Positions 1 through 64,000 of a DNA stretch of 64,000 nucleotides are shown here, one piece after another. Numbering within the stretch: the stretch's first letter is position 1; every line of letters starts with the position of its first letter. This stretch comes from Myxococcota bacterium (GTDB taxonomy: Bacteria; Myxococcota_A; UBA9042; PHBI01; JAWLBL01): contig JAWLBL010000017.1 in NCBI GenBank assembly GCA_041687695.1, positions 96,001 to 160,000 on the forward strand, written 5' to 3'. A program made the position numbers and the translations under genes. The notes under the pieces were generated by a model that saw nothing but the letters and a program-made list of their open reading frames with translations, searched no databases and had not been told where the DNA came from.

Positions 1-371
1 GGGGTGCGCGCACCACGTCGAACGATCCGATGTGGCGATACGTGAACGTGCGACGCATCGTCAACGCGGTCATCGCCAGTGTGGAACGAGGTTTGCAATG
101 GGCAGTGTTCGAGCCCAACACCGAGTTCCTGTGGAAGAGTCTTCACAGGGAGGTGTCCGGGTTCCTGCTCGAGCTGTGGCAGCAGGGTTACTTCCGCGGC
201 CGCAGCCCAGAAGAGGCCTTCTACGTGAAGTGCGATCACGAGACGAATCCCCAGTCCGTACGTGACGCGGGTCAAGTCATCATCGAGTGCGGCGTAGCGC
301 CCGTGCGGCCCGCCGAGTATCTTGTCTTCCGAGTAGCGACCGAGCTGGAAGAGGTCGGCCCCGGCGCCTGA
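1..371 (+). CDS. Contractile tail sheath protein, C-terminal part (5'-truncated by window edge)
   Basis: Open frame from nt 3 reads GARTTSNDPMWRYVNVRR...WAVFEPN...EEAFYVKCDHETNP...GVAPVRPAEY, the typical sheath C-terminal signature of CIS/phage sheaths. Confidence 0.93.
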   Translation, partial: GARTTSNDPMWRYVNVRRIVNAVIASVERGLQWAVFEPNTEFLWKSLHREVSGFLLELWQQGYFRGRSPEEAFYVKCDHETNPQSVRDAGQVIIECGVAPVRPAEYLVFRVATELEEVGPGA

Positions 372-493
372 CGCCAGGACCGGGACCCCGGAGCCAACCG
401 GGGACAGGCGACCTCGCCTGGGGTCGATAGACCACAAGAGCAACGCCCCAGGGTCCCAATCTGCGGACCCTCAAGGCATCAAGGAGCGCAACG

Positions 494-1168
494 ATGGGTG
501 CTTCCGAATTCGCGACGGGAAAGCTGAGCGCCACGACTTCGGTGAAGGGCGTGAACCTCGGAGGCTCGGTCGGCGGGATGCTGGCGAACACGGTCGGGCC
601 CAAGGTGGATGCCCTCCTGGGGCAGATAGGCCTGGGCGGCCTGCTCGGGGGCATGCTCCGCACCGACCCGGACGTGCCCTACCACTACTTCCTCGAGATC
701 AATGGTCTGCAGTGCGTGCGGTTCAAGGAGGTCAGCGGCCTCAAGATGACGACCGAGCTGCAGCGGATGCGCGAGGGCGGTAACAACATCCACGAAGTGG
801 TGATGATCGGGCCGCAGAAGTTCGAGCCGTTGACCGTGAAGAAGGGCTTCTACTCCTCGGCCAGCGAGTTCTTCGATTGGATGCGGAGCATCCATGACGC
901 TGGAGCGGGCCTCAACAGCAAGCGGCGTCAAGACATCTCGCTCGTCGTGCTCAACACCAAGAGCGTCGAGGTCTGCCGCTTCAACTTCACCAACGCCTTC
1001 ATCATCGAGTACGAGGCGCCGTCCTTCAACGCGGACGCGAAGGAGATCGCGTTCGAGTCGATCAAGATCCACTACGACACCTTCGAGTTCAAGCCCGCCG
1101 CCTTCACGGACAAGCTCATCGGCGGCGCCCTGAGCGCGGGGATGTCCGCGCTCGGCAACGCCCTCTAG
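494..1168 (+). CDS. T4 gp19-like tail tube protein (Afp1/Afp5-like) with Gly/Leu-rich N- and C-terminal extensions
   Basis: DP..YHYFLEING..F.EVSGL....REGGNN...LTVKKG..FFDW...FNA...IAFESI gp19 tube pattern; AAGGAG RBS upstream; directly after the sheath. Confidence 0.88.
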   Translation: MGASEFATGKLSATTSVKGVNLGGSVGGMLANTVGPKVDALLGQIGLGGLLGGMLRTDPDVPYHYFLEINGLQCVRFKEVSGLKMTTELQRMREGGNNIHEVVMIGPQKFEPLTVKKGFYSSASEFFDWMRSIHDAGAGLNSKRRQDISLVVLNTKSVEVCRFNFTNAFIIEYEAPSFNADAKEIAFESIKIHYDTFEFKPAAFTDKLIGGALSAGMSALGNAL

Positions 1169-1200
1169 TCCTGGATTCCTGGCACCCTCGGAGCTGAACC

Positions 1201-4200
1201 ATGGACCAGCCGCACACGATTAGCGAACTGCTCGCCAAGGGCCGGACGCCCTCCGACGGAGAGCTGGCCGATCTTCGCCAGCTGGGGGCCTTCGCTGCGT
1301 CGATGTATGGCCGCTATCTCCATGGCCTGAACGCGGAGCGGACCCGCGCGCTCGGAGCGCGCCCTGGGGACTGGGCGCGGAACCTCAGCGGCGGGCTGGG
1401 GGCGGCCACTGCGACGCGGTGGAGCGAGGGGATCGGGCTCGGCAGTCAGCTCCTCGCCGACCTGTGGAGTGGCTTCTGGCAGGTCGGTGCGGGCGGCAGC
1501 GACGGATACCAGGGGCTCGATGTCGCCGACTTCGAGTGGATCGGCATCGAGGAAGAGGAGGCCGTTCAGATCGCGGCCGCTCCCGGTGACGACTCGATGC
1601 GCCGCAGGAGTCGTCCTTCTCTATTCGGCAAGCCCACGCAGCCGCGCCGCTCGCGACCCTCGGTCGCCGACACTGTCCGGGCCGCCAAGGACGGCGGCCG
1701 TCGCGCCACCGCTCCATTGACGTGGATGGACGGCGGCTCGGTGTCGCCCGAGGCGATCGGAGCGCTCATCGAGTCCGGACTGTTCGTCGCGGATCAGCTC
1801 GCGCCGACCACGCTGCTTGGGGGCGCCGAGGGCGACGCAAGCCGTGCGAATCGGTCGGCTGCAGGCGGACTGGACCTCCGAGAGCGGGGTGCTCTGGGAG
1901 TGCCTGACAGCGCCGTGCGGTCAGGGCCGGGGCTCGACCGCGCCGCAGGGTTCGGCAATGCACCCATCCTGCTGGACGGGTTGCGGGTCGATGGGCGTAC
2001 GCCGGCGCTCGCTTCAGGGCTTCGCCTGGCCAATGACGCCTTCGAGCCACAGGGGCCGCGTGGGACCGGTCTCGCCCTGACGGCGGGGCGGGCCGAGCGG
2101 CTCGCGGAGCTGAGCCCGGCATTGGCGGCAGCGCTCGCCCAGGCCTCTGCGCCGACCGCGCGACCCGTGTACGCGTTCTTCGATTCGGTCGAGGGCGAGT
2201 TCATCGCGTTGACCGACGAAGTGGTCGACGCAGGACCGCCTCGCGACGGAGGCGCGTCGGTGCCGACCCGCCGCAGTGCGCGGAGCTCGAGGGGCAGCAC
2301 TGCGCTCTCCTCGGGTTCCTTCGCTGCGGGCACCGCCGGTCCTTCGGCTCAGGCGCGCATGCAGCCGGCGCCTTCCGTCGCGCGGCTCGAGCGAATCGTA
2401 CCCGCCGCGCCAGCGACGTCTGGCGTGCGCGCTTACAACACCGCTGCGACGCCCGTGGTTTCGTCGTCGTTCATCCGAGGAGGTCACCTGGCCTCGAACC
2501 CGACCGGCCTCGTGTCGCCGCAGCTCGTCGGCACGTCGGCCGCGATGGGCGCGTCGGGCGTGGCCCGAGCAGGGGCTCCTCTGGCCCCGACGCTCGCCTC
2601 CGAACAGCCTGGGCGCCTCCCGATGGCTGCCCTGACTTCCATGGTGGCCGGGGGCGATCGGCCGTCCCCCCAGATCGCGCGACAGGTCGCCTACACGCCG
2701 GCTGGGCTCGCTCGGGCTCGCCAGCAGCGCTCCGCGATCGCGGCCCCTCGGGTGGCCCTCGTCGACGGCCAGTCGCTCACCGTCGCGCGCGGCTCGCTCT
2801 CGGGCGGAGACATCCTCGCGTCGGTCCAGACTCCGACGGACGTGGAGGCGACGCAGGCTATCCAGAAGCGCTCGATGGAGTGGGCTGAAACGACGGCCCT
2901 CCCTTCGTCCAGCCGGGCGCAGCTTACGGCCAGCGCGCCGCAATGGCGCCTCGCCGCCGACGCCGGACCCGACCTCCCGCTGGGCGCCGGGCTCTCACGC
3001 GCCGAGGCCTTCGCGGGAGCCGTTCAGCTCAGGCAGCCGTCCAAGCCGCAGACCGCGTTCACTCCCGTTGTCTCTCGCGAGTACGGCGTGACTGACGCCA
3101 CGAGCCGTTGGAGCCAGGATCCCGTGCTCGACGGCGTCGTCTGGATCGCGTTGGGCGAACAGACGCAAGGCGCGGACCCGCACGGTCTGCCGATGGCGAC
3201 GGTTCCGTCGCGTCGCGCCGTCACCCTCGCCAAGGCCGACACCGTGGCTCGGCTGGCGCATGGAGCGACGCTCGCCCGCTCGGCGCAGCCGACCGCCCCC
3301 GGGCAGGCGACCACCGACACCGATGGCTCGGTTGCGCGCGCTTCGGGTGCGGCGACGTTGGGACAGGCGCCCGTCGCATCGCGAGTGTTCGACGTTCAGC
3401 GGCAGGTGCTCGCCAATTCCTCGGCTGGGCCGTCGGGTCCGCTGAGTCGGGGGCTGGTGGATGGCGTGTACCTGCGGGCGCCCATGGCGGCCGGCAGGGG
3501 CTTGGTAGAGAATCAGGTCGACGAGGGACGCGACCGCCTGATGGCGTCGCCGGGTCGCGGAGCGGCCCTGACGTCCGGGCTCGCGACGGTTGGAGCCGCC
3601 GCTCAGCTGTTCGCCCGGGTCGCGCCTCGCGCGGGATACCTGAGCGCCGAGCTTTCGGACCTGCCGTTGGTGAGGGGGGAGGTTCGATCCCAGGACGAGG
3701 CCGTGACCGAGCAGGCGCAGCCTGGTCGCGCCGACGCGACGGGCGCTGAGCGCACTGCGGGATCTCAGCTCGTCGCTGCGCTCGGGAGCGGCCCCACGGC
3801 GCAGATCGCGTCGACGGTGAACGCGCTGCGACACGCGCGGATCGCGGCGCGGCGTCCAGTGAGCACCGCGCGTGAGAGCCTCTCGGTGCTCCCCGCCCTC
3901 GGTAGCGTGTTCCGTCACGAGGCCAGCCGCGCGACGGCGGCGCGGACGCAGCTGCCGCCCCTGGCGCGGCTCGAGCGCGGGCCCGAGGCTTTCACCCGAC
4001 GGGCGTCGACCTCGGCCGGCGCCCTGGGTTTGGACGGCGCCGACATCCTGTCGGTGTTGCGTGTGGCCGGACCGGAGCAGCGCGCTGAAGTGCGTCGTGC
4101 GTTGCGCATCTCCGGCTGGTCCGAGCCCGAGCTGCGGATGCTGGAGCTTTCCGAGACGGGTACGAGCGCCGCAGACGTAGGTGAGGCAGCCCTGTCCTCA

Positions 4201-6171
4201 GTCGGTGGCGTCGCTGGACGTACGACGACCCGAAGCGTGGGCGAGGCCGCTGGCCGTTCCGCGCCAGCGACAACGGCACGTTCGCTCGCTCGTATCCTGA
4301 CTGGCGCCGAAGCGCTTGCCGGTGACGCCGCACGGATGGGTGGCGAGGCGGCGGCTGCGATCGGCCGCGACCTCCCGATGCTCAGCGGCAAGGCTGATGC
4401 CTACTTCGGGGCTTTGGCGCCAGAACGGTCAGCGCGGGCGGGCGTTGCGTCGTCGATGACGGTCCGGGACGCCATCGGCGAGTTGCTGGGGCTGGCGACT
4501 AACGCGCCTGGCATGGCGAGCGATTCGCCGGTTCCGCAGAGCCTGCGAAGGGCCGTGTTGGCGCTCGCGAGTCGGGACGGCGGCGCCGCGAAGGCGACCG
4601 CGACTGGGCCGGCGGCCATCGCGCAGGGCCTTGCGAGCTCGTCCCTGTCCCTCGCGAACGCGGCGTCGCGCCTCGAGATGCGACCGGGAGATCGCGGGAT
4701 CTCGGACGTCGGGCGGCAGGCGATGGGGACGGCCGCCACCGGCGTGTCGGACGCGGGCGCTGGCGCGACCTCCCTCCTGAACCCGGCCTGGTCGCGCCGT
4801 GACGACCTGAACCTGGTCGCGGCCGAGCCGCAGCGTCCAAGCCTCGAGGATCGGGTGGTTCAGGCGCTGAACGCCTCGGTCGGAGGACCGGCGGGCGCCG
4901 GTCGTCTGCTCTCGCCGCTGCGTCAGGCGCGCGTCGTCGGCGACTCCGTATCGGCAGGGAATGCTCAGCCCGGCATTGGCGGCCCGTCGGCTGCTTCGTG
5001 GGGCGGGGCCGTCGCGCGGCTCGCCGACCAGTCGGTGGCGCTCGGGAGTGTGTTGGCGCCCGAGGTGATGCTAGGGGGCATGCGCGCGCCCGAGGTCGCA
5101 GCCGTAGCGGCGGGTCGGCCGTACCTGCGAGAGACCCCGGGAGAGTTGGCCGCGACCTTCGGTGTGGGTGAGCGGAACGCAGTTCCGTTGTCTCCGGTGG
5201 CGGAGGCGGGGCGTCCGGCGCGCGGCAGCCGTCGTGGACAGAACGGGGATGCGGCCTCGCCCACTGTCGGAGCGCAGACGAGCGCGGCCTTGCAGAGGGA
5301 CGGCGGGACGACAGGCGCTGGCAGGACGGCCATCGACGCGAGCTCGCCGGTCGCGAAGCTGCTGCGCCTCATCGATCCCAGCGGCGGTCGGCAGGTGCTC
5401 GGTCGTTCGCTGGCGGCGGGTGAGTTGGGCGCCCTCGTGCGTCAGCTGGGCGTTCTCTCGCCGGATCGGGTCAGCCACGACCGGGCGGTCGGGGACTTCG
5501 CCCTCGCGTGGGCGGGGCGCGTTGACGGCGCGCGGACGGGGCTCGACTTCGGCCTGTCGACGACGCGCTCCGAGCTGCTCGCGTTCTTCCGTAGGGGTGA
5601 GATGTCGCCCGAGGGCCGCGTAGCGGCCGAGTCGCCCATTGGCGATGCGGGCTTCGTAGCGCCGGCGGCCTCGGCGCCTCGACGTGAGGCGCGTGGGGGG
5701 CTGGCCGCTCCGGATCGCAGCCGGCTCCGCCGCGTTGCTTCGCACGTCCAGTCGAGCAGCGCCGGCGCATCGCGACCGCAGCACGGGGCGTCGGCCGCGA
5801 TGCGCGACCTGGACTGGAGCTATGTCAACACGGGGTCGACGACCTCGGTCGGCAACGCCAACCTGGGCGGCCTCGCCGCGTCCGTAGTCGGCGAGAGCGG
5901 GAGCGCCCGTGTTCCGATGCCCCTGGTCGCACCCGCCGTCAAGGCGGTCGCGCAGACGGCGCTCCTGAGTTCGAGAGCGGAGGAGTCTCCCGCAGCGCGG
6001 GTCAGCTCCAGCAGCGCCCCCGCTGGGGGGGCGTCTTCTCAAGAGGCAGCAACTCCCGCCGAAGCGCCTTCGCTGACCAAGGAAGCGCTCGAGGCCCTGG
6101 CCGTCGAAATGGCTGACCGCATCGCGCGGCGGATGAAGCGCGAGAAGGAGAGGACAGGATGGGCTTTCTAG
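1201..6171 (+). CDS. 1,656-aa Ala/Gly/Ser/Arg-rich low-complexity eCIS protein (putative tape-measure-like or lumenal protein)
   Basis: Long uninterrupted ORF between tube and LysM genes, overlapping the next start. C-terminal helix LEALAVEMADRIARRMKREKERTG resembles the end of the low-complexity proteins found at this position in eCIS loci. Confidence 0.7.
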   Translation: MDQPHTISELLAKGRTPSDGELADLRQLGAFAASMYGRYLHGLNAERTRALGARPGDWARNLSGGLGAATATRWSEGIGLGSQLLADLWSGFWQVGAGGSDGYQGLDVADFEWIGIEEEEAVQIAAAPGDDSMRRRSRPSLFGKPTQPRRSRPSVADTVRAAKDGGRRATAPLTWMDGGSVSPEAIGALIESGLFVADQLAPTTLLGGAEGDASRANRSAAGGLDLRERGALGVPDSAVRSGPGLDRAAGFGNAPILLDGLRVDGRTPALASGLRLANDAFEPQGPRGTGLALTAGRAERLAELSPALAAALAQASAPTARPVYAFFDSVEGEFIALTDEVVDAGPPRDGGASVPTRRSARSSRGSTALSSGSFAAGTAGPSAQARMQPAPSVARLERIVPAAPATSGVRAYNTAATPVVSSSFIRGGHLASNPTGLVSPQLVGTSAAMGASGVARAGAPLAPTLASEQPGRLPMAALTSMVAGGDRPSPQIARQVAYTPAGLARARQQRSAIAAPRVALVDGQSLTVARGSLSGGDILASVQTPTDVEATQAIQKRSMEWAETTALPSSSRAQLTASAPQWRLAADAGPDLPLGAGLSRAEAFAGAVQLRQPSKPQTAFTPVVSREYGVTDATSRWSQDPVLDGVVWIALGEQTQGADPHGLPMATVPSRRAVTLAKADTVARLAHGATLARSAQPTAPGQATTDTDGSVARASGAATLGQAPVASRVFDVQRQVLANSSAGPSGPLSRGLVDGVYLRAPMAAGRGLVENQVDEGRDRLMASPGRGAALTSGLATVGAAAQLFARVAPRAGYLSAELSDLPLVRGEVRSQDEAVTEQAQPGRADATGAERTAGSQLVAALGSGPTAQIASTVNALRHARIAARRPVSTARESLSVLPALGSVFRHEASRATAARTQLPPLARLERGPEAFTRRASTSAGALGLDGADILSVLRVAGPEQRAEVRRALRISGWSEPELRMLELSETGTSAADVGEAALSSVGGVAGRTTTRSVGEAAGRSAPATTARSLARILTGAEALAGDAARMGGEAAAAIGRDLPMLSGKADAYFGALAPERSARAGVASSMTVRDAIGELLGLATNAPGMASDSPVPQSLRRAVLALASRDGGAAKATATGPAAIAQGLASSSLSLANAASRLEMRPGDRGISDVGRQAMGTAATGVSDAGAGATSLLNPAWSRRDDLNLVAAEPQRPSLEDRVVQALNASVGGPAGAGRLLSPLRQARVVGDSVSAGNAQPGIGGPSAASWGGAVARLADQSVALGSVLAPEVMLGGMRAPEVAAVAAGRPYLRETPGELAATFGVGERNAVPLSPVAEAGRPARGSRRGQNGDAASPTVGAQTSAALQRDGGTTGAGRTAIDASSPVAKLLRLIDPSGGRQVLGRSLAAGELGALVRQLGVLSPDRVSHDRAVGDFALAWAGRVDGARTGLDFGLSTTRSELLAFFRRGEMSPEGRVAAESPIGDAGFVAPAASAPRREARGGLAAPDRSRLRRVASHVQSSSAGASRPQHGASAAMRDLDWSYVNTGSTTSVGNANLGGLAASVVGESGSARVPMPLVAPAVKAVAQTALLSSRAEESPAARVSSSSAPAGGASSQEAATPAEAPSLTKEALEALAVEMADRIARRMKREKERTGWAF

Positions 6172-6908
6172 ACACTGTGAAGTCCAAGGCCGGCGAGCTC
6201 AAGAGCACCGTCGACAAGAAGATGGCCGGTGCCCACCTCGAGCACACGGCGTGGGGGCAGCTCGTCAAGGCCAAGCTCGAGATCTTCGATCTCTACGAGA
6301 AGAGCGCGAAGATTGAGGAGTTTCCTTTTAGGTTCAATCCGACGACCTTGAAGGTAACGCGCTCGGCGACCTTCGAGGAGGTTCCGACCACGGCGACGGG
6401 CAAAGATGTTCGCTGGAAGAACACGGCGCCCACCAAGGTCGAGTTCGGAGATCTGTGGTTCGATACCTATGAGGAACGCGCGAACGTCCGCGACAAGTAT
6501 ATTCGTCCTCTTGAAGCACTGCTGGAGTACAACGCGACATCGCATCATGTGCCCAGTGTGCGTTTCGTGTGGGGCGACTACACCTACGACACGACGAAGT
6601 ACTACGTGAACGGTCTGACGGTCGAATACACGATGTTCCTGCCGACGGGTATGCCGGTGCGGGCCAAGGCCACCCTTCAGCTGACCGAGGTCAATCCGAT
6701 CAAGGACCAGCAGAAGAAGGAGTCGAAGGAATCGCCCGACCACGCCAAGATCTACACGGTGCGCCGGGGCGACACCCTGCAGAGCATCGCGTTGGCGGAG
6801 TACGAGGACCCGCGCGAGTGGCGACGCATCGCCTCGAGCAACGGCATCGACGATCCCATGTCGGTCAAGCCCGGTACCAAGCTCCTGGTGCCGCCCATCC
6901 TGAAGTAG
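6159..6908 (+). CDS. CIS tube-initiator protein with C-terminal LysM domain (Afp7/Pvc7-like)
   Basis: FRFNPTTL...LWFDTYE...VRFVWG...YTMFLPTGMPVRAKATLQLTE followed by LysM YTVRRGDTLQSIA..EY.DP..WRRIA..NGIDDP...PGTKLLVP. Confidence 0.9.
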   Translation: MGFLDTVKSKAGELKSTVDKKMAGAHLEHTAWGQLVKAKLEIFDLYEKSAKIEEFPFRFNPTTLKVTRSATFEEVPTTATGKDVRWKNTAPTKVEFGDLWFDTYEERANVRDKYIRPLEALLEYNATSHHVPSVRFVWGDYTYDTTKYYVNGLTVEYTMFLPTGMPVRAKATLQLTEVNPIKDQQKKESKESPDHAKIYTVRRGDTLQSIALAEYEDPREWRRIASSNGIDDPMSVKPGTKLLVPPILK

Positions 6909-6932
6909 CAAGCGGTAGGGAGGACAAGTTTC

Positions 6933-8099
6933 ATGTCCAGCTCCAATCGCGAGGTCTTGAGCCTCGTCGTCAAGTTCGACGGGGATACGGCCATCTCCGG
7001 GGACAACGGCTCGGTCGAGACGAAGGATGGCGATCACATCCTTCGGTTCCAGGTCGACCAACGCCTCGACAGCCCTGACTTCTTCTCGCTGGACCTCCAG
7101 ATGCTCAGCGAGGTCGATTTCATGGTGCTCGACAAGGTCAAGCCGGGGATGGCCATCGAGATCTTGGCTGGGTACGACACGGAAGCGACCCTCTTCAAGG
7201 GCGAAGTCAGCTACGTCGAGCCCTTCTTCCCGGCCGACGCCGCAGAGTTCGTCCGGGTGAGCGGCTACGACAAGTCGCATCGGCTGACGCGCGGCACCAG
7301 TAGCCGGACCTGGGGTGACGGCGTTGAGGCCAACGACGAGGTGGGCGCCATCGCTGGCCAGGTCGTCAGCGGATCGAAGGCGCGCAAAGGGAACACGAGC
7401 GATTCGTTGAGCGCCGAGACGGACACGATCTCGACGAAGCTCGAGTACTTGCCGCAGGTCGAGGTGAACGACTATCAGTTCATCCGAGGGCTGGGGCTCG
7501 GGGCGGCCCTCACGATCGACTCGAAGTCGGCGGATGATGCGGCGAAGCTCGGCTTCAAGAAGGTCACGATCACCGGGTCGCCCAAGGTCACCATCTGTCG
7601 CGAACATCCAGAGCCGACCGACGCCCGACAGGTCTTGGACGCTTCGTTCTGTCTGTCGACGGTGAAGCAAGTAGCGCGTGTCGAGGTGCGCGGCTGGAAC
7701 CCGAAGGAGAAGCAGCCGATCCTTGGAGTCGCCGAGGCCGTGAGCGAGGCGTTCGCTGGGACGACCGGCCCTGCGGCTGCAGGCAAGGCCCACTACGGCA
7801 GCAGCAGCAGCGGCCGGGTGCTCACGATTGTCGATCAGCCGGTCGCGTCGACTGAAGAGGCCGAGCTCATCGCCGCGTCGGTGCTCGATCAGCTCGCCAT
7901 GGATTTCGTCACGGCGGACGTGGAGATCGAGGGGGTGCCCGAGCTCATGGCGGGTGACGTCGTCGAGCTCAAGCAGTTCGGAAAGGTCTACAGCGGGACG
8001 TATCTGGCCGAGTCCGTGCAGCACGTCTACTCAGCGGCCGGTGAGATGCCGTACGTCTGCAGGATCAAGCTGGCACGCAACGCGGCGCCCGAAGGCTGA
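6933..8099 (+). CDS. Baseplate hub protein (phage late control D / gp27-like, the N-terminal half of VgrG); no gp5 spike domain
   Basis: GYD..HRLTRG, Q...NDYQF, VEVRGWNPKEKQPI, IEGVPELMAGDVVEL..FG..YSG.Y....V.H; the ORF ends after the hub with no OB-fold or beta-helix. Confidence 0.82.
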   Translation: MSSSNREVLSLVVKFDGDTAISGDNGSVETKDGDHILRFQVDQRLDSPDFFSLDLQMLSEVDFMVLDKVKPGMAIEILAGYDTEATLFKGEVSYVEPFFPADAAEFVRVSGYDKSHRLTRGTSSRTWGDGVEANDEVGAIAGQVVSGSKARKGNTSDSLSAETDTISTKLEYLPQVEVNDYQFIRGLGLGAALTIDSKSADDAAKLGFKKVTITGSPKVTICREHPEPTDARQVLDASFCLSTVKQVARVEVRGWNPKEKQPILGVAEAVSEAFAGTTGPAAAGKAHYGSSSSGRVLTIVDQPVASTEEAELIAASVLDQLAMDFVTADVEIEGVPELMAGDVVELKQFGKVYSGTYLAESVQHVYSAAGEMPYVCRIKLARNAAPEG

Positions 8100-8168
8100 G
8101 CCACAGCGCAAGAACGCGAAGTCACGGGGCGGCACCTGTGCGCGAGCGCTCGAATCCTAACAAGAACT

Positions 8169-8201
8169 AGGCCCACCCGCCTCGCGCTGGAGGGCCTTTT
8201 T
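8169..8201 (+). terminator. Probable intrinsic terminator after the hub gene
   Basis: AGGCCC...GGGCCT stem followed by a T run. Confidence 0.6.
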
Positions 8202-8240
8202 CGTTGTCGGGACGCGGTGTTGTGTGCATTTGGGGCTCGG

Positions 8241-8268
8241 TTGACAAGGCGCGGTGCTTTCTTATGAT
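8241..8268 (+). promoter_or_regulatory. Sigma70-like promoter for the baseplate operon
   Basis: TTGACA-16 nt-TATGAT, near consensus in a very GC-rich background. Confidence 0.7.
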
Positions 8269-8303
8269 GCCTCTCGTCCGCGCGGGGAAGAGGAGTGGCG
8301 AGC

Positions 8304-8495
8304 ATGGTCTCGGATTCGTATTTGGATGACCTCAGCCTGATCCAGGACGTCCTCGATGAGGTCGCGAACGGTCGAACCGAAGGGCATCCTTGCCCCTTCT
8401 GTGGAGGGGGGCCCCTCGATGTGAAGGCGGACGAGGCCCGCGTCGCGATCAAGTGCCCGGGTTGTCGCAAGACGGTCGAGGGGCGCTTCGCGTAA
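8304..8495 (+). CDS. Small zinc-ribbon protein (63 aa), first gene of the baseplate operon
   Basis: CPFC and CPGC pairs; AGGAG RBS 8 nt upstream of ATG 8304; lies downstream of the promoter. Confidence 0.72.
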   Translation: MVSDSYLDDLSLIQDVLDEVANGRTEGHPCPFCGGGPLDVKADEARVAIKCPGCRKTVEGRFA

Positions 8496-8520
8496 ACGAG
8501 CGTCGACTCGGGAGGGCGGC

Positions 8521-8919
8521 ATGAAGAACTTCTTGGGGCGCGGGTTTGGATTCCCCGTGGAGGTGGACGCGCACGGCGCCTTCGCCATGGCGGAGTTCGA
8601 AGAGAGCGTCCACCAGTCGGTCCGGATCATCATTGGGACGGCGCCGGGCGAGCGGCTGATGCGTCCAGAGTTCGGGTGCGCCATTCACAACCTGGTCTTC
8701 CATCCGAACGACCCGAACACCTGTGCTCAGGCCGCGATGGCTGTGAACGACGCGCTGGTGAAGTGGGAGCCGCGTATCCGGGACCTGTCCGTGCGGGCCT
8801 ATCCCTCGAGCACCGACGAAAACGCCATCTACATCACGATCGAGTATCGGGTGCGTAGGACGAACAACCTTCACAACCTCGTCTACCCGTTCTTCCTGCG
8901 GAGGGAGCAAGATCTATGA
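8521..8919 (+). CDS. GPW/gp25 family baseplate wedge protein (Afp9-like)
   Basis: FLGRGFGFP...IIGTAPGERLMRPEFGC...WEPRI...NLVYPFFL. Confidence 0.95.
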   Translation: MKNFLGRGFGFPVEVDAHGAFAMAEFEESVHQSVRIIIGTAPGERLMRPEFGCAIHNLVFHPNDPNTCAQAAMAVNDALVKWEPRIRDLSVRAYPSSTDENAIYITIEYRVRRTNNLHNLVYPFFLRREQDL

Positions 8920-11900
8920 TCCCCAGTCCTAACCTCGACGACCGCCGCTGGCAGGACATCGTCGAGGAGGCCGTTCGGCTGATCCCGCAGTACTGCCCCG
9001 AGTGGACGAACTTCAACCCGTCGGATCCCGGCATCACGCTGCTCGAGCTGTTCGCGTGGATGACCGAGATGGCCGTCTACCGGCTCAACCGGGTGCCGGA
9101 GCGGAACTACCTGGCCTTCCTCAACATGATGGGGATCCGGCTCCAGCCTCCACAGCCGGCGCGGTCGCTCGTCCACTTCCAGATCAGCGACAAGATCGAC
9201 CAGGTCCGGATCCCGGCGAACACGCGGGTCGCGACGAAGCCGGCTGGCGACCAGCCCGCCATCGTGTTCGAGACGGAGCGGGACCTGCTGGCCCTCAAGA
9301 ACCAGCTCGTCCGCTGCATGAGCCAGTACGCCCAGCAGTTCTCGGACAACTCGCCGTTCACCGACGGCCAGCGCGGGCCGTTCGAGGTCTTCGGTGGGGC
9401 GAGGAGCATCGAGCGCTACCTGTACCTGGGCGACGACCGCCTGGCCGCGTTCAACGAGGACGCCATCCTGGTCGTTCGGTTCGAGTCGCAGGGCGCCGGC
9501 GAGCGTGAGTTCCACGAGCTGCTGGAGTGGGAGTACTGGGACGGCAGCCGTTGGCGCGAGCTCGTCCGTCCTTCGATGGAGCTCGAGCGCAACTCGGTCG
9601 CGTTCCAGGGCCCGCCCACCTTCGAGAAGACGTCGGTGAACGACGTCGAGAGCTGGTGGATCCGGGGACGCCTGTTCGAGGTCCCGAAGGGCGACGACGA
9701 GACGGTCATCGACACGATCTCGGCGCGCATCGAGGTGCTCGGCGAGGGCGTGCAGCCCGAGCACGCGCTCTGCAACGCCGAAGGCGACATCTACGCGACG
9801 CTCGATCTCGACAAGAACTTCCTGCCCTTCGGCAAGGCGCCGCAGATCGACTCGACGCTCTACCTGAGCGCCGACGAGATCTTGTCGCAGCCCGATACGA
9901 CGGTCCGGGTCGACGTGACCCTCTCGGATCAGTCGGTCGCCGATCGCGCCCGCCCGTCGCACGATCTGCTGCTGCGTTGGGAGTACTTCAGCGGCAAGCG
10001 CTGGAAGGTCCTGGCCAAGGTCAAGGCCGCCGATGGCGCCATCGAGAGCGACTTCGGATTCGTCGACGGCACCAAGTGCTTCAGCGACTCCGGCTCGATC
10101 TCGTTCTCGCGCCCCAAGGACCTGACCGCGACCGAGGTCAACGGGACGGCCGGGCTGTGGATCCGCTGCCGCATCGAGCTCGGCAACTATGGTATCCCGG
10201 GCACCTACGAGCTGGTGGACGACACCTGGATCTGGAAGGACGAGCACCCGCTCAAGCCTCCCACGCTGAAGGGCATCGCCTTCAAGTTCCAGGAGGAGCC
10301 GCACCCGTTCAGCAGCTGCCTCGTGTACAACGACTTCGTCTTCACCGATCACAGCAAGATGGCGGCGACGGAGTACAAGCCGTGGCAGGCCTTCCAGCCG
10401 GTGGCGGAGGAGTCGCCGACCTTGTTCATGGGGTGGTCGGCGCCGTTCCCGAACGAGCCGTGCTCGGTGTTCTTCAACATCGTGGACTCGGAAGGCAAGG
10501 GTGGACGCAACGCGCTGCGCGCCTTCGACGACCGCGCGGATCGTTACGTCGAGCAGCGCGTCGTCTGGGAGTTCTGGGACGGTAAGGGGTGGGCGCCGCT
10601 CGCGCCGAAGGACACCACCGAGAACTTCACCCAGCCGGGCTTCATCGAGTTCGTGGGACCGCCCGAGTTCCGCAAGTCGCGCCGCTTCGGCGAGAGCCTG
10701 TACTGGATGCGGGCGCGCCTCGAGATGGGCGGCTACGACGAAGCGCCTCGCTGCGATCGCATCCTCATCAACGCGACGTACGCGTTGAACGTGACCACCT
10801 ACGGCGACACGCCGCTCGGCTCGAGCCGCGGGACGCCCAACCAGTTCTTCCACTTCCCTCGCGGTCCCGTGCTCGATGGCGAGGCGCTGCTCGTGCGCGA
10901 GCCCGAGCGCCCCCGGGACGAGGATCTCGAGGCCGTCGTCTCCGTCTATGGCGAGGCGGGGATCGCCGAAGACGGCGACGGGCAGGGGTATTGGGTGCGC
11001 TGGCGCCCCGTGGAGAGCATGTTCGACTGCGGCCCCAAGGATCGCGTCTACGTCAAGGACATCTCCACCGGCGAGATCCGGTTCGGAGACGGGGTCCGCG
11101 GCATGATCCCCCCCAAGGGCGACAAGAACATCCGCGCGGGTCGGTTCCAGACGGGCGGTGGTGCGACCGGCAACGTGCCGGCCGAGGCCATCGCCGTGAT
11201 GAAGCAGAACCTGGCCTTCGTCAGCGCAGTGACCAACCCGTATCCGGCCGCTGGCGGCTGCGACATGGAGACGGTCGAGGAGGCCAAGCTCCGCGCGCCA
11301 CACATGCTCAAGGCCCGCAACCGGGCCGTGACGGTCGACGACTTCGAGTGGCTGGCCATGGAGGCCTCCAACTCGGTGGCGCGCGTCAAGTGCCTGCCCT
11401 CGGTCTCGCGCGAGGGTGAGGTGACGGTCATCGTCGTGCCGAAGACCAGCTTCCACGCCTCGCTCGAGGAGAAGCCCGTCCCGACGGCGGAGCTTCTGAA
11501 GAAGGTCCGTGGCTACCTGGCCGAGCGCAAGCTGGTCTCCACCATCGTCAACGTGGTGCGGCCGTCCTACGCCGAGCTGTCGATCGAGGTCGAGATCGTC
11601 CGCATGACGAGCGCGCCGAGCGACCGCATCAAGCGCCAGATCGAGCAGGCGCTGCGCCGATTCCTGCACCCGCTCGTCGGCGGTCGGCAGGGCAAGGGAT
11701 GGCCTTTCGGTCGCGCGGTCCTGAAGGTCGACCTCTACCATGTGGTCGAGCAGGTCGACGGCGTCGACTTCGTCGACAAGATTCGCCTGCGCGACGCCGA
11801 GCGCGGGGTCGAGGTCGAGCAGCTCAAGCTGCTCGACGACCAACTCGTGCACCTCGTGAACGTCACCGTGGTCGAGAAGGCGCATGACCGCATCGTCTGA
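8916..11900 (+). CDS. Baseplate J-like assembly protein (Afp11-like), 994 aa
   Basis: PNLDDRRWQD...PEWTNFNPSDPGITLLELFAW; IRFGDGVRGMIPP; GGGATGNV; RNRAVTVDDFE; FLHPLVGG..GWPFGR. Confidence 0.95.
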   Translation: MIPSPNLDDRRWQDIVEEAVRLIPQYCPEWTNFNPSDPGITLLELFAWMTEMAVYRLNRVPERNYLAFLNMMGIRLQPPQPARSLVHFQISDKIDQVRIPANTRVATKPAGDQPAIVFETERDLLALKNQLVRCMSQYAQQFSDNSPFTDGQRGPFEVFGGARSIERYLYLGDDRLAAFNEDAILVVRFESQGAGEREFHELLEWEYWDGSRWRELVRPSMELERNSVAFQGPPTFEKTSVNDVESWWIRGRLFEVPKGDDETVIDTISARIEVLGEGVQPEHALCNAEGDIYATLDLDKNFLPFGKAPQIDSTLYLSADEILSQPDTTVRVDVTLSDQSVADRARPSHDLLLRWEYFSGKRWKVLAKVKAADGAIESDFGFVDGTKCFSDSGSISFSRPKDLTATEVNGTAGLWIRCRIELGNYGIPGTYELVDDTWIWKDEHPLKPPTLKGIAFKFQEEPHPFSSCLVYNDFVFTDHSKMAATEYKPWQAFQPVAEESPTLFMGWSAPFPNEPCSVFFNIVDSEGKGGRNALRAFDDRADRYVEQRVVWEFWDGKGWAPLAPKDTTENFTQPGFIEFVGPPEFRKSRRFGESLYWMRARLEMGGYDEAPRCDRILINATYALNVTTYGDTPLGSSRGTPNQFFHFPRGPVLDGEALLVREPERPRDEDLEAVVSVYGEAGIAEDGDGQGYWVRWRPVESMFDCGPKDRVYVKDISTGEIRFGDGVRGMIPPKGDKNIRAGRFQTGGGATGNVPAEAIAVMKQNLAFVSAVTNPYPAAGGCDMETVEEAKLRAPHMLKARNRAVTVDDFEWLAMEASNSVARVKCLPSVSREGEVTVIVVPKTSFHASLEEKPVPTAELLKKVRGYLAERKLVSTIVNVVRPSYAELSIEVEIVRMTSAPSDRIKRQIEQALRRFLHPLVGGRQGKGWPFGRAVLKVDLYHVVEQVDGVDFVDKIRLRDAERGVEVEQLKLLDDQLVHLVNVTVVEKAHDRIV

Positions 11901-12795
11901 CAACCTCGGCAGCCGCCCAGCGCCGGTCCGGAAGGTCGTCCTTCCGGAGGTGGCCGGGCTGCAGCTCGACGACGCGCGCGTCGTCCTGACGAGCGCGGGG
12001 CTCGACCATGTGCGCGTGCACTACGTCGAGGCGTACGCGGACGAGTTCAGCGTCGTCGAGCAGATCCCGCATCCGGGCATGCTGGTCGACCGCACCCGCG
12101 AGATCACGCTCCACGTCGCGCGCACCAACATGCTGGCGTACCTGCCGCAGGTCTACCAGCAGTCGTCGCCCGGGTTCCTCAAAGGCTACCTGTACATCGT
12201 CCAGACGATCTTCGATCGCCTGTACCAGCGGCTCGACCACATCCACGAGCTGTTCGACCCGCGGACGACGGACCCCGAGTTCCTGCCGTGGCTCGCGAGC
12301 TGGCTGGCTGTCGGGCTCAACCGCGACTGGACCGACCTGCAGACCCGCAAGATGCTGCTCGCGGCGACGCGGCTGTTCCCGTACCGCGGGACGTCGCGCG
12401 CCATCAGCGAGTTCGTCCGCATCTACACGGGGGCGAGCGTCACCATCGAGGAGAACAGCTGGCCGTTCCGGGGGTTCCGGGTCGGCGTGCATTCGACCGT
12501 CGGTGAAGACACGGTCATCTTGCCGGACATGAACCTCGCGCACTGCTTCGTGGTGCGGCTCGATCGGCCGGCCGCGGTCGTCAGCGAGGACGAGATCATC
12601 CGGATCCACGAGATCATCCAGGCGCAGAAGCCGGCTCACACCAGCTACTTCCTCGCGTTCAGCGACGAGGCGGAGTCGGGTGAGATGGGGATGTTCATGG
12701 AGATCGGGACGTCGTCGATCGGGATGGGGATGGGCATCGGCATGGGCGTCGGCGCGGCCGACGTCGTCGCGATGTCAACGTCGGACGGCGAATAG
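11884..12795 (+). CDS. PASTA domain fused to P2 gpI-like baseplate wedge/tail protein
   Basis: N-terminal VVLPEVAGLQLDDARVVLTSAGL...VVEQIPHPG.LV.....ITLHVA (PASTA pattern); then YLPQVY...FDPRTTDPEFLPWLASW...YRGT..AI...QKPAHT (Tail_P2_I pattern). Confidence 0.85.
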   Translation: MTASSDNLGSRPAPVRKVVLPEVAGLQLDDARVVLTSAGLDHVRVHYVEAYADEFSVVEQIPHPGMLVDRTREITLHVARTNMLAYLPQVYQQSSPGFLKGYLYIVQTIFDRLYQRLDHIHELFDPRTTDPEFLPWLASWLAVGLNRDWTDLQTRKMLLAATRLFPYRGTSRAISEFVRIYTGASVTIEENSWPFRGFRVGVHSTVGEDTVILPDMNLAHCFVVRLDRPAAVVSEDEIIRIHEIIQAQKPAHTSYFLAFSDEAESGEMGMFMEIGTSSIGMGMGIGMGVGAADVVAMSTSDGE

Positions 12796-12831
12796 GCGAC
12801 GTAGGGACTAAGAATGGCTCCAGGAGCTGAT

Positions 12832-14367
12832 ATGGCCAACGACACGAAGGGTTATAGCCGGGTCAACTTCTTCACCGGCTTTCAGACGACGGCGGACGAC
12901 TGGAACGACGTCATCCGCTACGACGTCGAGAAGCACAAGCTGCACAACCGGCTCTTCCATGGGCCGGGCGTCGTGCCCTCGGTCGGGGGAGGCCTGAAGG
13001 TCTCGGCGCGCGGTCGCGCGGACCTGTCGGTCGAGGTGTCGCCGGGTTACGCCATCGATGCCTCGGGCAACGATCTCCACCTGGGCGAGCCCGAGATCAA
13101 GACCATCAACCCGGGCGACTTCAAGCTCCCGCAGACGGTCTACGTCGTCCTGAAGTACATCGAGGAGCTGACCGACTTCGTCAGCTACCGGGCCAACCTC
13201 GAGTACAAGGGGCACCGGCGGGTCTCCGAGCGCGTGAAGGTGGAGACGATCATCACCGAGCCGGACATCCGGCACGAGGTGGAGATCGCGCGTATCCACC
13301 TGACCAAGGACGTCCGCCGCATCACGGACGCCAAGGACCCGCTCAATCCGCGCGAGAACGAGATCGATCTGCGGTTCGTGCCCATCGCCGGCGTCGTCGG
13401 CTCGAACCTGTCGCCGGCCGTCCTGCGCGAGCTCGCGGATGTCATCGAGGCGTCCCGGTCGGTCTACGCGCACATGTTCCACAACATGAAGATCCTGCCG
13501 GCGGCGGACGTGGAGCACGCGCTCATCACGCTCGACATGTTCCGGCGGCTCAACCTCATCGACGCGCGCAGCCTGTTCGAGCTGTGGTCGGTCGTCTTCA
13601 ACCTGCAGACGCAGCTGGTCGAGGACGTCGAGCTCAACTACCCGCAGTTCTCGTCGAAGAAGGAGTTCGCCTCCTTCAAGAAGCACGTCGAGCTGCTCGA
13701 GGGCATGTACGCGGAGGGCAAGTTCACCCCCGAGTTCATGACCAACATCCTGGGCTACCAGCGCAAGGGAACCGAGAACCTGACCAGCGTCTTCTCGGCC
13801 AAGGTCAAGGCCAAGCGTCAGGCGGACGCGCCGGCCGCGGCCGCGGCGACGGACGCGGTCTGGGACAAGATCAAGCTCAAGAGCGACGACTTCACCGAGC
13901 TGCTCGAGATCGAGGGGGTCAAGCTCAAGCGGGTCGACGTCATCGATCTGCTCGACAAGACCTCGGAGTCCGGCCACAAGTTCCGCATCGTCGATGCGCG
14001 TGACAAGTACCGGACGCGCCAGAAGCTCAAGTATCCCGACGGGGTCATCGTCGAGGACGTCGGCATCGCCTTCGAGGGCGGCTACGCCGAGTTCGAGGTG
14101 TCGAACGTCACGCCGAACAAGGACCTCATCATGATCACCCGGTTCGACTACGTGCACGGCGACTGGGAGCAGGAGGTCCTCATCAACGGCAAGAAGGTGG
14201 GGACCGAGGTCTGCACCGGCGAGGATCGCAAGTTCCGCTGGCGCAACAGCCCCTTCAAGATCAGCGCCGAGTACGTGACGGACACGTTCCTCAGCGTCCG
14301 CAAGCTGCCGACCACGGCCGAGCGCGACATCAACATGTTCAAGATCTGGTTCTACCAGCCGGCCTGA
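12832..14367 (+). CDS. eCIS baseplate-anchored fibre/receptor-binding protein with probable C-terminal carbohydrate-binding jelly-roll domain
   Basis: N-terminal RVNFFTG...ADD......HKLHNR.FHGPGVV...VSPGYAIDASG is typical of eCIS fibre anchors; beta-rich C-terminus (VLINGKKVG...RWRN..F.I...WFYQ); AGGAG RBS before ATG 12832. Confidence 0.75.
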   Translation: MANDTKGYSRVNFFTGFQTTADDWNDVIRYDVEKHKLHNRLFHGPGVVPSVGGGLKVSARGRADLSVEVSPGYAIDASGNDLHLGEPEIKTINPGDFKLPQTVYVVLKYIEELTDFVSYRANLEYKGHRRVSERVKVETIITEPDIRHEVEIARIHLTKDVRRITDAKDPLNPRENEIDLRFVPIAGVVGSNLSPAVLRELADVIEASRSVYAHMFHNMKILPAADVEHALITLDMFRRLNLIDARSLFELWSVVFNLQTQLVEDVELNYPQFSSKKEFASFKKHVELLEGMYAEGKFTPEFMTNILGYQRKGTENLTSVFSAKVKAKRQADAPAAAAATDAVWDKIKLKSDDFTELLEIEGVKLKRVDVIDLLDKTSESGHKFRIVDARDKYRTRQKLKYPDGVIVEDVGIAFEGGYAEFEVSNVTPNKDLIMITRFDYVHGDWEQEVLINGKKVGTEVCTGEDRKFRWRNSPFKISAEYVTDTFLSVRKLPTTAERDINMFKIWFYQPA

Positions 14368-14390
14368 TCCAGTCGCTCGACGCCCTCACG

Positions 14391-14430
14391 ACCGGCCGCT
14401 CCGAGGATCCTCGGGGCGGCCGGTTCGTTT
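14391..14430 (+). terminator. Strong hairpin, probable terminator ending the baseplate operon
   Basis: ACCGGCCGCTCCGAGG / CCTCGGGGCGGCCGGT inverted repeat followed by TCGTTT. Confidence 0.65.
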
Positions 14431-14560
14431 CGAACGCCAGCCGGTGCCGTGTCCCGGCGGCCGCGAATGTCCCGGCAGTGGTCTTGATCTCTCGTCCCAA
14501 TGCTGCCATCGTCTGGGACAAGGTTTGTTTCGGGGCGACCGGAGACGGTCGTGGGGTGCC

Positions 14561-15187
14561 ATGGTTTGGGACTTCTTGAAGAGCCTCGGCCGGCAGAAGA
14601 TCACCGGCGTCGAGGCCATGGCGAACAGCAAGGCCATGGGCGCCCAGGCGAAAGCCAAGGCGAAGGTCGCCGCCAAGTTCAACAAGGCGGTGGACGGGGC
14701 GACGAACAAGGCCAAGGGCGTCGTCAAGAAGGACAAGAAGCCGGACCAGGCCGCGGACAAGGATGACAAGGGCATGGGATTCTTCTCGAAGAAGAAGGGC
14801 TCCGACGGTCCGGCCCCCCAGGCCGCTCCAGAGCCCGCGGAGTTCGGGGACAAGACGCAGTTCATCCAGGTCGTGGTCGACAAGCCGAAGGAGTGCGTCG
14901 GCTGGGTGGTCGTCCTCAGCGGCCCCCAGAAGGGGCAGGACTTCCGCATCGTCCCTGGCAAGAACGTCCTCGGCACCGCCGCCGATTGCGACATCGTCCT
15001 CACCGACCAGTACCTGTCGGCTCGGCACGCGGTCATCCGCTACGAGGAAGGGACCTTCATGCTCGTCGACCTCGACTCGACGAACGGCACCTTCGTCAAC
15101 GACAGCCGCTGTGCCAAGGAGGAGCTGATCGACAACGATCGCGTTCGCCTGGGCCGTACCGAGCTGAAGTTCAAGTCGCTCTACTGA
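14561..15187 (+). CDS. FHA domain protein with Lys/Ala-rich N-terminus
   Basis: VGWVVVLSGPQKGQDF...LG...LSARHAVI...LVDLDSTNGTFVN...LIDNDRVRLG. Confidence 0.9.
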   Translation: MVWDFLKSLGRQKITGVEAMANSKAMGAQAKAKAKVAAKFNKAVDGATNKAKGVVKKDKKPDQAADKDDKGMGFFSKKKGSDGPAPQAAPEPAEFGDKTQFIQVVVDKPKECVGWVVVLSGPQKGQDFRIVPGKNVLGTAADCDIVLTDQYLSARHAVIRYEEGTFMLVDLDSTNGTFVNDSRCAKEELIDNDRVRLGRTELKFKSLY

Positions 15188-15520
15188 CCGGCGACGCGCG
15201 CGGACGCCGAGCTTGGAGGGCGCTCGACCGTTCTCCGACCGTCGCCATCCTGGCCTTTGGTCGGCTCGTGATTCGTGTCGGCGGGGCCGCTGGGTGCGGC
15301 GCGAGGACGAGGCTAGACCGCGGGCCGTTGGGGTGCGCCGCTCGAGGCGGGGATACGCCACCTGAGCAAACGGCCCGCGGGGCGTTGACCGCGCGGTCTA
15401 TCTCCGCGATTGTATGGGCCGTCCATGGCCCGAACGGGCTGCTCGCGGGCGGGGAACGTGGGCCGTGGCCCCAATCGGAACGTGACGAGGCTGAGGAGGC
15501 GCATCGTGCGGCTGGAGACG

Positions 15521-17011
15521 TTGACAAAGAGCCGGTGGGTCGCGGGGGGGCTCATCGCAGCCTTCTTGACGCTGGGGCCGACGACGTCGGTGTTGGCGGC
15601 TAGCGATCGCCTGGACATCGAGTACGTGAAGACGGACGAGTTCCTCGCCAAGGGGACCATCCAGTTCTACGTGGACCTGCTCGACGACGACTACAAGGTC
15701 ATCTCCGGACTCTCCGGGGACGAGATCACGGTCTTCATCGACGGCCAGGAGGTCCCCGGGACCGTCCAGGTCCAGAGCTTCTCGGAAGCGCAGGAGCGGG
15801 TGGCGGTCGCCATCCTGATGAACGGCTCGCGTGGCTACGCCAAGCTCGAGGCCGCCGAGGACGACGAGGGCAACGCCGTTCAGGGGCCGCCGGAGGTCTT
15901 CGGGCTCCAGAAGCAGGGCTTCGCCGAGTTCGTGAAGAAGCTCGACACGAACGACCACTTCTCGGTGTACCTCTACAACGAGGCGGGGCTGAGGGTCGTC
16001 GACAACTGGAGCCAGGATCCGACCGGCGCGGCCGACCGCATCGAGAAGAACGCCAAGCTGAGCGACGAGTCGAAGTCCTCGCCGCTGCCGCCGCTTCTGT
16101 ACAAGAGCGTCAAGGACATCGTCGACGGCAAGATCGCCGAGGCCGAGAACCTCCCGCGCCGCAAGATCCTCCTGGTGATGTCGGACGGCAAGGACCGCTT
16201 CGAGTCCCAGGCCAAGAAGCTCGAAGGGACCATCGACCAGATCGTCGAGGCCGCCAAGGCGAACGGCGTCCGCATCTACACGCTCGGGTTCACGATGGAC
16301 CTGCCCGACCCGCTCGTGCAGTTCTCGAGCCTGGCGTCGAAGACGTCCGGCATCCATCGCGAGCTCGACGCCGGGCGGGTGACCGAGATCCCGATGGTGC
16401 TCGAGAACATCGCGACGGAGCTGAAGAAGCAGTACGTCGTCACGTTCAAGCCGCACGAGGACTTCAAGGGCGCCGAAGAGGCGGTGAAGGTCCGCCTCAA
16501 GCTCAAGAGCCCGCGAGGCAGCACGCTCGAGAAGGAGTACACGGAGCCGGTCAAGATCCAGAAGAAGCCCTTCGATTGGATGGGCCTGCTCAAGTGGATC
16601 GGCATCGGCCTCGGCAGCCTGCTCGGCCTGTTCCTCGTCTGGAAGCTGGTGGCCGGGATCCTCCGCGCGCGACGCAACGCGGCCAGCCAGCCGGTCGTCG
16701 AGGAGCAGTACAGCGGCCCATACAAGGGCAAGCTGCTGGCCACCGGAGGGGGGCTGATCGGCACTGAGTATTTCCTGACTGAGGATGTCACGACCATCGG
16801 CTCCATCCAGGGCAACGCGATCGTCCTGTCAGGGCCGGGGGTGTCCAAGCGCCACGCCGGTATCAAGATCGAGGACATGCGGTTCGAACTGGCCGACTTC
16901 GGCTCGACCAACGGGACCTACGTGAACGGCACCAAGATCACCAAGCAGTTCCTGCGCGACGGTGACCTGGTGTCCATCGGCGACAACGAGCTGCGCTTCA
17001 CGCTGAAGTAG
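15521..17011 (+). CDS. Signal peptide + vWA-like domain + transmembrane helix + C-terminal FHA domain
   Basis: TTG start with GGAG RBS; LLVMSDGKD and VRIYTLGF (vWA); TM WIGIGLGSLLGLFLVWKLV; FHA VSKRHAGI..DFGSTNGTYVNG...LRDGDLVSIG. Confidence 0.87.
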   Translation: MTKSRWVAGGLIAAFLTLGPTTSVLAASDRLDIEYVKTDEFLAKGTIQFYVDLLDDDYKVISGLSGDEITVFIDGQEVPGTVQVQSFSEAQERVAVAILMNGSRGYAKLEAAEDDEGNAVQGPPEVFGLQKQGFAEFVKKLDTNDHFSVYLYNEAGLRVVDNWSQDPTGAADRIEKNAKLSDESKSSPLPPLLYKSVKDIVDGKIAEAENLPRRKILLVMSDGKDRFESQAKKLEGTIDQIVEAAKANGVRIYTLGFTMDLPDPLVQFSSLASKTSGIHRELDAGRVTEIPMVLENIATELKKQYVVTFKPHEDFKGAEEAVKVRLKLKSPRGSTLEKEYTEPVKIQKKPFDWMGLLKWIGIGLGSLLGLFLVWKLVAGILRARRNAASQPVVEEQYSGPYKGKLLATGGGLIGTEYFLTEDVTTIGSIQGNAIVLSGPGVSKRHAGIKIEDMRFELADFGSTNGTYVNGTKITKQFLRDGDLVSIGDNELRFTLK

Positions 17012-17034
17012 CGCCGGGTCGCGCGTGGATCTTG

Positions 17035-17060
17035 GAGGGTCGTCCTTTGGGGCGGCCCTC
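17035..17060 (+). terminator. Possible terminator hairpin after the vWA-FHA gene
   Basis: GAGGGTCGTCC-TTT-GGGGCGGCCCTC imperfect stem. Confidence 0.4.
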
Positions 17061-17488
17061 GTCGTTTCGAAGGGAGACCGTCCGAACGAGCGCGAGCCGT
17101 ACAGTCGATGGCCTCGGGGTCGCTTCGATGGACGTCGGTTCGCGTGGCCCGGCGGCGCGTGACGATCCATGGAGGAGGCGTAGCCGATAGGCTCGAGGCC
17201 TGTGTCCCGCTTGCCCTTCAGGTCCGGCTGCAGCTTGGTCTGCTCGCACCTGGCAGGGTCTCGCGAGGCGTTCGCGCGCAGGTTCGACTTCGGCGACGTC
17301 CGTGGCGGCCTGGAGCGGGGCCATGGAGGCGTCTTTGAGGATCCCGCAGGGGTCGAGCCCCGGCGGACTCCAAGCGCGTCTTGAAGGGGCTCTGACGAGG
17401 CCCTGGCGCGTGGCCGGGGTGGGCCAGAGGCTGGGCCCGACCTTGGCCGTACTTGCAACGCGCCCTTGACGAGCTCTTGGAGTGCGGC

Positions 17489-17688
17489 CGGGGGCGGGCT
17501 AGAGGCTGAGCCCGACCTTGAAGGTGTAGCTCTGGAGCTCGCCCAGGCCGGCCTTCGGGGGCGGGTTAGAGGCTGGGCCCGATCTTGAAGGTGTAGCTCT
17601 GGAGCTCGCCCAGGCCGGCCTTCGGGGGCGGGCTAGAGGCTGAGCCCGACCTTGAAGGTGTAGCTCTGGAGCTCGCCCAGGCCGGCCT
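17489..17688. repeat. Three tandem 67-bp copies of the 3' end of the beta-barrel gene, plus a degenerate partial copy at about 17415-17445
   Basis: Units start at 17489, 17556 and 17623; the middle unit has 3 substitutions; the third unit is the gene end itself. Confidence 0.95.
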
Positions 17689-18433
17689 CGAAGCCGAAAT
17701 CGGCGATGCCCGCCACCACGCGCAGGCCGACCACCGCGCGGTGCCGGAGGAAGTCCTGCGTCGGGAGGATGAACGTCGACGGCTGGAGGGCGCCCTCGGC
17801 GAACGCGCCGAGGACGTGCGACTTGGCGTGGACGTACGTCAGCTCGTAGCCGGCGTACGGCGTCGTCTGGACGAGGCCGCCGATGCCGAACGTCCAGCTC
17901 AACATCAGGTCGCCGCCGGACGTGAGGAGGACGAGATCACGGTCGCCGAGGACCGTGTTGATGTGCGTTCGGAAGCCGAAGTCTGGCGCCTGGTGGTTGC
18001 CTTCGATGAAGGCCCACTTCAGCTCGAGGCCGACGCCCCAGATGTCCGACTCGTGCAGGTGGGAGACGACGCCGCCCAGCTCGAACGAGTAGGGCAGGCC
18101 CTTGCGCACGTGGAGGTGCGAGACCTGCAGCGCGCCTCCCGGCTCGCCTACCGCGTCGTTCCAGTAGTCCTTGGTCTCGTCGATGTCGACGAGGGCGATG
18201 CCGTAGGCGATGTCGATGCCGAGCCCACCCACGGTGCTGCCTGGCCCCGCGAACTTGGGGTGCATGGCGAGCGCGAGGTCGCCCACGAGAGACTGGAAGC
18301 CGGCCTCGTCGGTGCCGCCAGCGCCGCCGAAGGTCGACAGATCGAGCTCGTAGCGCTGCGCCTGGGCGGGCGTGGCCCACAGGATGGCGGCCGGCGCGAG
18401 GGCCGTCAGGGCGGAAAAGCGGAAGAACTTCAC
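17633..18433 (-). CDS. Putative outer-membrane beta-barrel protein
   Basis: Signal peptide ending AQA; alternating amphipathic beta strands; C-terminal YTFKVGLSL resembles a beta-signal; GTG start overlaps the upstream stop. Confidence 0.7.
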   Translation of the reverse strand: MKFFRFSALTALAPAAILWATPAQAQRYELDLSTFGGAGGTDEAGFQSLVGDLALAMHPKFAGPGSTVGGLGIDIAYGIALVDIDETKDYWNDAVGEPGGALQVSHLHVRKGLPYSFELGGVVSHLHESDIWGVGLELKWAFIEGNHQAPDFGFRTHINTVLGDRDLVLLTSGGDLMLSWTFGIGGLVQTTPYAGYELTYVHAKSHVLGAFAEGALQPSTFILPTQDFLRHRAVVGLRVVAGIADFGFEAGLGELQSYTFKVGLSL

Positions 18434-19074
18434 GCGTCTTCTCCACTCGGCTCGAGGCTACGCAGGCGCTCCTCGAGCTGCTCGACACGGCGTTCGAGCT
18501 CTGCGATGCGTCTATGGTTGACGTCGAAGTGGCCGAGCGACTGCACGACCAGGTTCCAGCGCTCTTCGAGCATCCGCTGCATGGTATCGAAGTTGCGCTG
18601 TGTGTTGTCCAGCCACTCGCGCAGGCCCTCGGGAGCCTTGGCGCGCGCCGCCCCTGGAGTCGTCTCCTGGGGCGGAGGCTCCGGAGCGGGCGCAGGCGTC
18701 GCGACGGCGGCCTCGCCGGCCTCGGCGCCTCGGGCGCGGAAGACCTTGCGCATGGTCTCCTCGGCCTCGCCGCGAAGCGTGGTGACCGGCTGCGTGATGT
18801 GGCGCTGGATGAAGTCGCCGCCGGTCTGGAACAGGCCTCGGATCGTCGACAGCGGCAGCGCCTTACGTTGCTGTCGCTCCTTGTCGAAGAGGATCTGTGT
18901 CAACGTGATCGTCGTCAGATCTTCTTTGGTCTGGTTGTCGATGATCTTCACTTCTTCGCCCGCCTTGACCAGGCTGGCGATCTCGTCGTGCGTGATGTAG
19001 CAGCTCTCCGACATGTCGTAGAGCTTGCGGTTGGCGTAGCGTTTGATCACGCGCGGCTTGCGCTTTTCGGCCAT
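18430..19074 (-). CDS. PhaR-family polyhydroxyalkanoate regulator DNA-binding domain protein
   Basis: RVIKRYANRKLYD..SCYIT...LV..GE.V.IIDN.T.EDLT...L.QI; C-terminal coiled coil. Confidence 0.87.
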   Translation of the reverse strand: MAEKRKPRVIKRYANRKLYDMSESCYITHDEIASLVKAGEEVKIIDNQTKEDLTTITLTQILFDKERQQRKALPLSTIRGLFQTGGDFIQRHITQPVTTLRGEAEETMRKVFRARGAEAGEAAVATPAPAPEPPPQETTPGAARAKAPEGLREWLDNTQRNFDTMQRMLEERWNLVVQSLGHFDVNHRRIAELERRVEQLEERLRSLEPSGEDA

Positions 19075-19160
19075 GGACACTCCGACTTCGCAGGCGCTCC
19101 CTATCTTGGAGCGTGCAAATGTCATGTCAACGGGTTAAAGCGCGCCGCAAGGAGGAGACG

Positions 19161-19616
19161 ATGCCCCTCGACAACGAACTGACGGAGCGGATGAAGGCCG
19201 CGATGAAGGCCCGGGACCAGCGGACCCTGGACGTCATCCGGATGATCAAGTCCCGCGTGAAGGAGCGCCAGACGGCGCCCGGCTTCTCGGGCGAGGTCGA
19301 CGACGCGCTGATCACCGACGTCATCGCGACCTACGTCAAGCAGATGGAGAAGGCGGCCGCCGAGTACGAGCGGCTCGGGCCCCAGGGCGCCGCGGCCGTC
19401 GAGCAGCTGCGCTTCGAGATCGACTACCTCAAGCCGTTCCTGCCCGAGAAGATGGATCGGGATGAGACCCGCGCGCTGCTGCGCGAGATCGCGGCGGCGC
19501 AGGGCATCACGGACAAGAAGCAGGCGGGGAGACTCGTTGGCGCGGCGATGAAGACGCACCGCGACCAGCTGGATCCGGCGCTCGCCCGGGAAGTGGCCGA
19601 CGAGCTGCTCGCCTGA
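19161..19616 (+). CDS. GatB/YqeY domain protein
   Basis: MKAAMKARDQ..L..IRMIKS...EI.YL..FLP..M...G..VG..MK; AAGGAGG RBS. Confidence 0.9.
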   Translation: MPLDNELTERMKAAMKARDQRTLDVIRMIKSRVKERQTAPGFSGEVDDALITDVIATYVKQMEKAAAEYERLGPQGAAAVEQLRFEIDYLKPFLPEKMDRDETRALLREIAAAQGITDKKQAGRLVGAAMKTHRDQLDPALAREVADELLA

Positions 19617-19638
19617 GGGGCGTCGCTGGCGGCCGGGT

Positions 19639-19848
19639 CACCCGCGCGGGGACCGGCCGCCATCCCTAACCAATGGCAGGTCGCGCAGAGCCCGTAGATC
19701 TCCATTTCGTGGTCCTGGATCTCGAAGCCGGGCTCGCGCGCGACACCCGCGTGGGGACCGGCCGCCGTCCCCCACTAGCGGCAGGTCGCGCAGAGCCCGT
19801 AGATCTCCATCTTGTGATCCTGGATCTCGAAGCCGTGCTCGCGCGCGA
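19639..19848. repeat. Tandem 105-bp duplication of the fur 3' end and downstream flank
   Basis: 19639-19743 versus 19744-19848, about 11 mismatches, in frame with fur. Confidence 0.93.
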
Positions 19849-20209
19849 TCTTCTCTTGCAGGGCCTCGATGGTCTCGTTGTGGAATTCGATGAGGCGGCC
19901 ACACCGCGTGCAGACCAGGTGGTCGTGGTGCTCGCCCTCCTCGGAGACCTCGTAGCGGGAGGCGGCGCCGCCGAAGCGCGAGCGGTTCGCGAGGCCGCTC
20001 TCGACCAGCAGCTTGAGTGTCCTGTACACGGTCGCCTGGCCGACGCCGCGGTCGATGGCGCGCACGCGCTCGTAGAGCTCCTCGATGTCGGGGTGGCCCT
20101 CGCCCTCGAAGAAGGCTTCGGCGATGACGCGGCGCTGGCGCGTCAACCGGAGCCCGTGCTCGGTGAGGTAGGCCTTGAGGCGATCTTCCCACTCGACGGT
20201 ACGAGTCAT
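19775..20209 (-). CDS. fur: Fur family metal-dependent transcriptional repressor
   Basis: LRLTRQR..I...HP..EELY...ATVYRTLKLL..HHDHLVC..CG...EF...H.MEIYGLC..C. Confidence 0.93.
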   Translation of the reverse strand: MTRTVEWEDRLKAYLTEHGLRLTRQRRVIAEAFFEGEGHPDIEELYERVRAIDRGVGQATVYRTLKLLVESGLANRSRFGGAASRYEVSEEGEHHDHLVCTRCGRLIEFHNETIEALQEKIAREHGFEIQDHKMEIYGLCATCR

Positions 20210-20928
20210 GGGGTTCCGTCCAGGGCGAGGTTGGCGGTGACGTCGGGGGGGCTCACGTGCTCCTGTCGCACCTCGATGGCCACGGCCTGAGGTGTTTGCC
20301 CGGTGAGGCGCCGCGTGCCCTCGAGACGGATGACGCCGTCCTGGGCCGCGCCGCTCAGATGCGCGATCGCGAGCCCCGTCCGGTCATGGGCGTGGATGAG
20401 CGTGACGACCTCGAGGGTGATGGCGCCGTCGTCGCCGGTGATGCGGGAGACCCCGGCGACGACCCGCTGGTCGTCGAGCGTCCAGTGAGCGCGCGTAGAC
20501 GTGCTGGCGCCGGGCGGGCGCTGGTGGGTCGCGAGGAGCGCCATCCCGAGCTGCAGGCGGGCGAGCTCGGGGCGCGCGTCCTCCGGCACCGTGCGTGCGG
20601 GCGACGGCCAGCCGGCGTCAGCATCGGTACGGAGCGCCACGTCCTCGAGCAGCGCTTCGATCTTTCGGACGAGGCTCGAGTCGCCCGGCGTCGGCTCGAT
20701 GAAGACGTCGTCGAGCTCGTAGGCGCCGCCGTCGGTCGGCACCAACGTGGCCGATATGGCGACGCGACGAGCCTCTGAGCCCTGGGCCCCGTAGCGCTCG
20801 ACGACGGTCACGCGCCGGCCGTGGGCGGGGCCGGTCGCCTCTGGGACGCCGCAGCCCAGGACGCCGAGGCAGGCGGCGGAGAGCGCTACGCGCCAGGCCG
20901 GCGGGCGCGTAGCGATGGGTAGGGTCAT
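20206..20928 (-). CDS. Hypothetical lipoprotein, translationally coupled to fur
   Basis: GGAG RBS; lipobox-like VLGC; ATGA overlap with fur. Confidence 0.55.
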   Translation of the reverse strand: MTLPIATRPPAWRVALSAACLGVLGCGVPEATGPAHGRRVTVVERYGAQGSEARRVAISATLVPTDGGAYELDDVFIEPTPGDSSLVRKIEALLEDVALRTDADAGWPSPARTVPEDARPELARLQLGMALLATHQRPPGASTSTRAHWTLDDQRVVAGVSRITGDDGAITLEVVTLIHAHDRTGLAIAHLSGAAQDGVIRLEGTRRLTGQTPQAVAIEVRQEHVSPPDVTANLALDGTP

Positions 20929-21100
20929 GGCAGGCTCCAAGAGGGTGGTCGGCCGCGTGGATGGTCGGTTATCAACGGTAGCGCGTGCGGTCAACTCTGG
21001 CGCGACCCGGCGGCCGGGCGCGGCGTGCTGGACGCTGGTGAGCGCGTGGAGGATGCTGCGTCTCGTTCGACCGGCAAGGCCCATGAGGCGGAGAGTGGGG

Positions 21101-21760
21101 GTGAAGAGCCAGCTGGCCAGGATCCTCGTAGGCGGCGCGCTGCTGGCGTTGGCGTCCTGCGCGACGACGGAGGCGACGACCCCCGCCGAGATCGCCGAGG
21201 CCCAGGTTTCGGCTTTGCGGGCCCGCGATCACGTCACCGCGTGGCGCTTGCTGAGCGAAGGAGGGAGGGCCCGGAACCTGCCCATGCCCGAGCCCGGAGC
21301 GCTCCCGACGGGCCATGCGCGCGAGGTGGAACGCGTGGCGCGGTGGGCGACGCCCGAGGGGCCGCTCGTTTTGGTGCGAGATGGCAACGGCTGGCGGCTG
21401 CGGGCGGGCGTCCTCGGCTTGAGCAGGGCGAGCACGCCGGCGCAGGCGCTGGAGACGCTGGCGCGCGCCATCGACGCCCGCGACTTCGACCTGATGTTGT
21501 CGCTGCTGCCGATGGAGGAGCGGACGCGCTGGACCGCCCGGGAGCTCGCTGCGGCGCTCGAGTCGCCGGCCGTTGCGTCGGCCTGGCGGGCGCTGGCCGC
21601 CCGCATCCGCGGGGAGGCGCCGACGCTGGCATGGCTCGACGCCGGGACACGCGTCCGAGCCGCATGGGGCGCCGACGTGGCGGTGGTTCTGGCGCGCGAG
21701 GAGGACGGTTGGAAGATCCTCGACGTGGAGCCGCGCCGTCCCTACACTGGCGCGCCTTGA
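21101..21760 (+). CDS. Hypothetical lipoprotein with two NTF2/DUF4878-like helix-strand units
   Basis: LASC lipobox; two repeats ending LV.(D/E)..GW(R/K); start uncertain. Confidence 0.6.
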
Positions 21761-21773
21761 TGGGAGGGCCGCC

Positions 21774-23009
21774 ATGGCGTTGATCGTGCAGAAGTTCGGC
21801 GGGACCTCGGTCGGGTCGCCCGAACGCATTCGGAACGTGGCCAAGCGCGTGGCCGAGACGCGTCGTCAGGGCCACGACGTGGTGGTCGTCGTCAGCGCGA
21901 TGGCTGGTGAGACGAATCGGCTCGTGTCGCTCGCGTTCGAACTCGCGAAGAACCCGATCGGGCGCGAGTACGACGTCCTGCTCGCGTCGGGTGAGCAGGT
22001 CGCCATCGCGCTCGTCGCGCTGGCGCTTCAGCAGCTCGGGGTGCCGGCGCGCTCGTTCCTGGGGCACCAGGTGCGCATCGTCACCGACGCGACCCACGGC
22101 CGCGCCCGCATCGAGAGCATCGGGGTCCCCGTGCTCCAGGAGGCGCTCGGGCGCGGTGAGATCGCGGTCGTCGCTGGGTTTCAGGGCATGGACCGCGCCG
22201 GCAACATCACGACCCTGGGCCGCGGCGGTAGCGACACCACGGCCGTCGCCCTGGCCGCGGCGCTGAAAGCCGACGTCTGCGAGATCTATACCGACGTCGA
22301 CGGCATCTACACGGCCGACCCCAACATCGTGCGTTCGGCACGGAAGATCGATCGCGTCTCCTACGAGGAGATGCTCGAGCTCGCCTCGCTGGGCGCCAAG
22401 GTCCTGCAGACGCGGTCGGTCGAGTTCGCGATGAAGTACGAGGTCCCGGTCCACGTGCGGTCGAGCTTCAGCGACGCCGAGGGATCGTGGGTCGTCCCGG
22501 AGGACAAGACGATGGAGCAGGTGGTCGTTCGAGCGGTCAGCTACGACCGGAACGAGGCGCGGGTGTCGGTCATCGGGATCCCCGACCAGCCGGGCGTCGC
22601 CGCCCGGATCTTCAAGGCGCTCGCGGACGCCGAGATCGTGGTCGACATGATCATCCAGAACGCCTCGCAGGAGCAGGGGCGGACCGATCTCACCTTCACG
22701 GTCCCCAAGGCCGACGTCGCGCAAGCGCGCGACATCATCGAGGCGGTCGCCGGAGAGCTTGGTGGGGCGGGCGTCCGCACCGACACGGACATCGCGAAGA
22801 TCAGCGTCGTGGGCGTCGGCATGCGCAGCCACTCGGGCGTTGCGGCCAAGACGTTCGCCGCCCTGAGCGAGCTGGGCATCAACATCCAGATGATCTCGAC
22901 GTCCGAGATCAAGATCAGCGTCGTCATCGACGAGGGCTACACGGAGCTCGCCATGCGCGCGCTGCACAAGACCTTCGATCTGGACGCGCCGGCGTCGGCC
23001 CAGAGCTGA
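21774..23009 (+). CDS. lysC: Aspartate kinase
   Basis: [44 protein letters not shown], two ACT domains with STSEIKIS. Confidence 0.98.
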
Positions 23010-23061
23010 CGCTCTCCGGCTTCCGGGCGCCCAGCGGTTGGGGCTGCGGGCGCGACGGGCC

Positions 23062-24150
23062 TCACGGAGTCGGCGTCAGCTTCGCCAGCGTCGCCTTGAC
23101 CGGCTCGAGCAGGGCCGTGCCCAGCGTTGCGGCGTGGCCGGCCAGCCGCCAATGACCGTCGGCATCCCGCACGAAGCTCAGCGGGGGGCCATCCGTGGGG
23201 ATGACCTTGACGGCTCCGGAGGCCTCGTCGCCCTCGACGCGGTCGGGCGGGCTGTCGACGGACACCGGCGAGGCGAAGGCGTCCGAACGCGCCCAGGCCT
23301 CGTAGAGGGCGCGATCGCTGGCCGCCGTGACGTAGAGCGCCAGACCGTGCTCGGCGTAGGTGGCCTCTCGCTGCCGGCGCGCGGTCTTGCGTTGGAGGAC
23401 CTTCTGGGCTTCGCGTGAGGCCTGCAGGGCCTCGACGAGCACGGCGTGGGCCGGTGCGTCGAGCAGCGTATACAGGACGCCCGCGTCGCGGGGGCTCGCG
23501 TGGGCCGCCGCGCGAAGCAGGTTGTAGGCGCCTTGAGGCGTCCTGGGGTCCTTCGAGGCGATCCAGGCCTTTCGGTGCTCGTCGGCGGCAGCGAGCACGC
23601 CGTCCGCGTTCTGGCGGAGGGCCGCGATCCGCGGGTTCTGCTCGAACAGATCCATCACGAGGCGGGAGCGCCAGCCTTCTTCGGTGCGCTGGAAGGTGAA
23701 CTGCTCTCCCGCGGAGGTGTGGATGACGGCCGTGTCCCCGTCGATCACGGCGCCGCGCGTGCGCAGGCCATCGCGCGCCTCGTCGTCGAGGCGCATGGCC
23801 TTCTCGTCGAGCAGGGCGTCGAGGAGCCGCGGGCCCGCATCCGGGTCGTCGGTGGCCACCCCTGCGAAGAGCTGGGCGCCGAGCGCCGCACGGGCGCGCT
23901 CTCGATCTTCCCCCTCGTAGAGGCCATCGGCCGCGGCGAGCGCTTCGTGGACCCGCGCGTGCAGCGCGAGGATCTCTTCGCGGGCCTTGGGCGCAGACAG
24001 GGTCCACAGGGCGGTCATGTCGCCGCGCTCGAGCGCCTGCACGGTCTCGTCCAGGACGGTCGAGACGGCGACCTGCTCGGGATCGGGCTCGCAGGCGAGG
24101 ACGGCGAGCGCCAGGAGGGCCGTGGAGAGCGACTTCGCAAACGTGTTCAT
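23062..24150 (-). CDS. Hypothetical helical lipoprotein
   Basis: MNTFAKSLSTALLALAVLAC lipobox; coding-like codon use. Confidence 0.65.
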   Translation of the reverse strand: MNTFAKSLSTALLALAVLACEPDPEQVAVSTVLDETVQALERGDMTALWTLSAPKAREEILALHARVHEALAAADGLYEGEDRERARAALGAQLFAGVATDDPDAGPRLLDALLDEKAMRLDDEARDGLRTRGAVIDGDTAVIHTSAGEQFTFQRTEEGWRSRLVMDLFEQNPRIAALRQNADGVLAAADEHRKAWIASKDPRTPQGAYNLLRAAAHASPRDAGVLYTLLDAPAHAVLVEALQASREAQKVLQRKTARRQREATYAEHGLALYVTAASDRALYEAWARSDAFASPVSVDSPPDRVEGDEASGAVKVIPTDGPPLSFVRDADGHWRLAGHAATLGTALLEPVKATLAKLTPTP

Positions 24151-24383
24151 GGACGTCTCGCTAGTAGCACGGAGGCGCCGGCGGGCGCTCGAGCAGAGTG
24201 CCGGGCGGCGCGCCGATCGACAAGAGGCGCGGCGGCGTGCGTGGCGCCGGGTGACCGGCGCGTCATCCGCGGGCGCCGAGCCGTGCCTCGCAAGTCGGTC
24301 CGCCGCAAGGGGACGCCGTCGGTGACGTCGGCCCCGGACCCTCGGGTTGACACGGCCGACCGGGTCCGTGATACGCGGTCGGC

Positions 24384-24845
24384 ATGTCACGTGGACTGCC
24401 GATACTCACGGTGTTGATGGCCTGGTTGATGCTCGGGGGGTGCGCTCGGAAGGAGCCCGCGCCCGTCGAGGCGGTCGCGACGGTCTATTCCGCCCTGGCC
24501 GAGTACAGCTCGCGAGGCCGGCCCGGTCTGCTGGAGGTGGCCTACGATCACCTGGACAGCGGCACGCGAGCGAAGCTTCAGGCCCGAGCCAAGGAGGCGT
24601 CGGCGGCCACGGGCGTCGAGGTGCAGCCTTGGGAGCTCCTGGGGGCCCGCGGGATGGTGGGCGGCGACCGGGTCTCCGACGTCGAGCTGGTCTCGCAGAC
24701 GGGCGACGAGGCGCGCGTGTCGGTCAAGTTCGCCTGGTGGGTGCCCGAGCAGGCCGGAGGCAAGCCGCTGCAACCCGAGCCGGTCGAGGTGAAGGCCGTG
24801 CGCGAGGAGGGGCAGTGGCGCGTCGTCCTGCCGCTGCCGCTTTAG
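24384..24845 (+). CDS. Hypothetical lipoprotein (NTF2-like)
   Basis: LGGC lipobox; C-terminal VREEGQWRV. Confidence 0.7.
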   Translation: MSRGLPILTVLMAWLMLGGCARKEPAPVEAVATVYSALAEYSSRGRPGLLEVAYDHLDSGTRAKLQARAKEASAATGVEVQPWELLGARGMVGGDRVSDVELVSQTGDEARVSVKFAWWVPEQAGGKPLQPEPVEVKAVREEGQWRVVLPLPL

Positions 24846-24869
24846 GGCGAGAGGATGTGAGGAGTGGGC

Positions 24870-25739
24870 ATGGCCGGTCGACCGACGAAGAGGGACCGCA
24901 CCCGCTGGCTGGTGCGACGTGACGGCGCCGAGTACGGGCCGTATTCGACCGACCAGCTGCTCGAGGAGATCGCGCTCCGGCGGGTCGACCTGGGGACGCC
25001 GGTGTGTGACCTGGCGCGACGCGAGTGGAACCCGGCCGGCGAGCACGCCCCGTTTCGGGATCACTACGCCCAGTGCATCAAGCGCTGGGAGGTCGAGGCG
25101 CTCGAGGCCGACGTCGACAAGCACGAGCGCAAGCTCAAGGCGATGGACAACGTCAAGGGCGGCGCCTGGCGGCTGATGGTGGTCGGCCTGGTGCTGGCGA
25201 CGGCCCTGGGGAGCTGGATCGTCTGGCGGATCCTGAAGGCGGAGCCGACGGGGATCGCCGATGCCGTCGCCGTGCCGGAGCTGCCTGCGCTGCCCGACGC
25301 GCCCCAGCCGCGGATGACGGCGAGCGGGATCGAGGTCCTGGCGGCCGGGACCAAGGTCGCCGTGCTCAAGGAATACGAAAACTACGACACGGCGGGCGTC
25401 GGCTCGGAGGCGGGGGCCGCCGCGGCGGTGACGCGGTTCGACTTCGAGGGGGGCGAGGGCGGCGGGCTGGATCCGAGCACGCTCAAGCGCATTCTGGGCG
25501 AGGCCAAGGCGGGCCTGGTCGGCTGCGCCCAGCAGGCGGCCACGCGCTCGGCGTCGTTCAAGGGCACCAAGGTGACGTTCGTCGTCCGCTCGGGGCGCCT
25601 CGACAGCTTCACGGTGGGGCGCGAGGCGCTGTCGAACGCGCCGTTCAAGGCCTGCGTCAAGGGCGTGCTCAAGCGCGTCAAGGTGCCCAGGTTCGCGGGT
25701 TCGGACCACAAGGTCAGCTTCCCGCTGGTCGTGCAGTGA
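24870..25739 (+). CDS. GYF_2 + TM + AgmX/PglI (TonB-C-like) domain protein, GltJ/AgmX-like
   Basis: W.VRRDG.EYGPY...W.PAG (GYF_2); single TM; C-terminal C.....G....F.V.SG...ACV..VL......F......SFPL. Confidence 0.8.
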   Translation: MAGRPTKRDRTRWLVRRDGAEYGPYSTDQLLEEIALRRVDLGTPVCDLARREWNPAGEHAPFRDHYAQCIKRWEVEALEADVDKHERKLKAMDNVKGGAWRLMVVGLVLATALGSWIVWRILKAEPTGIADAVAVPELPALPDAPQPRMTASGIEVLAAGTKVAVLKEYENYDTAGVGSEAGAAAAVTRFDFEGGEGGGLDPSTLKRILGEAKAGLVGCAQQAATRSASFKGTKVTFVVRSGRLDSFTVGREALSNAPFKACVKGVLKRVKVPRFAGSDHKVSFPLVVQ

Positions 25740-25765
25740 CCGCGTGAGGGGAGGGCGGGTGGGCT

Positions 25766-26374
25766 TCACGGCGCGACCCGTCCAGCGTGCGGACCGACGC
25801 AGCTGGCCCATCGATCGCCGGCCACGACGACGTGGTCGTGCAGCTGCACGCCGAGGAGGCGCGCTCGCTCGCTGAGGTCGGCCGTCAGCTGGCGGTCGAG
25901 GCGGCTGGGCGTCACGTCACCGCTGGGGTGGTTGTGGACGAGGAAGGCGCCGGCCGCCCCGTCGACGACCAGAGGCCGCAGCACGTCGGTGGCGTCGATG
26001 GCGCAGTAGGAGCGGCCACCACGGGCGACGACGTGGCGCGACAGTGGGCGGAGGCCGGCGTCGGCGGTCAGGAGCCAGAGCTCCTCGACCGGCGAGATGG
26101 ACAGGGGCGCTGCCAGCCGGGCGACCTGCGCGGGCGAGAGCACGCTGGGAGGTGGCTCGGCGGCCATGGCGAGGGTCGAGAGCGCGAAGGCCGCCTCGAT
26201 GCGCTTGGCTTCGTCCGCCGAGATCGAGCCAACCCGTTCCAGGCGCTCGGCCGAGGCGAGGCGGAGGCGGTGGGGGCCGCCGATGGCGGCGAGCAAGTTT
26301 GCGGCGCGCTGGGAGGCGTCGCGCGGCTCGAGGAGCCGCGTCAGCGGCTGCAGGATGGCGGTCGAGGCGTTCAT
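25766..26374 (-). CDS. radC: RadC/JAB-domain protein
   Basis: EELWLL...LVHNHPSGDVTPS..D..LT......LLGVQLHDHVVV; N-terminal HhH-like segment. Confidence 0.88.
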   Translation of the reverse strand: MNASTAILQPLTRLLEPRDASQRAANLLAAIGGPHRLRLASAERLERVGSISADEAKRIEAAFALSTLAMAAEPPPSVLSPAQVARLAAPLSISPVEELWLLTADAGLRPLSRHVVARGGRSYCAIDATDVLRPLVVDGAAGAFLVHNHPSGDVTPSRLDRQLTADLSERARLLGVQLHDHVVVAGDRWASCVGPHAGRVAP

Positions 26375-26683
26375 GCCAAGGGCGATAGCAGGAAGCATGC
26401 CATCCGCGCGGGCCGGACGGACGGTGCCTGGACCGCGCGCCGCAGAGGGGCTGGGGAGCGGCCGCTGGGGTGTCCCACGGTGTCCCATGGATGGGACGGT
26501 TGGGACGGTTTGATACACCCACGCATGGGACAGTCGGGCCGCGAGGCGAGGGGCTGGCGAGGCGTCACAGATGCGGGCCGCGACCGGCCCGGGTGCCGTT
26601 GACATGCGATGGGCCCGCATGGTAGTTCGAGCCTGCCTTTGAGTGAGAAGTGTCGGTAAGTAAACGGATTTTCGGAGGGCGGC

Positions 26684-27586
26684 ATGCGCTTGACGAGCCT
26701 GCTCGGGTGTGTGGCGGTGCTGGTGCTGGCGGTGGGTTGCGGCGGTAGCCGTCAGTCGGGGATCTGCGGGGACGATCCGGTCCCGACGATGCAGGGCGAC
26801 GCGAGCGCGTTCGCCGCCGATGGCGACGCCGCCTGGGAGCAGCGCGGTGACGAGGCGCAGCTGCGCAAGGCCATCGAGTCGTGGTCCAAGGCGCTGCAGG
26901 TCGACCCGTCGCGCGCGGACCTGCGCGTGAAGTTGGCCCGCGCCCACTACTTCCTGGCCGACGGCTACCTGAGGTTCGACGAGGCCAACGCCGAGGAGAT
27001 GCTGCGGCAGTTCCAGGCGGGCACGAACCAGGCCGAGCTGGCGCTGGGGCAGAAGTATCCCGCCTTCCGCGGCAAGTACTGCGGTCGGCAGCCCTTCAAC
27101 ACCGCGCTCCGCGAGCTCGACAAGGGCGCCGTGCCGGCCATGTACTGGTACGCGACGAACCTCGGCAAGTACGCGCTGGCCAAGAACATCATGGAGGTCC
27201 TCAACCAGAAGGACCGCATCGAGGCCATGATGCAGCAGGTCCTCAAGCTCGAGCCGGGCTACTTCCACAACGCCGCGGACCGCTACTTCGGCGCGTTCTA
27301 CACCAAGATCCCGTTCCCCAACGGCGATCTGGCTCGCAGCGCCAAGCACTTCGAGCGCTCCATCGAGGGCTCGCCGACCAGCCTGTCCACCAAGGTGCTC
27401 TACGCCGAGATGAACGCGGTCAAGGCCAAGGACCGCGCCTTGTTCGAGCGTCTGCTGAACGAGGTCATCGCCTTCGACCTGTCGACCGAGCCCGCGCTGA
27501 AGGCCGAGAACGCGGCCGAGCAGCGCAAGGCCAAGCTCCTCCTCGAGGAGATCGACGTCTTCTTCGCCGACGCCTCCGAGGAGTGA
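26684..27586 (+). CDS. tatT: TatT-family TPR lipoprotein (T component of a TPAT-type TRAP transporter)
   Basis: AVGC lipobox; MYWYA.NLG; YF..AADRY.G.FY...P...GDL..S..HFER; PENxxEQxKA-like C-terminus; precedes dctPQM. Confidence 0.8.
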   Translation: MRLTSLLGCVAVLVLAVGCGGSRQSGICGDDPVPTMQGDASAFAADGDAAWEQRGDEAQLRKAIESWSKALQVDPSRADLRVKLARAHYFLADGYLRFDEANAEEMLRQFQAGTNQAELALGQKYPAFRGKYCGRQPFNTALRELDKGAVPAMYWYATNLGKYALAKNIMEVLNQKDRIEAMMQQVLKLEPGYFHNAADRYFGAFYTKIPFPNGDLARSAKHFERSIEGSPTSLSTKVLYAEMNAVKAKDRALFERLLNEVIAFDLSTEPALKAENAAEQRKAKLLLEEIDVFFADASEE

Positions 27587-27674
27587 GTCGCGCGAGGTGA
27601 AGACCGGGGGGCCGGAGCGCGTCGCTGCTCCGGCGCCGACGTCCGCGCCCGACCCGAGAACAAGGAGCCGTGAG

Positions 27675-28688
27675 ATGACTCGATCTGGAACCTACCGCTG
27701 GTTGACCTCCGCCCTGCTGGCCGCGTCCCTCGTCTTCGGCGCAGGCGGCGCCGCCATGGCGCAGGAGGGCGAGTTCACGTTGCGCATCGGGACGGTCGCC
27801 CCGCAGGGGACGCCGTGGTCGGCGCTCCTGGCGAGCGTCAAGAAGCGCATCGAGAAGGAGTCGGGCGGCCGGATCAAGGTCAAGCTGTACCTGGGCGGTC
27901 AGCTCGGCAGCGAGAACAGCCTGGTGCGTCGCTGCCAGAGCGGCTCCGTCGGCGGCATCGCCGTGTCCAACGGCGCGCTCGGCTCGGCGGTGCCCGAGCT
28001 GTTCAGCACGGAGCTGCCCTTTCTGTTCTCGAGCTACGAGCAGGCCGACCGCGCCCTGGACGCGTCGACCCCGCTGGTCCGCGAGCTGATGGCCGACAAG
28101 GGCTTCGTCTTCTACATGTGGGGCGAGAACGGCTTTCGCCACTTCGGCTCCAAAGAGAAGTTCATGATGACGCCGGCGGATCTCCGCGGTCAGAAGATGC
28201 GCGCGCAGCCGGCGATGCCGCACGTCGAGATGTATCGCACGCTCGGCGCCAGCGCCTCGACCATCGCGGTCGGCGAGGTCACCAGCGCCCTGGCCAACAA
28301 CGTGGTCGTCGGCTTCGACAACACGCTGCTGTATGCGTTCGCGACCCAGTGGCACAAGGAGGTCAAGTACATGACCCTGTCGAGCCACATCTACCAGCCG
28401 GCGATCGTGACCTGGTGCAAGTCGTTCTACGACAGCCTGCCGGACGACCTGAAGAAGGTGATGGACGCCGTCCCCGAGGGCGAGACCAAGCGTGGCCGCT
28501 CGGCGGTGCGTGCCATGAACAAGCTGCTCGAGAAGAAGGTGGCCGAGGCCGGCGTCGAGGTGAAGGCGCTGTCGGACGCGCAGAAGGCCGCGTTCAAGGC
28601 CGCCACCGCGTCGGTGCACGGTAAGTTCAAGGCCGAGACGTCGGCCAAGGGTCGGCAGCTGCTGGAGCTGCTGCAGAAGCACCTGTAG
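27675..28688 (+). CDS. dctP: TRAP transporter substrate-binding protein
   Basis: LRIGTVAPQGTPW, SGGRIKVKLYLGGQLG.E, ELPFLF, ENGFRH, DLRGQKMR; AAGGAG RBS. Confidence 0.93.
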   Translation: MTRSGTYRWLTSALLAASLVFGAGGAAMAQEGEFTLRIGTVAPQGTPWSALLASVKKRIEKESGGRIKVKLYLGGQLGSENSLVRRCQSGSVGGIAVSNGALGSAVPELFSTELPFLFSSYEQADRALDASTPLVRELMADKGFVFYMWGENGFRHFGSKEKFMMTPADLRGQKMRAQPAMPHVEMYRTLGASASTIAVGEVTSALANNVVVGFDNTLLYAFATQWHKEVKYMTLSSHIYQPAIVTWCKSFYDSLPDDLKKVMDAVPEGETKRGRSAVRAMNKLLEKKVAEAGVEVKALSDAQKAAFKAATASVHGKFKAETSAKGRQLLELLQKHL

Positions 28689-28708
28689 GTCGGGAGCGCG
28701 AGCGCACC

Positions 28709-29692
28709 ATGTCGGATCCGAAGGGGAGCGAGGCCCCGAGCCTCGCCGAGCGACTCGACCGGCAGGTGCACGCGGTCGAGGGGGGGCTCGTCACGGGCGC
28801 GCTGCTCGTGATGGCCCTCACCTACTTCCTGACCATCGTCTACCGGGAGATGCGCGCCGAGACGAGCGCGTTCGATCGGTTGTTCCTCGACCTGTTCTTT
28901 GGGTTCGGGACCGTGCAGGAGGCCAAGGACGCTCCCGAGGTCCTCGCCCGGGTCAAGAACGTCGTCACGCCGCTCATCCTGGGCGCCTTCACGTTCGGCA
29001 TGGCCATCCTGGCGGTGCGCACGCGAGAGCGCGTGGACCTCGAGCCCGGCGCCGAGCCCCCGCCGGTGCGGTGGGGACGACGCCTCGGTCTGGCCGCCGT
29101 GTCCACGGCCGTCGCGTACGGGGCGCTCAAGGTCATCGAGGTGACCCCGGCACGGGTCCTCTGTTTGGTGGCGCTGTTGGCCATGCTGGGGCCGGCGGTC
29201 GTCATCACCTGGCGTCGCCGCGCGCTGGGCGGCCTCGCGGGGGCCGCGCTCGGCGGCGGACTCATGGCCTGGTTCTTCGCCACCAAGGTCGAGCAGGCCT
29301 ACCTGTGGAGCGCCGAGCTGTCGAGCGTGCTGCTCATGTACGTCGGGTTCATCGGCGCCTCGATGGCGACGCGCGAGCGCCGCCACATCCGCGTGGACTT
29401 CGTCCGCAAGAACGTGCCGCCGCGTTTTCTGAACCTCTACAACGCCCTGGGCGGGCTGGTGACGGTTCTGTTCATCGTCTTCCTGCTGGTCCTGGCGACG
29501 CAGTACCTGAGCAGCCAGATGGGCCACGGCTCGATGCTCCAGGCGACCGGCCTGCCCGAGTACGCGGTTTCGCTGCCCATCGCGCTGGCGCTGGTGCTCA
29601 TGGCCGTGCGGTTCGCCGGCCAGGCCCTCGCCGACCTGCGAGGCTTCTTGCGGGGTGAGGTCCCCGCCCCGACCGGGCCGGAGATCCACTGA
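28709..29692 (+). CDS. dctQ: TRAP small permease, enlarged (327 aa) with extra TM helices
   Basis: W..ELS..L..YVGFIGAS.A....RHIRVDF motif; position between dctP and dctM. Confidence 0.85.
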   Translation: MSDPKGSEAPSLAERLDRQVHAVEGGLVTGALLVMALTYFLTIVYREMRAETSAFDRLFLDLFFGFGTVQEAKDAPEVLARVKNVVTPLILGAFTFGMAILAVRTRERVDLEPGAEPPPVRWGRRLGLAAVSTAVAYGALKVIEVTPARVLCLVALLAMLGPAVVITWRRRALGGLAGAALGGGLMAWFFATKVEQAYLWSAELSSVLLMYVGFIGASMATRERRHIRVDFVRKNVPPRFLNLYNALGGLVTVLFIVFLLVLATQYLSSQMGHGSMLQATGLPEYAVSLPIALALVLMAVRFAGQALADLRGFLRGEVPAPTGPEIH

Positions 29693-31434
29693 TGCTTTCG
29701 GGCCTGTCCCTCACCTCCGGGGCGATGCTGGCGGCGGCCGAGCCGATGGCGGGAGGGGGCGTCCTCATCGTCGCCGTCCTGCTCGGGCTCATCCTGCTCG
29801 GCGCGCCCCTGTTCGTCATCATCGGCGGCCTGACCGTCGCCTGCTTCGTCGCCTTCCCGGAGTTCGCCGCGGCCTTCGACTCGCTCGAGGGCTTCACGCG
29901 CAACTTCAACCTCATCGAGCGCATGGTCGAGCTGGCCGAGCAGCCGACCATGGTCGCCATCCCCTTCTTCATGATCGCCGGCGCCATCATGAGCCGCGGC
30001 GCCATCGCCCGGCGCCTGGTCGACTTCGCCAACGCCGTCTTCGGCTGGCTCCCGGGCGGCCTCGCCCTGAGCACCATCGCCGCCTGCATGTTCTTCGCCG
30101 CCATCAGCGGCTCCTCGCCCGTCACGGTCATCACCATCGGCGCCATCATGCTGCCGGCCATGGTCGCCGCCGGCTACAAGGAGAACCTCGGCGTCGGCCT
30201 CATCACCTCGGCCGGCACGCTCGGCATCATCATCCCGCCCTCCATCCCGATGATCATCTACGCCATCTTCGCGTCGAGCGCGGGGCAGTCGGTGAACATC
30301 GAGGACCTCTTCATCGCGGGCATCGGGCCGGGGATCCTCATCGGCCTGCTGCTCGCCGGCTACTGCATCCTCAAGGGCCGGGGCGTCGCGCGCGAGCGCT
30401 TCAGCGGGTCCAAGGTCGCCCAGACCTTCCTCGACGGCATCTGGTCGCTGTCGCTGCCGGGGTTCATCCTGGGCGGCATCTACCTCGGGCTGTTCAACGC
30501 GACCGAGGCCGCCGCCATCAGCGTCGTCCTGGCGCTCGTCATCGAGCTGCTCATCCACAAGAGCATCAAGCCGGACGAGCTGCCGAAGATCCTGACCGAG
30601 TCGGCCGTGCTGATGGGCTCCATCCTCATCATCATCTGCGTGGCCTTCGGCTTCAGCGAGTTCATGGCCATCAAGCAGATCCCCAGCCAGATCGTCGGCT
30701 GGCTGGCAGAGTGGGAGCTGACGCCCTTCACGTTCGTCCTGCTCCTGAACGTCCTGCTCCTGCTGGTCGGCTGCCTGATGGACATCATCAGCGCCATCAT
30801 CCTCTTCGTCCCCCTCATCGCGCCCATCGCCGGTCAGCTGGGCTTCGACCCCGTGCACGTCGGGCTCATCTTCATCGTGAACCTCGAGATCGGCTACCTG
30901 ACGCCGCCGCTCGGGCTGAACCTGTTCGTTACGACGAGCTACTTCAACAAGTCCTTCGGGATGGTCATCCGGTCGGTGGCGCCGTTCCTGCTCATCCTGG
31001 CCTCGAGCCTGATGATCGTCACCTACGTGCCCACCATCTCGCTGGGCCTCGGCAACCTGAAGGCCGACCGGGACTTCTGGGTGCCGTTCCCCGAGAGCCG
31101 CGTCCTGAAGCCGCTCGACGACGGGCCGGCCGAGGACGAGCTGCTCGACGACGACCTGCTGCTCGACCCGCTCGAGGCCCAGATCGACGACGACGGGGCG
31201 TCGCCGACGCCCAAGCAGGGGGAAGACACCATCCAGGACATGATGCAGGATCCCGAGTACCGCAAGCTCATGCAGGAGATGGCGGCCGACGGTGAGGGCG
31301 ACGAGGAGCCGGAGGCAGAGGTCGAGCCCGAGCCGGAGCCCGAGCCGGAGCCGGCGGGGGCCGAGACCATCCAGGACATGATGAAGGATCCCGAGTACCG
31401 CAAGCTCATGCGCGAGATGCAGCAGGCGGAGTAG
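29692..31434 (+). CDS. dctM: TRAP large permease with acidic C-terminal tail containing a duplicated motif
   Basis: AIPFF, AAISGSS, GTLGIIIPPSIPMIIY, ATEAA, IGYLTPPLGLNLFV. Confidence 0.95.
   Translation: MLSGLSLTSGAMLAAAEPMAGGGVLIVAVLLGLILLGAPLFVIIGGLTVACFVAFPEFAAAFDSLEGFTRNFNLIERMVELAEQPTMVAIPFFMIAGAIMSRGAIARRLVDFANAVFGWLPGGLALSTIAACMFFAAISGSSPVTVITIGAIMLPAMVAAGYKENLGVGLITSAGTLGIIIPPSIPMIIYAIFASSAGQSVNIEDLFIAGIGPGILIGLLLAGYCILKGRGVARERFSGSKVAQTFLDGIWSLSLPGFILGGIYLGLFNATEAAAISVVLALVIELLIHKSIKPDELPKILTESAVLMGSILIIICVAFGFSEFMAIKQIPSQIVGWLAEWELTPFTFVLLLNVLLLLVGCLMDIISAIILFVPLIAPIAGQLGFDPVHVGLIFIVNLEIGYLTPPLGLNLFVTTSYFNKSFGMVIRSVAPFLLILASSLMIVTYVPTISLGLGNLKADRDFWVPFPESRVLKPLDDGPAEDELLDDDLLLDPLEAQIDDDGASPTPKQGEDTIQDMMQDPEYRKLMQEMAADGEGDEEPEAEVEPEPEPEPEPAGAETIQDMMKDPEYRKLMREMQQAE
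31228..31419 (+). repeat. Two 54-bp in-frame copies (TIQDMM(Q/K)DPEYRKLM(Q/R)EM) in the dctM tail
   Basis: 31228-31281 versus 31366-31419, 3 mismatches, separated by an EP-repeat linker. Confidence 0.92.
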
Positions 31435-31513
31435 GGACGGGGAGGGGGCGCGCGTCGCCGGCCCCCGACCAGCCTCGGCAGCCGTCCTCGGCGCGAGTCC
31501 TCAGCGCAAGTCC

Positions 31514-32194
31514 TCAGTGAAGGACGGGCGGCGTCTCGCCGGGGTCGTCAGCCGCGCGGAGGTCCCGCGCGGCGTCCTCATCGGGCTGGTCGAGGCGGGC
31601 CGGGCGTACGGCGAAGCCCAGGTCGGCCCAGAAGCGCAGGAAGAAGATGGCCTTTTCGAGGTAGTCGCGCGCGTCGAGCTCGTCGAGGCCGCGATAGCGG
31701 CCCTGTGCGAGCGCGGCGGCGAGATCGGTGGCGAGGGCGACCATCGCTGGCGGCGTCATGGCCTGCTGGGCGCGCAGCCACAGGTCCTCGTCGTCCAGGA
31801 CGACCTCGAGGGCGCCGGCCGAGAACTCGCATGGGTCCATGGGAAAGAGGCTGTAGGGCGAGGCGTAGGGGCAACGTTCGCAGTCGTGCTCGCGTCGCCG
31901 GGCGCTCAAGTAGTCTTCGAGCTCGAGGTCCAGGTCCGACTCGCCGTACTCGTCGATGAGGCGGCTCTCCCAGTCGGGGTCGTCCTCGAGGCGCGGCGCC
32001 GACACGGCCTCACAGGGCGGGACGGTCAGGGCCTGATACCGCTCTTCGAGGGCCACGAGCTCGGCCATCTCCTCGCCGACCAGGCCCTGCGTCACGGCCT
32101 GCTCGACCAGGCGCTCCACCTCGTCGGCCACCGAGGGCTCCCGGCAGGCGCCCGCGCGGAACGGCCGAATCAGCCGCCAATCCAATCGCTTCAT
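31514..32194 (-). CDS. Hypothetical acidic protein with a CxxC motif
   Basis: Coding-like codon use; CERC; start 32194 or 32200. Confidence 0.6.
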   Translation of the reverse strand: MKRLDWRLIRPFRAGACREPSVADEVERLVEQAVTQGLVGEEMAELVALEERYQALTVPPCEAVSAPRLEDDPDWESRLIDEYGESDLDLELEDYLSARRREHDCERCPYASPYSLFPMDPCEFSAGALEVVLDDEDLWLRAQQAMTPPAMVALATDLAAALAQGRYRGLDELDARDYLEKAIFFLRFWADLGFAVRPARLDQPDEDAARDLRAADDPGETPPVLH

Positions 32195-32370
32195 GCTCAT
32201 GCTCGCAACCTGCGTCGCTCCGGCGGCGAGCCCCGAGGTGGCTCGTGGGTGGGGCCGACGCGCCCGCTAGTCTGGACCCGTGCCGGCGCCGCCGCAATGG
32301 TTCATCGGTCCCGGTGCCGGCTCCGGACCGGGCCGAGCCGTCGTCCGAGGGCCCGGGGCCGCGGCGCACC

Positions 32371-32400
32371 TTGACTCGGCGGCGGGCCGGCTCGGATAAT
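32371..32400 (+). promoter_or_regulatory. Possible sigma70-like promoter
   Basis: TTGACT-18 nt-GATAAT upstream of the FG-GAP gene. Confidence 0.4.
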
Positions 32401-32425
32401 CCGCGGCGGCCCCGGGGAGACACGC

Positions 32426-35400
32426 ATGAGAAGTTCAAGGACGCGCGGATGTGGCCTGCCACGGGTCGCGGCGACGGTAGGCAGGCCCGCAGCGGCGCTG
32501 CTCATGCTGCTCGCCGTGTCGTCGAGCGGGTGCCCGGACGAGACGGTCTCGTCGCAACCGGAGCTGGGGTTTCCCAAGCCCGACAAGTCGGTCGCCGATC
32601 TCTCGGACGACGTCCCGCAGGGCGACACCGCGGAGACCGAGCCGCGCGTCGAGATCCTGGGGCTGGTCGGGCTCGAGGAGCACGGCGACCTGTTCTGCCC
32701 CAACGAGCAGACGGTCATCATCGGGGCTCGCAACATCGGCGACCGCCCGCTGCGGCTCATCATCAACGACTTCCTGCTGCTCGACGCGGAGCCCGTGCCC
32801 GACTCGGCGCCGGATCGTTTCCTGGTCACGGCGGACTTCTCGGTCCTGCTCACGCCCGACGTCGGGCTGACCGACGGCGCGCAGCTGACCCTGACCGCGG
32901 CCGCCCTCGAGGACGGCAACATCCCGCTCGACGAACGCTACAAGCACACCCGCACCTTCACCCTGGACGCTGTGGCGCCGCAGCTGACGGTGACCGAGCC
33001 CGACACCGCCGAGTGTCCGGTGACCCTCATCGGGCAGGTCGGCATCGGCGGGAAGGTCACCGACAACCGGCAGGTCGGGCGCGTCGAGGTCCGCTTCGCC
33101 GGTGACACGATGGGATCGTTCCCGCGGGCCGAGGGCGAGACGACGAGCCAGAGCTTCAACACCGAGGTCGACCTGCGGCTCGCGCCGAGCGCGCTCGAGC
33201 CGTTCGAGATCGTGGCCTACGACGCCTGCGGGCAGTCGACCGCCTGGGCCTGTGACGCGAAGGTCGTCCGCTGGGCGTGGTTGCGCGAGCACCCGAGCTA
33301 CCCGCTGCCGAACGAGCCGTTCATCAACGACGTAGACCTGCTCGACTGGGACGGCGACGGCTACACGGACGCGCTGTTCGCGACCAACAAGGGCGTCATG
33401 CTGGCCTTGAACGGCGGCGAGGACGCGCCCGGCACCTTTCACGAGAAGATCGTCCTGACCTCCAAGGCCGCCGACCTCGTGGCGAGCGTGGATCTGGACG
33501 AGGACGGTGAGCTGGACATCGTCACCGTCGAGCGGGTCAACGGCCCGCTGTCGTTGGTGGTCTACCGACACCTCCTCGACGGCTCGCTGTCGCCCGAAGA
33601 GGTGCGGCCGCTGGGGCTCGCGAACCAGGCGAAGGTCGTCGACATGGTGGTGGCGGACTTCACGGGCGACCCCGCCGAGTCCAAGCGCGACGACGTCATC
33701 ATCGCTAGCGACAGCCAGCAGCAGACGCTGATCCTCTTCAAGCGTCAGAACGCGGACAACCCGACCGCGGCCGACCAGTGCCACGAGGTGGTGGTCGAGG
33801 CCGATCCCGGCCCCGGTGGGGACGCCGACGCCGACGCCGGGAGCGCGGACGTGGCGCAGCAGACCCAGATCGTCTGCCCCGCGCTGTTCGCCGAGCCGTC
33901 CTTCGCCGGGCCGGTCGACAAGGTCACGCAGATCGCCGCGTACGACCTGCCCGGGCCGGACGGTCCGGACGGCTACCTCGACCTGGTGCTGGGCGCCGAC
34001 GCCAAGAGCGCCGTCTACGCGTTCCCGAACCGGTTCAGCCAGACGGCCAGCCTGGACACGTCGTTCACGATCTCGACCGTGTCCTTCGCGTGGCCCGACC
34101 CCCAGACGTCGACGCGCCCGCGCCACTTCTGCCTGGGCAACTTCATCCAGACGGGCGAGGTGAACGACCCCGTGGACATGGTCGTGGGCCTCGAGGGAGA
34201 GGGGAACTGGCGCGTCCTGCGCGGCGTGTCCAGCGAGGTCGGCAAGTTCCTGGTGAACAAGGAGAACGCCGAGGACCCGCACGACGTGCTGTCCATGTCG
34301 GGGTCGACGGGGACGGACATCGGCGGGATGGTGTGCGGGGACTTCAACGCGGACGGCTACGACGACTTCATCGTGATCAGCCGCGCGAGCCGGCTGATGC
34401 AGGTTCATCTGGGCGACGGGATGGGCCGCTTCAACCAGCTGCCGGCCTCGAACCTGCTCAACCCGGTCAACGAGGGCATCGGGTTCGTGGTGCACCGCGA
34501 CGCGGCCAAGCCGCAGGTCGCCGACCTGGACAACGACGGCCTGCTCGACCTGCTCGTCTCCCAGCGCGGCAACGGCTTCGGCGTCTACCTGAACCGGACC
34601 ACGTCCGAGCGGGGCTTCGACTTCGACGCGATGCGGGCGCTGGTCACGCCGCTCGCCAACAAGTCGACGACCGGGCGCCTGCAGCGCATGGCGCTCGGCG
34701 ATCTCAACGGGGACGGCAAGCCCGAGGTCGTGGCCATGAGCAAGGCCTCGACCAAGGGCAACGAGAAGTGGATCGACCTGTTCCACCCGCTGGCCAAGCA
34801 GTACCGGATGTGGTTCGGGAGCCCCGAGAAGAACGCCATCGCGCCGGTCGTGTACGTCTGGCGCAACGGCCAGTACGGGGCAGACATGCCCTCGTTCCCC
34901 GCGGCCTACGACACGCTCCCGTCCAAGCTCTACGACGAGCCGTTCTATGGCGCGGTCGATCCGCTGGCCATCCAGGTGGTGGACCTGGCGGGGCCGAACG
35001 GGATGCAGCCGGACGGCTTCGCCGACCTGGTCGTGTCGGGTGCGCCGGCCGACTCGATCGAGACCAGCTTCAACCTGCTCATCAACAACGCGACCGACGG
35101 CGACTTCTGGGACGTCTCCAAGCTCACCGAGCCGAAGGGGGCGATGTTCCGGCCCTGGAGCGGTTACGAGAAGGGCTCGGAGCCCATCTACGATTTCGCG
35201 CTGATCCCGGATCCGGGGGGCGGGATCGTGCCGGCCTTGGCGGTGGGCATGAAACGCCACGCCCAGTGGGAGCCCGAATGCGTCCAGCCCACGCTGCGGG
35301 TCTGCCCGTGGGACTTCAACAAGCCCGTTCCGGGCTTCGATGGCGTGACGGCGCCTTATTGGCGTTGTCCCATCTACTATGGCCTGTCCGATGACTGCCC

Positions 35401-36076
35401 GAACGTCGCGTTGCCGACGCTGGACAAGCTCATCGGCGGCCAGGTCCGGGACATCGAGCGCATCGCCGTGTCGGGGCCGCTCGCGGGTTCGCCCACCCAG
35501 GATCCCAACGTCGACTCGGACCTCATCCTGGTCAACCAGGCGACCAACTCGATCACCTACTTCCGCTTCGACCCCTCGAAGGGCGCCCATCCCTTCGCGA
35601 CCGGCAAGGAGAAGGGCATCGGCTCGGCGCCCAAGGACATCGCGATCGGCGACGTCAGCGGCGACGGCCTCGTGGACATGGTGACCTCCGTCCAGGACTT
35701 CGTCTTCATGGCCTTCGGCCGCACCGGCGACGACCCGTTCGATGCGCCCGTCAACATCGACGTCGGCGGCGAGAAGCAGAAGGGGCCCGAGAACGTGGTC
35801 CTCAGCGACCTCAACGCGGATGGGCTGCTGGACGTCATCTGGACCGAGAAGGGCAACGGACGCGTGGCCTCGTACCTGAACATCGGCCCCGACCCCAAGG
35901 ACGCCGGGCGTTGGCGCTTCAAGGGCCCGTTCTATCAGGACGTGTGCGACCAGCCGACCGAGATCGTGACCTACGACTTCGATGGCGACGGGTGCGACGA
36001 GGTGCTGGTGCTCTGCGAGCGGGCCGGCGCCATCGCGGTGGTCGCCAACGACACCTGCACCAAGCTGGCGCAATGA
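32426..36076 (+). CDS. Large FG-GAP/VCBS (integrin-alpha-like) repeat lipoprotein with N-terminal Ig-like region
   Basis: Lipobox-like SSGC; many DxDGDGxxD motifs (DWDGDGYTD, DFNADGYDD, DLDNDGLLD, DLNGDGKPE, DVSGDGLVD, DLNADGLLD, DFDGDGCDE); start uncertain. Confidence 0.88.
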   Translation: MRSSRTRGCGLPRVAATVGRPAAALLMLLAVSSSGCPDETVSSQPELGFPKPDKSVADLSDDVPQGDTAETEPRVEILGLVGLEEHGDLFCPNEQTVIIGARNIGDRPLRLIINDFLLLDAEPVPDSAPDRFLVTADFSVLLTPDVGLTDGAQLTLTAAALEDGNIPLDERYKHTRTFTLDAVAPQLTVTEPDTAECPVTLIGQVGIGGKVTDNRQVGRVEVRFAGDTMGSFPRAEGETTSQSFNTEVDLRLAPSALEPFEIVAYDACGQSTAWACDAKVVRWAWLREHPSYPLPNEPFINDVDLLDWDGDGYTDALFATNKGVMLALNGGEDAPGTFHEKIVLTSKAADLVASVDLDEDGELDIVTVERVNGPLSLVVYRHLLDGSLSPEEVRPLGLANQAKVVDMVVADFTGDPAESKRDDVIIASDSQQQTLILFKRQNADNPTAADQCHEVVVEADPGPGGDADADAGSADVAQQTQIVCPALFAEPSFAGPVDKVTQIAAYDLPGPDGPDGYLDLVLGADAKSAVYAFPNRFSQTASLDTSFTISTVSFAWPDPQTSTRPRHFCLGNFIQTGEVNDPVDMVVGLEGEGNWRVLRGVSSEVGKFLVNKENAEDPHDVLSMSGSTGTDIGGMVCGDFNADGYDDFIVISRASRLMQVHLGDGMGRFNQLPASNLLNPVNEGIGFVVHRDAAKPQVADLDNDGLLDLLVSQRGNGFGVYLNRTTSERGFDFDAMRALVTPLANKSTTGRLQRMALGDLNGDGKPEVVAMSKASTKGNEKWIDLFHPLAKQYRMWFGSPEKNAIAPVVYVWRNGQYGADMPSFPAAYDTLPSKLYDEPFYGAVDPLAIQVVDLAGPNGMQPDGFADLVVSGAPADSIETSFNLLINNATDGDFWDVSKLTEPKGAMFRPWSGYEKGSEPIYDFALIPDPGGGIVPALAVGMKRHAQWEPECVQPTLRVCPWDFNKPVPGFDGVTAPYWRCPIYYGLSDDCPNVALPTLDKLIGGQVRDIERIAVSGPLAGSPTQDPNVDSDLILVNQATNSITYFRFDPSKGAHPFATGKEKGIGSAPKDIAIGDVSGDGLVDMVTSVQDFVFMAFGRTGDDPFDAPVNIDVGGEKQKGPENVVLSDLNADGLLDVIWTEKGNGRVASYLNIGPDPKDAGRWRFKGPFYQDVCDQPTEIVTYDFDGDGCDEVLVLCERAGAIAVVANDTCTKLAQ

Positions 36077-36127
36077 GGCCACGGCCCGGGGGCCCGCCTC
36101 GCGCGGCCCCCTCGGGTCGCGGCGACG

Positions 36128-37297
36128 TCAAAAGACCTGGATGCGCTCCTCGAGCCGCTTGGCCGACTCGCGGAGCTTGACGCGCTGGGCCTCGAGCGGC
36201 GCTCGCTCGGGCGACGGCATGCGGAACGCGTATCCGTCGCCGCTGGGCCGCTTGTGTTGGTCGAGCGCGGCGGTGATCGCGGGGCCGAGGGTCTTGAGGA
36301 CCTGCCACAGCTCGAAGGCGCGCAGCTTGTCGTTCTCGGGCAGCGCAAGATAGAGGGTCTCGAGGCGCTTGATGTCGACCTGGCCCTCGAGGCGCTCCCA
36401 GTAGTCGTAGCCGGCCTCGCCTTCGAGCCCGAGGAGCTTGGAGAGGCCGTCGGTCATCTCGAGCGTGGCGCTGGTGAAGCGCCCGAGGGCCGTGTCGGGC
36501 AGGCGGCCTTCGGGCGGCGCGGTGGGCGCGTCCGAGCTGGCGACGAGCGCCGTGGGTGGGGCCTCGGCCGTCGTGAAGAGGCCGGGCTCGACGAGCCACA
36601 CGATCCCGACGCCGGCGCCCAGCGTGCCGAGGACCAGACCTGCGACCGCGACGCCCGAGCGCTTCTTGCCAGGCCGACCCGCGGGCTCGGGGCGGCGCGC
36701 CGTCGTCCCCGCGCGCTCGGGGCGAGCCGGCGCTCCAGGCGGCCGCGGCGCGCCGTTGGGCGTGTCGGACCAGGCCGTCGGGCCGCTGTCCTGAGGGACC
36801 TCGGGAGCCGAGGGTTCTTGCGTCGCCCAGGGATTCGGCGCGGGCGCGGAGCCGGCGCCCGCCGGCCAGGCCGAAGGGCCCTGGTCGGACGGGAGGTTGG
36901 GGGTGGGGGCGTCGAAGGCCGTGGCCCACGAGACCGGCTCGGCGGCGGGCCCGGCGGCGTTGGCTGGAGCGGCGGGCGGCGCGGACGGAGCGGCGCCCCA
37001 GGCCTCGGGCGAGGCCGCCGACGGCGGGTCAGCCCAGCCGCCCGCGGTCGGCCCCATGTACGGCGATGGCCCGCTCGGCGGGGTCACCGCGCCGAAGGCG
37101 ACGGTCGGACGGGCCGGCGGTCGGGTGGCGGCCGGGGCCTGAGGCGGAGCCGGCGGCGTGGGCGGGCTAGGGGCCGCTGGCGGCTCGAGCGCCTGCAGCG
37201 CGCGCGATTGGGCGGCGAAGAACTTGGCGAAGACGATGCCGCAACCGCCGCACTCGTCGCCGGAAGGTTGTTCGTAGCCGCACCTGGGACATTCCAC
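36128..37297 (-). CDS. Zinc-ribbon + Pro-rich linker + TM + helical domain protein
   Basis: MECPRCG......ECGGCG.VF.KF; Pro/Ala-rich linker; TM at VAVAGLVLGTLGAGVGIVWLV. Confidence 0.8.
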   Translation of the reverse strand: MECPRCGYEQPSGDECGGCGIVFAKFFAAQSRALQALEPPAAPSPPTPPAPPQAPAATRPPARPTVAFGAVTPPSGPSPYMGPTAGGWADPPSAASPEAWGAAPSAPPAAPANAAGPAAEPVSWATAFDAPTPNLPSDQGPSAWPAGAGSAPAPNPWATQEPSAPEVPQDSGPTAWSDTPNGAPRPPGAPARPERAGTTARRPEPAGRPGKKRSGVAVAGLVLGTLGAGVGIVWLVEPGLFTTAEAPPTALVASSDAPTAPPEGRLPDTALGRFTSATLEMTDGLSKLLGLEGEAGYDYWERLEGQVDIKRLETLYLALPENDKLRAFELWQVLKTLGPAITAALDQHKRPSGDGYAFRMPSPERAPLEAQRVKLRESAKRLEERIQVF

Positions 37298-37327
37298 GTC
37301 CGCCTCCCCCGTGGGTGTGGAGCCCGC

Positions 37328-37356
37328 ATCATAGACCGCGCCGGCGGGCTCGACAA
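37328..37356 (-). promoter_or_regulatory. Sigma70-like promoter for the zinc-ribbon gene
   Basis: Minus strand TTGTCG-17 nt-TATGAT. Confidence 0.5.
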
Positions 37357-37370
37357 TTTCAGCAATGCTG

Positions 37371-38882
37371 TCAAGGCGTTCGCGCGGTAATCCGGTCGCC
37401 GGTCGCGGGCTCTCGCGCGTCGTCGAGGGAGGCGTACAGGCGCTGGAGGCGCTCGGGGTCCGCGCGCACGGCGATGTTGCGCGTGTCGGCGACCGTGACC
37501 AGGCCGGGGCCGGCGCCGCGGGGCTTGCGGACGTGCTTTCGCTCGGTCCACATCACGTCGATGACGGTCTCGCCACGGAGCTTGCTGTGCCAGGCCGCGA
37601 GGAGCGCCGCGTCGAGCAGGGCCTCGGGGCTGGGATCGCCGCGCCCGGCGCGACGCAGGACGACGTGGGAGCCGGGGCAGTCGCGGGCGTGCAGCCAGAC
37701 GTCCTGGCCGCGGGCGACCTGGAAGGTGAGCCGGTCGTTGTCGCGCGCGCCGCGGCCGACCAGGATGGGCGTGCCGTCCACGGCTCGGAACTCGCGGTAG
37801 GGCAGGGCGGGGGCGTCGTCGGCGCGGCCGCGGGGCGGGGCCTGGACGGGGGGACGCCAGCCCAGCGCGCGCAGGCGTCGCTCGAGCGCCTCGAGGGCGG
37901 CGTCGGCGGCCGGGACGTCGTCGAGCGCCGCGTCGGGGTCGAAGGCGTCGACGTCCCCCCTCAGGGCCTCGACGGCCGCCTGGGTCTCGAGCACCTCGAG
38001 CACGAAGCCTTCGGCGCGCTCGCGGCCGCCGCTCAGCTTGCGGTACAGGTGAAAGTGGCGCTGCATGTTCTCGACCGGGCTCAGCCGCGGGTCGAGCGGC
38101 ACCTCGGTCTCGCCCCCGTCCTCGCGGGCCCAGTCGCGCAGGCGGACGCGGTCGGCGCCCTTGGGGATGTCGCGCAAGGCGGCCTTGAGGAGCTCGCCGT
38201 GGTGGCGGTGGCGGTCGGCCGACTCGGCGCGCGCGAGCTCGTGCTCGAAGGCCTGTCGCTTGCGATCGAGGCGCTTGCCGAAGGCGCGGACGTGGCGGGC
38301 GAGCTCGTTGCCGCGGCGTTCGAGGCGGGCTCGTTCGGCGGCGCCGCGGAGCGTGGCGTCCCAGCGGTCGAGCCAAACGTCGTCGGCGAGCTCGGGCCAG
38401 GGATCGGGGCCGGGTGCGAAGGGGCGGGCGTCGGGATCCCGGGCGGGGCGGCCTTCGTGGAGCAGGGCGGTGGGGGTGTCGTCCGGGCCGAGCAGCACGG
38501 CGGCGTTGGGGAAGCGGCCGGCGAGCTGGACGGCGAGGGTGAGCGCGTCGGGGCCGCGGGTCAGGGTGATGGTCATGCCTCGGTCCATCCAGGGCTCGAC
38601 GGCACGGACGCGGGCGCCCTCGAGCGCCTTGCGGAACAGGAGCGCCGTGCGATCGGGTGCCGCGGGGGTGGGGGGCCACTCGCGGGTGAGTGACAGGCGG
38701 GGCAGGGCGCGTTGGGGCGCAATGAGCAGGCGCTCCCCGCCGGGCCCGGAGTCCTTGAGGAGCAACGCGCCGCCTTCGAGGTGCCACACGCGCTCGACGT
38801 AGCGGCCGGACAGGCGTGCCGCCAGGGCGTCGGCGAGTCGGGCAAGGGCGCCCGTGGTCGATGGGATGGCTCGGGTAGGCAT
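37371..38882 (-). CDS. rqcH: NFACT family protein (RqcH/Rqc2/FbpA-like ribosome quality control factor)
   Basis: NFACT-N with DR motif (PWMDRG); coiled coil with LDPRLSPVEN; NFACT-R ILVGR.A.DND.LT...WLHA...PGSHV, KHVRKP.GA.PG.V. Confidence 0.85.
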   Translation of the reverse strand: MPTRAIPSTTGALARLADALAARLSGRYVERVWHLEGGALLLKDSGPGGERLLIAPQRALPRLSLTREWPPTPAAPDRTALLFRKALEGARVRAVEPWMDRGMTITLTRGPDALTLAVQLAGRFPNAAVLLGPDDTPTALLHEGRPARDPDARPFAPGPDPWPELADDVWLDRWDATLRGAAERARLERRGNELARHVRAFGKRLDRKRQAFEHELARAESADRHRHHGELLKAALRDIPKGADRVRLRDWAREDGGETEVPLDPRLSPVENMQRHFHLYRKLSGGRERAEGFVLEVLETQAAVEALRGDVDAFDPDAALDDVPAADAALEALERRLRALGWRPPVQAPPRGRADDAPALPYREFRAVDGTPILVGRGARDNDRLTFQVARGQDVWLHARDCPGSHVVLRRAGRGDPSPEALLDAALLAAWHSKLRGETVIDVMWTERKHVRKPRGAGPGLVTVADTRNIAVRADPERLQRLYASLDDAREPATGDRITARTP

Positions 38883-39085
38883 GGCCGCCAACGTTGGGCC
38901 GATGTGAGGGAGGACGCAAGCTCGCGGGAGGAGACGCAGCCCCTCGGCCCTGAGCCGTGACATGGGGGGGAGTCGCTCTATCCTCCGAGAGACCTCCCGA
39001 CACCACGACCGGCCTCGTGACTCGCGTCATGCGTCGCTTCAGCGCGACGCGGCGGCGCGCGCGGGGCCCTGCGCCCAGGAGACCG

Positions 39086-39661
39086 ATGGCCGAGCGCGAA
39101 GACGACCGGCGCCCTGTAGAGGCCCAGCGGCCCGCGAGCGAGCGCGAGGGCGCCACGGGCGGCGAGCCACCGGAGCAGCTGCCAGCCTCGCGGCGACGGT
39201 TCCTGGGACGCGTGGCCTTGACGGCCGGGACGATCGGGGCCGGGCTGGTCGTGGTGCCGCTGTGCGCCGTCGTGCTCGACCCCTTGGATACACCCGAGCC
39301 GGTGTGGCACCCGCTGGGGCCCGTGGACGCGTTCGCCATCGGTGGGACCAGCAAGGTCACCTTCGTCGATCCGGAGGCCTTGCCATGGGCAGGCGCCGTC
39401 GCTCGGACGGCGGCGTGGCTCAGGCGCGAGGCCGCCGACCGGTTCGTCGCGTTCTCGGGCTATTGCACCCACGCGGGGTGTCCGGTCCGCTGGGAAGAGG
39501 GCGCGCAGTTCTTCCTGTGCCCCTGTCACGGCGGGGTCTTCCACCGCGACGGCTCGGTCGCCGCGGGGCCGCCGGCGCGGCCGCTGCCGTCCTTGCAGGT
39601 GCGCGTACGGCAGGGGCAGGTGGAGATCCTGACCGACCCCCGGCTGACGCGGGTCGGCTGA
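39086..39661 (+). CDS. Rieske 2Fe-2S subunit of a cytochrome bc complex
   Basis: Tat motif SRRRFL; CTHAGC and CPCHGG; AGGAG RBS. Confidence 0.93.
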   Translation: MAEREDDRRPVEAQRPASEREGATGGEPPEQLPASRRRFLGRVALTAGTIGAGLVVVPLCAVVLDPLDTPEPVWHPLGPVDAFAIGGTSKVTFVDPEALPWAGAVARTAAWLRREAADRFVAFSGYCTHAGCPVRWEEGAQFFLCPCHGGVFHRDGSVAAGPPARPLPSLQVRVRQGQVEILTDPRLTRVG

Positions 39662-39662
39662 C

Positions 39663-41111
39663 GTGGGCGGCGAGCGTGCGGGGCCGCTGCGGCGCGCGTG
39701 GCGACGGGTGGCAGGTCGGCTGAGTCACCTGCTGGGCCTCGAGCCGATCGTAGCGGTGGCGCGCCATCGTATCCCGGCGGCCCTCGTCGGTCGCGTCGGG
39801 TGGATGACCATCTTCGGCAGCGCCATCCTGACCGCCTTCGGGGTCCAGGTCGTCACGGGGATCGCCCTGGCCAGCAAGTACGCGGCCGCGCCGGCGCACG
39901 CCTACGACACGGTCCAGCACCTGACCAACGAGGTGTGGCTGGGGTGGCTGGTGCGCGGCATGCACTTCTACGGCGCGAGCGCGATGATCGTGCTGGTCCT
40001 CGTGCACATGGCGCGCGTGTTCCTGACCGGGTCCTACAAGTACCCGCGGCAGATGAACTGGGTGACGGGCGTGCTGCTGCTCGGCCTCACCTTCGGGATG
40101 GGCTTCACCGGGCAGCTGCTGCGCTGGGACCAGGACGGCCTGTGGACCGTGATGATCGCCTCCCAGTTCGTCGAGCGCGTGCCCTTCATCGGTTCTGCTC
40201 TCGCCGAGGTCGTCCTGGCTGGCGACGACGTCAGCGGGACCACGCTCAGCCGCTTCTTCGTCCTCCACGTCGTGGTCTTCCCCGCCCTCATCGGCGCGTT
40301 CGTCGCGGTGCACCTGTACCTCGTCATCCGGCACGGCATCTCCGAGCCCCCCGTGGCCGGACGCCCCGTCGACCCGTCGAGCTACGAGCGCGAGTACGCG
40401 CAGCTCGAGCGCGCCGGCGGCCGCTTCTGGCCCGACGCCGCCTGGCGCGACGCCGTCGTCGGGCTCCTCGTCATCCTCGTCGTCATCACGCTGGCCGTGG
40501 TCCTGGGGCCCCGCCCGCTCAACCTGCCGCCCGACCCCACGCAGCTCGACGCCGATCCCCGCCCGGACTGGTATCTGCGGTGGTACTACGCGCTGCTCTA
40601 TCTGCACCCGCGCACCCTCGGCGACTGGGTCATGGTCTGGGCGCCCATCCTGGTGGGCCTGTACCTGCTGGCGCTGCCCTTCGTGTTCGCCCGCGGCGAG
40701 CGCCACCCTCGTCGCCGCCCCTGGGCCGTCGCCAGCGTCCTCATCGTGACCGTCGGCTTCGGCTACCTGACCTGGCTCGGCGTCGAGGCCCCATGGGTGC
40801 CCCGCTTCACCACGGAACCCATCGACCCGGCGCGCGTCGGCCTGCCCGCCGGGCCCGCGACCGCCGGCGCGCACCTCTTCTACGAGCGCGGCTGCCAGTA
40901 CTGCCACGCCGTCCACGGCTTCGGCGGCGTCTACGGTCCGGATCTCACCGACGTCTCCGCCCGGATGTCCGACGGCCAGCTGGTGGCCATCGTGACCCAG
41001 GGGTTCGGCGACATGCCGGCCTACCGCGAGACCCTGCCGCCCGGCGAGCTCGACGCGCTGCTCGCCTTCTTCCGAGCCGCCGCCGCCCTCGAGCCGGGGA
41101 GGGCGCCATGA
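39663..41111 (+). CDS. Cytochrome b (b6 + subunit IV-like) fused to a C-terminal c-type cytochrome
   Basis: Haem b His pairs (RGMHFYGAS...VHMARV; FFVLHV...VHLYL); PDWY; CQYCH...M. Confidence 0.93.
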   Translation: MGGERAGPLRRAWRRVAGRLSHLLGLEPIVAVARHRIPAALVGRVGWMTIFGSAILTAFGVQVVTGIALASKYAAAPAHAYDTVQHLTNEVWLGWLVRGMHFYGASAMIVLVLVHMARVFLTGSYKYPRQMNWVTGVLLLGLTFGMGFTGQLLRWDQDGLWTVMIASQFVERVPFIGSALAEVVLAGDDVSGTTLSRFFVLHVVVFPALIGAFVAVHLYLVIRHGISEPPVAGRPVDPSSYEREYAQLERAGGRFWPDAAWRDAVVGLLVILVVITLAVVLGPRPLNLPPDPTQLDADPRPDWYLRWYYALLYLHPRTLGDWVMVWAPILVGLYLLALPFVFARGERHPRRRPWAVASVLIVTVGFGYLTWLGVEAPWVPRFTTEPIDPARVGLPAGPATAGAHLFYERGCQYCHAVHGFGGVYGPDLTDVSARMSDGQLVAIVTQGFGDMPAYRETLPPGELDALLAFFRAAAALEPGRAP

Positions 41112-42100
41112 CCCGGGCTCGCCCGTTCATCGCCAGCGCGCTCCTCGCGGCGGGCTGCCAGGGGCCGCACTCGGTCTTGAGCCCCGCCGGTCCGGCCGCC
41201 CGCAGCATCGAGGGCCTCTGGTGGGTCCTGTTCTGGGGCACCATCGTCGCCGCCGCCCTGACCATCGTCCTCATCGTGTTCGTCGTCCTGCGCCGCCGCC
41301 GCGTGCCGGGCCCCGGCACCGTGGACGCGCGCCGCGAGGACCGCTGGCTGCTCGTCACCGGGGTCGCCATCCCGGCGGCCATCGTGCTGACCCTGCTGGT
41401 CGCCACGTTCCGCACGGCCGAGCAGGTCGCCCGCCCGCCGACCGAGCCGGCCCTCACCATCGACGTCGTGGGCCACCAGTTCTGGTGGGAGGTGCGTTAC
41501 CCGGACCACGGCGTCGTCACGGCCAACGAGATCCACATCCCGGTCGGTCGCCCCGTCCGGCTTCGCCTGGGAAGCGCCGATGTGATCCACAGCTTCTGGG
41601 TCCCACGCCTCGCCGGCAAGATGGACATGACCCCCGGCCACGTGACCGAGCTCTGGCTCGAGGCTGACTCGCCAGGGGTCTACCGCGGCCAATGCGCCGA
41701 GCTGTGCGGCGTGCAGCACGCGCTCATGGCCTTCCTGGTGGTCGCCCAGCCGGACGCCGAGCTCGCCGCCTGGCTCGAGGCGCAGGCCCGCCCGGCCGCC
41801 GCGCCCGTCACCGACGCCTCCGCCCGCGGGCTCACCGTCTACCGACAGTTCGACTGCGTCGCCTGTCACGCCGTCCGCGGGCTCACGCGGCCGCAGCAGG
41901 CGCGCGCCCCCGGGCCCGACCTCACCCACCTCTCCTCCCGCCGCACCCTGGCGGCCGTCACCCTGCCGATGAGCCGCGGCAATCTGGCCGGCTGGATCCT
42001 CGACCCGCAAGCCCACAAGCCCGGCAACCGCATGCCCGCCACCACGCTCACCCCCGACCAGCTCCACGATCTGCTCGCCTTCCTCGAGGGCCTGCGATGA
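41108..42100 (+). CDS. coxB: Cytochrome c oxidase subunit II with fused cytochrome c (caa3 type)
   Basis: GHQFWW, SADVIHSFWVP, GQCAELCGVQHALM (CuA); CVACH; lipobox-like AAGC. Confidence 0.93.
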   Translation: MTRARPFIASALLAAGCQGPHSVLSPAGPAARSIEGLWWVLFWGTIVAAALTIVLIVFVVLRRRRVPGPGTVDARREDRWLLVTGVAIPAAIVLTLLVATFRTAEQVARPPTEPALTIDVVGHQFWWEVRYPDHGVVTANEIHIPVGRPVRLRLGSADVIHSFWVPRLAGKMDMTPGHVTELWLEADSPGVYRGQCAELCGVQHALMAFLVVAQPDAELAAWLEAQARPAAAPVTDASARGLTVYRQFDCVACHAVRGLTRPQQARAPGPDLTHLSSRRTLAAVTLPMSRGNLAGWILDPQAHKPGNRMPATTLTPDQLHDLLAFLEGLR

Positions 42101-44004
42101 GCACCGCCCCCGCCGAGCCCGACCTGCGCCAGACCCTCGCGCGCGTCTGGGCCAATAAGCCCGGCCTCGTGGGCGCCCTCGGCCAGGTCAACCACAAGAC
42201 CATCGGCGTCCGCTACATGGTCACCGCGCTCGCCTTCTTCGTCGTCGGCGGCCTCGAGGCCCTCGTCATCCGCGCGCAGCTGGCCTCGCCCAACGCCGGC
42301 CTCGTCTCGCCCGAGCTGTACAACCAGCTCTTCACCATGCACGGCTCGACCATGATGTTCCTGTTCGTCGTGCCGTTCCTCGAGGGCCTCGCCATCTACC
42401 TGGTCCCGCTGATGATCGGCACGCGCGACATGGCCTTCCCGCGCCTGAACGCCTTCGGCTACTGGGTCTATCTGTTCGCCGGCCTGGCGCTCCACGTCGG
42501 ATTGCTCGCCGGCGTCGCCCCCGACGCGGGCTGGTTCAACTACCCGCCGCTCAGCGGCCCCGGCTACTCGCTCGGCCCGCACATCGACTACTGGGTCGCC
42601 ACCATCACCCTGCTCGAGGTCGCCGCCCTCGCCGCCGCCGTCGAGCTCATCGTGACCATCCTGCGCCAACGCGCGCCGGGCATGACCCTCAGCCGCATGC
42701 CGCTGTTCGTCTGGAGCGCCCTGGTCATGGCGTTCATGATCGTCTTCGCCATGCCTCCGCTGGTCGTCACCAGCCTCTTTCTGGGCCTCGACCGCTTCGC
42801 GGGCATGCACTTCTTCAACGTCGCCGCCGGCGGCGAGCCGCTCCTGTGGCAGCACCTCTTCTGGTTCTTCGGCCACCCCGACGTCTACATCATGCTGGTG
42901 CCCGTCCAGGGCGCCGTGTCGATGATCGTCCCCGCCTTCGCCCGCCGCCCCCTGGCCGGCTACCGCTGGGCCGTCCTGTCGCTGGTCGCCATCGGCTTCG
43001 TCAGCTTCGGGCTGTGGGTCCACCACATGTACGCCGCCGGCCTGCCCGTCCTCGGCACCAGCTTCTTCGCCGGCGCCAGCATGATGATCACCATCCCCAG
43101 CGCCGTGCTCATCTTCGCCTGGATCCTCACCCTCTGGCGCGGCCGCCTCCGCCTCGAGCTGCCGCTGCTGTTCGTCATCGGCTTCTTGGTCCTGCTCATC
43201 CTGGGCGGCATCACGGGCATCATGCTCGCCTCGCAGCCCTTCGACACGCAGGTCCACGACACCTACTTCGTCGTCGCCCACTTCCACTACGTCCTGTTCG
43301 GCGGCGTCGTCTTCCCCATCTTCGCCGCCATCTACTACTGGTTCCCCAAGGTGACCGGCCGGATGCTCGGCAAGCGCCTCGGTCACGCGCACTTCTGGCT
43401 GTTCCTCGTCGGTTTCAAGATCACCTTCTTCCCGATGCACCTGCTCGGCTTCGACGGCATGCCCCGGCGCGTCTACACCTACCTGCCGGGCCTGGGCTGG
43501 GAGTCCAACAACCTCCTCGCCACCATCGGCGCCTTCATCCTCGCCCTCGGCGCCCTGGCCTTCACCATCAACTTCTTCGCCAGCCTCCTCGGCGGCCGCC
43601 GCGCCGGCGACGACCCCTGGCAGGCCGGCACCCTCGAGTGGGCCACCGCCTCTCCCCCGCCGATCTACAACTTCGCCGCCCTCCCCGCGGTCGACGACCT
43701 CGAGCCCCGCTGGACCGAGGGCCCCGATCCACGCCCGCGCCCCGTCGCCTCCGTCGCCTTCGACGCCCCCGGCGACGTCCGCCGCGAGGTCCTGGCCACC
43801 ACCGCCCTCGACGCCCGCCCCGAGCACCGCGTCCCCCTGCCGGCCAGCTCCCTGTGGCCCCTCGCGCTCGCCGCCAGCGTCACCCTGGCCTTCGTCGGCG
43901 CGATGACCCACCTCGGCCTCGTGGTCGTCGGCGCCGCCCTCTCCGCCCTCGCCCTCGTCGGCTGGTTCCGCCAGGCGAACCCCGCCCCGGAGGCCCCCCG
44001 ATGA
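42097..44004 (+). CDS. coxA: Haem-copper oxidase subunit I (A-family-like, with GHPDVY and K-channel Lys replaced by Leu)
   Basis: FTMHG, GHPDVY, WVHHM, HDTYFVVAHFHY, GMPRR. Confidence 0.95.
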   Translation: MSTAPAEPDLRQTLARVWANKPGLVGALGQVNHKTIGVRYMVTALAFFVVGGLEALVIRAQLASPNAGLVSPELYNQLFTMHGSTMMFLFVVPFLEGLAIYLVPLMIGTRDMAFPRLNAFGYWVYLFAGLALHVGLLAGVAPDAGWFNYPPLSGPGYSLGPHIDYWVATITLLEVAALAAAVELIVTILRQRAPGMTLSRMPLFVWSALVMAFMIVFAMPPLVVTSLFLGLDRFAGMHFFNVAAGGEPLLWQHLFWFFGHPDVYIMLVPVQGAVSMIVPAFARRPLAGYRWAVLSLVAIGFVSFGLWVHHMYAAGLPVLGTSFFAGASMMITIPSAVLIFAWILTLWRGRLRLELPLLFVIGFLVLLILGGITGIMLASQPFDTQVHDTYFVVAHFHYVLFGGVVFPIFAAIYYWFPKVTGRMLGKRLGHAHFWLFLVGFKITFFPMHLLGFDGMPRRVYTYLPGLGWESNNLLATIGAFILALGALAFTINFFASLLGGRRAGDDPWQAGTLEWATASPPPIYNFAALPAVDDLEPRWTEGPDPRPRPVASVAFDAPGDVRREVLATTALDARPEHRVPLPASSLWPLALAASVTLAFVGAMTHLGLVVVGAALSALALVGWFRQANPAPEAPR

Positions 44005-44633
44005 CCTCGCCGCCCCTCGATCTCACGGCCTTGCCGCGCGGCGCCCGCGGCGCCCGCGCCTTCGCCGTGTGGGGCGTAGCGCTCCTCGTCGCCATCGAGC
44101 TCACCGTCGTCGCCTCGATGATCACCAGCTACTTCTACCTGCGCGTGACGACCTCCGGCCCCTGGCCGCCCCCGGGCATCGCGCCGCCGGACCCCACCCT
44201 CGCCACGCTCGCGCTCGCCTCGCTGCTCGCCAGCCTCGTCCCCCTGCACCTCACCCTCCGCGCCCTCCGCCAAGGCACCCCGGCTCGCCTCCGCCCGACG
44301 CTCGCCACCGGCCTCGCGCTCGCAGCCGGATACGTCGTCCTCAGCGCCCTCGACCTCGCCAAGAAGCCTCACGACTGGACCGTCAACGCCTACACCTCCA
44401 TCGAGTGGACCCTGTCGGGCTACCAGCTCTTCCACGTCATCGCCCTGACCGGTCTGCTCGCGGCCTTGACCGTCGCCGCCCTGCGCGGCCGCTTCGACCG
44501 CCTCGACCCCACCGACCTCGCCATCGTCGACGGCGCCCTCCTTTACTGGGCCTTCGTCGCCGCCGCCGCCGTCCCGGCCTGGGCCACCCTGTACCTGTCG
44601 CCCCGCCTGCTCGGCGCCGACGGAGGCGGCTGA
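44001..44633 (+). CDS. coxC: Cytochrome c oxidase subunit III-like
   Basis: W.G....AIE......SYFYLR...WPPPG; AY.S..W...G....HV; LYW.FV; ATGA coupling. Confidence 0.85.
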   Translation: MTSPPLDLTALPRGARGARAFAVWGVALLVAIELTVVASMITSYFYLRVTTSGPWPPPGIAPPDPTLATLALASLLASLVPLHLTLRALRQGTPARLRPTLATGLALAAGYVVLSALDLAKKPHDWTVNAYTSIEWTLSGYQLFHVIALTGLLAALTVAALRGRFDRLDPTDLAIVDGALLYWAFVAAAAVPAWATLYLSPRLLGADGGG

Positions 44634-44634
44634 C

Positions 44635-45915
44635 ATGGCCACGCCCGCGGTCCGCCTCACCCTGGTCGCGCTGCTCGGCCCCCCGGTCGCCTGGCTGGCC
44701 CACCTGCTCGCCAGCTACGCGCTGGTCCCCGCCGTCTGCCAGGGCGCCACCGTCCTTTGGCTCCACGTGGTCACGGCGCTCGCCCTCGCCGCGACCCTCG
44801 GCGCGGCCCTCGCCTCACGACGCCTCGCCCGCCGCGCCCCCACGCTGGCCGAGCCCGCCGCCGGCCGCGCCCGCTTCTTCGCCCGCGCCGGCCTGGTCCA
44901 GAGCGCCTTCTTCGCCCTCGTCATCCTGGCCGAGGCCCTCTACACCTTCATCGGCGACCCCTGCGCCTTCGTCTTCGGCCCCCTCGCGCTCGCGGCCCTC
45001 CTGGCCCGCCTGCTCGCCCCCGCCGCCCACGCCGCCGTCGGCGGCCCGCCGCTCACCCCCGACCAGCTCGCGACCGCCTGGAACCCCGACCCGCTGGTCT
45101 GGGCCTCCCTCGCCGCCCTGACCCTCGCCTACGCGGCCGGCCTCGTCCGCCTCCGCCGCCGCGCGCCGCGACTCGCCGCCCTCGCGCGCCCCCGCCAGCT
45201 CGCCTTCGCCCTGGCCCTCCTCGCGCTCCTCACCGCGCTGGCCTCCCCCCTCGACGCCCTCGGCGAGGCGCTCTTCTCGGCCCACATGGCCCAGCACCTG
45301 CTCCTCACCGCCGTCGCCGCGCCGCTGCTGGTCCTGTCCCGCGCGCCGCTCGCCGCCCTCTGGGCCCTGCCGCGCGCCGTCCGCCACGCCCTCGCCCGCC
45401 TCCTCCGCGCCCGCCCGACCCGCGCCGCCTGGGCGCTGATCACGACCCCCGCCGTCGCCTGGCTGGTCCACGTCGGCGTGCTGTGGCTCTGGCACGCGCC
45501 CCCGCTCTACGAGGGCGCCCTCGTCAGCGCGCCCCTGCACCTCATCGAGCACGCCAGCTTCCTCGGCTCGGCCGCCCTGTTCTGGTGGGTCGTCGTCCGC
45601 CGCGCCGGCTCCCCCCGCCTCCCGCACGGCCTCGCCCTCCTCTGGGTCTTCGCCGCCGCCGTCCAGGCCAGCCTCCTCGGCGTCCTCATCACCTTCTCGC
45701 GCGCCCCCTGGTACCCGGTCCACGCCGCCGGCGCCCAGGCCTTCGGCCTCAGCCCCCTGGCCGACCAGCAGCTCGCGGGGCTCGCCATGTGGGTCCCGGG
45801 CGGCCTCACCTACCTCGCCGCCGCCCTCCTGCTCCTCCGCGCCGGGCTGGCCGCCGCCGACCGCGCCCCCGCGCCCTCGGTGCGCCACCTCCTCGCCCCC
45901 CCGCACGAGGTCTGA
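44635..45915 (+). CDS. ctaG: Caa3-type CtaG cytochrome c oxidase assembly factor with N-terminal membrane extension
   Basis: SPLD..G..LFSAHMAQHLLL, W.WH.P.LY, H..EH, DQQLAG..MWVPGG. Confidence 0.85.
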   Translation: MATPAVRLTLVALLGPPVAWLAHLLASYALVPAVCQGATVLWLHVVTALALAATLGAALASRRLARRAPTLAEPAAGRARFFARAGLVQSAFFALVILAEALYTFIGDPCAFVFGPLALAALLARLLAPAAHAAVGGPPLTPDQLATAWNPDPLVWASLAALTLAYAAGLVRLRRRAPRLAALARPRQLAFALALLALLTALASPLDALGEALFSAHMAQHLLLTAVAAPLLVLSRAPLAALWALPRAVRHALARLLRARPTRAAWALITTPAVAWLVHVGVLWLWHAPPLYEGALVSAPLHLIEHASFLGSAALFWWVVVRRAGSPRLPHGLALLWVFAAAVQASLLGVLITFSRAPWYPVHAAGAQAFGLSPLADQQLAGLAMWVPGGLTYLAAALLLLRAGLAAADRAPAPSVRHLLAPPHEV

Positions 45916-45917
45916 TC

Positions 45918-46322
45918 ATGCCTCGCTCGCCCCGCCACCCGACGCTCGCGCTGGCCGCCTTCGGCCTGTTCTCCGCCGCGGCCGGGGCCCCCGCCTGCGT
46001 CGACCGAGAGGACGCCCCCGCCCGCCAGGTCGCCGACGGCGATCTCGAACGCGGCCGCCTCGCCCTCGAGCGCTACGGCTGCGGCGGCTGCCACCAGATC
46101 CCGGGCGTTCCCCGCGCCGTCAGCTGGGTCGCGCCGCCGCTGATGGCCTACGCCGAGCGCGGCTTCGTCGCAGGCGTCATGGCCAACAACGCCGACAACC
46201 TCATCGCCTGGATCATGGACCCGCCCGCCGTCGACCCGCTCACCGCCATGCCCAACCTGGGCGTGACCCGCGAGGACGCCCGCGACATGGCCGCCTACCT
46301 CTACTCGCTGAGAGGGCAGTGA
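45918..46322 (+). CDS. Mono-haem c-type cytochrome (exported/lipoprotein)
   Basis: CGGCH; TAMPNLG; N-terminal signal. Confidence 0.88.
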   Translation: MPRSPRHPTLALAAFGLFSAAAGAPACVDREDAPARQVADGDLERGRLALERYGCGGCHQIPGVPRAVSWVAPPLMAYAERGFVAGVMANNADNLIAWIMDPPAVDPLTAMPNLGVTREDARDMAAYLYSLRGQ

Positions 46323-46323
46323 C

Positions 46324-46761
46324 GTGCTCAGGTCCCTCCCGCCGCTCGCCGCCCTGACCCTGCCGCTCCTCGCCTGTCAACCCGAGCCCCCGGCCGCCGA
46401 GGCGGCGCCCGCGCCCGCCTCCAGGTCCGGCCTCGAAGCGACCGGAGAGGCCGGCCACTACCGCTTCGTCGTCACCCTCCAGCCGACCCAGCCGGCCGTC
46501 GGAGCGCTCTTCGGCGCGGTCACCACGGTCACCGACGCCGCGACGGGCGCGCCGGTCGACGGCCTGGACGTCCGCCTCGACGCGACCATGCCCGACCACG
46601 GCCATGGGATGCTGACCCGCCCCGAGCACCTCCCGCTCGGCCAGGGGCGCTACGAGACGCGTGGCCTCAAGCTGCACATGCCGGGCGCCTGGGTGTTCGA
46701 GGCGCGGGTCGCCGGCCCCCGCGCCGACCGCGTCCGCCTCCCCTGGGAGCAGCCGCCATGA
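46324..46761 (+). CDS. YtkA/FixH-like lipoprotein, putative copper chaperone
   Basis: LLAC lipobox; ATMPDHGHGM and LHMPGAW motifs. Confidence 0.75.
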   Translation: MLRSLPPLAALTLPLLACQPEPPAAEAAPAPASRSGLEATGEAGHYRFVVTLQPTQPAVGALFGAVTTVTDAATGAPVDGLDVRLDATMPDHGHGMLTRPEHLPLGQGRYETRGLKLHMPGAWVFEARVAGPRADRVRLPWEQPP

Positions 46762-47960
46762 GAGCCGCCGCCGCGCTCGCTGTCGCGCTGGCCACGCTCT
46801 GGGCCTGCGCGCGCTCCGAGCCCGCGCCCGGCGACCCCGGCGCCTCCTGGTCCGAGGCCGAGCGCGCGCTCATCCTCAGCCTCTCGCCCCTGCCGCCGCC
46901 GCCGCCCAGCCCCACCAACCCGTTCGCCGACGACCCCCGCGCCGCCGCGCTCGGCCATCGCCTCTTCTTCGACCCGGCCCTGAGCCGCAGCGGCGCGGTG
47001 TCGTGCGCGACCTGCCACGACCCGGCGCGCGCCTTCACCGACGGTCGCCCCCGCGCCGTCGGCGAGGGCCACCACCCGCGCAACACCCCGACCCTGCTGG
47101 GGGCGCCCTGGCTGCCCTTCCTGACCGCCGACGGCGCGCGGGACAGCCTGTGGGCGCAGGCGCTGGGGCCCCTCGAGGGCGCCGCCGAGCACGGTCTGGA
47201 CCGCAGGCGCGTCCTCGAGGTCGTCCAGGCCCGCCACCGCCTCGCGTGGGAGGCCGCGTTCGGCCCGTGGCCCGCGCTCGACGAGCCGGCGGCGGTCGAT
47301 GGCGCCTTCGTGCGGGTCGGCCAGGCCCTCGAGGCCTACCAACGCCGGCTGACCTTGGCGCCGGCCCCCTTCGATCGCTTCGTCGCCGCGGTCCGCGCCG
47401 GCGACCCGACCGGCGGCGGCCACCTCGACCCCGCGGCCCGCCGGGGCCTGCGCGCCTTCCTGGGCGAGGGCCGCTGCGTCACCTGCCACCACGGCCCCTG
47501 GCTGACCGACGGCGCCTTTCACAACCTGGGTCTGCCGGCCGTCCTGGGCCTGCCGACCGCCGATCCGGGCCGCGCCGCGGGTGTCCACGCCGTCCTGGCC
47601 GATCCCTTCCGCTGCGGCGGACCCCACGCGGCCTCGGCGGCCTGCGACGAGCTGCGCTACCTGGCGACCGATCTCCCCGAGCTGCTCGGCGCCTTCAAGA
47701 CCCCGACCCTGCGCAACGTCGCCGACACGGCCCCCTACATGCACACGGGCCAGCTCGCGACGCTCGAGGACGTCGTCCACTTCTATCGCACCTTGCCTGG
47801 CCCGCCGTCCGTCGACCGCCGCTCGCCGCTGCTCGCGCCGCTGCCTCGCGGCGTCCGCGCGTCCGATCTGCTGGCCCTGCTCAGCGCGCTCTCGTCGCCA
47901 CCCATCGACGACCCCTGGGCCCGCCCGCCGCACGGCACCGCGCCGGCCTCCACGCCCTGA
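46758..47960 (+). CDS. Di-haem cytochrome c peroxidase family protein (MauG/MbnH-like)
   Basis: LG..LFFD..LS..G.VSCATCH; RNTPTL; CVTCH; FKTPTLRNVA.TAPYMH.G. Confidence 0.9.
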   Translation: MRAAAALAVALATLWACARSEPAPGDPGASWSEAERALILSLSPLPPPPPSPTNPFADDPRAAALGHRLFFDPALSRSGAVSCATCHDPARAFTDGRPRAVGEGHHPRNTPTLLGAPWLPFLTADGARDSLWAQALGPLEGAAEHGLDRRRVLEVVQARHRLAWEAAFGPWPALDEPAAVDGAFVRVGQALEAYQRRLTLAPAPFDRFVAAVRAGDPTGGGHLDPAARRGLRAFLGEGRCVTCHHGPWLTDGAFHNLGLPAVLGLPTADPGRAAGVHAVLADPFRCGGPHAASAACDELRYLATDLPELLGAFKTPTLRNVADTAPYMHTGQLATLEDVVHFYRTLPGPPSVDRRSPLLAPLPRGVRASDLLALLSALSSPPIDDPWARPPHGTAPASTP

Positions 47961-48023
47961 GCGACGGCGCCATGCGTCCGGAGGCGTGGTTGTCGCGATG
48001 GGGTAAGTGCCCAACTTTGCAGC

Positions 48024-49160
48024 ATGTCTCCCCATGCGCCACCCGCGCCGCCAGCGCCCGGTGACGGTCGCCGCTTCGCGCGCCGGCTCGGCGCGACGAT
48101 CCTCGCGGTCGCCGCCGCGATCGTGCTCATGTTCGCGCTGTGGCGCGTGGTGCACGTCCTGCTGGTCGCCTTCGCGGGCGTCCTCGTCGGCATCCTGCTC
48201 GACGGCGTGACGCGCTTTCTCTGTCGCCACACGACCCTGACGCGGCCGCTCGCCTTCGGGTTGGTCGTCGCGCTCCTGACCGGCCTGAGCGTCGGCTTCG
48301 GCCTGTGGGTGGCGCCCGACATCGCGGACCAGCTGACGCAGCTGCGTCGTCAGATCCCCGAGGCCATCGCCGCCGTGCGCGGCTGGGTGCGCGATCAGGG
48401 CTGGCTGTCGGTGGTCCGAGACGCCGAGCTGTCCGAGGAGATGCTGACCAACGGCATCGGCCTCGAGGGCCTGTCCGGCGTCTTCACGACCGTGTTCGGG
48501 CTGCTGGGCAACATCCTCCTGGCCCTCTTCATCGGCGTGGTCACGGCGGCGCGTCCCGGCCTCTACATCGATCCGCTCGTGCGGCTGCTCCCGCACGCGC
48601 GCCGCGACGACGCGCGCGAGGTCATCGGCTCGGTCGGTCAGGCGATGCGCCAGTGGCTCATCGGGCGGATGGTCTCCATGACGATCATCGCCGTCGGCAC
48701 CTCGATAGGCTTCCTCATCATCGGCCTGCCGCTGTGGCTGGCGCTGGGCTTTCTGGCCGGCCTGCTCGAGTTCATCCCGTATGTTGGACCCGCCTTGGCC
48801 TTCGTCCCGGCGGTCCTCATCGGTCTGCTGCAGGATCCGACCACCGGCCTGCACGTCGCGCTGCTCTTCATGGCCGTGCAGTTCGCCGAGAGCTACCTCA
48901 TCACCCCGTTCGTCGAGCAGTACGTCGTGTCGATCCCGGCCGCGCTGCTGGTCACCGTGCAGGCCTGCATGGCCATCCTCGCGGGGCTGGTCGGCGTCCT
49001 GCTGGCGACCCCCATGACCGTCCTGGTGGTGGTGCTGGTGCAAACGCTCTACATCCGCCGCGTCCTGGGCGACGACGTAGAGATCGCTGGCGCCTCGGGA
49101 CAACCCGACGAACACCCGGCCCGGGACCGCCCCCCCGACGGCACCCCCGAGCCCGCCTGA
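48024..49160 (+). CDS. AI-2E family transporter
   Basis: AGLLEFIPYVGP, QFAESYLITP, G..GVLLATP. Confidence 0.9.
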   Translation: MSPHAPPAPPAPGDGRRFARRLGATILAVAAAIVLMFALWRVVHVLLVAFAGVLVGILLDGVTRFLCRHTTLTRPLAFGLVVALLTGLSVGFGLWVAPDIADQLTQLRRQIPEAIAAVRGWVRDQGWLSVVRDAELSEEMLTNGIGLEGLSGVFTTVFGLLGNILLALFIGVVTAARPGLYIDPLVRLLPHARRDDAREVIGSVGQAMRQWLIGRMVSMTIIAVGTSIGFLIIGLPLWLALGFLAGLLEFIPYVGPALAFVPAVLIGLLQDPTTGLHVALLFMAVQFAESYLITPFVEQYVVSIPAALLVTVQACMAILAGLVGVLLATPMTVLVVVLVQTLYIRRVLGDDVEIAGASGQPDEHPARDRPPDGTPEPA

Positions 49161-49215
49161 TGCGTGGAACCGATCGCCCCCCACGGGGGAGGTCCCAGCT
49201 TGCGAGGAGAACGAC

Positions 49216-49893
49216 ATGGTCGCGACACCCCCGAGAGAGAGGACGCGCGGACCCTGGTGGTCCTGGCCGCTCGCGCTCACCGCGGCCGCCCTGCTGGTCG
49301 TCCTGACGGGCTGGCTGGTCACCCGCGGCGCCCTCGATCCCATCCCGGCCGGCCTGGCGCCGACCAGCGAAGGGGCCCCCGATCCGGCGACCCAACCGCG
49401 CCTGCAGGCGCCCGACCCGGCCGCGCCAGCGGGCACGCCCGCGGCTCGCCAGCACACGCCCCTTGGCTTCCGGACGGACCCGGCGGCCGTGACGACCTCG
49501 CCGCCGCCGGCGCCGGTGGTGCTCCCGCCCGAGGCGGGGGGCGAGGCTCAGCAGCCGGGCGCGGCCCCGACGGACGGCCAGGTCGTCACCGATCCAGCCG
49601 CCCTGGCGAACGGTCAGAGCCAGGCCCTGGTCGGCCGCCCGGTCCTGCTGTCGGACGCGCGCGTGGTCGAGCGCATGGGGCCGCGCGTGGTGCGGGTGCG
49701 GCTGGCCGACGCCCCGGCGCGCGAGGCGGCGACCGCCGTGGTGGTCCTGCCGACGCGGGCGCCGCAGCTGGAGATCGGCGACGCCGTGCGCGTCCGGGGC
49801 AGCGTGCAGCACGTGCCGGCCGATCTCGCCGAGACGCGCGGGCTGCCCCAGGGGCTCGTCGTGCTGGCGACCGAGGTGCGGGCGGTCGACTGA
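49216..49893 (+). CDS. Hypothetical protein: TM + Pro-rich linker + OB-fold-like C-terminus
   Basis: GAGGAG RBS; N-terminal TM; IGDAVRVRGSV. Confidence 0.6.
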   Translation: MVATPPRERTRGPWWSWPLALTAAALLVVLTGWLVTRGALDPIPAGLAPTSEGAPDPATQPRLQAPDPAAPAGTPAARQHTPLGFRTDPAAVTTSPPPAPVVLPPEAGGEAQQPGAAPTDGQVVTDPAALANGQSQALVGRPVLLSDARVVERMGPRVVRVRLADAPAREAATAVVVLPTRAPQLEIGDAVRVRGSVQHVPADLAETRGLPQGLVVLATEVRAVD

Positions 49894-49942
49894 CCCCCGG
49901 CGCGCGCGGCCGGAGGCGGGCCTCGGTCGCGCGCAGGAGCGC

Positions 49943-52900
49943 TCACAGGGCCCAGGCGGCCAGCCCCAACGCGGCCATCGTCGCGGCCAGCGCGCCGACG
50001 ACGTAGGCGGCGCGGCTGGCGCGGCGCGGCTCGGCCAGGGTGACGGGCACCAGATCGTTGGCGGCGGCGACCACGCCCGGCAGCCAGGACCGCCGGGCCC
50101 GCTGGGCGAGGGCGAGCGCCTCGGCCGAGTGCAGCGCGCGCCGCCCCGTGAGGTCCGCGATCTGGCTGCGACACGAGAAGCCGTCGGCGATGATCACCGT
50201 ATCGGGCGTGGCCTCGCGCACGGCCGGCGCCAGGACGCGCTCGGCCGCCGCGCAAGAGATCGCGTACTTGTCGTGCTCGTAGCCGAAGGAGCCCGCCATC
50301 CCGCAGCAGCCCGAGTCGGGCATGCGCGCGCCCAGGCCCATGCGCGCGAGCAGCCGCTCGTCGGCGTCGAAGCCGAGGACCGCCCGGTGATGGCAGTGGC
50401 CCTGCACCAGGGCCGGGTTGCCGAGGCGCGGCACGGCGTAGTCGGCCGCGTAGCGCTCCAGGAACTGGGCCAGGGTGAAGCTGCGCTCGGCCAGACGCCT
50501 GGCGTCTACGTCGTGGGGTAGCAGCCCGCGCAGCTCGTCGCGGAAGACGGCGAGGCAGCTCGGCTCGAGGCCGACCAGCGGCACGCCCTCGCGGATGAGG
50601 GGCGCGAGCGAGGTCACGATGCGCGCGAGCCAGCGCCGGGCCCGGTCCAGCCAGCCGTAGTCGTACAAGGGCCGGCCACAGCAGAGCGCCTCGCGCGGGA
50701 CCAGGACCTGGAACCCGGCGTCCTCGAGGATCTCGACCGCGGCCACCGCGGCGCCCGGCTCGAAGTGATTGTTGAACGTGTCCGGCCACAGGATGACGCG
50801 CGGAGCGCCCTCGTTGACCAGCGGGCGCGAGAAGAACCAACCTTTGAAGGTCCGCTGGGACAAGCGCGGCAGCGTCCGCTCCGGATGGACGCCCGCGATC
50901 TTCTTGGCGAGGGTCGACAGCGGCCGGGTGTGGGCCGCGAAGTTCGCCAGGCGCGGCGCCTTCGACGCGAGGCGCGCCCACCAGCTGATGAAGCCCATCG
51001 CGTAGGCGTGTCGCGGCCGAAGGCGGCGCGCGAAGTAGTGCGACAGGAACTCGGCCTTGTAGGTCGCCATGTCGACGCTCACCGGGCACTCGCTCTTGCA
51101 CGCCTTGCAGGCCAGGCACAGGTCGAGCGCGCCCTTGACGTCTTCCGAGCGCCAGCCCTCGGTGATCACCTCGCCGCGGGCCATCTCCGACAGGATCCGC
51201 GCCCGCCCGCGTGTCGAGTGGATCTCCTCGCGCGTGACCTGATAGCTCGGACACATGGTGCCGCTGTCCGGGCGGCGGCACTTGCCCACGCCCACGCAGC
51301 GGTCGAAGGCCGACACGACGTTGAAGCCGTCGTCCGGGAACTGGAAGGTCGTCTCGAGCGGCGCCGGCGCCCAGTCGGGTCCGAACCTCAGGTTCGCGTC
51401 CAGCGGGTCCGCGTCGACGACCTTGCCCGGGTTCATCCTCCCGTCCGGATCCCAGGCGCGCTTGAAGGCGCGCATCGCCTCGACCAGGCGCGCGCCGAAC
51501 ATGCGTCCGAGCAGCTCGCCCCGGGCCTGGCCGTCGCCGTGCTCGCCCGACAGCGAGCCGCCGTAGCGTCCGACGCACACCTCCGCGGCCTCCTCGACGA
51601 AGGCGCGGTACTTCGCCAACCCCTCGCTGCTCTCGAGGTCGAAGTCGACGCGGGTGTGCACACAGCCCTGCCCGAAGTGACCGTACAGCGCCGCCTCGTA
51701 GCCGTACGCGTCGTACAGCCGCCGCAGATCGCGCAGGTAGTCGCCGAGGGCCGCCGGCGGGACCGCCGAGTCCTCCCAGCCGGGCCAGGTGTCTCGTCCG
51801 CCCGGCACGCGGGCCGTCGCGCCCAGGCCCGACTCGCGGATCTCCCAGATGGCCTGGGCCTCCGCCGGATCCTCGTACAGCCGCATGCTCGGCCGGTCCC
51901 GGCGCCGCCCCAGGGCCGCCATGACCTCGCGCGCCCGCGCCAGGGCCTCCCGTCGGGACGCGCCGGCCATCTCCACCAGCAGCCAGCCCCCGCCCTCGGG
52001 CAACAGCCTCAGGTGCTCGACGTGCATGCCCTTGGCACGCAGCCGCTCGACCAGCATCCGGTCGACGCCCTCGAGCCCGATGGGGCCGAACCCGCCAATC
52101 TCCTCGATGTGATCGGCCGCCTCGTAAACGTCCCGATAGCCCAGCACCATCAGCGCGCGACCGCCCGGCTCGGGGACCAGCCGCACGCGCGCCTCCAGGA
52201 TGGTCGCGCAGGTCCCCTCGGTGCCCACCAGCGCCTTGGCCAGATCGAAGCCCTGCTCTGGCAGCAGCGCGTCCAGGTTGAAGCCAGAGACACGGCGCGG
52301 GATGTCGGGGAAGCGGGCCCGGATCTCGTCGGCGTGGTCGGCGGCGATGCGGGCGAGCGTCGCGTACAGCTCGCCGCGGCGGCCGCCCTCGGCGACGATG
52401 CGCGCGAGGACGTCGGGCGGGGTCGGGCCGACGGTCAGGCGCAGGCCGTCGTAGGTCAGGACGTCCAGCGCGACGACGTTGTCCGAGGTGCGGCCCGCCA
52501 TCTGCGCATGGACGCCGCAGGCGTTGTTGCCCAGCATGCCGCCAAAGGTGCAGTACTTGTGGGTCGCGGGATCCGGGCCCCAGGTCAGCCCGTAGACGTT
52601 GGCCGCTTCCCTGACCGAGTCGCACGTCGCGCCCGGGGCCACGCGCGCCCAGCGGCCGTCGGGATCGATCTCGACCACGTCGCGCAGGCGCTTGGAGACG
52701 TCGATGACGACGGCGACGTTGCAGCACTGTCCGGCCAGGCTGGTGCCGCCGCCCCTGGGCAGGACGGGGGCGCCGTGCGCACGACAGACGGCGACCGCCG
52801 CCGCGACGTCGTCTACGTCGGCGGGGATCACGACCCCGATGGGGGGCTGGCGGTAGTTGGAGGCGTCGGTCGCGTAGGCGGCGCGGGTGCCGGCGTCGAA

Positions 52901-52972
52901 GCGGACCTCGCCGCGGACCTGGCGCCGCAGGTCGGCCTCGAGGGCGCGCGCCCGCTGCATGGCGTCGGGCAT
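49943..52972 (-). CDS. FAD-binding/(4Fe-4S)/CCG-domain oxidoreductase (GlcD-GlcF fusion, YdiJ/D-lactate dehydrogenase-like)
   Basis: PRGGGTSLAGQ, GSLSGEHGDG, CVGVGKC, CLACKACKSECP, CCGRP, GCCGMAG. Confidence 0.93.
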   Translation of the reverse strand: MPDAMQRARALEADLRRQVRGEVRFDAGTRAAYATDASNYRQPPIGVVIPADVDDVAAAVAVCRAHGAPVLPRGGGTSLAGQCCNVAVVIDVSKRLRDVVEIDPDGRWARVAPGATCDSVREAANVYGLTWGPDPATHKYCTFGGMLGNNACGVHAQMAGRTSDNVVALDVLTYDGLRLTVGPTPPDVLARIVAEGGRRGELYATLARIAADHADEIRARFPDIPRRVSGFNLDALLPEQGFDLAKALVGTEGTCATILEARVRLVPEPGGRALMVLGYRDVYEAADHIEEIGGFGPIGLEGVDRMLVERLRAKGMHVEHLRLLPEGGGWLLVEMAGASRREALARAREVMAALGRRRDRPSMRLYEDPAEAQAIWEIRESGLGATARVPGGRDTWPGWEDSAVPPAALGDYLRDLRRLYDAYGYEAALYGHFGQGCVHTRVDFDLESSEGLAKYRAFVEEAAEVCVGRYGGSLSGEHGDGQARGELLGRMFGARLVEAMRAFKRAWDPDGRMNPGKVVDADPLDANLRFGPDWAPAPLETTFQFPDDGFNVVSAFDRCVGVGKCRRPDSGTMCPSYQVTREEIHSTRGRARILSEMARGEVITEGWRSEDVKGALDLCLACKACKSECPVSVDMATYKAEFLSHYFARRLRPRHAYAMGFISWWARLASKAPRLANFAAHTRPLSTLAKKIAGVHPERTLPRLSQRTFKGWFFSRPLVNEGAPRVILWPDTFNNHFEPGAAVAAVEILEDAGFQVLVPREALCCGRPLYDYGWLDRARRWLARIVTSLAPLIREGVPLVGLEPSCLAVFRDELRGLLPHDVDARRLAERSFTLAQFLERYAADYAVPRLGNPALVQGHCHHRAVLGFDADERLLARMGLGARMPDSGCCGMAGSFGYEHDKYAISCAAAERVLAPAVREATPDTVIIADGFSCRSQIADLTGRRALHSAEALALAQRARRSWLPGVVAAANDLVPVTLAEPRRASRAAYVVGALAATMAALGLAAWAL

Positions 52973-52981
52973 GGGAGCCTC

Positions 52982-54076
52982 CTAGACGGCGAACCTCGCG
53001 GCGTCCGCTCGCTCGAGCTCGAAGCCGAGCCCGGGGCGCGAGGGATCGGGCCGCAGGACGCCGCCTACGGGGATGCGGGCGCCGTCGAAGAGCAGGGCCT
53101 CGAGGCGCGCATGGTCGTGGAAGTACTCGACGTGCCGCGCCTGGCCGACCGCGCAGCACAGAGAGGTGTGCAGGGTGGGGGCGGTGTGCGCGGAGACGGG
53201 GACGCCGAACGCCTCGCAGAGGTGGGCGGCGCGGAGGAAGCCCGTCACCCCGCCGCAGCGGGTCGCGTCCGGTTGCATCACGTCGACCGCGCCGGCCTCG
53301 AGCAGCCGGCGGAACGCTTCGAGATCCCAGGCGTACTCGCCCGCGGCGATCTCCATGCCAGCGGGCGCGCGCGTTCGGACGAGGCGCAGGCCATCGACGT
53401 CTTGCGACGAGACCGGCTCCTCGAACCAGGTCACCCCGGCCTCCGCGAACCGCGCGGCCTGGGCCAGCGCGCGTTGCGCCGTGTGGGCGCCGTTGGCGTC
53501 GACGACCAGCGCGGCCTCGGGGCCGATGGCCGCTCGGGCGGCGCGCACGCGCTCCGGGTCGGCCTCGGGATCGGCGCCGACCTTCATCTTCACGGCCGTC
53601 AGGCCCTGAGCGACCCAGCTGGCCAGCTGCTCCTGGAGGCGTGCGGCCGGGTAGTTGGTGAAGCCGCCGCTGCCATAGGCGGCGACCGAGGCGCGCACCT
53701 GGCCCAGCAGCTTCACCAGGGGCAGGTCGAGCAGCCGACCCTTCAGGTCCCACAGCGCCACGTCGACGGCGCTGAGGGCCATCGAGGCCAGGCCCGGCCG
53801 GCCGAGATTGCGGCCGGCGCGCGCCATCGCCTCGTAGGCCGCCGCCACGTCGAGGGCGTCGAGGCCCAGCACGGCGGGCGCGAGGGTCTCGCGGACGAGC
53901 GCCGGCACGCAGCGGTGCGCGTAGGTGTAGCCGAGCCCGGTCACGCCGCCTGCCGTCACCTCGGCGACGACGAGCGTGGTGTGGTCCCACGTGAGGGTGC
54001 CGTCCGCCTCGGGCCCCTCGGTCGGCACCACGAAGGCGGACGCCTCGACGCGGGTGATGGGCGCGGCCGGTCGCAC
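52982..54076 (-). CDS. Mandelate racemase/muconate lactonizing (enolase superfamily) enzyme
   Basis: SAVDVALWDL, KMKVG, DANG, FEEP, AGEY, PGLG. Confidence 0.92.
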   Translation of the reverse strand: MRPAAPITRVEASAFVVPTEGPEADGTLTWDHTTLVVAEVTAGGVTGLGYTYAHRCVPALVRETLAPAVLGLDALDVAAAYEAMARAGRNLGRPGLASMALSAVDVALWDLKGRLLDLPLVKLLGQVRASVAAYGSGGFTNYPAARLQEQLASWVAQGLTAVKMKVGADPEADPERVRAARAAIGPEAALVVDANGAHTAQRALAQAARFAEAGVTWFEEPVSSQDVDGLRLVRTRAPAGMEIAAGEYAWDLEAFRRLLEAGAVDVMQPDATRCGGVTGFLRAAHLCEAFGVPVSAHTAPTLHTSLCCAVGQARHVEYFHDHARLEALLFDGARIPVGGVLRPDPSRPGLGFELERADAARFAV

Positions 54077-54077
54077 G

Positions 54078-55880
54078 TCAGCGCTTGCGGCCGTTGCCGT
54101 TGCGGCGCGGCATCCAGCTGGCGAACAGGCCCTTGAGCGAGTGACGGACCGCGCTGCGGCCGGCCGGGTCGCCCTTGATGAGGGTCTGCAGGTACTTGGC
54201 GGCCTGCTCGGGCTTGATGTGCGGCGGCAGCGGCGGCACCTCGGGGTCGGTGCGGGCCTCGAGCACCACCGGGCGGTCCGCCCGCAGCGCCTCGTCCCAG
54301 GCCGGGCCGACGTGGCGCGGGTCGTCGACCTTCAGGCCGCGCAGCCCGATGGCCTCGGCGAAGGCCGCATAGGGGAAGTCGGGCAGCACCTGCGTCTGCT
54401 CGACCTTGGGGTAGCCGCCCATGACGCGCTGCTCCCAGGTGACCTGGTTCAGATCGTGGTTGTTCAGGACCAGCACGATGAGCCGCGGGTCTCGGAACCG
54501 GTCGCGGTACTTGGCGATGGTCAGCAGCTCGTTCATTCCGTTCATTTGCATGGCGCCGTCGCCGACCAGCGCGATGACCGGCCGGTCCGGGTAGGCCATC
54601 TTCGCAGCGATGGCGTAGGGGACGCCGCAGCCCATCGTGGCGAGGTTGCCCGAGATCGAGGCCATCATCGTGGGCTCGAGCACGAGGTCGCGGGCGAACC
54701 AGTTGGCGCTCGACCCCGAGTCGCACGTCAGGATGACGTCGCGGGGCAGGCGCGAGGACAGCTCGTAGAAGACGCGCTGCGGGTTGATGGGCGTGGCGTC
54801 CATCAGCGCGCGCGTCCGCACCACGTCACGCCACTGCGCGACGGAGCGCTCGATCTTCTCGCGCCAGGCCCGGCCCTGTTTGCGCTGCAGCATCGGGATG
54901 AGGGCGCGCAGGGTCTCGCGTGCGTCGCCGCACAGGTTGACCTCCATGGGGTAGCGCAGCGACAGCATGCGCCCGTCGATGTCGATCTGGACGCCGCGGG
55001 CCTGCCCGTCCTCGGGCAGGAACTCGGAGTACGGGAAGCTGGAGCCGACCATCAGCAGCGTGTCGCAGCCGTCCATGAGGTCCCAGCTGGGCTTGGTCCC
55101 GAGCAGGCCGATGGCGCCGGTGACGAAGGGCAGGGCGTCGGGCAGCACGGCGCGTCCGAGCAGGGCCTTGGCCACGCCCGCGCCGAGCAGATCGGCCGCG
55201 TGCAGCACCTCCTCCTGCGCGCCCTTGGCGCCGGCGCCGACCAGGATGGCCACGCGCTCGCCCGCGTTGAGCACCTCGGCGGCCTCTCGCAGGTCCTCCT
55301 CGTGCGGCAGGATGCGCGGCGGCCGGTAGCCGATGCCGGTCACGACCGCGCCGTGCTTGCGCGGCGGGTCGTGCTCGGCGTCCATGTCCTGGACGTCGGC
55401 CGGGACGATGATGCAGGTCACGCAGCGCTCGCTCATGGCGATGCGCACCGCCCGATCGACCAGCGTCCGCGCCTGCAGCGGCGTCGTCAGCATGTGGACG
55501 TATTCGCCGGCCACGTCCTTGAACAGCGAGATGAGGTCCACCTCCTGCTGGTAGCTGCCGCCGATGGACATCTGCTTCTGCTGGCCGACGATGGCGACGA
55601 CCGGCTGGTGGTCCATCTTGGCGTCGTACAGGCCGTTGAGCAGGTGGATGGCGCCGGGGCCGCTGGTCGCGACGCACAGCCCGACCTCGCCCGTGAACTT
55701 GGCGTGCCCGCAGGCCATGAACGCCGCCATCTCCTCGTGCCGCGCCTGGATGAACTCGACGGCGTCGGTGCGTCCGAAGGCGCCGACGAGGCCGTTGATG
55801 CCGTCGCCGGGGTAGCCGTAGGCTCGGCGGATTCCCCAGGCGCTCAGGCGCTCGAGCATGTAGTCGCTGACGGTCGGCAT
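54078..55880 (-). CDS. Thiamine pyrophosphate-requiring enzyme (pyruvate oxidase/PoxB-like)
   Basis: GYPGDGING, RHEE.AAF, TSGPGAIHLLNGLYDA, GDGAMQM...NN. Confidence 0.93.
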   Translation of the reverse strand: MPTVSDYMLERLSAWGIRRAYGYPGDGINGLVGAFGRTDAVEFIQARHEEMAAFMACGHAKFTGEVGLCVATSGPGAIHLLNGLYDAKMDHQPVVAIVGQQKQMSIGGSYQQEVDLISLFKDVAGEYVHMLTTPLQARTLVDRAVRIAMSERCVTCIIVPADVQDMDAEHDPPRKHGAVVTGIGYRPPRILPHEEDLREAAEVLNAGERVAILVGAGAKGAQEEVLHAADLLGAGVAKALLGRAVLPDALPFVTGAIGLLGTKPSWDLMDGCDTLLMVGSSFPYSEFLPEDGQARGVQIDIDGRMLSLRYPMEVNLCGDARETLRALIPMLQRKQGRAWREKIERSVAQWRDVVRTRALMDATPINPQRVFYELSSRLPRDVILTCDSGSSANWFARDLVLEPTMMASISGNLATMGCGVPYAIAAKMAYPDRPVIALVGDGAMQMNGMNELLTIAKYRDRFRDPRLIVLVLNNHDLNQVTWEQRVMGGYPKVEQTQVLPDFPYAAFAEAIGLRGLKVDDPRHVGPAWDEALRADRPVVLEARTDPEVPPLPPHIKPEQAAKYLQTLIKGDPAGRSAVRHSLKGLFASWMPRRNGNGRKR

Positions 55881-55938
55881 GGCTTCCTCCTGGGCGGGTC
55901 GGGGCGCCGCAACGGGCCGGCGCGGGCGTGGGCGGAGC

Positions 55939-56337
55939 TCAGGTGTCGGAGGCCCACGCGACGGTGGTCATGAGCGCGTTCTCGGCCTGGCGCGAGTCGA
56001 GGCGCGTGTGCTGCACGACGATGGGCACGTCCGATCGGATGACGCTGGCGAAGTCGGTGCCGCGCGGCACGGGCTCCGGGTCGGTCAGGTCGTCGAAGCG
56101 GACGTGCAGCGTGCGGCGCGCCGGGACGACCAGGCGGTATGGGCCGGCGGGCTCGCGGTCGACGAAGTACACGGTCAGCTCGACGTGGGCGTCGCGGTCG
56201 CCCGCGTTCAGCAGGCACGCCGTCTCGTGGCTGGCCAGCTCGGGCTCGGGCCCCGTGCTCCACGTCGGCAGGTACCCCTCGGCGATGGCCCAGGTGCGAC
56301 GGCCGACCGCCGCCGAGGCGTGAGGGTCTGGTGGCAT
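55939..56337 (-). CDS. Sensory rhodopsin transducer (ASRT) family protein
   Basis: G...WAIAEGY.P...SHE..C.LN.....A.V..T.YF.DR.P.GP....VPARRT.H.RF.DL..PEP.P....A....SDVPIVVQHTRLDSRQ; AGGAG RBS. Confidence 0.87.
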   Translation of the reverse strand: MPPDPHASAAVGRRTWAIAEGYLPTWSTGPEPELASHETACLLNAGDRDAHVELTVYFVDREPAGPYRLVVPARRTLHVRFDDLTDPEPVPRGTDFASVIRSDVPIVVQHTRLDSRQAENALMTTVAWASDT

Positions 56338-56502
56338 GCGCGGGGCTCCTGACGAGGTCCAGCGGGCGAAGGTGACCGGCGGGCGCGATGGGGACCTGCA
56401 TCGCCCGCCTGTCTCGGGCTTCCATCGGCACGCGCCCCGCCGCCGGCAAGGCGCGCAGCACGTCGCTGGTCTGCGGGCCGGTCTGCGCGCTAGCATCCCG
56501 CC

Positions 56503-57021
56503 ATGGCTTCGTCGCTCCTCCTCCGCCGCTTCGCCCCCGTGGCCGTGATGGTCGTGGCGCTCGCGTGCGACGACGGCGGCTCGGCCCCGCCCCCGGGGCC
56601 GCCCTTCGAGGCCGCGGCCCTCGCGCTGGGCGTCAACCCGCCTGGCGCCGAGGCGCCGCACGGCTTCACCGAGATCCCGGACGGCGGCGTCCTGCCCATC
56701 GTCCGCGGCGAGCAGGGCCTGTGGATGATCTCGCTGGCGCTGCGCGCGCCCAACCCCACCCACGGCACCTTCGCGCTCGAGGTGGACCTGCGCGACGGCG
56801 ACCAGCCGCTGGCCACGCTGCAACGCAGCCGCCAGCGCTTCGTCGTGGCCGACGACGGCTACGCCTACTACTACGATGCCTGGCTCGTCTTCGAGGGCCT
56901 CTTCACCACCGGCGCCCCGGTCACCCTGACGGTCCGCTGCGCCGACTCGGACGGACACGTGGTCGCGGTGACCCGATCGGCGCGCCTCGACGCTGCGAAG
57001 CCCGCCGAACGGGGGGACTGA
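56503..57021 (+). CDS. Hypothetical lipoprotein
   Basis: ALAC lipobox; G.QG.W motif seen in myxobacterial lipoproteins. Confidence 0.65.
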   Translation: MASSLLLRRFAPVAVMVVALACDDGGSAPPPGPPFEAAALALGVNPPGAEAPHGFTEIPDGGVLPIVRGEQGLWMISLALRAPNPTHGTFALEVDLRDGDQPLATLQRSRQRFVVADDGYAYYYDAWLVFEGLFTTGAPVTLTVRCADSDGHVVAVTRSARLDAAKPAERGD

Positions 57022-57090
57022 ACGCCCGGACGCGAGTGTGCTAGGTTTGGCCCACGACGCGGCGGGACCGGACGGCAGCGGAGGCGCGAG

Positions 57091-57708
57091 ATGAGCTTCG
57101 ACGTAGCGAGCCTTGTGGGGACGTGGCTGGTCGGATCACCGGGGCAGCCCCCGCGCTGGGTGGCCCGGGTGACCGCCGACGGCGTGCAGGCGGAGCGGCT
57201 CGAGGGCGGGCGCCCCCAGCGCCTGGGGTTCGAGATCGTCACCGCCGCCCCAGGTCAGCTGGGCGTCCTCGCGATCTCGGGGCAGGCCTCGCTGCCCGCC
57301 CGCGTCGTGCTGATCGGCGATGGGCCGCGCGCCGCCTGGTTGGCCGTGGACGGCCGCCGCGACCTCGCCGAAGCGCGTCGGGCCGGGGCCGTGCCGGAGG
57401 CGCTCCGGGGGCGCTGGACGATGCGCCGCTTCGACCACGAGGACGCCCGTGACGAGGTCGAGCTGACCGGGGACACGATCGCGTTCGTCCGCGGCGACGA
57501 GCGCGACGAACACCCGGTCCATGCGATCTCCGACGGCGAGGGCGTCTGCGACCTCGTCGCGGCGCGCGCCGGGCGCGACCCCGTCGCGCTGCGGCTCGTG
57601 GCGGCGAGCGACGGGCGGTGGTGGGCCGTCGAGGGCGATGGCGCCCGCGGCTACGAATTCGCGCCGGTCGCCGAGCCCGTGGTGCCCGCGCAGCAGGAGC
57701 GGCCGTGA
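57091..57708 (+). CDS. Hypothetical protein with two L.G.W beta-rich units
   Basis: GGAGG RBS; SLVGTW and ALRGRW repeats; coupled to the kinase-like gene. Confidence 0.6.
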   Translation: MSFDVASLVGTWLVGSPGQPPRWVARVTADGVQAERLEGGRPQRLGFEIVTAAPGQLGVLAISGQASLPARVVLIGDGPRAAWLAVDGRRDLAEARRAGAVPEALRGRWTMRRFDHEDARDEVELTGDTIAFVRGDERDEHPVHAISDGEGVCDLVAARAGRDPVALRLVAASDGRWWAVEGDGARGYEFAPVAEPVVPAQQERP

Positions 57709-58805
57709 TCACGATCCCCGGCTTCGACGTCGACCCGCAGCCGGCCTTCCGCGGCCAGCACTCCGTGACCTACCGCGCGCGGCTCCGCACGCCGGTCGGC
57801 AACGCCTTCCATCAACCGCGCGCCATCAAGGTGCTCGAGGCCAACGCCGCCGAGTCGCACCTGCTCGAGGGCGCCTTCAAGAACGCCGCGCGCGCCATCG
57901 CCCGCCTCGGCAACACCTTCGGCGTGCCGGTCATCTGGGACGCCCTGCGCGTCGAGGACGGCCGCCTCGCGCTCGTCACCACCTGGGTGGACGGCGTCGG
58001 GCTGGGCCGAGCGCTGCGCGACCGGTTCCCCGACGGCGACGCCCCGGCCTGGTTCGGCCTCGGCGTCGGCTTCGAGCTGGCGCGGCTGCTCGAGCACGCG
58101 GCCGCGCGCGGCGTCGTCCACGGCGACGTCCGGCCGCGGCACGTCCTCGTCAGCGAGGCGGGGGTGTGGCTCGCGGACTGGGCGATCGACCTCGAGCTCG
58201 ATCGCCTCGGGACCTTCGCCACGGGGCGCCTCAGCCCCGGTCTGCTCTACCGGGCGCCCGAGCGGCGGCTCGACCGCGACGTCTCGCCGGCCGCCGACGT
58301 CTACAGCCTGGCCGCCGTGGTCTATCGCCTGTTGACCGGCCGCCTCCCGTTCACGGTCGACACCGGCCACCTGTGGGAGGTCACGCCCGGGCGCCTGCCG
58401 GCCGAGCTGCTCGGCGAGGTCGACACGCTGGTCCGCCGCGCCCTGCTGGAGGTCCCCGCCCGCCGTCCGCGCGCTGCCGAGCTGCGCGCCGCCCTGCAGA
58501 CCGCGATCTTCCGCCTCGAGCCCGGCTACGACGCCTCCCTGCTCGCCCGGGCGTGCCACGTGGGCGCGCCCAGCGAGACGCCCGAGCGCGAGCGTACGCG
58601 GGTCCTCGAGGCGGTCGCCCCGCCGCTCGAGGCCACGCGCGTCCTGCCGTCGGTCGCCGACGCGACGCCGCTCCCCGCCGCCCCGCCGCGCCTGCAGCCC
58701 CTCGAGGCGCCGTCGGACCTCGAGGGGCCGGACCTCGCGCAGCGCCTCGGGCGCATCGAGGCGCTCCTGCAGCGTCTGGTCGAGGCGGACACGCGGTCGC
58801 GCTGA
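57705..58805 (+). CDS. Ser/Thr protein kinase-like protein, probable pseudokinase
   Basis: AIKVL; HGDVRPRHVL in place of HRDxKPxN; DWA in place of DFG; YRAPE; ADVYSL; GRLPF. Confidence 0.8.
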   Translation: MITIPGFDVDPQPAFRGQHSVTYRARLRTPVGNAFHQPRAIKVLEANAAESHLLEGAFKNAARAIARLGNTFGVPVIWDALRVEDGRLALVTTWVDGVGLGRALRDRFPDGDAPAWFGLGVGFELARLLEHAAARGVVHGDVRPRHVLVSEAGVWLADWAIDLELDRLGTFATGRLSPGLLYRAPERRLDRDVSPAADVYSLAAVVYRLLTGRLPFTVDTGHLWEVTPGRLPAELLGEVDTLVRRALLEVPARRPRAAELRAALQTAIFRLEPGYDASLLARACHVGAPSETPERERTRVLEAVAPPLEATRVLPSVADATPLPAAPPRLQPLEAPSDLEGPDLAQRLGRIEALLQRLVEADTRSR

Positions 58806-58871
58806 CCACCCGGCCGCGTCGACGCCCGGTTTCTGGGCGTTCTCGGCCGGCTCGGGTAGGCTCGCGCGCCT

Positions 58872-59276
58872 ATGGTGTCCATGATTTCGCACAGTTCGCC
58901 AGTTCGGCCCATCTTGCTCGTCGAGGACGACAACGACATCGCGCAGACCGTGCGCGAGGTGCTCGAGGACGAGGGATACCGGGTCGTGCGCGCCCGCAAC
59001 GGCGCCGACGCCCTGCAGCTGCTCCGCCGGGGGCCGGGCTGGTCCGTCATCCTCCTCGATCTGATGATGCCCGTGATGGACGGGTGGGACTTCCGGGCCC
59101 GCCAGCTGGCCGCGGGCCTGCACACGCGCGTCCCGCTGGTCGTCCTGTCTGGAGCCGGGCAGCTCGCCCGGCGCACCGAGGGCCTGCGCGCCCACGCCGT
59201 GATGGACAAGCCCTTCCAGCTGCTCGCGCTCATCGACGTCGTCGAGCGGCTCACGCGAGTCGAAGCGGCGGTGTAA
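58872..59276 (+). CDS. Single-domain response regulator (CheY-like)
   Basis: ILLVEDD, LLDLMMPVMDG, VVLS, KPF. Confidence 0.93.
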   Translation: MVSMISHSSPVRPILLVEDDNDIAQTVREVLEDEGYRVVRARNGADALQLLRRGPGWSVILLDLMMPVMDGWDFRARQLAAGLHTRVPLVVLSGAGQLARRTEGLRAHAVMDKPFQLLALIDVVERLTRVEAAV

Positions 59277-59298
59277 CGTTTCGGCGGCCTCGCGCGTG
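59272..59298 (+). promoter_or_regulatory. Candidate ECF41-type promoter upstream of the CMD gene
   Basis: TGTAACG-16 nt-CGTG, a partial match to the reported ECF41 consensus TGTCACA-n16-CGTC. Confidence 0.35.
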
Positions 59299-59354
59299 AA
59301 CGGTCGACGCCCCCCGAGCCCGGGGGGCGCGATCCACGTCCGAAGGAGCCTCCG

Positions 59355-59933
59355 ATGCGCCTGAACCCCCTCGATCGTCCCCGCTCGCTGCTGGTCCGCC
59401 TCGGCTTCGCCGCCTCGCGTCGCCGCTATGGGCAGGTCCTGCCGCCCCTGTCGGTGCTGTACGCGCGCCTGCCGCGCCTGCTCCGGCCGCAGCTCGGCCT
59501 GCTGCGCCTCGCCGGGGCGGGGCTGACCCTCGATCGGCGCCTGGCCCGCCTCCTCGAGATCCACGTCTCGCAGCTCAACGGCTGCTCGTTCTGCGGCGAT
59601 CTCCACCGGTTCGAGGCGCGCCGCGACGGCGTCACGGCCGAGCTGCTGGCCGAGCTGCCCCGTCACGACGTCAGCGACCGCTTCCCGCCCTCCGAGCGGG
59701 CCGCGCTCGCCTTCGCCGAGGCCCTGGTGCGTGATCGGCGGGCCGACGACGCCCTCTGGGACGCGGTCCGCGCGCACCACGACGACCGGGCCGTGGCCGA
59801 GATCGTCTGGCTCGTGGCCTTCGTCGGCTACCTCAACCACCTGGCGACCGCGCTCGAGCTGCCCTCGGCCGGCCTGTGCGCCTTGCCCTCCGCCGCGTCG
59901 CCGCCCGACGCGCTCGTGCGGGGACGCGCATGA
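59355..59933 (+). CDS. Carboxymuconolactone decarboxylase/AhpD-like protein
   Basis: VSQLNGCSFC.DLH; ERAALAFAEA; AAGGAG RBS. Confidence 0.88.
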   Translation: MRLNPLDRPRSLLVRLGFAASRRRYGQVLPPLSVLYARLPRLLRPQLGLLRLAGAGLTLDRRLARLLEIHVSQLNGCSFCGDLHRFEARRDGVTAELLAELPRHDVSDRFPPSERAALAFAEALVRDRRADDALWDAVRAHHDDRAVAEIVWLVAFVGYLNHLATALELPSAGLCALPSAASPPDALVRGRA

Positions 59934-60862
59934 CGGCGCCGGCCGCGACCGCCAGCCTGGCGCGAGCCTTCGACGACCACCGCGGGCGCCTGTGGCGCCT
60001 GGCCTTTCGGTTGACCGGCTGCGCGGCCGACGCCGACGACGTGGTCCAGGAGACCTTCCGCCGCGCCCTCGAGTCGCCGCCGCCCGACCTCGCGCGTCCG
60101 CTCGCGCCATGGCTCCTGCGCGTGTCGACGCGGGTCGCCATCGACCACCTCCGACGCCGGCGCGAGGTGCCCTACGACGGCCCGTGGCTGCCCTCGCCGG
60201 TCGCCCTGGACCGCCTGGAACCCGAGCCCGACGACCCTGAGGTGCGTTACGGCCGGGCCGAGAGCCTGACCACCGCCTTCCTCCTGGCGCTCGAGGTGCT
60301 GACGCCGGCCCAGCGCGCCGCCCTGGTGCTTCGTGACGTCCTGGGGTGCTCGGGCCAAGAGGTCGCTCGAGCGCTCGGTGTCACGCCCGGGAACGCGCGC
60401 GTCCTGCTGCACCGCGCGCGCCAGCAGCTCGCGCCCTACGACGAGGCGCGCTGCGTCCCCGATCCCGAGCTGGTGCGCCGGCACGCGGACGCGCTGACCC
60501 GGTTCCTGGCGGCCGTGGCCTCGGGCGACGTCGCGGCCGTCATGCGCCTGCTGGCCCCCGACGCCGAGGCGCTGCAGGACGCGGCGGGCGAGCGAAAGGC
60601 CGCGCGGCGGTGCGTCTCGGGCGCGGCGCGCGTGGCCCGGCTCTACGTCGGTCTCGCGCGCAAGACACCGCCCCCGCTCTGGGCCGACCTGGTCATGTTG
60701 AGCGGCCTGCCCGCCGTCGTCGTGGTCCTGCCACCACGACCGCGTCGGATGCCCACACACCTGACCTTGGCGGTCGAGCTGGACGCCCTGGGGCGCATCC
60801 GCCGGGTGCTGAACGTCATGGCGACGCGCAAGCTGACGGCGGTGCCGCTGTCGCAGCGGTGA
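59930..60862 (+). CDS. ECF41/SigJ-like sigma factor with SnoaL-like C-terminal extension
   Basis: ADADDVVQE; Y.GPWLPSP; L..L.P.QRAALVLRDV; C-terminal extension with DAAG; downstream of a CMD gene as is typical for ECF41. Confidence 0.87.
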   Translation: MTAPAATASLARAFDDHRGRLWRLAFRLTGCAADADDVVQETFRRALESPPPDLARPLAPWLLRVSTRVAIDHLRRRREVPYDGPWLPSPVALDRLEPEPDDPEVRYGRAESLTTAFLLALEVLTPAQRAALVLRDVLGCSGQEVARALGVTPGNARVLLHRARQQLAPYDEARCVPDPELVRRHADALTRFLAAVASGDVAAVMRLLAPDAEALQDAAGERKAARRCVSGAARVARLYVGLARKTPPPLWADLVMLSGLPAVVVVLPPRPRRMPTHLTLAVELDALGRIRRVLNVMATRKLTAVPLSQR

Positions 60863-60903
60863 CCGCCGCGACGCCGGCCCCTGGCCGCCGAGGCCGCAAA
60901 CAC

Positions 60904-60949
60904 CGAAGGCCGCGACATCGGACCCGTGAGGGGGATGACGCGGCCTTCG
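60904..60949. terminator. Hairpin between the convergent sigma gene and tRNA
   Basis: CGAAGGCCGCG.CATC ... GATG.CGCGGCCTTCG inverted repeat. Confidence 0.6.
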
Positions 60950-60954
60950 AGGAC

Positions 60955-61031
<77 letters not shown>

Positions 61032-61086
61032 GTCGGCGTCGTGGGCGTGGGTGGGAACCCGGGGACCCCTGACGCGAGGTGCGCGG

Positions 61087-61115
61087 AAGGTAGCAGCGGC
61101 CCCGGGGGCAGGCAA
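61087..61115 (-). promoter_or_regulatory. Sigma70-like promoter for the tRNA
   Basis: Minus strand TTGCCT-17 nt-TACCTT with an upstream A-tract. Confidence 0.5.
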
Positions 61116-61143
61116 GCAGTTTTTTCGCGTCGCTCCAGCCGCC

Positions 61144-63441
61144 TCACGGCGCCGGAATGTCGTCCGCCTCGAGGTCGCGGATGAGCCGCATGAAGTAGGT
61201 CCGCTGGACCCCGAGCAGCTCGGCGGCGCGGGTGCGGTTGCCGCCGGTCGTGCTGAGGGCGTGACGCAGCAGCTGCTGGCGGAAGGAGCGGACGGCGTCG
61301 TGGTAGCCGAGGTCGAGCGACTCGGAGAGGCGGGTCGAGGCCTCGTCGGCCGTCGGCTCGAGGTGCTCGGGCACGATGGCGCCGCGCTCGCCGGCCCGCA
61401 CGATGGCCTGCGCCAGCAGCGTGCGCAGCTCGGCCACGTGACCCGACCAGACGCGGCGGGCCAGCACGGCGCGGGCGGCGGTGCCCACGTCCGCAGGCCG
61501 GCGGCCCAGCGCGACCACCAGCGCGTCGATGAGGTCCGGGAGATCCTCGAGCCGCTCGCCCAGGCCCGGGACGTCCACGCGTCCCGCGGCGAAGGCCGCG
61601 CGCAGGGCGTCGGCCACCGGGCCGCGCACGTCGCCGTCCAACGTCAAGACGACGCGCGCGCGCGCGCCGCCGGCCGACAGCCGCGCGATGAGCCACGAGG
61701 CCGCGTCGGGCGTCAGGTGCTCCGCGTGCGCGATGACCTGCAGGCCGACCAGCGCCGCCTCGGCCTCGAGGCGCAGCAGGGTCGAGGTCATGGTCTCGGC
61801 GGGCACCAGCGACATGTCGAGCACCGGGCAGCGGTCCGGGTCGACGCCCAGGTGGACGGCCAGCGCCCGCGCCAGGTGGCGTCGTCCCGCGCCGGACGGG
61901 CCGTCGAGCAGGACCGGGAGATCGGTCGGCGCGAGGAGCGCCAGGCGGTCGAGCACCTCGCGCAGCGCGGCCGAGTGCCCGGCCACCGCCGGGAAGCGGC
62001 CGCCCACCACCGCCGACGCGGCGCCGCGCCGGTTGCGCTCGAGGGCGCCCTCGGCCTCGCGGCGGCGCGCGTCCGCCACCTCGAGGGCGTCGCGCAGCCG
62101 CGCCTCGCGCGCCCGATCCTGGGCCGCCTTGCGCGCGGCGTCCGCCAGCCGCTGCACCTGCGTCACGTCCAGCGCGGCCGCGGCCGCGTCGGAGATCCCC
62201 TCGAGGCACATCACGCCGCCGCCCTTGAGCGGCAGCCTGACGCCCAGCTCGAGCCCGGTGTCCGCGACCAGGGAGGTCCCGGTGGCGGCGATGGTGCGTC
62301 CCTGGCCGTCGGTCCAGCGGCCGCCGGACGCGCCGACCTCCTCGGTGAGCGCCCGCAAGAGGGCGGCCTCGGGATCGTGGCGCTCGGAGACGACGCGCAG
62401 GGCGGCCTCCGTGAAGATGGCGGCCGCGCGCTGGGCCGGCCCCTCGGTGGCGGGCGTGGTCGCGCCGGTCGCGCGCGGGCCGGTGACCAGCGCCATCCGG
62501 TCCAGCCAGCCCGCGGTCGGCGTCGCGGCCCACGACTCCAGCACGGCGCGCCAGCTGTCCAGGCGGCCCGCGTCGCGGTAGACCACCGCCAGGTCGTGCA
62601 GGATGGCCGCCCGGGGCCACTCGGGCAGGGTCAGCGCGCCCAGCTGCCCCAGCGCCTCGTCGGCGGCCTCGAGCGCCAGCGTCTGCTGGCCGGTCAGCGA
62701 CAGCAGCAGAGCGTGGATCGCCGAGATGGCCGCGCCCGAGCCGGGGGCCGCACCCGGACGGCGCGAAAAGCGCGCCTGCTCGACGTGGGCCAGGGCCAGC
62801 TCCAGGTAGCGGCCGTCGCCCGACTCGACCCACAGCCGGCGCAGCAGCAGCGCCCTCAGCAAGGTCCACGCGAAGGCGCCCTCGGTGGCGACGCCCTCGA
62901 AGAGAAGGCGCGCGGCCTCGGTGCGGCCCTCCCACAGGGCGACCAGGCAGCGCAGGGCCGGCGCCGGCGGATGCAGGTCCGAGGCGCCCCCCGGCGCCTG
63001 CTCGCAGGCCTGCAGCGCCTGCTCGGCGGCGTCGGTCGCCCCCTCCCACAGCCGCAGCCGGGCCTGCGCGACGAGCGTGGCCCGCCGGTCACGGCCGCGC
63101 TGGGTCAGGCGCGCCTGCGCCCGCCGTGGCTCTCCCGCCATCAGCTCGACCGTCGCCAGGTCCGCGCGCACCGGGTCGGCCAGCGTCGCCTCGTCGCCGG
63201 TCAGCTCCAGCGCGTGGCCCAGGGCCTCTCGCGCGCGCTGCGGCTCGTCGCGAACGACCGCGGTCAGCCCGCGCTCCCACTGCACGGCCACGCGCAGCTC
63301 GCGGCGCACGGGACCTTGGCCGTACAGCGCTGCGGCGGCGTCCAGGGCGCTGGCGGCCTCGGCCGTGGCGCCGGTCATCCGGGCCGCGCGGGCCTCCTCG
63401 AGCAGGCGTTCGATGCGCGTGGACGGGCTCTCGCTCTTCAT
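61144..63441 (-). CDS. TPR-like + degenerate sigma54-activator AAA+ + Fis-type HTH regulator
   Basis: PVLLDGPSGAGRRHLARA; VPGL.ER.ED; W.GHV.EL; GNRTRAAELLG..RT; GGAG RBS. Confidence 0.8.
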   Translation of the reverse strand: MKSESPSTRIERLLEEARAARMTGATAEAASALDAAAALYGQGPVRRELRVAVQWERGLTAVVRDEPQRAREALGHALELTGDEATLADPVRADLATVELMAGEPRRAQARLTQRGRDRRATLVAQARLRLWEGATDAAEQALQACEQAPGGASDLHPPAPALRCLVALWEGRTEAARLLFEGVATEGAFAWTLLRALLLRRLWVESGDGRYLELALAHVEQARFSRRPGAAPGSGAAISAIHALLLSLTGQQTLALEAADEALGQLGALTLPEWPRAAILHDLAVVYRDAGRLDSWRAVLESWAATPTAGWLDRMALVTGPRATGATTPATEGPAQRAAAIFTEAALRVVSERHDPEAALLRALTEEVGASGGRWTDGQGRTIAATGTSLVADTGLELGVRLPLKGGGVMCLEGISDAAAAALDVTQVQRLADAARKAAQDRAREARLRDALEVADARRREAEGALERNRRGAASAVVGGRFPAVAGHSAALREVLDRLALLAPTDLPVLLDGPSGAGRRHLARALAVHLGVDPDRCPVLDMSLVPAETMTSTLLRLEAEAALVGLQVIAHAEHLTPDAASWLIARLSAGGARARVVLTLDGDVRGPVADALRAAFAAGRVDVPGLGERLEDLPDLIDALVVALGRRPADVGTAARAVLARRVWSGHVAELRTLLAQAIVRAGERGAIVPEHLEPTADEASTRLSESLDLGYHDAVRSFRQQLLRHALSTTGGNRTRAAELLGVQRTYFMRLIRDLEADDIPAP

Positions 63442-63568
63442 GGCTCCACTCCCCCCGACCGGTCCGCGGCGCGGTCGGCTGATGCGGCACGTCGCAGCCG
63501 GCGCGAGCGGCCCCGAAGGACGCACTCCGCCCGCCTCCCTCCCCGAAAGACGGCGGCTGCGGGGGCGC

Positions 63569-63596
63569 ATGGTAGAGGGGCCCGATCCCCTGTCAA
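63569..63596 (-). promoter_or_regulatory. Sigma70-like promoter for the regulator gene
   Basis: Minus strand TTGACA-16 nt-TACCAT. Confidence 0.55.
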
Positions 63597-63720
63597 AAAC
63601 TTCACACAGCTTTCGTGTACGCGATCGGACACGATCGGGATGGCGCGGCCGACGTGCGGGATCGCCCCCCGCCGTGGCGAAGCTGGCGCGGCCCGGGCTG
63701 GTGTGGTCTGCTGCGCGGCC

Positions 63721-64000
63721 ATGACGCCCGACGCCCCGCCGCCGTCACCACAGGACGACCCCGCTCGCGCCGCGCGCGCCTTGGACGCGCTGGGCCGCGA
63801 CGTCCAGGTGCTGTACGTGGACAACCACCTGCTCGCGGTCGCCAAGCCCGCGGGGCTGCTGACCCAGGCCGCCGAGGCGGGCGACGACAACCTGCTCGAC
63901 CGCGCGCGGGCGTATCTGAAGGTGGTCGGCGACAAGCCGGGCAACGTGTACGTCGGCCTGGTCCACCGGCTGGACCGGAACGTGTCGGGGGTCGTGCTGC
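63721..64000 (+). CDS. RluA-family pseudouridine synthase (3'-truncated by window edge)
   Basis: VLYVDNHLLAVAKPAGLLTQ...KPGNVYVGLVHRLDRNVSGVV. Confidence 0.9.
   Translation, partial: MTPDAPPPSPQDDPARAARALDALGRDVQVLYVDNHLLAVAKPAGLLTQAAEAGDDNLLDRARAYLKVVGDKPGNVYVGLVHRLDRNVSGVVL

Follow-up and report, generated by a model that had tools for sequence, protein, structure and literature searches.

Many uncultured myxobacteria carry, as a fixed and inherited chromosomal trait, a contractile injection system (CIS), a protein syringe that resembles a phage tail without a head, and a membrane protein of the system may dock it inside the cell that produces it. It is almost certainly a lineage-II-type CIS, inherited vertically and in single copy in several uncultured Myxococcota lineages, with its genes scattered over the chromosome. 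The window (the whole stretch of 64,000 nucleotides analysed) holds the 3' part of the locus. Reading upstream on the contig, we placed the start of the locus about 4.7 kb before the window and found the cap, sheath 1, tube 1 and chaperone genes just ahead of it; the locus has two sheath genes, and the sheath and tube inside the window are second copies. The genes form a tail module, from cap to hub, and a baseplate module, from the zinc ribbon to the vWA-FHA gene; dispersed are the orphan spike, the orphan PAAR with its DUF2169 adaptor, the WHD-AAA ATPases, which are unlinked, and the DUF4157 proteins, whose set varies. All parts named in the preliminary description (sheath, tube, LysM initiator, hub, zinc ribbon, gp25, baseplate J, wedge, fibre and FHA pair) were recovered in place, all on the forward strand:

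1..371, + strand: 3' end of sheath 2 (583 aa as the full ORF on the contig, starting about 1.4 kb before the window); PF17482 E 1e-17 (C-terminus, 3-371)
494..1168, + strand: tube 2; PF06841 E 8e-32, TIGR02241, weak matches to CIS1/CIS5 families
1201..6171, + strand: ORF for a 1656-aa low-complexity protein rich in Ala, Gly, Ser and Arg
6159..6908, + strand: tube initiator Cis7, CIS_tube (PF19266 E 7e-22) plus LysM (PF01476 E 8e-8)
6933..8099, + strand: hub only, the N-terminal part of Cis8/VgrG; NF033848 (VgrG_rel) positions 21-340 of 547, PDB 9gtr residues 74-342
8241..8268, + strand: sigma-70-like promoter match, TTGACA-16-TATGAT, ahead of the baseplate module, 11/12 consensus positions, a consensus match only
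8304..8495, + strand: 63-aa zinc-ribbon protein with two CxxC, at most 700 bp upstream of gp25 in 46/59 loci
8521..8919, + strand: gp25-like wedge (Cis9); PF04965 E 1e-26
8916..11900, + strand: baseplate J (Cis11), 994 aa; TIGR02243 E 5e-114, 382 bits against a cut-off of 155.8; best PDB match 9gtp, E 9e-92
11884..12795, + strand: wedge Cis12, N-terminal PASTA (PF03793, 25.8 bits against a cut-off of 23.2) and Tail_P2_I (PF09684), both over cut-off
12832..14367, + strand: Cis13-like fibre; NF053767 weak, residues 14-125; beta shoulder, helical neck and CBM-like jelly-roll head in the predicted model
14561..15187, + strand: soluble FHA protein with a conserved basic N-terminal segment and an invariant T-x-x-I motif; PF00498 E 7e-19
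15506..17011, + strand: vWA-TM-FHA protein, with probable signal peptide, vWA domain (by fold), one TM helix and cytoplasmic FHA domain (E 5e-18); hydrophobic peaks at 12 and 367

Tube 2 is probably a Cis5-like tube adaptor. The 1656-aa gene, omitted from the preliminary description, encodes a protein with no hydrophobic helix and no match in Pfam, NCBIfam or PHROG; its orthologues range from 1030 to 1986 aa with conserved N- and C-ends, and its position and size suggest a tape-measure-like role. The promoter match was the sole site between 5900 and 17700, with 0.7 expected in shuffles.

The genome holds the Afp1-16-type set, namely sheath, tubes, LysM initiator, gp25, baseplate J, wedge, fibre and Pvc16/DUF4255 cap, and also a VgrG-like hub, a spike and a PAAR tip, the last three as separate unlinked genes. 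An ORF scan from about 16 kb upstream to the end of the window revealed no head, portal or terminase gene, and the earlier view of a CIS rather than a prophage held even that far upstream. Among 33 ORFs of the 17.6-64 kb part compared with Pfam, all were housekeeping or familyless and none belonged to a phage head or to a type VI secretion system (T6SS); TssJ, TssM and ClpV were absent among the locus ORFs. That the locus is the tail of a prophage in decay, or else an R-type tailocin, is thus extremely improbable: its parts are homologous to those of phage tails, but it bears CIS markers (Pvc16 cap, CIS_tube initiator, DUF6760), the gene order is fixed and identity is high across families, so that conservation and gene content already refute this explanation. 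The third sheath gene of the genome belongs to a prophage-like region elsewhere, on contig C9.

The proposed assignment to Afp/PVC/MAC-type eCIS was correct as to the gene set but not as to kinship. The sheath scored 452 bits against Streptomyces coelicolor CISSc (8bky, E 1e-134), followed by Pvc2 (205), Afp3 (181), 7adz (169) and SalCIS 9r9h (132); for baseplate J, CISSc 9gtp gave 312 bits and the next PDB match 64. Lower sheath scores and a hub-only gene in place of the fused Afp8 speak against membership in Afp/PVC (Ia) or MAC/AlgoCIS (Ib). By score rather than by tree, the closest solved relatives thus appear to be the parts of CISSc (IId), the best PDB match also for hub and spike (9gtr). 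CISSc likewise has a Tail_P2_I-type wedge and a bitopic membrane protein encoded after the baseplate genes (CisA there, vWA-TM-FHA here). Nevertheless, the IId type is described as lacking a tail fibre and having a fused Cis8, whereas here Cis13 is present and hub and spike, a single 643-aa chain in 9gtr, are split and unlinked. In addition, CISSc has one sheath gene instead of two and a baseplate J of 652 aa instead of 994, and the wedge with PASTA and the vWA-TM-FHA protein distinguish the present system. The notion of a distinct conserved subtype was supported, and the PASTA-bearing wedge N-terminus aligned in 47/47 loci.

The reported hub without an adjacent spike proved accurate for the locus, as the NF033848 match stops short of the spike part, but the spike is not missing from the genome: an orphan gene on contig C3 matches 9gtr residues 375-464 and explains the hub-only arrangement. 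The 99%-complete genome has a single gp5-OB gene and a single PAAR gene, both on contigs other than that of the locus, and no match to the Tox-PAAR-like family. The spike was unlinked from the hub in all 26 relatives with strong matches to both, and in one assembled as a single contig (G006) the hub lies at 0.74 Mb, the PAAR gene at 5.77 Mb and the spike at 7.11 Mb. In G022, however, spike, PAAR and DUF2169 genes are contiguous and in family f51 the spikes adjoin the hub, which ties spike, PAAR, DUF2169 and hub to one machine. An upstream search for tube, cap and AAA+ ATPase had also been recommended; cap and tube 1 are there, and the ATPases are elsewhere and unlinked. Outside the locus, the genome has four Afp15-type WHD+AAA ATPase genes and 18 matches to DUF4157; the locus itself has neither. 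DUF4157 copies number 1-43 per genome, with none in four relatives in which hub and PAAR are missing too, and their C-termini are unlike one another; one protein has a peptidoglycan-binding domain and another a Tse3 N-terminal match. The DUF4157 proteins are likely payload candidates. Because of such dispersal, eCIS surveys that work locus by locus and score VgrG, ATPase and DUF4157 genes found together may overlook systems of this kind or misinterpret them.

Of 58 genomes sampled from the class, 48 carried the CIS, as did 28 other Myxococcota (76 of 301 sampled Myxococcota genomes in total). Sheath 1 had 83-94% identity in most full-length matches within the class, and in a quick baseplate J tree each of the six multi-member families fell on one side of a branch and the order of the present genome formed one clade. 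As judged from these comparisons, the CIS appears to be a single-copy, vertically inherited lineage trait. The 55 loci from genome collections, like the named protein matches, all came from metagenomes, with no cultured carrier among them, in pattern-based scans that miss divergent members. Of the features proposed to travel with the CIS, the PASTA wedge and zinc ribbon showed the conservation given above, the FHA gene lay beside the fibre gene in 46/50 loci, and the membrane vWA-FHA gene was kept in 40/43. A sister Myxococcota CIS shares the hub-only layout; its wedge lacked PASTA in both of two scanned, and no FHA gene was seen beside its fibre gene.

The sugar-binding-like fibre tip was borne out by fold. 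In the predicted Cis13 model (pLDDT 66.6, pTM 0.38) the head adopts a carbohydrate-binding-module fold, matching CBM35, CBM6 and CBM36 with Z about 11 (CBM35 11.1) and rmsd 2.7-2.9 over about 120 residues. An atlas search of the head gave DUF6805 at 0.90 or less, a lead only. Pfam gave no consistent family for 43 Cis13 members, and the Cis13 alignment used as a profile found nothing meaningful among PDB sequences. With identity figures of 0.565 for the head, 0.538 for baseplate J and 0.378 for the hub, the head is as conserved as the baseplate, and one invariant fibre type occurs across several classes. Residues 40-317 of the model modestly matched TssK (6n38_F; Z 9.6, rmsd 7.0, TM-score 0.23). 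We rejected this resemblance as evidence for tethering, since fibres on Tail_P2_I baseplates generally have a TssK-like shape (PMC12923769), which occurs also in free AlgoCIS (PMC8894135).

The vWA-TM-FHA membrane protein is a candidate anchor of the CIS because it is co-inherited with it. Its vWA domain scored 17.2 bits, below the Pfam cut-off of 23.8, and was confirmed by fold; the transmembrane stretch is at residue 367. Among genomes with an orthologue, 67/68 have a full-length Cis13 and the exception has a hub, a co-occurrence that is overstated, as kin are not independent, and that counts three f51 matches to a small TM-FHA protein instead of the vWA one. Orthologues are retained even when unlinked from the locus. 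Conversely, at E 1e-30 the protein was absent from 9 of 76 Cis13-positive genomes, two of which have a divergent one beside the fibre gene. A linked lipoprotein, PPC-like in an atlas search (a lead only), was not found in two CIS-positive relatives. No outer-membrane channel was evident.

FHA domains that bind phosphothreonine (Fha/GarA type) contact the ligand through Gly-Arg and Ser-x-x-His. Both FHA domains here kept Ser and His, but Arg is replaced by an invariant Thr in the soluble protein (T98, I101, G137 and T138 are invariant in 43/43) and by Ser in the consensus of the membrane protein. For comparison, 13 of the 29 FHA-like domains in the genome have Arg and 10 were not parsed. The suggested phospho-regulation is therefore doubtful, and it is weakened further since orthologues of the neighbouring PP2C phosphatase (53-55% identity) are retained in four CIS-lacking genomes. 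As system-specific partners we rejected both this phosphatase, near the cap in 12/16 upstream regions (UvrA likewise in 10), and the upstream kinase, near the cap gene in 5/16.

From gene content, dispersal, conservation, co-occurrence and folds we infer how assembly, cargo, docking, direction of firing and target may fit together. Our favoured reading, held tentatively and at somewhat less than an even chance, is a CIS that the cell retains, docked through the FHA pair at its inner membrane and firing DUF4157 cargo on contact. Hub, trans-encoded spike and PAAR would form the base on which the tube and a two-sheath rod assemble, and DUF4157 proteins would be loaded as cargo by the ATPases. Docking of the particle at the inner membrane, on its cytoplasmic side, would run through six wedge-borne Cis13 trimers, partnered by the soluble FHA protein and by the FHA tail that the bitopic vWA protein carries, while the periplasmic vWA domain would sense or hold the envelope. 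Contraction would then drive the spike out into a touching cell, with no need for lysis of the producer. The support for tethering is circumstantial; the predicted glycan-binding fold of the Cis13 head would fit an outside target, and with 29 copies FHA-like domains are commonplace in this genome, both of which count against docking.

Possible, but rather unlikely in our judgement, is a released eCIS: lysis of some cells would free particles that bind prey through the CBM-like head (on a conserved glycan), PASTA or LysM and inject DUF4157 proteins, and the FHA pair would control production or release instead of anchoring. A gene set complete for an eCIS (the cap, ATPases of the Afp15 type and DUF4157 proteins included), the predicted CBM35/CBM6/CBM36-like head and the DUF4157 proteins with peptidoglycan-binding domain and Tse3 match are consistent with it, and similar loci in marine Myxococcota MAGs were read as predatory eCIS in the available text of PMC11937823. 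A fibre invariant across several classes, with a tip conserved like the baseplate, argues against release, as do the co-inheritance and co-loss of the vWA-FHA membrane protein with the CIS; moreover, no holin or endolysin family was seen among the ORFs scanned around the locus. We consider improbable a self-directed cytoplasmic CIS, in which the vWA-FHA protein would play the part of CisA and, in response to a signal, bring particles to the membrane of the producing cell itself, leading to regulated death or a developmental switch. Closeness of sheath, baseplate J, hub and spike to CISSc among solved structures and vertical single-copy inheritance agree with it, and CisA is likewise bitopic and encoded after the baseplate genes (PMC12237407, accessible part). 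The same part of that paper describes CISSc without a fibre, unlike the present CIS, which also retains a PAAR tip with DUF2169 adaptor; the number of DUF4157 proteins and the dissimilarity of their C-termini hint at an arms race against targets outside the cell.

Operon-linked membrane proteins also occur in related CIS, as CisA (PMC12237407, in part), SalCis20 with SalCis13 (PMC13266070) and Hbor_38620 (PMC11566945). SalCIS of Salmonella enterica subsp. salamae resembles our system in combining Cis13 with an operon-encoded signal-peptide membrane protein, SalCis20, proposed to keep the CIS at the inner membrane, but this protein carries three TM helices together with a domain that is a putative hydrolase, and the sheath is single (PMC13266070). 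The eBAP3/Tail_P2_I eCIS share a fibre gene after Tail_P2_I and a TssK-resembling shoulder; as far as PMC12923769 is accessible, however, they are described as spreading horizontally with highly variable, rapidly evolving tips, in contrast to the one conserved, host-inherited tip here. A contractile tail working from the cell's own membrane, as in the tethered reading, is found in T6SS (with Fha, PpkA and PppA), in archaeal T6SS and in the T6SS-iv of Aureispira, and Fha is a T6SS scaffold between membrane complex and baseplate (PMC13389060). The Aureispira system also shares DUF4157 candidates and predation (Aureispira preprint). Nevertheless, the sheath here is phage-type, the anchor candidates are unrelated by domain, and TssB/C, TssK and TssL (PF05943, PF05936, PF09850) were absent from the 99%-complete genome, with a positive E. 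coli control. It is conceivable, though doubtful, that a T6SS-like contact weapon was domesticated independently from a lineage-II eCIS, with scattered genes, up to 43 interchangeable DUF4157 effectors and an FHA platform (soluble FHA, vWA-TM-FHA, PASTA wedge and lipoprotein) replacing TssJLM.

Known contact-killing genes are confined to Myxococcaceae in the accessible part of PMC11821767, and how most uncultured Myxococcota kill prey is an open question. With a CIS defined in 76/301 genomes and its dispersed parts and candidate anchor named, this question becomes testable. If the CIS is tethered, the passage from eCIS to a T6SS-like mode of action would have been made independently once more, using a different anchor; if the contact-weapon reading is true, the CIS would be the core killing device of abundant predators without T6SS.

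RNA-library contigs of three studies span cap, sheath 1, tube 1 and sheath 2, and a 599-nt contig over tube 1 has zero differences; having no silent-gene control, they carry no claim of transcription or gene ranking. The only literature bearing on this subtype that we found, in a search mostly outside subscription papers, is PMC11937823, on phage-tail-like (PLTS-like) clusters in uncultured Myxococcota MAGs of the Zhenbei seamount. Its accessible text notes them only as eCIS, with sheath and gp19 tube and no other phage genes, and contains nothing on PASTA, FHA, a split spike, dispersal or inheritance. The clusters are likely of the same subtype; their two tube genes are three ORFs apart, as here, and in two of the MAGs the tube gene was the top-expressed gene.

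The window (C17:96001-160000) belongs to a 99%-complete genome of 7.97 Mb and 73% GC, in which family scans and ORF reading located all of the contractile injection system (CIS) genes claimed in the preliminary description, namely those for sheath, tube, LysM initiator, hub, gp25, baseplate J, wedge, fibre and FHA proteins. Inspection of the upstream contig, proposed as a check, placed the cap, sheath 1, tube 1 and chaperone genes 5' of the window. The order runs from a lipoprotein, the Pvc16/DUF4255 cap, sheath 1 (386 aa), tube 1, a tail chaperone with a DUF6760 frame and sheath 2 (583 aa) through tube 2, a 1656-aa low-complexity protein, CIS_tube-LysM, hub, zinc ribbon, gp25, baseplate J and the PASTA-Tail_P2_I wedge to a Cis13-like fibre, an FHA protein and a vWA-TM-FHA protein. 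No head, portal or terminase genes were seen among the ORFs examined on both sides of the locus, in line with the earlier claim, and a prophage is so improbable that we count it as excluded. Family search of this genome brought up no member of TssB/C, TssK or TssL, and the system does not fall within T6SS i-iii. By reading of ORF sequences, the third sheath gene of the genome lies in a separate prophage-like region (C9:151000-178000) with portal-, capsid-, sheath- and Mu-like tail genes.

L108:3860-4052 (a stretch including the region upstream of the window), just upstream of the window: end of the tail chaperone gene and DUF6760 frame (DUF6760, E 5e-16)

The chaperone gene ends in GGGGGAAT and the DUF6760 frame carries on in the -1 frame. 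Of the 15 loci listed, 13 retain this motif and three lack a start codon where the two frames meet, which points to a programmed frameshift, as in phage G/GT chaperones. In addition, a near-consensus promoter is predicted between the hub and zinc ribbon genes, the same junction at which the operon is split in 6 of 18 informative relatives.

A genome-collection scan yielded 55 loci, all metagenome-derived and titled mostly Myxococcota, Myxococcales or Deltaproteobacteria (some labels are implausible), so the host lineage is of an uncultured Myxococcota type. The proposed conservation checks, counted per gene over loci with enough flank that overlap with the sampled genomes and are thus not independent, returned the PASTA wedge in 47/47 loci, FHA in 46/50, vWA-FHA in 40/43 and the zinc ribbon in 46/59, together with gp25 in 44/44, the hub in 39/41 and the spike in 0/41. 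Among 301 phylum genomes sampled, Cis13 matched 48 of 58 from the own class, UBA9042, and 28 others (E < 1e-100, leaving out 11 weaker matches). Most full-length matches within the class had a sheath 1 identity of 83-94%, the divergent G157 had 69%, and carriers outside the class 72-88%. A 28-row tree of baseplate J, built by quick search with SH-aLRT as its only support measure and containing two long branches, sets each of six multi-member families apart by a single branch; the own order also forms one clade. Of 16 upstream regions, 14 have the lipoprotein gene adjoining the cap gene, frequently preceded by PP2C and UvrA. Zixibacteria, too, have a related protein. The system is real and conserved.

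The hub had been described as lacking an adjacent spike; the spike is indeed absent from the locus, but the only gp5-OB gene of the genome encodes it elsewhere:

C3:1716-2531: spike gene, 271 aa, with an SGNH-like gene on one side and a sugar-nucleotide gene on the other (labels by sequence reading)

In sequence, hub and spike match separate halves of one Streptomyces chain (9gtr). The single PAAR gene lies on C24, followed by a DUF2169 adaptor gene, and four WHD-AAA ATPase genes and 18 DUF4157 matches are scattered over the genome. Among 40 relatives, the hub was found in 31, a strong spike match in 31 (any match in 36) and PAAR in 33. Where hub and strong spike were both present they were unlinked in 26/26, 24 of these on different contigs, to which fragmentation could contribute; the distance was 113 kb in G027 and megabases in the single-contig G006. 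In G022 the genes for spike, PAAR and DUF2169 adjoin one another, and in one family (f51) the hub gene is followed by two spike genes. Of 17 DUF4157 proteins scanned, 13 carried no second Pfam family, the remainder matching UCH, PG_binding_1, SH3 (weakly) and Tse3_N. The ubiquitin hydrolase (UCH) protein is encoded at C22:18962-22198, and its domain hints at a eukaryotic target for some DUF4157 cargo. At C18:101065-111308 a WHD-AAA ATPase gene lies directly 5' of a very large DUF4157 gene with the Tse3 N-terminal match, immediately 3' of parA/parB-like genes. Searches of G005 found spike, PAAR, four DUF4157 genes and a match covering the N-terminal part of the FHA protein, yet no hub, sheath or fibre, either an assembly gap or a recent loss.

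The vWA-FHA model matched 68 of 301 genomes (E 1e-30), 67 of them Cis13-positive and the remaining one with a hub; of nine Cis13-positive genomes without a match at this threshold, two have a divergent vWA-TM-FHA gene adjoining the fibre. Genome searches of G026, G030, G033 and G039 found no orthologues of hub, PAAR, DUF4157, lipoprotein or FHA pair, and since PP2C was still detected in all four, the loss is specific rather than due to failed searches. N-terminal to its FHA domain, the soluble FHA protein carries a T-x-x-I motif that is invariant in 43/43 and resembles an FHA ligand. The earlier proposal of phospho-regulation is weakened, however, since the arginine normally gripping phosphothreonine is missing from both FHA domains. 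Furthermore, Yop-YscD_cpl scored as high as FHA, and by analogy with FHA-fold domains in secretion platforms a structural scaffold is no worse a fit than a phospho-switch. In f51 loci, four FHA genes come after the fibre gene, one for a short TM-FHA protein and another for an FHA coiled-coil protein of 750-840 aa, and an AAA ATPase gene follows them.

The predicted Cis13 model (pLDDT 66.6, pTM 0.38) comprises a beta shoulder, helical neck and jelly-roll head, the head matching carbohydrate-binding modules (Z 10-11). Over 65 orthologues, the head had 56.5% identity to the query, the shoulder 62.7% and the neck 37.4%, with 53.8% in baseplate J; head conservation close to that of baseplate J implies a constant partner, a self protein or universal glycan. 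Shoulder and neck gave modest matches to TssK and IglD, with Z scores of 9.6 and 9.4 and rmsd values of 7.0 and 8.3, respectively; TssK-likeness was rejected as a sign of tethering, being general for fibres of this type.

The gene set had been described as the one that defines Afp/PVC/MAC-type eCIS, but by sequence scores the system lies outside subtypes Ia/Ib, and most parts have their closest solved relatives in the Streptomyces CISSc, except tube 1 (7adz). It differs from CISSc (IId) in having a fibre and a spike split from the hub. Sister CIS, common in other Myxococcota families (G180, G289, G199, G053, G068), have a hub-only gene, two sheaths, a short fibre (a 311-aa gene at that position) and a baseplate J some 1185 aa long (three loci); sister-type sheaths matched 8/10 genomes of f29, 5/6 of f25 and many of f40. 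PASTA was absent from the wedge in both sister systems scanned. The split hub is thus phylum-wide, and it is PASTA, the zinc ribbon, the FHA pair and the Cis13 with its CBM-like head that mark this subclade.

Our leading reading, held at slightly under an even chance, is that the particle would be kept inside the producer cell, docked at the inner membrane by the FHA pair together with either Cis13 or the PASTA wedge, and would fire DUF4157 cargo into touching cells; homology and co-inheritance are the grounds on which assembly, cargo loading and docking are inferred. A released eCIS is less likely, and a self-directed, CISSc-like role is less probable again. About as probable as release is an extension of cell retention in which a T6SS-like contact weapon would have evolved independently from lineage-II eCIS, with FHA-based inner-membrane docking, scattered genes and DUF4157 effectors. 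PMC12237407, PMC13266070, PMC11566945 and bioRxiv 10.1101/2024.01.29.577165 record membrane-associated CIS with operon-linked membrane proteins, and PMC11937823 reports marine Myxococcota MAGs with highly expressed eCIS-like clusters, probably the present or sister CIS (for related literature, see PMC12923769, PMC8894135, PMC13389060, PMC11126660, PMC12210884, PMC10598620 and PMC11821767). No earlier description of the PASTA/FHA architecture, gene dispersal or vertical inheritance was found in literature mostly outside subscription journals.

Just 3' of the locus lie tandem repeats of 67 bp (three copies, 95% matches) at window positions 17489-17688 and of 105 bp (two copies) at 19639-19848. 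A TRAP-T transporter operon lies at 26684-31434 and a respiratory cluster with Rieske, cytochrome b, COX1, CtaG and MauG-like genes at 38957-47960.
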